Part shown: piece after piece, positions 1 through 28,160 of the stretch
Layout: every line of letters begins with the position of its first letter
How positions within the stretch are numbered: the first letter of the stretch is position 1
Virus record (IMG/VR): IMGVR_UViG_3300027770_000207
Span: 1 to 28,160 of that record
Strand: one strand, 5' to 3'
DNA from: a virus
Taxonomy: Duplodnaviria > Caudoviricetes
DNA: 28,160 nucleotides
Position numbers and translations under genes: made by a program
Notes under the pieces: model-generated
The model's database searches: none
The model's input: only the letters and a program-made list of their open reading frames with translations
What the model was told of the DNA's origin: nothing

Positions 1-91
1 TTCAAGTATCTCAAACACAGGTACATTAACTTTACCTACATCAACAGACACTTTAGTTGGTAGAGCAACAACAGATACATTAACAAATAAA
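1..91 (+). repeat. Internal repeat A of the fibre gene, copy 1 (copy 2 at 1009..1099)
   Basis: Both copies encode SSISNTGTLTLPTSTDTL(V/I)GRATTDTLTNK with mostly synonymous differences. Confidence 0.9.
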
Positions 92-1255
92 TCTATTAAT
101 TTATCAAATAATACAATTACAGGTACTCTTGCTCAATTTAATACGGCCGTATCTGATGCTGACTTTGCTTCATTAGCTGGAACAGAAACTTTAACGAATA
201 AAACTATTAGTGGTTCTTCAAACACTTTAACAAATATTGCTAACTCATCTCTAACAAATTCGAGTTTTACATTAGCAGATGACACATCATCAACAACTAC
301 TATAAGTTTAGGTGAAACACTAAAAATTTCAGGAACATCAAACGAAATAGAAACAGTTATATCAGGCGATACAATTACAATTGGATTACCAAGTAGCGTT
401 ACAATAACAAGTAATTTAATAGTAGGTGGTGATTTAACTGTAAATGGCACTACAACTACAATTAATTCTACAACTTTAACCGTAGATGATAAAAATATAG
501 AGTTAGCTTCAGTTGCAACTCCTACAGATGTGACAGCTGATGGAGCTGGTATTACAATCAAAGGAACAACTGATAAAACATTTAATTGGTTAGATGCCAC
601 AGATTCATTTACATCTTCAGAACATATTGATCTTGCTTCTACTAAAGTTTTCAAAATTAATAATTCAACAGTATTATCATCAACACAAGTTTTAGGAAAA
701 TCTGTTCCTTCAGGAACAATTGTAGGTACAAGTGATAGTCAAACATTAACTACTAAAACAATCAGTGGTTCTGATAACACAATTACTAACATTGCAAATT
801 CATCATTAACAAATTCATCATTTACTATTGTAGATGACAGTTCAACAACATCAACTATTTCTTTAGGTGAGGCTTTATTGTTGGCTGGTGGTACAGGTAT
901 TACTTCTGTTATTTCAGGAGATACTGTAACTTTCAATATAGATAGTACAGTAACAACTTTAACAGGTACACAAACATTAACAAATAAAACATTAACAACA
1001 CCAATTATTTCAAGTATCTCAAACACAGGTACACTAACATTACCAACTTCGACAGATACTTTAATTGGCAGAGCAACAACAGATACATTAACAAATAAAA
1101 CATTTACATCTCCTAAAATTAATGAAGATGTAGCCGTAACAGCAACAGCAACAGAATTAAACTATACAGATGGTGTAACATCAGCTATTCAAACACAATT
1201 AGACGCTAGGGCATCAAAAGCTTTTGCCATAGCACAGGCCGTTGCTCTTGGTTAA
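2..1255 (+). CDS. Tail fibre / virion structural protein with Thr/Ser/Asn-rich repeats (5'-truncated)
   Basis: The frame is open from base 2 (SSISNTGTLTLPTSTDTLVGRATTDTLTNK...) into the tracked ORF 530..1255, so 530 is not the true start. Recurrent TLTNKT motifs, C-terminus AFAIAQAVALG, directly upstream of gp13. Confidence 0.75.
   Translation, partial: SSISNTGTLTLPTSTDTLVGRATTDTLTNKSINLSNNTITGTLAQFNTAVSDADFASLAGTETLTNKTISGSSNTLTNIANSSLTNSSFTLADDTSSTTTISLGETLKISGTSNEIETVISGDTITIGLPSSVTITSNLIVGGDLTVNGTTTTINSTTLTVDDKNIELASVATPTDVTADGAGITIKGTTDKTFNWLDATDSFTSSEHIDLASTKVFKINNSTVLSSTQVLGKSVPSGTIVGTSDSQTLTTKTISGSDNTITNIANSSLTNSSFTIVDDSSTTSTISLGEALLLAGGTGITSVISGDTVTFNIDSTVTTLTGTQTLTNKTLTTPIISSISNTGTLTLPTSTDTLIGRATTDTLTNKTFTSPKINEDVAVTATATELNYTDGVTSAIQTQLDARASKAFAIAQAVALG
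188..316 (+). repeat. Internal repeat B of the fibre gene, copy 1 (copy 2 at 743..871)
   Basis: TLTNKTISGSSNTLTNIANSSLTNSSFTLADDTSSTTTISLGE versus TLTTKTISGSDNTITNIANSSLTNSSFTIVDDSSTTSTISLGE. Confidence 0.85.
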
Positions 1256-1261
1256 TACTAT

Positions 1262-1269
1262 TATAAATA
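1262..1269 (+). promoter_or_regulatory. T4-type late (gp55) promoter
   Basis: Exact TATAAATA in the intergenic gap before gp13. Confidence 0.8.
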
Positions 1270-1297
1270 TAGTAAATAAGACTAAAAAAGGTATGAA

Positions 1298-2110
1298 ATG
1301 GCAACACCATCAACACGAGAAACACTAAAACAATACGCTTTACGTTCATTAGGTAAACCAGTTATTGAAATAAATGTGGACAACGATCAAGTCGAAGATC
1401 GTATAGATGAGGCCTTACAATATTACGTTCAATACCATTATGACGGTATAAGAAGAACATACCTTAAATACAAGTTAACACCAGAAGATAAAACAAGACT
1501 TAAATCTCCAGTTCCATTTTCTGAATCTGTTACACAAGATGCTGTTACGACAACTTGGTATGAAGCTAATAATTACCTTGTATGTCCTGAATCAGTAGTT
1601 TCGGTTATCAATATATTTCCATTTTCAGACAAAGCTAATATGAATATGTTTGACGTAAGATACCAATTACGTTTAAACGATTTATATGACTTTGCTTCAA
1701 CATCAATCATTAACTATGATATGGTGTTAAGACATTTAGATTTCTTAGATCAAATTTTAGTAGGTATGAAACCTATACGTTATCAACAACACGATAATAG
1801 ATTATATGTTGATATGGACTGGACAAATGATTTACAAGAAAATGAATATTTAATTATTGAATGTTATCGTAAATTAGATCCTGATTCTTTTCCAAATGTG
1901 TATAATGATATTTGGTTAAAAAGATATGTTACGTCTCAAATAAAAAGACAATGGGGTTCCAACCTTAGTAAATTTAATGGTGTTACAATGATAGGTGGAG
2001 TTACATTAAATGGAGAAAAATTATTTACAGAAGCTCAAACTGAAATAGAAAAACTAGAAAAAGAAATAAGAGACTCTTACGAAATAAGTCCAACTTTTAT
2101 GATGGGGTAA
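1298..2110 (+). CDS. gp13: Neck protein gp13
   Basis: N-terminus LKQYALRSLGKPVIEINV and C-terminal KRQWGSNLSKF..GGVTLNG are typical of T4-like gp13. Synteny gp13-14-15. Confidence 0.92.
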   Translation: MATPSTRETLKQYALRSLGKPVIEINVDNDQVEDRIDEALQYYVQYHYDGIRRTYLKYKLTPEDKTRLKSPVPFSESVTQDAVTTTWYEANNYLVCPESVVSVINIFPFSDKANMNMFDVRYQLRLNDLYDFASTSIINYDMVLRHLDFLDQILVGMKPIRYQQHDNRLYVDMDWTNDLQENEYLIIECYRKLDPDSFPNVYNDIWLKRYVTSQIKRQWGSNLSKFNGVTMIGGVTLNGEKLFTEAQTEIEKLEKEIRDSYEISPTFMMG

Positions 2111-2113
2111 TGT

Positions 2114-2905
2114 ATGCCAGTAAATCATTATTTCCAGGAAGGCAATGGTATAGGAAATCGTGCTGAACAAACACTACACGAAGATTTAATTATAGAAGGC
2201 CTACGTATGTATGGCCACGATGTCTATTATTTACCACGAACACTTGTTAATAAAGATATTATATTAGGTGAAGATGTAGCAAGTAAATTTAATGCTGCTT
2301 TTCCAATTGAAGCATATTTTGAAACATCAGAAGGTTTTGCTGGCCAACAAGAAATAATTAATAAATTTGGTTTAGAAATACGTGAAGATACTACCTTTAT
2401 GATTTCTAAAAGAAGATTTGGCGATTTAGTAAATTCTCGTACAGTATTAATTAAAGAAGGCCGACCAAACGAAGGCGATATACTTTATCTACCTTTAATG
2501 AATAGTTTTTTTGAAATACAGTTTGTAGAAGATCAACAACCATTTTTTCAATTAGGAAATCTACCAGTTTATAAATTAAGAGTCACACGTTGGGAATACA
2601 GTTCAGAAGAATTAAATACAGGTGTTGATGAAATAGATGAAAAAGAGGACGTTTATTCTTTAAGTCAATTAGCTTTCCAAGTTTCATTAGAAAACGAATC
2701 AGGTTCTATGCTGTTAGAAGATGACAGTGTTGATAATGTAACTCAATATATTTTATTAGAAACTTATAGTTTACAAACACAATCAACTTACGCTGCTAAT
2801 AATGATTTAGATAATGAAGCAGGATTTGATACAGCATCAACAGCAGATGATATATTAGATTTTAGTGAAGCAAATCCATTTGGAGATCCAGGAGATTACT
2901 CATAA
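2114..2905 (+). CDS. gp14: Neck protein / head closure gp14
   Basis: GHDVYYLPR, KFGLEIRED, RPNEGD..Y.P, PFFQLG and terminal DFSEANPFG motifs. Confidence 0.92.
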   Translation: MPVNHYFQEGNGIGNRAEQTLHEDLIIEGLRMYGHDVYYLPRTLVNKDIILGEDVASKFNAAFPIEAYFETSEGFAGQQEIINKFGLEIREDTTFMISKRRFGDLVNSRTVLIKEGRPNEGDILYLPLMNSFFEIQFVEDQQPFFQLGNLPVYKLRVTRWEYSSEELNTGVDEIDEKEDVYSLSQLAFQVSLENESGSMLLEDDSVDNVTQYILLETYSLQTQSTYAANNDLDNEAGFDTASTADDILDFSEANPFGDPGDYS

Positions 2906-3708
2906 TGTTTAACGATTATTTCTATAACGAAGGCCTAAGAAAACTTACTGTAGCTTTTGGTACAATTTTTAACAATATACAAGTTAAAAAGGCCGACGCT
3001 AATGGTACATCAATTCAAAGCATACGTGTTCCTTTAGCATACGGACCAAAAGAAAAGTTTATGGTTCGTTTGGATCAACAGGCCAGTTTAGATAGTAGAG
3101 AGTTTGCTGTAGTTTTACCACGTATGAGTTTTGAAATATCAGGTATTGCTTATGACGCTACAAGAAAATTAACAAGAGTGCAAAAATATAAAACAGTTAA
3201 AACAGGTACAACGAATATATTAAATACAAACTACACACCAGTACCTTATAATATAAATTACACATTAAATATATTTACAGCAACGGCTGAAAATGGCCTA
3301 CAAATTGTAGAACAAATATTACCTTATTTTCAACCAGATTATACAATTACCTTAAATATATTAACCAATATGAACATTAAAAGAGATGTGCCGATTATAT
3401 TGAACACTGTAAATTATGAAGATAGTTATAATGGTGACTTTACAACACGTAGAGCTGTCATTTATACATTAAGTTTTACTGCTAAAACATATCTATATGG
3501 GCCAGCAGGTACACAAAAGGTTATCCGTACTGTGCAATCAGACATTTATACAAATACGAATATTACTGAAAAAGCAAGAGAAGAAAGAATTACTATAACT
3601 CCAAATCCAGCAGGTGCTGATGCCAATGATGATTTTGGATTTACAACGACTATACAAAACTTTACAGATGGTAGAGTTTATAGTAAAACAACAGACACGG
3701 ATGAATAA
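2905..3708 (+). CDS. gp15: Tail sheath stabiliser / tail terminator gp15
   Basis: AFGTIFNNI, VPLAYGPKEKF, LPRMSFE, QIVEQILPYFQP, FTAKTYLYGP. Confidence 0.93.
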   Translation: MFNDYFYNEGLRKLTVAFGTIFNNIQVKKADANGTSIQSIRVPLAYGPKEKFMVRLDQQASLDSREFAVVLPRMSFEISGIAYDATRKLTRVQKYKTVKTGTTNILNTNYTPVPYNINYTLNIFTATAENGLQIVEQILPYFQPDYTITLNILTNMNIKRDVPIILNTVNYEDSYNGDFTTRRAVIYTLSFTAKTYLYGPAGTQKVIRTVQSDIYTNTNITEKAREERITITPNPAGADANDDFGFTTTIQNFTDGRVYSKTTDTDE

Positions 3709-3711
3709 ATA
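3704..3711 (+). promoter_or_regulatory. Late promoter variant AATAAATA
   Basis: One mismatch to TATAAATA. Five nt separate it from ATG 3717, with no Shine-Dalgarno (SD). Confidence 0.55.
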
Positions 3712-3716
3712 TAGAT

Positions 3717-5114
3717 ATGCCATTTAATAAGATAGGTACAAAAGGTATTACGGACGGCTCAATAGCTACGGCTGAGTTTGCTGATGGTATAGTTACAAGT
3801 GCTAAATTACAAAATAGTGCTGTTACAAACGTTAAATTAACAAACACAACAGTTTCAGTATCAGGCACTTCTATAACATTAGGAAGTTCTGCTACATTTA
3901 ATAATAAATTTGTGGATTGGCAATCAGTTATCGTTGCTGACGGTTCAACAGGTACAACAGGTGTTTCTGGCCGTGGTTATTTTATTAATACAACTTCAGC
4001 GGCTCATACGTTTACACTACCTGTATCGGCAACAAGAGGTGATAATATATCAATCAAAGATTATGCCGGTACTTTTGCTACTTACAATTTAACAATTGCT
4101 CGTAATGGCCATAACATTCAAGGCGTAGCCAATAATTCTTTAATTTCTACGAATAGGGCCAGTGTTGTATTAGTTTATGTTGATGTAACTCGTGGATGGG
4201 AATTTGTGGAAGAATCTAATGTGGCAAATTTAGGTCAGGCGTTATTTACTTCAGCAACAGGCGGTACAGTAACAACTTCAGGTAATTTTAAGATTCATAC
4301 ATTCACGGGTGATGGAACTTTTGTTGTTTCTCAATTAGGTAATAGTCCTGTGGCACCTACAGGTGGGCCAGCTAATGTAGATTATTTGGTTGTGGCAGGA
4401 GGAGGAGCAGGTCAAAGTTATGCAGGTGGAGGTGGTGCTGGTGGTTATCGTACAACTTTTCCAAGTCCAGGTTGTAATGCAGGATCTTTTCCAATAACAG
4501 CAATAACATATCCAATTACAGTAGGTGGTGGAGGTAGTGCTCCTGGTTCTTTTTCAGCAAATGCTGGTAGTCCTTCAATATTTTCAACTATTACATCTGC
4601 TGGAGGGGGTAGGGGTGGTGGTGCTCCTGATCCTTGCGGTAATGGTGGTTCAGGTGGAGGAGGGGGATCTTCTGCTTATCCTCAAACAGCAGGAACTGGA
4701 AATACTCCGCCTGTAAGTCCTCCACAAGGAAATCCAGGAGGAGCAGGATCTACATCTCCTAATGGAGGTGCTGGTGGTGGAGGAGGTGGAGCAGCATCAT
4801 CAGGATCTGCTGCTTCAGGTTTAAATGGAGGTAACGGTGGATCAGGTTCTACAAATAGTATTTCAGGTAGTCCGGTTGCTTACGCTGGAGGTGGAGGCGG
4901 AGCTCCACAAGGATCTCCTTCTCCAGGAGGAACTCCAGGAACAGGTGGAACTGGTGGGGGAGGGACAGGTGGTCCTCCAGGCGGCAATCAAGGAACGGCA
5001 GGTACATCTAATACAGGAGGAGGTGGAGGAGCTTCTAGTTATGGACCATCAAGTTATCCTGCTGGAGGTGCTGGCGGTAAAGGCATAGTGATAATACGAT
5101 ACAAATTTCAATAA
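3717..5114 (+). CDS. Glycine/proline-rich fibre- or adhesin-like protein (paralog A)
   Basis: Fibre-like N-terminus, middle domain (GRGYFINTTSAAHTFTLP..DYAGTF..GW), then YLVVAGGG..GGGGAGG..GNTPPVSPPQGNPGG..YAGGGGG..NTGGGGG..GGKGIVIIRYKFQ glycine-rich domain. Lies in the late structural cluster. Confidence 0.75.
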   Translation: MPFNKIGTKGITDGSIATAEFADGIVTSAKLQNSAVTNVKLTNTTVSVSGTSITLGSSATFNNKFVDWQSVIVADGSTGTTGVSGRGYFINTTSAAHTFTLPVSATRGDNISIKDYAGTFATYNLTIARNGHNIQGVANNSLISTNRASVVLVYVDVTRGWEFVEESNVANLGQALFTSATGGTVTTSGNFKIHTFTGDGTFVVSQLGNSPVAPTGGPANVDYLVVAGGGAGQSYAGGGGAGGYRTTFPSPGCNAGSFPITAITYPITVGGGGSAPGSFSANAGSPSIFSTITSAGGGRGGGAPDPCGNGGSGGGGGSSAYPQTAGTGNTPPVSPPQGNPGGAGSTSPNGGAGGGGGGAASSGSAASGLNGGNGGSGSTNSISGSPVAYAGGGGGAPQGSPSPGGTPGTGGTGGGGTGGPPGGNQGTAGTSNTGGGGGASSYGPSSYPAGGAGGKGIVIIRYKFQ

Positions 5115-5122
5115 ATATTAAT

Positions 5123-5130
5123 TATAAATA
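5123..5130 (+). promoter_or_regulatory. T4-type late promoter
   Basis: Exact TATAAATA between the two Gly-rich genes. Confidence 0.8.
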
Positions 5131-5148
5131 GAAGAAAGATTTTAGAAT

Positions 5149-6561
5149 ATGGCAATTTCAAAAATAGGTTCAAAAGCATTAGTAGATTGCTCAGTAGCAG
5201 CAGTAGATATTGCTGACAACTCTATAACGGCCGCTAAACTGGCCGGTTCTATAGCAAATGCTAAATTAGCCAATTCATCAGTAACAATTAATAGCACTTC
5301 GGTTTCATTAGGTGGTTCAGCAAACATCAACGCTTTAGATTGGCAATCAGTCATAGTGGCAGATGGTTCAACAGGTACTACTGGCGTGGCCGGTAGAGGT
5401 TATTTTATCAACACTACATCAGCAGCTCACACATTTACTTTGCCAGTATCAGCAACAAGAGGCGATACAATAGCAATCAAAGATTACGCTGGCACTTTTG
5501 CTACTTTTAATTTAACGATAGGTAGAAATGGTCATAACATTCAAGGTGTAGCAAACAACAGTTTAATTTCTACGAATAGAGCTTCGGTTGTTTTAGTTTA
5601 TGTTGATGTTACTCGTGGATGGGAATACGTTACTGAGTCAAATGTGGCCGATTTACAAGTTGTTCAATATGTGGCCGCTACAGGTGGTACAGTAACAACT
5701 TCAGGTTCTTTTAAAATTCATACATTTACAGGTGATAGTACTTTTGTTGTTTCTTGTGCTGGTAATCCTGCAGGTTCTTATCGAGTAGATTATTTAGTTG
5801 TAGCGGGTGGAGCTGGAGGAGGAGGTTCCAATTGTACTGGAGCCGGAGGGGGTGGAGCTGGTGGTTATCGTACAACTTTTCCAAGTCCAGGATGTAATGC
5901 TGGATCTTTTCCTGTAACAGCAACAACTTATCCAATTACAGTAGGAGCTGGAGGCTCTCAAGGTACTATAACTCCTTCGCCAAGTTCAGCAACAAATGGT
6001 GGCGCAGGAAGCAATTCAGTATTTTCAACAATTACTTCAACAGGTGGAGGCGGCGGAGCAAATTATGGTAACTCTCCCGCAGCAGGTTCTGGAGGTTCAG
6101 GAGGTGGATCAAGTTATGCAGGCACTAGAGGAACAGGTAATACTCCGCCAGTAAGTCCTCCGCAAGGAAATCCAGGAGGAGTCGGTGGAACATCCTCACC
6201 AGCTCAAGGAGGAGGAGGTGGTGGTGGAGCAGGATCAGCAGGTTTTGATGCTCCTAATTGTTCTTCAGCAGGCGCTGGAGGAAATGGTTCAACAAATAGT
6301 ATATCAGGTACTCCTACAACTTATGCAGGTGGAGGTGGAGGTGGATTTTATCAAGGACCGTCATCAACAGGAGGAGCAGGAGGGCCAGGTGGTGGAGGCA
6401 GAGGATATGGAGCTAATTTTGGATCTGGTTGTAGTGGAGCAGCTAACACTGGAGGAGGTGGAGGAGGTGGAGGAAGATATGGAAGTCCATTACCAGCATC
6501 TGCAGGATGGGGTGGTAATGGTGGTAAAGGTATAATTATAATAAGATACAAATTCCAATAA
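5149..6561 (+). CDS. Glycine/proline-rich fibre- or adhesin-like protein (paralog B)
   Basis: Same architecture as 3717..5114, with a near-identical middle domain and the same IIRYKFQ end. Confidence 0.75.
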   Translation: MAISKIGSKALVDCSVAAVDIADNSITAAKLAGSIANAKLANSSVTINSTSVSLGGSANINALDWQSVIVADGSTGTTGVAGRGYFINTTSAAHTFTLPVSATRGDTIAIKDYAGTFATFNLTIGRNGHNIQGVANNSLISTNRASVVLVYVDVTRGWEYVTESNVADLQVVQYVAATGGTVTTSGSFKIHTFTGDSTFVVSCAGNPAGSYRVDYLVVAGGAGGGGSNCTGAGGGGAGGYRTTFPSPGCNAGSFPVTATTYPITVGAGGSQGTITPSPSSATNGGAGSNSVFSTITSTGGGGGANYGNSPAAGSGGSGGGSSYAGTRGTGNTPPVSPPQGNPGGVGGTSSPAQGGGGGGGAGSAGFDAPNCSSAGAGGNGSTNSISGTPTTYAGGGGGGFYQGPSSTGGAGGPGGGGRGYGANFGSGCSGAANTGGGGGGGGRYGSPLPASAGWGGNGGKGIIIIRYKFQ

Positions 6562-6571
6562 GAAAAATCGC

Positions 6572-6600
6572 TTTACAAAAGCTTATAAATATGTTATATT
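6572..6600 (+). promoter_or_regulatory. Nested promoter: sigma70-type TTTACA-17bp-TATATT containing late TATAAATA
   Basis: TTTACA 6572-6577, extended -10 TG at 6592-6593, TATATT 6595-6600. TATAAATA at 6584-6591 lies in the spacer. Confidence 0.7.
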
Positions 6601-6620
6601 AATGAAATAGAAATTACATA

Positions 6621-7286
6621 ATGAATCTAAAAAACTACTACTACTATTTTCAATCAGCGTTGTCACCAAAATTGTGTGATGACATTCTCAATTACGGTAA
6701 AAAACATCAAGCCGAAATGGCCGTTACAGGTGGTGTTGAAAATATTATTAAAACAAAAGGTAAGTTAGATAAAAAAGACGTAAAGAATATTCAAAAGAAA
6801 AGAAAATCCGATATTGTTTGGATGAATGATCGTTGGATCTATAAAGAGATTCAACCTTATATTCACGATGCAAATAGATTAGCAGGTTGGAACTTTGATT
6901 GGGATTGGACTGAATCATCTCAATTTACAAAATATGGAATTGGCCAATATTATGGCTGGCATTGTGATAGTTGGGATCAACCTTATCAACGACCTCAAAA
7001 TGCAGATGGCACTTGGCCACCAGATCACGGTAAAATAAGAAAATTATCAGTAACAGTTTCTTTAGTTGACCCATCGGAATATGTTGGAGGAAATTTAGAA
7101 TTTGATTTTAGAAATTCAATGGATACAGAATGGACAAAAGGCAAGACTACAAAAGAGTGTATTGAAATACGACCTCGTGGTTCTATAATTGTTTTTCCAA
7201 GTTTTGTATGGCATCGTGTAACACCAGTAACAAAAGGAACTAGATATTCTTTAGTAATGTGGAATCTAGGATATCCGTTTAGATAA
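6621..7286 (+). CDS. 2OG-Fe(II) oxygenase (PKHD/prolyl-hydroxylase-like)
   Basis: WHCD (HxD), RKLS, YVGGNLEF, FPSFVWHRVTPVTKGTRYSLV. Confidence 0.88.
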   Translation: MNLKNYYYYFQSALSPKLCDDILNYGKKHQAEMAVTGGVENIIKTKGKLDKKDVKNIQKKRKSDIVWMNDRWIYKEIQPYIHDANRLAGWNFDWDWTESSQFTKYGIGQYYGWHCDSWDQPYQRPQNADGTWPPDHGKIRKLSVTVSLVDPSEYVGGNLEFDFRNSMDTEWTKGKTTKECIEIRPRGSIIVFPSFVWHRVTPVTKGTRYSLVMWNLGYPFR

Positions 7287-7298
7287 TAGGAGTATATT

Positions 7299-8000
7299 AT
7301 GGCAATAGTAACAAATGGTAATGATTTAAGAACAGATGTGTATTTTGGCTGCCCAATTTATGTAATTGATAAACCTGAATGGTTAAATTCAACAAACAAA
7401 GTTTGTGATCGATATATAAAAGAGGCCTACGATAGAGAAAAACCTAAAATGAAAGAAAGAGAAAAGTTTTTAGGTAAAAAAGATTTTGCTAAAGTGAAAG
7501 ACCACGGTATGTCTTATCATTCTGGCCCACTTCAAAACGATCCAGGCCTAAAAGATATACAAGACTATATTGGTAATACAGCTTGGAATATAATGGACGG
7601 CCAAGGTTTTGATATGAAACAATATACAATGTTCTTTACTGAATTTTGGGTACAAGAGTTTTCTAAAAATGGTGGTGGCCATCACGACACACATATTCAT
7701 TGGGATAACCATATATCAGGATTTTATTTTCTAAAGTGTTCTGAAAAAACATCTTTTCCATTATTTCACGATCCAAGACCAGGAGCTTTGATGACTAAAC
7801 TACCATTAAAAGATAAATCACAAGTGTCTTTTGGCCAAGATATAGTGAATTATAGGCCGAAACCTGGTACAATGATATTTTTTAATTCATATATGCCACA
7901 TCAATATGCCGTTGATGATGGTGTAGAACCATTTAGGTTTATACATTTTAACATACAGGCAGTAAGAAATATGATAATAGAAGGAGTAAAAAGATTATGA
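7299..8000 (+). CDS. Putative 2OG-Fe(II) oxygenase (TIGR02466-like)
   Basis: W..HDTHIH..ISGFYFL..F.DPRPG..PKPGTMIFFNSYMPH..FN pattern. SD AGGAG upstream. Confidence 0.78.
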   Translation: MAIVTNGNDLRTDVYFGCPIYVIDKPEWLNSTNKVCDRYIKEAYDREKPKMKEREKFLGKKDFAKVKDHGMSYHSGPLQNDPGLKDIQDYIGNTAWNIMDGQGFDMKQYTMFFTEFWVQEFSKNGGGHHDTHIHWDNHISGFYFLKCSEKTSFPLFHDPRPGALMTKLPLKDKSQVSFGQDIVNYRPKPGTMIFFNSYMPHQYAVDDGVEPFRFIHFNIQAVRNMIIEGVKRL

Positions 8001-8659
8001 GTTTTGAAAAGAATAACTATCTAGTGATAAAAGAAGCCATTGAACCAAAGGTGGCTGAATTTGTTTATAACTATTTTTTAATGAAAAGACAAGTAGCAAG
8101 AACATTTTTTGATACAAGATTTATTTCTCCGTTCACTACTGAATGGGGTGTATGGAATGATGAACAAGTACCAAATACATATTCACATTATGGTGATGTT
8201 GCTATGGAAACTTTATTATTGGCTGTTCAGCCAAAGATGGAAAAATTAACAAAAATTAAATTGATACCAACATATGCTTATGCTCGTATCTATAAAAAAG
8301 GTGATATACTTCATAGACACAAAGACCGTTTTAGTTGTGAAATATCTACAACATTAAATCTAGGTGGCGATGAATGGCCTATCTATATTGAAAAAGATCC
8401 TAAAAAAGGTGGATTAAAAGATGGTAAATATGTTACTGAACATACAAAAGGTGTTAAAGTAATTCTAAAACCTGGTGATATGCTTGTTTATAAAGGTAAT
8501 CTTTGTGAACACTGGAGAGATGCTTTTGAAGGCAAAGATTGTGGTCAAGTATTTTTACATTACAATAATGAAGCAACAAAAGGTTCGAGTGATAACATCT
8601 TTGATGGCCGTCCTCATTTAGGATTACCAAGTTGGTTCAAAGGATCTAAGCTGAAGTAG
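7997..8659 (+). CDS. Putative 2OG-Fe(II) oxygenase-fold protein
   Basis: YARIY..GD.L.RHKDR.SCEISTTLNL, LKPGDMLVYKG..EHWR, QVFLHY. ATGA overlap with the upstream gene. Confidence 0.75.
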   Translation: MSFEKNNYLVIKEAIEPKVAEFVYNYFLMKRQVARTFFDTRFISPFTTEWGVWNDEQVPNTYSHYGDVAMETLLLAVQPKMEKLTKIKLIPTYAYARIYKKGDILHRHKDRFSCEISTTLNLGGDEWPIYIEKDPKKGGLKDGKYVTEHTKGVKVILKPGDMLVYKGNLCEHWRDAFEGKDCGQVFLHYNNEATKGSSDNIFDGRPHLGLPSWFKGSKLK

Positions 8660-8669
8660 TTTATGATAT

Positions 8670-9239
8670 ATGAAACTACCTATTGTAATTGATAACATTA
8701 TAGAAAAGAATCTACAAGAAAAAATTAAACTTACTCTTTTAAGTGATAACTTTAATTGGTTTTTTATATCTGATGTTACACACGCTTCTGAGAACAAACA
8801 ACAACGACCTGGCTTTCAACATAGATTTGTAATCAACGAAAAGATTAATAGTGACTACCACAATTTGGTTTTACCTATTATACAAAATAGTTGCAAACAT
8901 ATTCAATACGATTATAAAAAAATAATACAAGGCCGTTCTTTTTTACAATTGCCTTTAAGTCTTAAAAATAAAAAAATAGATACGCCTCATATAGACCTGT
9001 TTGACAAACATTTAGTTATATTGTATTATGTTACAGATGCTGATGGAGATACTGTTATCTATAAAAACAAATATAGTAAAAAAGATCCAATACCTTTCTT
9101 TGATGATTTACAAGAATCAAAAAGAGTTACTCCTAAACAAGGTAGAGTAGTATTATTTGATGGTTCTCACTGGCATACGTCTTGTCAACCTAAAGAAAAG
9201 ATCAGATGTATAATCAACTATAATGTAGTTGATAAATAG
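8670..9239 (+). CDS. Putative 2OG-Fe(II) oxygenase
   Basis: PHID, LYYV.DADGDT, PKQGRVVLFDG..WHTS..P..R.IINYN. Confidence 0.8.
   Translation: MKLPIVIDNIIEKNLQEKIKLTLLSDNFNWFFISDVTHASENKQQRPGFQHRFVINEKINSDYHNLVLPIIQNSCKHIQYDYKKIIQGRSFLQLPLSLKNKKIDTPHIDLFDKHLVILYYVTDADGDTVIYKNKYSKKDPIPFFDDLQESKRVTPKQGRVVLFDGSHWHTSCQPKEKIRCIINYNVVDK
9231..9238 (+). promoter_or_regulatory. Late promoter variant GATAAATA
   Basis: One mismatch to consensus, 5 nt before ATG 9244 of gp16. Confidence 0.55.
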
Positions 9240-9243
9240 TAAT

Positions 9244-9717
9244 ATGACTAAAATTGAAGATAAAGTAAATGAAATATTAGGTATTGAATCTACAGAAAAA
9301 CCTACGTTAGAATCTGTTATAAAAGTAGAAAATCCACCTGTACCAAGAATACAAGACAAGAATAAAGCTGATATAGATAGTGACTATGAATATAGTAGAG
9401 AGAATTATTATAATCTTATTGAAAAAGGCCAACAAGCTATTGAAGGTATATTAGAGATTGCTAAAGAAGGCCAACATCCAAGGGCATATGAAGTAGCAGG
9501 CCAACTTATAGCAAATGTGGCAGGTACGGTAGATAAGTTACAAGATTTACAAAAGAAATTAAAAGAATTAAAAGATTTACCTAAAACTGCTTCGCCTCAA
9601 ATCAAAAATGCTTTGTTCGTAGGAAGTACAAAAGAGTTACAACAAATGTTGAAAGCAAATGAGAATACTAAAAGCAACAAAAAGTTACCTGAACAAACAG
9701 ACGTTTCAGATAAGTGA
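9244..9717 (+). CDS. gp16: Terminase small subunit gp16
   Basis: DYEYSRENYYNLIEKG, HPRAYEVAGQLI and NALFVGSTKELQ motifs. ATG 9244 preferred over TTG 9229. Confidence 0.9.
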   Translation: MTKIEDKVNEILGIESTEKPTLESVIKVENPPVPRIQDKNKADIDSDYEYSRENYYNLIEKGQQAIEGILEIAKEGQHPRAYEVAGQLIANVAGTVDKLQDLQKKLKELKDLPKTASPQIKNALFVGSTKELQQMLKANENTKSNKKLPEQTDVSDK

Positions 9718-9946
9718 TTTAACATTTATTCGAACGGCCATACCTTTAAAAGAAATACTTAATGGAGAAGAAATGATTGAACCTATACAAATAGTTAAAC
9801 ACACCATAAATGATGTATCACGTATGGGTGCTAACGGCATTCCTTATATTGAAAAACAATACAGCGTTTATAAAGGCAATCAAAGAATAAAGGCCGCTTT
9901 ACAATTAGGTTATACACATATAGAAGGAACCATAATTAATGAATAA
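9659..9946 (+). CDS. Small hypothetical protein, ParB/Srx N-domain-like
   Basis: EPIQIV..YSVYKGNQRIKAALQLGYTHI resembles the ParB/Srx G.HR..A..LG motif. Overlaps both neighbours. Confidence 0.55.
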   Translation: MRILKATKSYLNKQTFQISDLTFIRTAIPLKEILNGEEMIEPIQIVKHTINDVSRMGANGIPYIEKQYSVYKGNQRIKAALQLGYTHIEGTIINE

Positions 9947-10502
9947 TTATAAAGAACATATTTTTCCTACTGAAAGTTTAATTGGTGGTTGGTATATGCC
10001 TGAATCTATTTGTGATAATATGGTAGAGATATTTAAGACAAGTAAAAAAGAGGAAAACAAAATATATTTAAATAAAGAAGATGTTACTGATCCTGTTTTA
10101 AAGATAAGTTTAGAAGCTGGTATTAGAAATAAAGACTATGAAGATCATTTAAATAATATTTTAGAATTATATAAACAGAAATATAGTTTTTGTAATATTG
10201 GTACTTATGGTATTAATGATTTAATTAAAATACAATACTATGAACCAAATGAAGGATTTTTTAAATGGCATATTGAAAACACTTATAAGCCTCATAATAA
10301 AAAAAGACATCTAGTTTTTATGACATATCTAAATGACGTTGAGAATGGTGGTACAGAATTTTTATATCAAAATCTTATCAGTCCAGCAAAAAAAGGTTTA
10401 ACTTTGTTTTGGCCTGCTTACTATACACATCCTCATAGAGGACAGATAAGTAGTACACAAGAAAAATATATAGCAACAGCGTGGTACACATTTAATGAGT
10501 GA
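9939..10502 (+). CDS. 2OG-Fe(II) oxygenase (prolyl 4-hydroxylase-like)
   Basis: IQYY.P..GF..WHIE, MTYLNDV..GGTEF, WPA..THPHRG, KYIATAW. Confidence 0.85.
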   Translation: MNNYKEHIFPTESLIGGWYMPESICDNMVEIFKTSKKEENKIYLNKEDVTDPVLKISLEAGIRNKDYEDHLNNILELYKQKYSFCNIGTYGINDLIKIQYYEPNEGFFKWHIENTYKPHNKKRHLVFMTYLNDVENGGTEFLYQNLISPAKKGLTLFWPAYYTHPHRGQISSTQEKYIATAWYTFNE

Positions 10503-12138
10503 AAAATCTTCAGTATATCTTGGTAATCCTAATCTTAAAAAGGTAAACGTACCTGTAGAATTTACACAAGAACAAATACAAGAGTTTGATTTATGTTCTA
10601 AAGACCCTTTATATTTTATTCAAAACTATGTAAAGATTGTTTCTTTAGATGAGGGATTAGTACCTTTTAAAATGTATGGCTTTCAAAAAGAAATAGTAGG
10701 TACAATACATAATAATCGTTTTACTATATGTAAACTTCCGAGACAGTCAGGTAAATCAACCACAATTGTTTCTTATTTACTTCACTATGCTTTGTTTAAT
10801 CCAAATTGTAACATAGCTATATTAGCTAACAAATCATCTACTGCTAGAGATATATTAGGTCGTTTGCAGTTGGCCTATGAGAATATACCAAAGTTTTTAC
10901 AACAAGGTGTATTAAACTGGAATAAAGGTAATATTGAATTAGAAAACGGTAGTAAGATTGTGGCTGCTGCTACATCTTCAAGTGCCATTCGAGGAGGTTC
11001 ATATAATATAATATTCTTAGACGAGTTTGCTTTCGTACCAGCAACTATTGCTGAACAATTTTTTAGTTCAGTGTTTCCTACAATTTCTTCTGGTAAAAGT
11101 ACAAAGATGGTTATTGTTTCAACACCTCACGGAATGAATATGTATTATAAGTTGTGGTCTGATTCTGTAAATAAATTAAATGATTATATTCCTGTAGATG
11201 TTCATTGGTCAGAAGTTCCTGGTCGTGATGAAAAATGGAAAGAAGAAACAATACGTAATACAAGTAAAGAACAATTTGCTAGTGAGTTTGAGTGTGAATT
11301 TTTAGGATCAATAGATACTTTAATATCACCATCTAAAATCAAAGTCATACCTTATGTGAGACCATTGCAATCACAAGGAGGTTTAGATATATTTGAAAGG
11401 CCAGATAAAGAAAAAATATATGTTTGTACTGTTGACGTAGCGAGAGGTATTACAAAAGATTATTCAGCGTTTGTTATATTTGATGTAACTCAAATGCCAT
11501 ATAAAGTTGTGGCCAAATATCGTAACAACGAAATTAAACCTTTAGTGTTTCCTAATATTATAGAACAAACTTGTAAGGCCTTTAATAGAGCCCACATATT
11601 AGTAGAAGTAAATGATTTGGGTGGACAAATATCTGATGCTGTTCATTATGATTTAGAATATGACAATGTATTAATGACTACACAAAGAGGTAGAGCTGGC
11701 CAAGTTTTAGGTACAGGTTTCAGTGGCCGTGGTAGTCAGTTAGGTGTTCGTATGACTAAACAAATTAAAAAAATAGGTTGTTCTAATTTAAAAACTATTA
11801 TTGAATCTGATAAACTAATTGTAAATGACTTTAACATAATAGAAGAAATGTCTACCTTTGCTAGACGACATAACTCTTGGATGGCAGAAGAAGGATGTAA
11901 TGACGATCTAATGACTTGTCTTATTATATTTGGCTGGTTATCAAATCAAACATACTTTAAAGAATTAAGTAATTCTGATGTTCGTTCTAAATTATATGAA
12001 GAACAGTCTAATATAATTGAACAGGATATGGCCCCTTTTGGTTTTATAGATGATGGCTTATCTACTGAAGATACTCAACCATTTAAAGATGAGTATGGAG
12101 AAACGTGGCATCCTGTAGTAAGAAAAGGCGAAAGTTAG
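10495..12138 (+). CDS. gp17: Terminase large subunit gp17
   Basis: YLGNPNLK, Walker A PRQSGKST, Walker B IFLDEFAF, STP.G.N, nuclease DVARG..DYS and NDDL motifs. Confidence 0.97.
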   Translation: MSEKSSVYLGNPNLKKVNVPVEFTQEQIQEFDLCSKDPLYFIQNYVKIVSLDEGLVPFKMYGFQKEIVGTIHNNRFTICKLPRQSGKSTTIVSYLLHYALFNPNCNIAILANKSSTARDILGRLQLAYENIPKFLQQGVLNWNKGNIELENGSKIVAAATSSSAIRGGSYNIIFLDEFAFVPATIAEQFFSSVFPTISSGKSTKMVIVSTPHGMNMYYKLWSDSVNKLNDYIPVDVHWSEVPGRDEKWKEETIRNTSKEQFASEFECEFLGSIDTLISPSKIKVIPYVRPLQSQGGLDIFERPDKEKIYVCTVDVARGITKDYSAFVIFDVTQMPYKVVAKYRNNEIKPLVFPNIIEQTCKAFNRAHILVEVNDLGGQISDAVHYDLEYDNVLMTTQRGRAGQVLGTGFSGRGSQLGVRMTKQIKKIGCSNLKTIIESDKLIVNDFNIIEEMSTFARRHNSWMAEEGCNDDLMTCLIIFGWLSNQTYFKELSNSDVRSKLYEEQSNIIEQDMAPFGFIDDGLSTEDTQPFKDEYGETWHPVVRKGES

Positions 12139-12164
12139 TATAAAAAAGTACAAAACCAGTGTAT

Positions 12165-12172
12165 TATAAATA
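12165..12172 (+). promoter_or_regulatory. T4-type late promoter
   Basis: Exact TATAAATA upstream of gp18. Confidence 0.8.
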
Positions 12173-12268
12173 GATTGTAGATGATTAACTTTGATTATGG
12201 GCGTATGAATAATACGAGTTTTGAATAACATATGTTAAAATTAGCTAATTAAAAAAGGAGAAAACCTA

Positions 12269-14191
12269 ATGGCATTTCAAGTATCACCAGGTGTTCTCGT
12301 ACAGGAAAGAGATCTAACAAGAATTATTCCTGCTGTATCAACTTCGGTAGGTGCTATAGCAGCTAGATTCTTAAAAGGTCCACTTGATGAAATCGTAACG
12401 GTTTCTAGCGAGCAAGAATTAGTAGACACGTTTGGCAAACCAGACTCAAATAACTTTGAGGACTTTTTTTGTGCTGCCAACTTTCTACAATACTCTAACG
12501 CTTTAAGAGTAGTACGAGCAACTAACACAGGATTATTAAACGCTACCGCTAACACAAGTGGTATTTTAATAAAAAATACACAAGACTACCAAGACAACTA
12601 TTCTACAGGATCAGCTTCAATCGGAACTTTTGCTGCTAGACAAGCAGGTGCTTTTGGTAACAATTTATCAGTATCAACTTGTCCAAGTGCTACAGCATAC
12701 ACGACAGCGGCAGTTACAACATTAAATGACGCTTCAGCAGACGTTGCTGATACTTCGGTAACTGTAACATCAGCGGCAAGTATTAACGTAGGAGATATAT
12801 TAGAATTTTCTACATCTGCTGCTGGAACAGATTATGATGGTTACAAATATAGAGTAACTGGTATAGCTTCTACACTTGTTACTTTTGTAAGAGCAGATAC
12901 AGGCCAAGGCGGATTGCAAGTAGCATTAACAAACGGTGCTAATGTAAAACGTTATTGGAAATATTACGATCAAGTAGCTGGTGCTCCAGGTACTTCACCA
13001 TTTGCTTCTGATAGAGGCGGTTCTAATGACGAAATTCACATTGTCGTTGTAGATGAAGATGGTGGTATTTCTGGTACTGCTGGTACAATCTTAGAAGTGT
13101 TTGACTCAGCATCAAAAGCTGCTGACGCTAAAACACCTCAAGGAGATTCAAATTATTATGTAGATGTAATTTACAATAAATCAAGATATATTTATTGGAT
13201 GGACCATAATTCAAGTGGTTCAAACTGGGGCTCAAACGCTGCTGGTGTTACTTTTACAGCTGTAACTGTTCCAACTTTAGAATCACTATCAGGTGGTTCA
13301 GATGGTTCTGCAGTAACAGTAGGTCAGAAAAAGACTGCTTATGAAAAATTCCAAGATGCTGAAACAGTAGACATTGGATTAATTATAGCTGGAACTTGTA
13401 CGACTACACACATTGACAATTTAATTACAATTGCAGAAAATAGAAAAGACGCTATAGCGTTTGTATCTCCAGAGAGAGCAGACGTTGTGAATGTTGCTTC
13501 TGCTAACACACAAACTCTAAACGTTATTGATGCTTACTCAACTATTCGTTCATCTTCTTATGTGGTGTTCGATAGTGGATACAAATATCAATACGATAGA
13601 TACAATGATGTTTACAGATACGTTCCATTAAATGGCGATATGGCTGGCTTAGCGGCTAGAACTGATCTAATTGCTGACTCTTGGTATTCACCAGCCGGTT
13701 TTAACCGTGGTAATGTAAGAGGCGCAGTTAAATTAGCATACAATCCTAATAAGACACAAAGAGATGATCTATACAGAAGCAGAATCAATCCAGTAGTAAC
13801 TTTCCCTGGACAAGGTACTGTGCTGTTTGGTGATAAAACAGGATTAAGTGCTCCATCTGCTTTCGATAGAATAAATGTACGAAGATTGTTTATCACTTTA
13901 GAAAAAGCAATCGCTACGGCTTCTAAATTCCAATTGTTTGAATTTAATGACGAGTTTACTAGAGCAAACTTTAGAAATATCGTTGAACCATTCTTACGAG
14001 AAGTACAAGGTAGACGTGGTGTCACAGACTTTTTAGTCGTGTGTGACGAAACAAATAATACAGGCGACGTAATTGATAGAAATGAATTTGTAGCAGAAAT
14101 ATTTATTAAACCTGCTAGAAGTATCAACTTTATTACATTATCGTTTATAGCAACCAGAACTGGCGTTTCTTTTGAAGAAGTGGCAGGGTAA
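12269..14191 (+). CDS. gp18: Tail sheath protein gp18
   Basis: SPGVLVQERDLT, WYSPAGFNRG, AFDRINVRRLF, IKPARSINFITL.F.ATRTG. SD AAGGAG. Confidence 0.97.
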   Translation: MAFQVSPGVLVQERDLTRIIPAVSTSVGAIAARFLKGPLDEIVTVSSEQELVDTFGKPDSNNFEDFFCAANFLQYSNALRVVRATNTGLLNATANTSGILIKNTQDYQDNYSTGSASIGTFAARQAGAFGNNLSVSTCPSATAYTTAAVTTLNDASADVADTSVTVTSAASINVGDILEFSTSAAGTDYDGYKYRVTGIASTLVTFVRADTGQGGLQVALTNGANVKRYWKYYDQVAGAPGTSPFASDRGGSNDEIHIVVVDEDGGISGTAGTILEVFDSASKAADAKTPQGDSNYYVDVIYNKSRYIYWMDHNSSGSNWGSNAAGVTFTAVTVPTLESLSGGSDGSAVTVGQKKTAYEKFQDAETVDIGLIIAGTCTTTHIDNLITIAENRKDAIAFVSPERADVVNVASANTQTLNVIDAYSTIRSSSYVVFDSGYKYQYDRYNDVYRYVPLNGDMAGLAARTDLIADSWYSPAGFNRGNVRGAVKLAYNPNKTQRDDLYRSRINPVVTFPGQGTVLFGDKTGLSAPSAFDRINVRRLFITLEKAIATASKFQLFEFNDEFTRANFRNIVEPFLREVQGRRGVTDFLVVCDETNNTGDVIDRNEFVAEIFIKPARSINFITLSFIATRTGVSFEEVAG

Positions 14192-14212
14192 ATTTAGAAT
14201 AGGAGAATAAAA

Positions 14213-14740
14213 ATGGCTAACATCACAGACTTCAAAGCTAAACTTGCCGGCGGTGGCGCTCGTGCCAATCAGTTTAAGGTAACAATGCCTTTTCCTGGTT
14301 ACGCTCAAGTTGGTGGCGAAATAGAAGAACTAGCGTTTCTTTGCAAAGCAACAGTTATTCCTGCTATGACAGTAGGTACGGTCGATATTAAATTTAGAGG
14401 CCGATCTATTAAAATAGCTGGAGATAGAACTTTTGCTGATTGGAACGTAACAGTTATAAATGACACTAACTTTAAAGTTAGAAATGCTTTCGAAAGATGG
14501 CAAAATGGTATTAACAATATGTCAGATAACGAAGGATTAACAAATCCTGCTGATTATCAAGTTGACGCTTTCGTAGATCAACTAGACAGAAATGGTAATA
14601 CTGTTAAGTCTTACACTTTAAGAAGTTTATTTCCAACAAACATTGGTGAAATTGCTTTAAGTTATGATACGGTTGATGCTATTGAAGAATTTTCAGTAAC
14701 ATTTGCTTATCAGTTTTTTGAAACAAATACTACTACTTAA
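14213..14740 (+). CDS. gp19: Tail tube protein gp19
   Basis: GGGARANQF, FRGRSIKIAGDRTFADW.VTVINDT.F, IEEFSVTF.Y. Confidence 0.96.
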   Translation: MANITDFKAKLAGGGARANQFKVTMPFPGYAQVGGEIEELAFLCKATVIPAMTVGTVDIKFRGRSIKIAGDRTFADWNVTVINDTNFKVRNAFERWQNGINNMSDNEGLTNPADYQVDAFVDQLDRNGNTVKSYTLRSLFPTNIGEIALSYDTVDAIEEFSVTFAYQFFETNTTT

Positions 14741-14753
14741 TAGAGTATTAATG

Positions 14754-14782
14754 AAAAGAGCCGCCTAAAAGCGGCTCTTTTT
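14754..14782 (+). terminator. Intrinsic terminator after gp19 (possibly bidirectional)
   Basis: AAAAGAGCCGC-ctaaaa-GCGGCTCTTTT-T perfect stem with T tract. Confidence 0.88.
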
Positions 14783-14787
14783 AGACT

Positions 14788-14795
14788 TATAAATA
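14788..14795 (+). promoter_or_regulatory. T4-type late promoter
   Basis: Exact TATAAATA just after the terminator, upstream of gp20. Confidence 0.82.
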
Positions 14796-14800
14796 ATATT

Positions 14801-14854
14801 ATGAAACAACACTACACATTTTCTAAACATACAATTGATGAAAAGAGGATTTAA
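14801..14854 (+). CDS. Candidate leaderless 17-aa uORF MKQHYTFSKHTIDEKRI
   Basis: ATG at the predicted +1 of the late promoter. Stop 2 nt before the gp20 ATG; last codons cover the gp20 SD (GAGGA). Confidence 0.35.
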   Translation: MKQHYTFSKHTIDEKRI

Positions 14855-14856
14855 TT

Positions 14857-16359
14857 ATGGCAGATTTATTTGGATTTAGTATAACACGTAAGAAAAAAGA
14901 ACAAGACCCCAAACAAAGTTTTAGTATACCAGTTGCTGATGACGGCGCAACAACCGTTTCTGCTGTTGGTGGTTATTTTGGTCAATATTTGGATTTAGAG
15001 GGCACAGCAAAAAACGAAGCTGATCTAGTAAGAAGATATAGAGAAATTTCATTACATCCAGAATGTGATACAGCTATAGATGATATAGTTAATGAAGCAA
15101 TTGTTGTAAATGAAAATAGAGATTCGGTTAATGTAAATTTAACCTCTTTACCTTTTGGTGTAGAGATTAGAAGAAAAATAGAAGATGAATTTAAAACTAT
15201 ATTACGTTTGATGGATTTTAATACAAAAGGCCACGACATCTTTAGAAGATGGTATGTAGATGGCCGTATGTTTTATCAAAAAGTTATTGATAGAGAAAAT
15301 CCTAGAAATGGTATTGTAGAATTAAAATACATTGATCCTAGAAAAATTAAAAAAGTAAGAGAAGTTAGAAAACAAAGACAACAAGTTACATTAGATATTA
15401 TAAGTGAATATGAAGAATATTATATGTTTAATGAAAGAGGTGTTTCTGGTGCTACTTCTGGTTCTGGTATTAGAATTGCTCCAGATACAATTTCTTACAC
15501 ATCTTCAGGACTAATAGATCAAAATAGAAATTTAATTTTATCTTATTTACATAAAGCAATTAAATCAGTTAATCAATTAAGAATGATTGAAGATGCTATG
15601 GTAATCTATCGTATCGCCAGAGCGCCTGAAAGAAGAATATTTTATATTGATGTAGGTAATTTACCTAAGATCAAAGCAGAACAATATTTAAGAGATGTAA
15701 TGGCACGTTATAGAAATAAACTTGTCTATGATGCTAATACTGGTGAAATTAGAGATGATAGAAACTATATGAATATGTTAGAAGATTATTGGTTACCACG
15801 TAGAGAAGGTGGTAGAGGAACCGAAATCACTACATTACCAGGTGGCCAAAACTTAGGAGAAATTGCTGATATAGAATATTTCCAAAAGAAATTATATCGT
15901 TCTCTTAACGTTCCAATTAGTAGATTGGAGTCAGGTACTGGTTTTAATATGGGCCGTTCTGCTGAAATTAGTAGAGACGAATTGAAATTCACAAAATTTG
16001 TTGGTAGATTAAGAAAGAAATTTACAGAATTGTTTAGTGATATTTTAAAAACACAGTTAATATTAAAAGGTGTTATTGCTGAAGAAGATTGGGGTACAAT
16101 ACAAGCAAACCTTAGTTACGATTTTATAAGTGATGGACATTTTTCTGAATTAAAAGAGAGTGAAATGTTAAAAGATCGTATTGCTTTAGCTGACAGTATG
16201 TCTAATTACGTTGGTAAATATTTTTCAAATAGATACATTCGTAAAAATGTTTTAAAACAAACTGATAGAGACATTGAAGATATTGACAGTCAAATACAAG
16301 AAGAAGGTTCGGATACAGAAGTTTTAGATACAAAAACTACTAAAAATCCAAATCTTTAA
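14857..16359 (+). CDS. gp20: Portal protein gp20
   Basis: FRRWYVDGR, YLHKAIK..NQLRMIEDA.VIYRIARAPERRIFYIDVGNLPK, EDYWLPRREGGRGTEITTLPGGQNLG. Confidence 0.98.
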   Translation: MADLFGFSITRKKKEQDPKQSFSIPVADDGATTVSAVGGYFGQYLDLEGTAKNEADLVRRYREISLHPECDTAIDDIVNEAIVVNENRDSVNVNLTSLPFGVEIRRKIEDEFKTILRLMDFNTKGHDIFRRWYVDGRMFYQKVIDRENPRNGIVELKYIDPRKIKKVREVRKQRQQVTLDIISEYEEYYMFNERGVSGATSGSGIRIAPDTISYTSSGLIDQNRNLILSYLHKAIKSVNQLRMIEDAMVIYRIARAPERRIFYIDVGNLPKIKAEQYLRDVMARYRNKLVYDANTGEIRDDRNYMNMLEDYWLPRREGGRGTEITTLPGGQNLGEIADIEYFQKKLYRSLNVPISRLESGTGFNMGRSAEISRDELKFTKFVGRLRKKFTELFSDILKTQLILKGVIAEEDWGTIQANLSYDFISDGHFSELKESEMLKDRIALADSMSNYVGKYFSNRYIRKNVLKQTDRDIEDIDSQIQEEGSDTEVLDTKTTKNPNL

Positions 16360-16367
16360 TATAAATA
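16360..16367 (+). promoter_or_regulatory. T4-type late promoter
   Basis: Exact TATAAATA directly after the gp20 stop. Confidence 0.8.
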
Positions 16368-16384
16368 TAGTATAGGAGAAAAAT

Positions 16385-16630
16385 ATGAGTGAACACGTTA
16401 AAAGTTTTATAGATAAATTATCATTAGGACAAGCGGCTGAAGCTGGTGAAGCTTTTAAAGACGCTTTAAGAGATAAAGTTGGAGATGCTTTAGAGGCTAG
16501 AAGAAAAGAATTAGCTGGTGTATTGTTTCAAGGTAAAATTGAAGCAGAAACACACAGTGATCCTAAACCTGTAATTGCTGAGCCATCTGCTATAACTGAA
16601 CCAGTTGCTAATGAAAAACAAGGTCAGTAA
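16385..16630 (+). CDS. Small prohead core protein (positional gp67-like)
   Basis: Small helical ORF right after gp20 with SD AGGAG. Function assigned from T4 synteny only. Confidence 0.55.
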   Translation: MSEHVKSFIDKLSLGQAAEAGEAFKDALRDKVGDALEARRKELAGVLFQGKIEAETHSDPKPVIAEPSAITEPVANEKQGQ

Positions 16631-16859
16631 TTTAGTAAAAGAGACTAGAGTTATGGACTCAAAGTCTTATAACGAATTAACGCCTGTAATGAAAGAGGCA
16701 GTTAAAGAAGTTATTAAGATTATTGAAAATGAACAAAAAGATATTATAAAAAGTTTTGAAGGAGCTGTAGAAAAAGTTGTAGCTTCACGTAATATTAAAC
16801 AAGAAGATTTATATAACTATTTTGATAAAGAAGTAAACGAACAATTAGGAATAAAATAA
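16611..16859 (+). CDS. Hypothetical, possible prohead core protein (positional gp68-like)
   Basis: Charged helical ORF between gp20 and gp21. ATG 16611 preferred to TTG 16605. Confidence 0.45.
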   Translation: MKNKVSNLVKETRVMDSKSYNELTPVMKEAVKEVIKIIENEQKDIIKSFEGAVEKVVASRNIKQEDLYNYFDKEVNEQLGIK

Positions 16860-17111
16860 ATGTCAACAATTATAGTAAAAGGAACTGTTACTACAAATCC
16901 TTTTTTGGATAATATTAGTAGAGCTCAATTTGTTAATTGTGTAGCTACAAGTAATGCTCAAACGATTGAAGTACGTTCTGAAGATAGTACAGTTTTAGGA
17001 GAATTTTATTTACATTTAGCAGGAGATTCTATTACAATAGAAAAAGCTCCTGGAGATGTTATAACTTTGGCTGCTGGAAAAGTTAGCGCTGTAGGTTCTC
17101 CAAGAAGTTAA
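16860..17111 (+). CDS. Hypothetical protein (head cluster)
   Basis: Abuts both neighbours; beta-rich 83 aa. Confidence 0.6.
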   Translation: MSTIIVKGTVTTNPFLDNISRAQFVNCVATSNAQTIEVRSEDSTVLGEFYLHLAGDSITIEKAPGDVITLAAGKVSAVGSPRS

Positions 17112-17113
17112 TT

Positions 17114-17485
17114 ATGACTATATCAACTACGACATTAGTAGATGATAGTTTTAAAGTTATTATAAAGGCCAACGGTGTTGGTAATGAATCTGAACAAGTT
17201 TTAGTAAGTGCTTTAGAATTAAATAATGCTTCAAGTGAACCAAAGATTTCTATAGCAAATGTTTATTATGAAATTGAAGGTGGTGGAAATATTAATTTAT
17301 TATTTAATACTGATGAAGAAGCTCTAACAATTAATGGTAGAGGCAACTACGGTTTAAAACCTGGTGAACCTAAAATTGAGGCAACTTCAACAGGCAATGG
17401 TAATATTTTGTTAACAAGTGACAACAACGTAACAAGTTATAATATTGTTATAGAGTGTCATAAAGAAAAAGGATTTACAAATTAA
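17114..17485 (+). CDS. Hypothetical, likely virion protein; paralog of 17485..17877
   Basis: Aligns along its length with the next ORF (TTTLVD..KVIIK, GRGNYGL, GNILLTS..YNIVIE). Confidence 0.65.
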   Translation: MTISTTTLVDDSFKVIIKANGVGNESEQVLVSALELNNASSEPKISIANVYYEIEGGGNINLLFNTDEEALTINGRGNYGLKPGEPKIEATSTGNGNILLTSDNNVTSYNIVIECHKEKGFTN

Positions 17486-17877
17486 TGGCAGATACAGTTA
17501 CAACACAAACATTGGTAGACACATCAGGTGTAAAATATGTTATTAAATTAACAAACATTTCTGATGGTACTGGAGAAACAGATGTTACAAAAGTGGATTC
17601 TTCAACAACTACTTTTATGACAGAAGATGGTAACAGAAAAATTGCTAAAGTATGGTTTTCTGTAAACACATCAAATCCAAAATCAGCAGTGGAACTTAAA
17701 TGGGCTGGTGCTACAAATGCTACTGCTTTGTTTTTAAGTGGTCAAGGTTTTTTTGATTTAAGAGAAGCTGGAGATGAGATAACAAATAATGCTACTACGC
17801 CAACTGGTGATGTATTATTAAGTACAAGAAATTTTGCTAGTGGAGATAACTATTCATTAGTAATAGAATTTAGATAA
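17485..17877 (+). CDS. Hypothetical, likely virion protein; paralog of 17114..17485
   Basis: TQTLVD..KYVIK, GQGFFDL, GDVLLST..YSLVIE. TAATG stop/start overlap. Confidence 0.65.
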   Translation: MADTVTTQTLVDTSGVKYVIKLTNISDGTGETDVTKVDSSTTTFMTEDGNRKIAKVWFSVNTSNPKSAVELKWAGATNATALFLSGQGFFDLREAGDEITNNATTPTGDVLLSTRNFASGDNYSLVIEFR

Positions 17878-17879
17878 TT

Positions 17880-17887
17880 TATAAATA
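17880..17887 (+). promoter_or_regulatory. T4-type late promoter
   Basis: Exact TATAAATA before gp21. Confidence 0.8.
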
Positions 17888-17907
17888 GTAAGTAACTAAG
17901 AGGGAAA

Positions 17908-18555
17908 ATGAGACTAATTAGAGAAGAAATAAGCGACGCTCAGTATATCATAGAAGAAACTGGCGAAGGAAAAAAGAATTATTCGATTAAAGGTATTTTT
18001 TTACAAGGAGACCTTAAAAATCGTAACGGTAGAATTTATCCAACTAACGTACTTCAAAAAGAAGTTACTAGATACAACAAAGAATTTATCAATAAAAATA
18101 GAGCATTCGGCGAACTAGGTCATCCTGAAGGACCAACTGTTAATTTAGAGAGAGTATCTCATATGATTAAAAAGTTGTATCCAGAAGGAAAGAACTATAT
18201 CGGTGAAGCAAAAATTATGGATACTCCATATGGTAAGATTGTAAAAAATCTTATTGATGAAGGCGCTAAACTAGGTGTGTCATCAAGAGGTATGGGTTCC
18301 TTAGTACAAAAAAATGGTCATCACTATGTAGGAGAAGATTTTTACTTAGCGACGGCCGCTGACATTGTGGCAGATCCATCTGCTCCAGACGCTTTCGTAG
18401 AAGGCATTATGGAAAATAAAGAGTGGGTATGGAACAATGGAATCCTTGTGGAACAAGATGTTGCCGCTTGGAAACAAGAACTAATTAAGACAAAAAGACT
18501 TGAATTGGCTGAGAAAAAAGCTAACATATTCAAGGATTTTTTAAATAAACTATAA
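17908..18555 (+). CDS. gp21: Prohead protease gp21
   Basis: GIFLQ..KNRNGRIYP, GELGHP, LGVSSRGMGSL, DIVADPSAPDAFV. Confidence 0.97.
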   Translation: MRLIREEISDAQYIIEETGEGKKNYSIKGIFLQGDLKNRNGRIYPTNVLQKEVTRYNKEFINKNRAFGELGHPEGPTVNLERVSHMIKKLYPEGKNYIGEAKIMDTPYGKIVKNLIDEGAKLGVSSRGMGSLVQKNGHHYVGEDFYLATAADIVADPSAPDAFVEGIMENKEWVWNNGILVEQDVAAWKQELIKTKRLELAEKKANIFKDFLNKL

Positions 18556-18571
18556 TAGAAAAACTAACAAT

Positions 18572-18579
18572 TATAAATA
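18572..18579 (+). promoter_or_regulatory. T4-type late promoter
   Basis: Exact TATAAATA before gp22. Confidence 0.8.
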
Positions 18580-18634
18580 TCACTATAAACGAGATATTTT
18601 TAATTCGAATTAAAAAATAAAGGAGATTTCTCAA

Positions 18635-19699
18635 ATGGCTACAGAAAATAACGTAGAAGTCAAAGCAAATACAATAGTAGAACAAGACACTATTGCTGAT
18701 GCTCCAAAAAAGAATGCTGTGGCAGCTGAAACTAGTCCGCTTAAAAATGAAGCAGAAGATTTAGGTGCAGCCGTTGTTAAAGCAACAGACAGCAATCCTG
18801 ACGCTACAAAAAAATCAAAAAAAGTTTCTGACGCAGTTAACGCTAAAGCAGAAGCAGGCGACGTAAGTGGCAATCCAGATACACAAGCTGGTGTTACTAA
18901 AGTTGATGCTCCAGCAACAGTTAAAACTGAAGAAACTGAAAAAGAAGAAGTAATTGACGTTTCTGATGATGTTAAAGCATTAATCGGAGATGAAAAATTA
19001 ACAGAAGAATTTAAGGCAAAAGCTGCAACTATATTTGAAGCTGCTATCAGATCAAAAATGAAAGTAGAAAAATCAAAAATGGAAGCTGGTTATGCAAAAA
19101 AACTTAAAGAAGAACTTGATACAACTAAAACAGAACTTGTTGAAAAAGTTGATTCATACTTAAACTACGTAGTTGAAGAATGGATGAAACAAAACGAGAT
19201 CGCTGTTGAAAGAGGTATTAAAGGCGAAATCGCTGAGGACTTTATCAGTGGTCTTAAAAAATTATTTGAAGATCATTACATAAACGTACCAGACGAAAAA
19301 TATGACGTGTTAGAAGATCAAGCTTCTAAAATCGAAGAGCTTAACAAGAAATTGAACGAGCAAATCGACGCTAACGTTAAATTAAATTCTGAAATTGGTA
19401 AATTAACAAGACAAGATATAGTTGACTCTGTATCTTCTAGTCTTACTGATACTAACAAAGAAAAGTTTAACAAATTAGCTGAAGAAATTGAATACACTAA
19501 CGCTGATGAGTTTAAGAAAAAAGTATCGACTATTAAAGAGTCATACTTTTCAACAAAAGAAATTTCATCTAATAATGAAATAGATAACGTTGCCGAAGGC
19601 GAGACTACAGACAATGTAGATTTGTCAAACGCTATGACTGCTTACACGGCCGCTATCACTAAAACAAAGAACTCAATTAAATTGGGTTCAAAAAAATAA
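18635..19699 (+). CDS. gp22: Prohead core scaffold protein gp22
   Basis: EEFKAKAATIFEAA, VDSYLNYVVEEWM, GLKKLFEDHYI, IKESYF. Lies between gp21 and gp23. Confidence 0.93.
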   Translation: MATENNVEVKANTIVEQDTIADAPKKNAVAAETSPLKNEAEDLGAAVVKATDSNPDATKKSKKVSDAVNAKAEAGDVSGNPDTQAGVTKVDAPATVKTEETEKEEVIDVSDDVKALIGDEKLTEEFKAKAATIFEAAIRSKMKVEKSKMEAGYAKKLKEELDTTKTELVEKVDSYLNYVVEEWMKQNEIAVERGIKGEIAEDFISGLKKLFEDHYINVPDEKYDVLEDQASKIEELNKKLNEQIDANVKLNSEIGKLTRQDIVDSVSSSLTDTNKEKFNKLAEEIEYTNADEFKKKVSTIKESYFSTKEISSNNEIDNVAEGETTDNVDLSNAMTAYTAAITKTKNSIKLGSKK

Positions 19700-19717
19700 A
19701 GGGAGAATAAAAAAGAT

Positions 19718-21076
19718 ATGTACTTATCTGAACAACTAGTTAAAAAGTGGTCACCGGTCCTTGAACATCCAGAACTCCCAAAAGTTACGGATAGTTATAA
19801 AAGAGCGGTTACTGCTGTTATCTTGGAAAACCAAGAAAGAGCATTAAGAGAAGATAGAGCATTCATCAATGAATCTGCTCCGCAGAACTCAACTGATGCT
19901 TCTTACGTACAAAATTGGGATCCAATCCTAATTTCTTTAGTAAGAAGAGCGATGCCAAATCTTATCGCATACGACATAGCAGGCGTACAGCCTATGACTG
20001 GTCCAACTGGACTAATCTTCGCTATGAGAGCAAAATACGCTTCACAAGCAGGAACAGAAGCTTTATTCAATGAAGCTGATACTGATTATTCTGCTAGAAA
20101 CGCAGCTGGCGACTCTACTTTAGGTGGTGTTGACGGTTTAGGTGGTGGCCAAACAGGTACTAACCCAGCGTTGTTAAACGACAGCCCAGCTGGCGCTTAT
20201 ACAGCACAAGGTGGTATGGCTACTTCAACTGCTGAAGCTCTAGGTGATGCTTCAAATAATAGCTTTTCTGAAATGGCTTTTTCAATCGAGAAATCGACTG
20301 TAACTGCTAAATCAAGAGCTCTTAAAGCTGAATACACAATGGAACTTGCACAAGACCTTAAAGCAATTCACGGTTTGGATGCTGAGACAGAATTAGCAAA
20401 TATTCTATCTTCTGAAATCCTTTCTGAGATCAATAGAGAGATCGTAAGAACTATCTATATCGTTGCTGAAAAAGGTGCTTCTGCTAACACAGGTACTGTA
20501 AATACAACAACTGAAGGTATTTTCGATTTAGACACAGACTCTAACGGAAGATGGTCAGTTGAAAGATTTAAAGGACTAATGTTCCAAGTAGAAAGAGAAG
20601 CTAACGCTATCGCTCAAAGAACACGTAGAGGAAAAGGTAACATTCTGATAACTTCTTCAGATGTCGCTTCTGCTTTACAAATGGCTGGTGTATTAGATTA
20701 CGCTCCTGCTTTAAACAACAACTTACAAGTTGATGATACAGGAAATACGTTTGCTGGAATCCTTAATGGAAGATATAAAGTTTATATCGATCCATATTCT
20801 GCAAACCAAGCAGCTAAACAATACTTTGTAGTTGGATATAAAGGATCATCTCAGTATGATGCCGGTATATTCTATTGCCCATACGTTCCACTTCAAATGG
20901 TGAGAGCTGTTGGTCAAGATAATTTTCAACCTAAAATTGGATTCAAAACAAGATACGGAATCCAAGCTAACCCATTCGCTGAAAACTCAGGTTCAGGCGC
21001 AGCGGTTATCAACGGTGCTGGAAATATCAACTCAAACAGATACTACAGACGAGTACAAGTAGCTAACATTATGTAA
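19718..21076 (+). CDS. gp23: Major capsid protein gp23
   Basis: GVQPMTGPTGLIFAMR, KSRALKAEYTMELAQDLKAIHGLDAE, FYCPYVPLQM, FQPKIGFKTRYG. Confidence 0.99.
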   Translation: MYLSEQLVKKWSPVLEHPELPKVTDSYKRAVTAVILENQERALREDRAFINESAPQNSTDASYVQNWDPILISLVRRAMPNLIAYDIAGVQPMTGPTGLIFAMRAKYASQAGTEALFNEADTDYSARNAAGDSTLGGVDGLGGGQTGTNPALLNDSPAGAYTAQGGMATSTAEALGDASNNSFSEMAFSIEKSTVTAKSRALKAEYTMELAQDLKAIHGLDAETELANILSSEILSEINREIVRTIYIVAEKGASANTGTVNTTTEGIFDLDTDSNGRWSVERFKGLMFQVEREANAIAQRTRRGKGNILITSSDVASALQMAGVLDYAPALNNNLQVDDTGNTFAGILNGRYKVYIDPYSANQAAKQYFVVGYKGSSQYDAGIFYCPYVPLQMVRAVGQDNFQPKIGFKTRYGIQANPFAENSGSGAAVINGAGNINSNRYYRRVQVANIM

Positions 21077-21105
21077 GCTAGTTGTTACTTCTTAGTAACA
21101 CGATT

Positions 21106-21137
21106 AAAGGGAGAGTGTAAAAACTCTCCCTTTTTTT
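21106..21137 (+). terminator. Intrinsic terminator after gp23
   Basis: AAAGGGAGAGT-gtaaaa-ACTCTCCCTTT followed by TTTT. Confidence 0.9.
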
Positions 21138-21140
21138 ATG

Positions 21141-21148
21141 CCTAAATA
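21141..21148 (+). promoter_or_regulatory. Late promoter variant CCTAAATA
   Basis: Retains the TAAATA core right after the terminator, 5 nt before the gp3 ATG. Confidence 0.55.
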
Positions 21149-21153
21149 TTAAT

Positions 21154-21780
21154 ATGACTGTTACAAACTCATATTTAAGACAACCTACAAAATTGGACTA
21201 TGCTAGTCCTACTCAATTTAAGTTTAGTATAATTAAATTACCTAAAGTTGAATACTTTTGTACGGCCATTAATCTTCCAGGAATTTCAATAGGATTTTCA
21301 GAACAAGTTACACCTTTGATAGATATACCATATCCTGGTGAAAAAATGAAGTACCAAGATTTAACTATGACATTTATGGTAGATGAAAATTTACAAAACT
21401 ACCAAGAAATTCACGGTTGGTTAGTTGGCCTAGGTTTTCCTAGAGACCACGATCAATATAAAAATCTATTAAATGCCTCTATTGATCGTTTTCCTACATC
21501 AAAAGGAAGTACAAGTAAAGAACCAGGAAAAGTTAAATACGGTACACCTAGTCAAGGTGGTTCATTTTCTGATGCCACACTTACAATACTATCAGCAAAG
21601 AACAATCCAGTAACGGAGATTCGATTTAAAGATGTGTTTCCTGTCAGTTTAGGCGGCCTATCTTACAATCAACAGGCTACGGATGTTAACTATCTTTCTG
21701 TTGATGTTACTTTTAAATATACTGTATATGAATTTGCTTCTACAGTAGGTTCATCAACAACGGCCGTTACTACAACATAG
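21154..21780 (+). CDS. gp3: Tail tube terminator / tail completion protein gp3
   Basis: SPTQFKF.I.KLPKVEYFC, PG.K..Y.DL..F.VDENLQNY.EIH.W, SDATL.IL, F.D.FP.SL. Confidence 0.88.
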   Translation: MTVTNSYLRQPTKLDYASPTQFKFSIIKLPKVEYFCTAINLPGISIGFSEQVTPLIDIPYPGEKMKYQDLTMTFMVDENLQNYQEIHGWLVGLGFPRDHDQYKNLLNASIDRFPTSKGSTSKEPGKVKYGTPSQGGSFSDATLTILSAKNNPVTEIRFKDVFPVSLGGLSYNQQATDVNYLSVDVTFKYTVYEFASTVGSSTTAVTTT

Positions 21781-21781
21781 G

Positions 21782-21810
21782 TTGATTTTTTTATAATTTT
21801 GTGATATAAT
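21782..21810 (+). promoter_or_regulatory. sigma70-type promoter for uvsY
   Basis: TTGATT 21782-21787, 17-bp spacer, TG at 21802-21803, TATAAT 21805-21810. Confidence 0.8.
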
Positions 21811-21816
21811 TAGATT

Positions 21817-22245
21817 ATGGATTTAGAACAATTACAATTAGAAGCAGACAAAGACCTTAAAATTAATGATACCGAATTAGATTTGGAATCATTAAAAACT
21901 CCACAGTTACATAACAAGTATATGAAACATTATACTAAGTTTAAATTACTTCTTACACGTACAGAAGATGAACTAAGAATATTAAGACGTGATAAATGGG
22001 AATATTACACAGGTAAATCAGCTCCTCAAATTTATCAATTAAAACCTTTTAACTTTAAAATATTAAAAACAGACGTTGACAAATATTTAGAATCTGATGA
22101 AGATATACAAAAGCTAACTCAAAAGGTGGCCTATTTAAATGTTGTTGTTGACTTTCTGGATAAAACTTTAAGAGTCATAGTTAATCGAACATACACTATA
22201 AAAAATGCCATAGAGTGGCGTAGATTTACAAGCGGCGCCGTTTAA
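21817..22245 (+). CDS. uvsY: Recombination mediator UvsY
   Basis: LDLESLKTPQLHNKY, KWEYYTGK, RTYTIKNAIEWRRF. gp3-uvsY-uvsW synteny. Confidence 0.92.
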   Translation: MDLEQLQLEADKDLKINDTELDLESLKTPQLHNKYMKHYTKFKLLLTRTEDELRILRRDKWEYYTGKSAPQIYQLKPFNFKILKTDVDKYLESDEDIQKLTQKVAYLNVVVDFLDKTLRVIVNRTYTIKNAIEWRRFTSGAV

Positions 22246-22805
22246 TGTACTTGGAAAATAATCACTGTATTTCTAATGGATATTTTGATAGAAAATACTG
22301 TGATGAAATTATTTCTCAAGCAGAAACATCTAAACTTCATATGGCTAAAGTACAAGATGGTTTGAATATAAACAGAAAATCAAAAATTACTTGGTTAACA
22401 AATGATAAGTTAAATAAGAATATAAACGAAATTATTTTAGATCACAATAAAAAGGCCAAATGGAATTTTGTTTTAAAAGAATTTGAACCACTACAATATA
22501 CAGTTTATGAAACAAACGATCATTATGATTGGCATATAGATAGTCATAGTAAACCATACCCTAATGGTTACATAAGAAAAATAAGTTTTACATTATGTTT
22601 AAATGAAAATTATGAAGGAGGAGAATTTGAAATATCAAGTCCAAATCCAAAACCAGAAAAACATATTAATACTAAGTTTAATGATAAGTTTACATTAGGA
22701 ACAGTTATATCATTTCCATCTTTTGTTTGGCATAAAGTAAATCCTGTCACAAGTGGTACAAGAAAAGTATTAGTAGGTTGGTCAGTAGGCCCACAATTTA
22801 TTTAA
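22245..22805 (+). CDS. 2OG-Fe(II) oxygenase (same family as 6621..7286)
   Basis: LQYTVY..HYDWHID, RKISF, YEGGEFE, FPSFVWHKVNPVTSGTRKVLVGW. Confidence 0.88.
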   Translation: MYLENNHCISNGYFDRKYCDEIISQAETSKLHMAKVQDGLNINRKSKITWLTNDKLNKNINEIILDHNKKAKWNFVLKEFEPLQYTVYETNDHYDWHIDSHSKPYPNGYIRKISFTLCLNENYEGGEFEISSPNPKPEKHINTKFNDKFTLGTVISFPSFVWHKVNPVTSGTRKVLVGWSVGPQFI

Positions 22806-22810
22806 TACGT

Positions 22811-24331
22811 ATGACATTAACAAAATATATTATTATAGATAAGAAGAACGAAGTATATCTTAAAATAGAAGCTGAAGAATCTCTACGTAGAGAATTATCT
22901 CAATATTTTGAGTTTGAAGTTCCTGGTTATAGATTTACTCCTCAATTTAGAAACAAATGGTGGGACGGTAAAATAAGATTATTCTCCTATGCTACTGGCC
23001 AAATATTTGCTGGCCTTTATCCATATATTGTTAAATGGTGTGAAGATAACAAAGTACAAGTTGTTGATGGTACTAAAATAAAAGATATAGAAGTAGATAA
23101 AAAATTAGTAGATAAATTTGTAACTGGTTTAAAGATACCAATGGAATTAAGAGATTATCAGAAACAAGCCTTTATACACTCATTAGAAAAAACACGTTGT
23201 TTACTATTGTCGCCTACGGCCTCTGGTAAATCATTAATAGTTTATCTATTAGTGAGATTTAATTTGTTAAGATTAAAAGATAAACCAAATAATAAGATAT
23301 TAATTATAGTACCAACCACATCATTAGTAGAACAGTTATTTAAAGATTTTAAAGATTACGGTTGGAATCCTGATAAAAATGTACATAGAATATATCAAGG
23401 ACACGATAAAGAAACAGATAAGAATGTGATTATATCTACTTGGCAATCTATCTATAATATGCCTAAGAAATGGTTTAAATCATTTGGTGTTGTTATTGGT
23501 GATGAGTGTCATTTGTTTAAGGCCGTTTCTTTAAGTAAGATAATGACTAAACTTGAAGATTGTAAATATAGAATAGGTCTTACAGGTACTTTAGATGGTA
23601 CTAAGACTAACAAGTTGGTTTTAGAAGGCCTGTTTGGTGCCGTTAATAAAGTTACATCAACTGCTGAACTACAAGAGAAAAAACAATTGGCCGATTTGAA
23701 AATTATATGTTTAATACTTCAACACGATAAAAATTCTAAACACTTTTTAAAAGATAAAAGTTACCAAGAAGAAATGGATTTTCTAGTGTCTAATGAAAAG
23801 AGAAACAAATATATTCGTAATCTATGTTTAAGTTTACAAGGCAATTCTTTAGTATTGTTTCAATATGTAGAAAAACACGGTGTTATATTAAAACAACTTA
23901 TAGAAGATAAAGCTGAAGATAAGAAAATATTTTTCGTTTATGGTGGTGTAGAAGCAGAAGAAAGAGAGAAGATACGATTTATAACTGAGAAGTCAGACAA
24001 TGCAATTATAATCGCCAGTTACGGAACGTTTAGTACTGGTATTAATATAAGAAATTTACATAACATTGTTTTTGCTAGTCCAAGTAAATCACGTATTCGT
24101 AATTTACAATCTATTGGTAGGGGTCTAAGATTAAAAGATGATAATTCGGCCGCTACTTTATATGATATTGCTGATGATTTAAGTTATAATGGTAAAGAGA
24201 ATTATACTCTACAACATTTTAGAGAAAGAATAAACATTTATACTTCTGAAAACTTTAACTACGAAATACATAACATAGAACTCATAAATAGTAATAACAA
24301 TGGAACAAATAAAAATAATAAAGCTGATTAA
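22811..24331 (+). CDS. uvsW: RNA-DNA/DNA helicase UvsW
   Basis: WDGKIRLF, LRDYQ, SPTASGKS, GDECH, GLTGT, FSTGINI, LQSIGRGLR. ATG 22811 preferred to TTG 22778. Confidence 0.95.
   Translation: MTLTKYIIIDKKNEVYLKIEAEESLRRELSQYFEFEVPGYRFTPQFRNKWWDGKIRLFSYATGQIFAGLYPYIVKWCEDNKVQVVDGTKIKDIEVDKKLVDKFVTGLKIPMELRDYQKQAFIHSLEKTRCLLLSPTASGKSLIVYLLVRFNLLRLKDKPNNKILIIVPTTSLVEQLFKDFKDYGWNPDKNVHRIYQGHDKETDKNVIISTWQSIYNMPKKWFKSFGVVIGDECHLFKAVSLSKIMTKLEDCKYRIGLTGTLDGTKTNKLVLEGLFGAVNKVTSTAELQEKKQLADLKIICLILQHDKNSKHFLKDKSYQEEMDFLVSNEKRNKYIRNLCLSLQGNSLVLFQYVEKHGVILKQLIEDKAEDKKIFFVYGGVEAEEREKIRFITEKSDNAIIIASYGTFSTGINIRNLHNIVFASPSKSRIRNLQSIGRGLRLKDDNSAATLYDIADDLSYNGKENYTLQHFRERINIYTSENFNYEIHNIELINSNNNGTNKNNKAD
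24283..24290 (+). promoter_or_regulatory. Late promoter variant CATAAATA inside the uvsW 3' end
   Basis: One mismatch to consensus, 9 nt before ATG 24300. Confidence 0.45.
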
Positions 24332-24707
24332 CGGCGATGACATTGTTTGTAGTCTGGCTAAAGAACAATTGCCAGATAAAACTCCATTGTTACGTATAGA
24401 TAAGCCGTTACAGATTAAATACGTATCTCAATTAACAGCAAAAGGCCTTAAAGATTATATTGCTCTTATTAAATGGGCTGCCTATACTAATGATAAGATT
24501 ATAACTATTCCAAAAGATAAAATCGTTACAATTACAAATGCCACCGAAGAAATGACTAAGAGTTATATAGAAGTATCTAAGAAGTATGAAAAGATAGTGG
24601 TGCCAAAAAGAAGTGAACATAATATTGAACAATTAAGTGAGGAAGAAAATAATGAGTTTAATGAATTGTGGGACGAGTTTAGAGATATTAGAAAAACCAT
24701 CCATTAA
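24300..24707 (+). CDS. Conserved hypothetical between uvsW and gp55 (possible Sm-like fold)
   Basis: IKIIKLINGDDIVC N-terminus and acidic tail. Fold assignment is inference. Confidence 0.65.
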   Translation: MEQIKIIKLINGDDIVCSLAKEQLPDKTPLLRIDKPLQIKYVSQLTAKGLKDYIALIKWAAYTNDKIITIPKDKIVTITNATEEMTKSYIEVSKKYEKIVVPKRSEHNIEQLSEEENNEFNELWDEFRDIRKTIH

Positions 24708-24742
24708 TCTGGAGTATTCTATATCAAAGAGGCGACACCCCC

Positions 24743-24770
24743 ATTATACAGATAAAAAGAATAAAGTCAA
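24743..24770 (-). promoter_or_regulatory. Antisense sigma70-type promoter
   Basis: Minus strand reads TTGACT-16bp-TATAAT followed by GGGGGTGTCGCC. Confidence 0.65.
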
Positions 24771-24813
24771 CCCATCCTGGAACCGACTTTTTTCATAGTC
24801 TTTGTATAAGTGA

Positions 24814-24842
24814 TTGACAAACAACACAAAGTGTAGTATATT
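24814..24842 (+). promoter_or_regulatory. sigma70-type promoter for gp55-gp47-gp46
   Basis: TTGACA 24814-24819, 17-bp spacer, TATATT 24837-24842. Confidence 0.8.
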
Positions 24843-24848
24843 TAAATA

Positions 24849-25430
24849 ATGACAACATCAAAAAAATCAAAAGAACATTACGTAAGTAATAAAGATTTTT
24901 TGGCCGCAATGATTGAATATAAAAAAACAGTCAAACAATCGGTTAAAGAAGGCATAACAAAGCCAAGAGTACCTGATTATATCGGCACTTGTTTTTTAAA
25001 AATAGCAAATCACTTATCATATAGACCGAATTTTATTAACTATACATTTAGAGATGATATGATTTCTGATGGTATAGAAAACTGTTTACAATACTTAGAT
25101 AACTTTAATCCAGATAAATCAAATAATCCATTTGCTTACTTTACACAGATTATATATTATGCTTTTATAAGAAGAATACAAAAAGAAAAGAAACAAGTAA
25201 CAATCAAGCATAAGATGTTATTAGATTCTAATTTTGATGATATGGCTTTACAACCAGGAGAAGATAGGGAATTTCATAATCAGTTTACAGAATTTTTAAA
25301 GAAAAACTTGCCAATAGAAGAAGTACCTAAGATTGAAAGTTTGGTTCATCATAGAGAGATGAAAAAAGAAAAAGAAAGAAAAAAGAAAAGAACACGTAAA
25401 GGCAAGTTAGATTATTTTATTGGTGTATGA
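24849..25430 (+). CDS. gp55: Late transcription sigma factor gp55
   Basis: HYVSNKDF, FLKIANHLSYRPNFINYTFRDDMISDGIENCLQY, NPFAYFTQI. C-terminal LDYF resembles the T4 clamp-binding LDFL motif. Confidence 0.96.
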   Translation: MTTSKKSKEHYVSNKDFLAAMIEYKKTVKQSVKEGITKPRVPDYIGTCFLKIANHLSYRPNFINYTFRDDMISDGIENCLQYLDNFNPDKSNNPFAYFTQIIYYAFIRRIQKEKKQVTIKHKMLLDSNFDDMALQPGEDREFHNQFTEFLKKNLPIEEVPKIESLVHHREMKKEKERKKKRTRKGKLDYFIGV

Positions 25431-26479
25431 AAATAGCGTTGATTAACGATACGCATTGGGGAGCCAGAAATGACTCACCAGCGTTTATAAATTATTTTAA
25501 TAGATTTTATGATGAGGTTTTCTTTTCTTATCTACAAGATAATAATATAAACACATTAATACACTTAGGTGATGTAGTAGATAGAAGAAAGTTTATTAAT
25601 CACAATACAGCTTATAATTTTAAATTAAAGTTTTGGGACAAAGTTGAACAACTAAAATTAGATACACATATATTATTAGGAAATCACGATACCTATTATA
25701 AGAATACAAACACAGTAAATGCTTTACAAAATTTAAATCTACCTAAAAACACAAAAATATATACATCACACGACACAGTATCTTTTGATGGTTTAGAAAT
25801 ATTATTCTTACCTTGGATTTGTGATGATTTAGTTGAAAGCTCATTACACACTATTGATAATTCAACAGCACAAATTGTTATGGGACATTTAGAAATAAAA
25901 GGATTTGAAATGCACAAAGGCCACCTTAACGAACAAGGTTTGGATAAGTCATTATTTAAAAGATTTGAAAAGGTTATATCAGGACACTTTCATAAAAAAT
26001 CAGATGATGGTCATATCTATTATCTAGGAGCTCCTTATGAAATTACGTGGTCAGATTACAAATGTCCAAAAGGATTTCACATATTTGATACACAAACAAG
26101 AGAATTGACCAGAATACCTAATCCACTAAGAGTACATAAGAAATTGGTTTATAATGACAAACAAGAAGATTATTCTAAAAAGAACTTAAAAGATTTTGAA
26201 AATACTTTTGTTAAATTGTTTATATCTAATAAAACAGATATAGATATGTTTGATAAATTTGTGGAAAGATTTCACAACGAAATAAATGTACACGAACTAA
26301 ACATTATAGAGGATTTAAATAGTGATATTACGTCTAGCGTAAGAGAGGACATATTAGAACAAGGAGAAGATACATTAACATTTTTAGGCAATTATATAGA
26401 TCAGATAGATACTAAACTAGACAAAAACAAACTTAAAAAATTTGCTAAAGAACTTTATGCGGAGGCTAGTGAAACTTGA
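25427..26479 (+). CDS. gp47: Recombination nuclease subunit gp47 (Mre11/SbcD-like)
   Basis: DTHWG, LGDVVDRRK, GNHD, GHLE, SGHFH metallophosphoesterase motifs. Confidence 0.96.
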   Translation: MKIALINDTHWGARNDSPAFINYFNRFYDEVFFSYLQDNNINTLIHLGDVVDRRKFINHNTAYNFKLKFWDKVEQLKLDTHILLGNHDTYYKNTNTVNALQNLNLPKNTKIYTSHDTVSFDGLEILFLPWICDDLVESSLHTIDNSTAQIVMGHLEIKGFEMHKGHLNEQGLDKSLFKRFEKVISGHFHKKSDDGHIYYLGAPYEITWSDYKCPKGFHIFDTQTRELTRIPNPLRVHKKLVYNDKQEDYSKKNLKDFENTFVKLFISNKTDIDMFDKFVERFHNEINVHELNIIEDLNSDITSSVREDILEQGEDTLTFLGNYIDQIDTKLDKNKLKKFAKELYAEASET

Positions 26480-28160
26480 TAGTATTTAAAAAAATTAGAT
26501 GGAAGAATTTTTTATCTACTGGTAATACTCCAATAGAAATAGAATTAAACAAAGCACCAACAACACTTATTATAGGAACAAATGGTAGTGGTAAATCAAC
26601 ACTACTTGATGCTCTATGTTTTGTTCTATTTAATAAACCATTTAGAATGATTAAGAAAGAACAGATCGTTAATACTATAAATGATGGTGATGCTGAAGTT
26701 ACTGTTGAGTTTACAGTTGGAACAAAAAATTACACAGTAACAAGAAGTATTAAACCAAACAAATTTGAAATATATTCAGACGGTGATTTAGTAAATCAAG
26801 ACGCTTCAACGATTGATTATCAAAAATATTTAGAAACAAATATAATGAAATTGAATTATAGATCATTTATACAAGTTGTTATATTAGGTTCTTCTTCTTA
26901 TGAACCGTTTATGAAAATGAAACCAAGATATAGACGAGAAGTTGTTGAAGAAATATTAGATATAAGAGTATTTGGTTTAATGGATTTGTTATTAAGAAGT
27001 CAACAATCAGATTTACAAAAGAACATAACAGAAATAAGACATAAGTGTGATTTAATTAACTCTAAGTATGAATTAGAAACAAAACACTTTAAAGAATTAC
27101 AAGGCAGAAATACGGATGACAAAGATTATAAAAAGAATATATTAGACAAAAACAATAAAAACTTACAAGAGTATCTTAAAAAAATTACTTTATTAAACGT
27201 TGAAATAGAAAACAATAAAAACAACTTAATTGAAAGAGAAAATGTTAATTCGAAAGCCAATCAATTATCTAAATTAGAAGCTAAGATTGAAAACAATTTA
27301 TTAAAACATAAAAGAACATTAGAGTTTTTTCAAAATAACGATACTTGTCCAGAATGTACACAGGACATCAATGAGAATTTTAAATCTACTAAAATAGATA
27401 GCGAAAGTCAAACAATACACAAATTAGAAGGTGGTTTACAAGATTTGTTATCTGAAATAATAAAAACAGAAACAAAAGTAAATGAATTGAATGCTGTATC
27501 TCAAAAGGTAAATGAATTAAACGTAGAAATTGCCAAGATCAACACTTCAGTTGACGAACTTAAAAAATACAGCGATAAGATACACGAAGAAATAATGCTA
27601 TTAGAAAACAAAGAATCAGATGGTAAAAACATACAAGAACAATTAGATAAGTTAAAATCTGAACTAGAAGAATCAAAAGTATTATTAGACAAGATAACGG
27701 AAGAAAAACAATATGTAGATGTTGTAAGAGAGATATTAAACGACAAAGGTGCCAAAGCCAAAATTATTAAAAAGTATTTACCTATTATGAATACTTTAAT
27801 TAATCAATATTTACAATCAATGGATTTCTTTGTATCATTTCATTTAGATGAGGAATTTAATGAAACAGTTAAAAGCCGACATAGAGATACTTTTGATTAC
27901 AATAATTTTAGTGAAGGAGAAAAGATGAGAATAGATTTAGCTTTATTATTCACTTGGAGAACAATCGCTAAAATGAAAAATAGTACTAATACAAATCTAC
28001 TGGTACTAGATGAAATATTTGATGGTAGTTTAGATGGTCAAGGAACAGATGACTTCTTTAAAATTATCAAATCAATGCCAAAAGAAAATATCTTTATTAT
28101 ATCTCACAAAGGAGATATTCTATTTGATAAATTTACTAATATAATCAAGTTTGAAAAAGA
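26476..28160 (+). CDS. gp46: Recombination ATPase gp46 (Rad50/SbcC-like), 3'-truncated
   Basis: Not in the ORF track. TTG start overlapping the gp47 stop, SD GGAGG at 26461. MIVFKKIRWKNFLSTGN, Walker A GTNGSGKS, zinc hook CPEC, FSEGE, VLDEIFD, ISH. Open to the window end. Confidence 0.95.
   Translation, partial: MIVFKKIRWKNFLSTGNTPIEIELNKAPTTLIIGTNGSGKSTLLDALCFVLFNKPFRMIKKEQIVNTINDGDAEVTVEFTVGTKNYTVTRSIKPNKFEIYSDGDLVNQDASTIDYQKYLETNIMKLNYRSFIQVVILGSSSYEPFMKMKPRYRREVVEEILDIRVFGLMDLLLRSQQSDLQKNITEIRHKCDLINSKYELETKHFKELQGRNTDDKDYKKNILDKNNKNLQEYLKKITLLNVEIENNKNNLIERENVNSKANQLSKLEAKIENNLLKHKRTLEFFQNNDTCPECTQDINENFKSTKIDSESQTIHKLEGGLQDLLSEIIKTETKVNELNAVSQKVNELNVEIAKINTSVDELKKYSDKIHEEIMLLENKESDGKNIQEQLDKLKSELEESKVLLDKITEEKQYVDVVREILNDKGAKAKIIKKYLPIMNTLINQYLQSMDFFVSFHLDEEFNETVKSRHRDTFDYNNFSEGEKMRIDLALLFTWRTIAKMKNSTNTNLLVLDEIFDGSLDGQGTDDFFKIIKSMPKENIFIISHKGDILFDKFTNIIKFEK

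Follow-up and report, generated by a model that had tools for sequence, protein, structure and literature searches.

Heritable accumulation of GGCC palindromes in a clade of T4-like lake phages and its possible link to DruA-family genes

The DNA analysed here, one stretch of 28,160 nucleotides that we call the window, comes from a T4-like lake phage that is kin of Pelagibacter phage Mosig. Its major capsid protein gp23 (19718–21076, plus strand) is 75.8% identical to that of Mosig, 70.8% to that of Melnitz and 68.6% to that of HTVC008M, by which the virus is classed as a T4-like Kyanoviridae relative. The gene for the recombination nuclease gp47 (25427–26479, plus strand) is the marker that places the window in a GGCC-rich clade, here clade A, and gp46 (26473–28160, plus strand) is truncated by the window end. 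The window's gp47 equals that of locus L082 across 349 tree columns, and L082 runs on into the first DruA-like gene; in relatives this first DruA/CmoX slot lies beyond gp46, about 1 kb past the window end. No DNA methyltransferase family was found among 16 scanned proteins, which include 14 window ORFs not recognisable as T4 core genes, in agreement with the original prediction; by eye and by synteny with Mosig, the window ORFs outside this set look like T4 structural and recombination genes. Twenty runs, which belong to about 17 studies and carry the labels freshwater, lake water or plain metagenome, contain the stretch, and contigs from four runs span 29–30 of its 30 bins, so the GGCC excess described below is not an assembly artefact. 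Matches to gp23 in genome bins are distant and S21 reaches only about 50% to the SAR11-type order, which is treated below as a candidate host order.

Seventy-five dispersed GGCC palindromes lie between positions 145 and 25922 (mean gap 348 bp, randomly spaced), all 75 in coding sequence, where 36 are placed as GGC-C, 31 as xxG-GCC and 8 as xGG-CC relative to codon boundaries. An earlier count by eye had given 74, with about 9 CCGG and about 11 GCGC, against 9 and 11 in our count; its expectation of about 15 GGCC was somewhat low. Over 1000 rounds of synonymous-codon shuffling, 20.1 ± 3.7 sites were expected from a genome-wide codon pool (maximum 32, z 14.6) and 23.9 ± 3.9 from shuffling within genes (maximum 36, z 13.2), and GGCC ranked first of 256 tetramers. 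The over-representation thus survives the codon-shuffled null at z 13–15, and Gly/Ala content, raised beforehand as a possible full cause, does not explain it. Two synonymous flips between glycine-rich fibre paralogues were also as described: paralogue 1 (3717–5114) has AAT GGC CAT (4104–4112, plus strand, GGCC at 4107) and AAT AGG GCC (4152–4160, plus strand, GGCC at 4157), and the counterparts in paralogue 2 (5149–6561), AAT GGT CAT (5527–5535, plus strand) and AAT AGA GCT (5575–5583, plus strand), lack the site. By the same codon-shuffle counts, CATG (38 expected) and CGCG are both absent from the window (1–28160), an ordinary restriction-site avoidance that stands side by side with the GGCC excess.

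The excess is heritable and genome-wide within the sampled DNA, which lies outside the baseplate and tail part of the genome (some 60 kb, judging from Mosig) and includes 20.8 kb of the 120-kb contig behind L699. In the gp47 tree, each of the 20 rows in the window's clade (support 99) exceeded expectation, by 1.6- to 4.4-fold, and 84 kb of non-overlapping clade A DNA held 163 GGCC against 56 expected (2.9-fold, z 18.6). The early-gene region of clade A was mostly enriched 2- to 3-fold, and a second clade, clade B, 2.4-fold. GGCC was the sole palindrome ever enriched, in 102 of 459 loci (which overlap). A SAM decarboxylase gene, being a marker of clade A, tracks richness as well, in 32 of 39 loci.

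Base by base, the inner and both outer positions of GGCC are favoured. The values were 0.33–0.48 at glycine GG[C]C (0.11–0.16 in neutral groups), 0.27–0.37 at G-GC[C] in clades A and B (0.09–0.12 in neutral groups) and 0.37–0.58 at [G]GCC (0.10–0.12 in neutral groups). Vsr very-short-patch repair favours one cytosine position, by T-to-C change only; here the outer bases are favoured along with the inner ones, and A and T both fall at them, so the Vsr-type repair suggested earlier is not borne out. Relative to matched contexts, clade A gained sites at 1.7–3.7 times and lost them at 0.3–0.7 times the rate, and conditioning on a conserved flank slows such apparent rates. Loss at GGC[C] in clade A fell from 4.1 on recent branches to 1.4 on old ones (p 0.01), a contrast significant in one of three contexts only and running in the same direction in a control clade (p 0.13). 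On short branches there were 79 losses against 77 expected (1.03-fold), and gains were barely raised, 36 against 27.8 (1.3-fold, p 0.08). Loss slowed on old branches and normal on recent ones would be what selection or a transmission bias leaves behind, and not what shielding from mutation does. Parsimony in clade A counted 127 losses against 85 gains, which together with the weak short-branch gains suggests that some lineages may be decaying.

Searches of clade A and B fragments (7–47% completeness) found no C5, N4/N6, HaeIII-like or DmtB-like methyltransferase gene, and a search of clade fragments for RE_HaeIII was likewise empty; the HaeIII, DmtB and RE_HaeIII searches ran without a positive control. 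The original prediction of a GGCC-directed process stands in part: the excess is sequence-directed, lies at silent positions and is best tied to DNA modification, but a HaeIII-like m5C or DmtB-like m4C methylase was not found in these fragments and a Vsr-type repair does not fit. A DmtB-like enzyme was rejected as the cause, with 0 of 23 carriers enriched (0 of 21 loci and 0 of 2 named phages) and all avoiding GGCC or neutral, where the query is a second conserved cyanobacterial D12 group, probably DmtB, and not a named record. The clade's own D12 methylase, P0001, at first accompanied 1.8- to 3.4-fold enrichment in six loci, but over 59 loci TGCA was mostly low and GGCC ranged from rich to depleted; P0001 shares just 25–28% identity with the likely DmtB group; searches of G001, G008, G011 and G013 yielded no copy of it, and it was set aside. 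The low TGCA around this gene is an instance of the site avoidance that usually accompanies modification in these phages, and it speaks against linking the GGCC excess to a modification. A Mom-family gene (PF25680) is patchy, with 8 of the 13 related loci that carry one being rich, and an MT-A70 methylase occurs in rich and neutral loci and is absent from some rich ones; neither was retained.

Two DruA/DUF4338 genes, DruA-1 and DruA-2, with a predicted GNAT (Mom-like) fold, lie outside the window in relatives. The slot after gp46 holds either DruA-1 or a C5-methyltransferase, and that after DNA polymerase either DruA-2 or a C5-methyltransferase with a CmoA-like gene. The swapped C5-methyltransferase is 62% identical to an S-B43 gene flanked by a methyltransferase and an asparagine synthase, and all three proteins aligned retain S95-P96-P97-C98 and R350, the SPPC motif and Arg350 by which PMC12783734 recognises CmoX. 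GpC, whose cytosine that system modifies, forms the middle of GGCC (PMC12783734). The CmoA-like gene (TIGR00740, E 7e-38, below the equivalog cut-off) adjoins the C5-methyltransferase in L419, L421 and L423 and is not adjacent to it in L113/L232.

GGCC richness follows these swaps in part. None of 84 C5-bearing loci was GGCC-rich, against 38 of 72 DruA-2 loci. CmoX carriers that fall inside clade A by recA had 4 GGCC versus 11.6 (L419) and 7 versus 21.9 (G012) in orthologous genes; pooled, 11 versus 33.5 in the same genes is about a third (p 6e-6), from two lineages, short stretches and a Poisson test that ignores relatedness. A third such carrier, L421, had 8 versus 13.5 (alone p 0.08). The recA placement may reflect recombination, and the lower GGCC fits a cost of CmoX equally well. 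Richness was absent from the remaining 34 DruA-2 loci and from 85 of 104 DruA-1 loci; in the DruA-2 tree the neutral carriers fall together in a single nested clade, and the DruA-1 tree does not group the GGCC-rich clades. HTVC008M has both DruA genes and avoids GGCC (ratio 0.22), and ratios in the further carriers S-SSM7 and DSL-LC02 are 0.80 and 1.37. Thus, the DruA genes are not sufficient for richness, and a change of specificity must be assumed. DruA-1 as sole cause was rejected, since its distant carriers are neutral or depleted and its tree splits the rich clades.

The slot swap is an indirect pointer to base modification by DruA-2, and other features would fit it. Its cyanophage homologues precede the clamp loader gene gp62, the spot of Syn9's DmtB-like methyltransferase, and one of them bears the annotation 'methylcarbamoylase mom'. 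Fold comparison of a DruA-2 model listed 50 matches, every one a GNAT-type acyltransferase (Z 5.5–6.7); they include Mu Mom (Z 6.0, rmsd 3.6, 106 aligned). The model is weak (pLDDT 57, pTM 0.46), Z stays under 8, and Mom is tied with unrelated GNATs. A GNAT fold is therefore predicted, and DUF4338 has been termed a GNAT (PMC10853773). Both proteins score as PF14236, not as PF25680 like Mu Mom; for DruA-2, PF14236 DruA was the sole profile at E <= 0.05, there was no PDB sequence match, and a protein atlas gave DruA clusters only.

Because GGCC is scarcer where the putative modifying enzyme has been swapped for another, it may well be a chemical-tagging site that benefits the phage. Our reading, held tentatively and at somewhat less than an even chance, is that a phage-encoded enzyme, probably a predicted-GNAT DruA, modifies a base within GGCC, and that these sites are weakly favoured and accumulate silently. 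We infer that DruA acts on DNA: one of the two proteins encoded just beyond the window would modify a base at GGCC, and the clade A and B alleles would recognise this word, acting most likely on its GpC cytosine, which is also the base that CmoX modifies. Each modified site would then be weakly favoured, either through protection against a host nuclease or through recombination heteroduplexes resolved toward the modified strand, and GGCC would build up at silent positions genome-wide. With CmoX in the slot, every GpC would be marked, so that nothing would set GGCC apart any longer and its sites would be lost over time.

Other readings account for part of these data. An unseen phage or host factor, such as a methylase, nickase or binding protein, might read GGCC, with DruA merely marking the lineage. 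We consider this possible, if on balance unlikely: DruA is not sufficient for richness, the SAM decarboxylase gene tracks richness likewise, a C5-methyltransferase of any specificity is over cut-off in 64 of 301 genomes of the SAR11-type order, and the clade holds hypervariable nuclease-like genes of no family, but the methyltransferase searches and the unenriched DmtB-like carriers described above count against it, DNA of the candidate host order is neutral for GGCC (48 versus 45.4 and 17 versus 12.5), and a host factor by itself leaves the lower GGCC of near-identical CmoX carriers unexplained. The excess might also be neutral, the product of a site-creating repair or mutation bias without benefit that decays with CmoX or with loss of the process. 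Such a bias agrees with high turnover, with spacing that is random (CV 1.01; p 0.23 when compared with opportunity sites; none of 10 loci more even than chance at p < 0.05) and with the outer-base comparison with a Mosig-like group in the same context, in which clade A gain is raised (1.15 versus 0.18) more than loss is lowered (1.6 versus 1.6). The shortest branches should show a mutation process most directly, yet they show hardly any, and no change of strand skew, such as a Dam/MutH-type strand signal with its site-specific nickase might leave, was seen across GGCC sites; we regard this reading as rather improbable.

Host Dnd phosphorothioation, reportedly at GpsGCC, could mark some sites, so that a phage richer in sites would gain in self-marking or in sulfur acting as an antioxidant. 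In clade A, the extension with the highest enrichment is GGCCG/CGGCC (4.6- to 5.8-fold, against 2.6- to 3.1-fold for A or T; CGGCCG 8 versus 1.0 and 17 versus 1.2), resembling the Streptomyces lividans consensus, and dndC occurs in the SAR11-type order. It is over cut-off in only 4 of 401 genomes of that candidate host order, no protein of three dnd regions matches any phage locus, and the 3'-G preference is present in a neutral group too (1.9-fold versus 1.2- to 1.3-fold), all of which makes a role for Dnd very unlikely. We find it scarcely credible that the excess follows from the avoidance of other words, or from CC being lost to UV outside the GG-CC context. Such an origin would fit the scarcity of CC-containing codons other than GCC (ACC 19, TCC 6, CCC 2, GCC 67) and the depletion of AGCT and TGCA (TGCA 26 versus 77 expected) in the window; relatives avoiding the same words are neutral for GGCC, and the reading is largely refuted by an absolute density of 21 GGCC per 10 kb against 5–8 in relatives and by H-GC[C] at background level.

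A phage would be expected to lose short palindromes, and carriers of a GGCC-type methylase are no exception. A heritable, genome-wide gain of this word in common lake and sea phages argues that something rewards the site. More broadly, it is possible, though we think it doubtful, that phage DruA/DUF4338 proteins are unrecognised cytosine-modifying acyltransferases of DNA, interchangeable with CmoX and DmtB-like enzymes, one allele of which, in these lake and sea phages, marks GGCC and spreads the site by selection or modification-biased gene conversion, as a non-methyl analogue of HIP1. If true, this would assign the DruA domain its first function and might add a new base to those known in DNA. 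The literature searched, which covered few subscription papers, described neither GGCC enrichment in a phage nor a DNA-modifying role for DruA.

Among known systems, Mom modifies adenine, of which GGCC has none, and no site enrichment for Mu was found in the literature searched. The likeness to Mu Mom is that of a phage-encoded protein with a predicted GNAT fold, among DNA-modification genes, with a homologue annotated mom (PF25680; PMC7261163). The CmoX/CmoA/CmoY carboxymethylcytosine system fills the same slots in sister phages (PMC12783734), as an alternative occupant to DruA whose carriers are GGCC-poor (S-B43 0.22). The GGm4CC methylase M.Ssp6803II/DmtB, of the D12 family, reads the same word and has a likely homologue in the equivalent Syn9 slot (PMC6105098); unlike it, the clade's D12 enzyme tracks TGCA loss. 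Against phage restriction-site avoidance (PMC6286503), the same genome avoids CATG, CGCG and TGCA and GGCC goes the opposite way. The nearest parallel is cyanobacterial HIP1 and its alternates, GC-rich palindromes in genome-wide, lineage-specific excess, linked to modification and involving outer bases (PMC4390886), whose accumulation Elhai proposed to arise by site-creating repair or mutation bias (PMC4390886). The phage word is shorter (4 bp) and about 3-fold enriched, its candidate is a GNAT, with no cognate methyltransferase found in clade fragments, and HIP's methyltransferase link fails here for DmtB-like carriers; as with HIP, a palindrome is over-represented beyond coding constraint, here in DNA sampled outside the baseplate and tail region. 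HIP1-type accumulation of a word is a long-standing question, and these phages make it testable: related contigs number in the hundreds, the gene swaps have occurred naturally, and the candidate enzyme is small and can be cloned.

The original prediction that GGCC is over-represented in the window was borne out by a null model in which the proteins were kept fixed and synonymous codons were shuffled for 1000 rounds. We counted 75 GGCC sites, in all three frames and at positions 145 to 25922, against 9 CCGG and 11 GCGC. The expected count was 20.1 ± 3.7 with a global codon pool and 23.9 ± 3.9 with shuffling within genes, the maximum of any shuffle was 36, and GGCC ranked first among 256 words. 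Both paralogue codon flips named in that prediction are present, and CATG and CGCG are absent from the same DNA. The window is a T4-like phage segment, from neck to gp46, present in lake and freshwater runs of approximately 17 studies, with contigs from four runs covering the stretch. In the capsid protein it shares 75.8% identity with the Pelagibacter phage Mosig, 70.8% with Melnitz and 68.6% with HTVC008M. Kinship, habitat and low GC make freshwater SAR11 a reasonable guess for the host, and DNA of that candidate host order is neutral for GGCC. Five genes with Pfam matches to 2OG-Fe(II) oxygenases lie amid structural genes (6621-10502 and 22245-22805), and an unmatched ORF (7997-8659) resembles them.

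GGCC was the top-ranked word in 4 of the 69 capsid loci analysed (≥4 kb; 80 found). In a gp47 tree of 125 rows, the window fell inside clade A (20 rows, support 99), all 20 rows of which exceeded expected GGCC, by 1.6–4.4-fold; the separate clade B (nine rows) and a small clade C were likewise rich. The Mosig-like remainder was at 1.26-fold and C5-methyltransferase (C5-MTase)-bearing sisters at 1.18-fold and 0.8-fold, while ratios over 100–140 kb of each named relative were 1.13 (Mosig), 1.07 (Melnitz) and 0.22 (HTVC008M). Stepping along overlapping contigs and counting each stretch once, we covered 84 kb of clade A DNA, in which GGCC occurred 163 times against 56 expected, and the early-gene region agreed with this excess. 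GGCC was at least 2-fold enriched with z of at least 4 in 102 of 459 loci (≥4 kb), compared with 0 of 459 for the other 15 four-base palindromes; as these loci overlap, include repeated contigs and were retrieved by clade A queries, this shows the word's uniqueness, not its frequency in nature. One contig (L047, L205, L359) is a mosaic, with neutral GGCC from gp23 to gp47 (14 vs 12 expected) and a GGCC-rich polymerase region (19 vs 8) that groups with clade A. Across the window and the related loci L001-L471, CGCG is missing nearly everywhere and each sub-lineage lacks a different set of palindromes (CATG, ACGT, GATC, TCGA, GTAC, AGCT, TGCA), a pattern that may reflect the restriction systems of the hosts.

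Locus L082, with a gp47 identical to the window's over the tree columns, continues into a DruA/DUF4338 gene just past the window. Contig G001 carries clade A gp47 and this first DruA gene together with DNA polymerase and another DruA gene (DruA-2); the latter is known from relatives such as G001 and not from the window phage's own DNA. DUF4338 has been described as a GNAT domain (PMC10853773), and a low-confidence structure model of DruA-2 matched GNATs only, including Mu Mom. Both DruA slots are occupied by a C5-MTase in some relatives, the second with an added CmoA-like gene, and cyanophage DruA-2 homologues precede gp62, the position of a DmtB-like gene in Syn9. Because DruA trades places with two proteins that are known or probable modifiers of cytosine, we infer that it modifies DNA. 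DruA alone gives no enrichment, as seen in HTVC008M, S-SSM7, DSL-LC02 and the neutral DruA-2 carriers (a single nested clade), so an allele-specific target has to be assumed. We tentatively propose, as a possible cause of the excess, that the DruA allele of the rich clades would mark GGCC, with target specificity differing between alleles. Part of clade A also carries a true Mom-family gene directly upstream of DNA polymerase (L333:563-1348; PF25680, E = 2 × 10−51). A third, short DruA-like gene lies at L374:5342-5905. Right behind DruA-2 or CmoX-CmoA, and in clade A loci only, lies a SAM decarboxylase gene (L306:6774-7226), whose product could supply an amine for hypermodification.

The slot C5-MTase is 62% identical to an S-B43 gene flanked by methyltransferase and asparagine synthase genes, and retains SPPC and Arg350, the marks of CmoX, which carboxymethylates GpC cytosine (PMC12783734). 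Clade A CmoX carriers, placed by recA, had 4, 8 and 7 sites, compared with 11.6, 13.5 and 21.9, in orthologous genes. L419 and L421 are sisters, so the swap counts as two lineages (P = 6 × 10−6 with L419, 9 × 10−5 with L421, relatedness ignored). GGCC density was 21 sites per 10 kb in clade A but 6.8 in its CmoX carriers; the CmoX sister group from freshwater had 5.1, and 0 of 84 C5-bearing loci were GGCC-rich. CmoX may itself be costly, which could account for the lower GGCC after the swap. CmoX occurs in SAR11-type phages, with CmoA in the polymerase slot, at L423:1044-2868, L419:547-2374 and L113:11802-12935. Judged by eye only, L703:1-390 resembles the last part of a CmoY-like gene for asparagine synthase. 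One CmoX-bearing freshwater lineage (L113/L232) is mildly enriched in ACGT (53 vs 32; 58 vs 37), unlike other lineages, where ACGT is 0.

In cyanobacteria, GGCC is methylated by a protein of the D12 family (Elhai 2015, PMC4390886; Hagemann 2018, PMC6105098); the clade's own D12 gene was rejected as a methylase of this type. A DmtB-like methylase was also rejected as the cause, because phages with a likely DmtB homologue are GGCC-depleted or neutral: 0.08 in Mic1 and 0.15 in Syn9, 0.05–1.05 in 12 close loci and 0.17–1.09 in 9 distant loci. Searches of incomplete clade fragments for C5, N4/N6, HaeIII-like and DmtB-like genes were empty, two of them lacking a positive control, including that for the HaeIII-like methylase the original prediction had pointed to. 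The phage D12-family methylase (L368:3756-4580, P0001; L532-L590), most carriers of which lack TGCA, is likely TGCA-specific, in which case the phage would both methylate and avoid one site. In the post-Hsp20 slot, ParB/DGQHR-like and HNH proteins (L185:10669-12051, L162:8176-9795, L382:631-2043) alternate with the D12 methylase. At L087:13320-14147 a phage encodes a Tsp45I-like restriction enzyme of type II (E = 4 × 10−97). A hypervariable post-helicase slot holds unrelated 390–470 aa proteins outside Pfam and NCBIfam families, possibly nucleases (L405:776-2197, L415:6442-7725, L417:2504-3685, L422:525-1808, L430:2526-3806).

Vsr-type repair acts on one cytosine and is a misfit here, since the inner and outer bases of GGCC were favoured equally; the repair process of this type suggested earlier was thus not upheld. 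We found no longer obligatory motif around GGCC and no strand-skew change at the sites, which were randomly spaced; the strongest extension preference in clade A was GGCCG/CGGCC, and GGCCC was missing from clade B and from the Mosig-like remainder. In clade A gene trees, GGCC was gained at 1.7–3.7 times and lost at 0.3–0.7 times the rate of matched contexts. Short-branch losses matched controls (79 vs 77), with gains slightly up (36 vs 28), and GGC[C] loss stood at 4.1 along recent branches and at 1.4 along old ones (P = 0.01). The control-like recent losses and lower old-branch loss suggest weak selection or transmission bias rather than shielding from mutation. However, that contrast was significant in only one of three contexts, the control clade tended in the same direction, and parsimony in clade A gave more losses (127) than gains (85). 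Neutral creation of the sites is unlikely.

A strong rival to a DruA mark is an unseen GGCC reader, either another gene or a host factor; the DruA carriers without enrichment (HTVC008M, S-SSM7, DSL-LC02 and the neutral clade) speak for it, though we hold it somewhat doubtful. Phosphorothioation of GGCC, at the GpsGCC motif of Dnd systems, is very unlikely; dndC occurs in only 4 of 401 genomes of the SAR11-type order, and the four (G044, G054, G116, G201) carry complete-looking dnd clusters. That the excess is a by-product seems exceedingly improbable.

In the openly readable main texts searched, neither GGCC enrichment in a phage nor a DNA-modifying role for DruA was reported, and one source lists GGCC only among common methylase motifs of sea-ice bacteria (PMC12570018). 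The GGCC excess works like HIP1, but membership of that type is left unclaimed because a cognate methylase was not found in the clade fragments searched.
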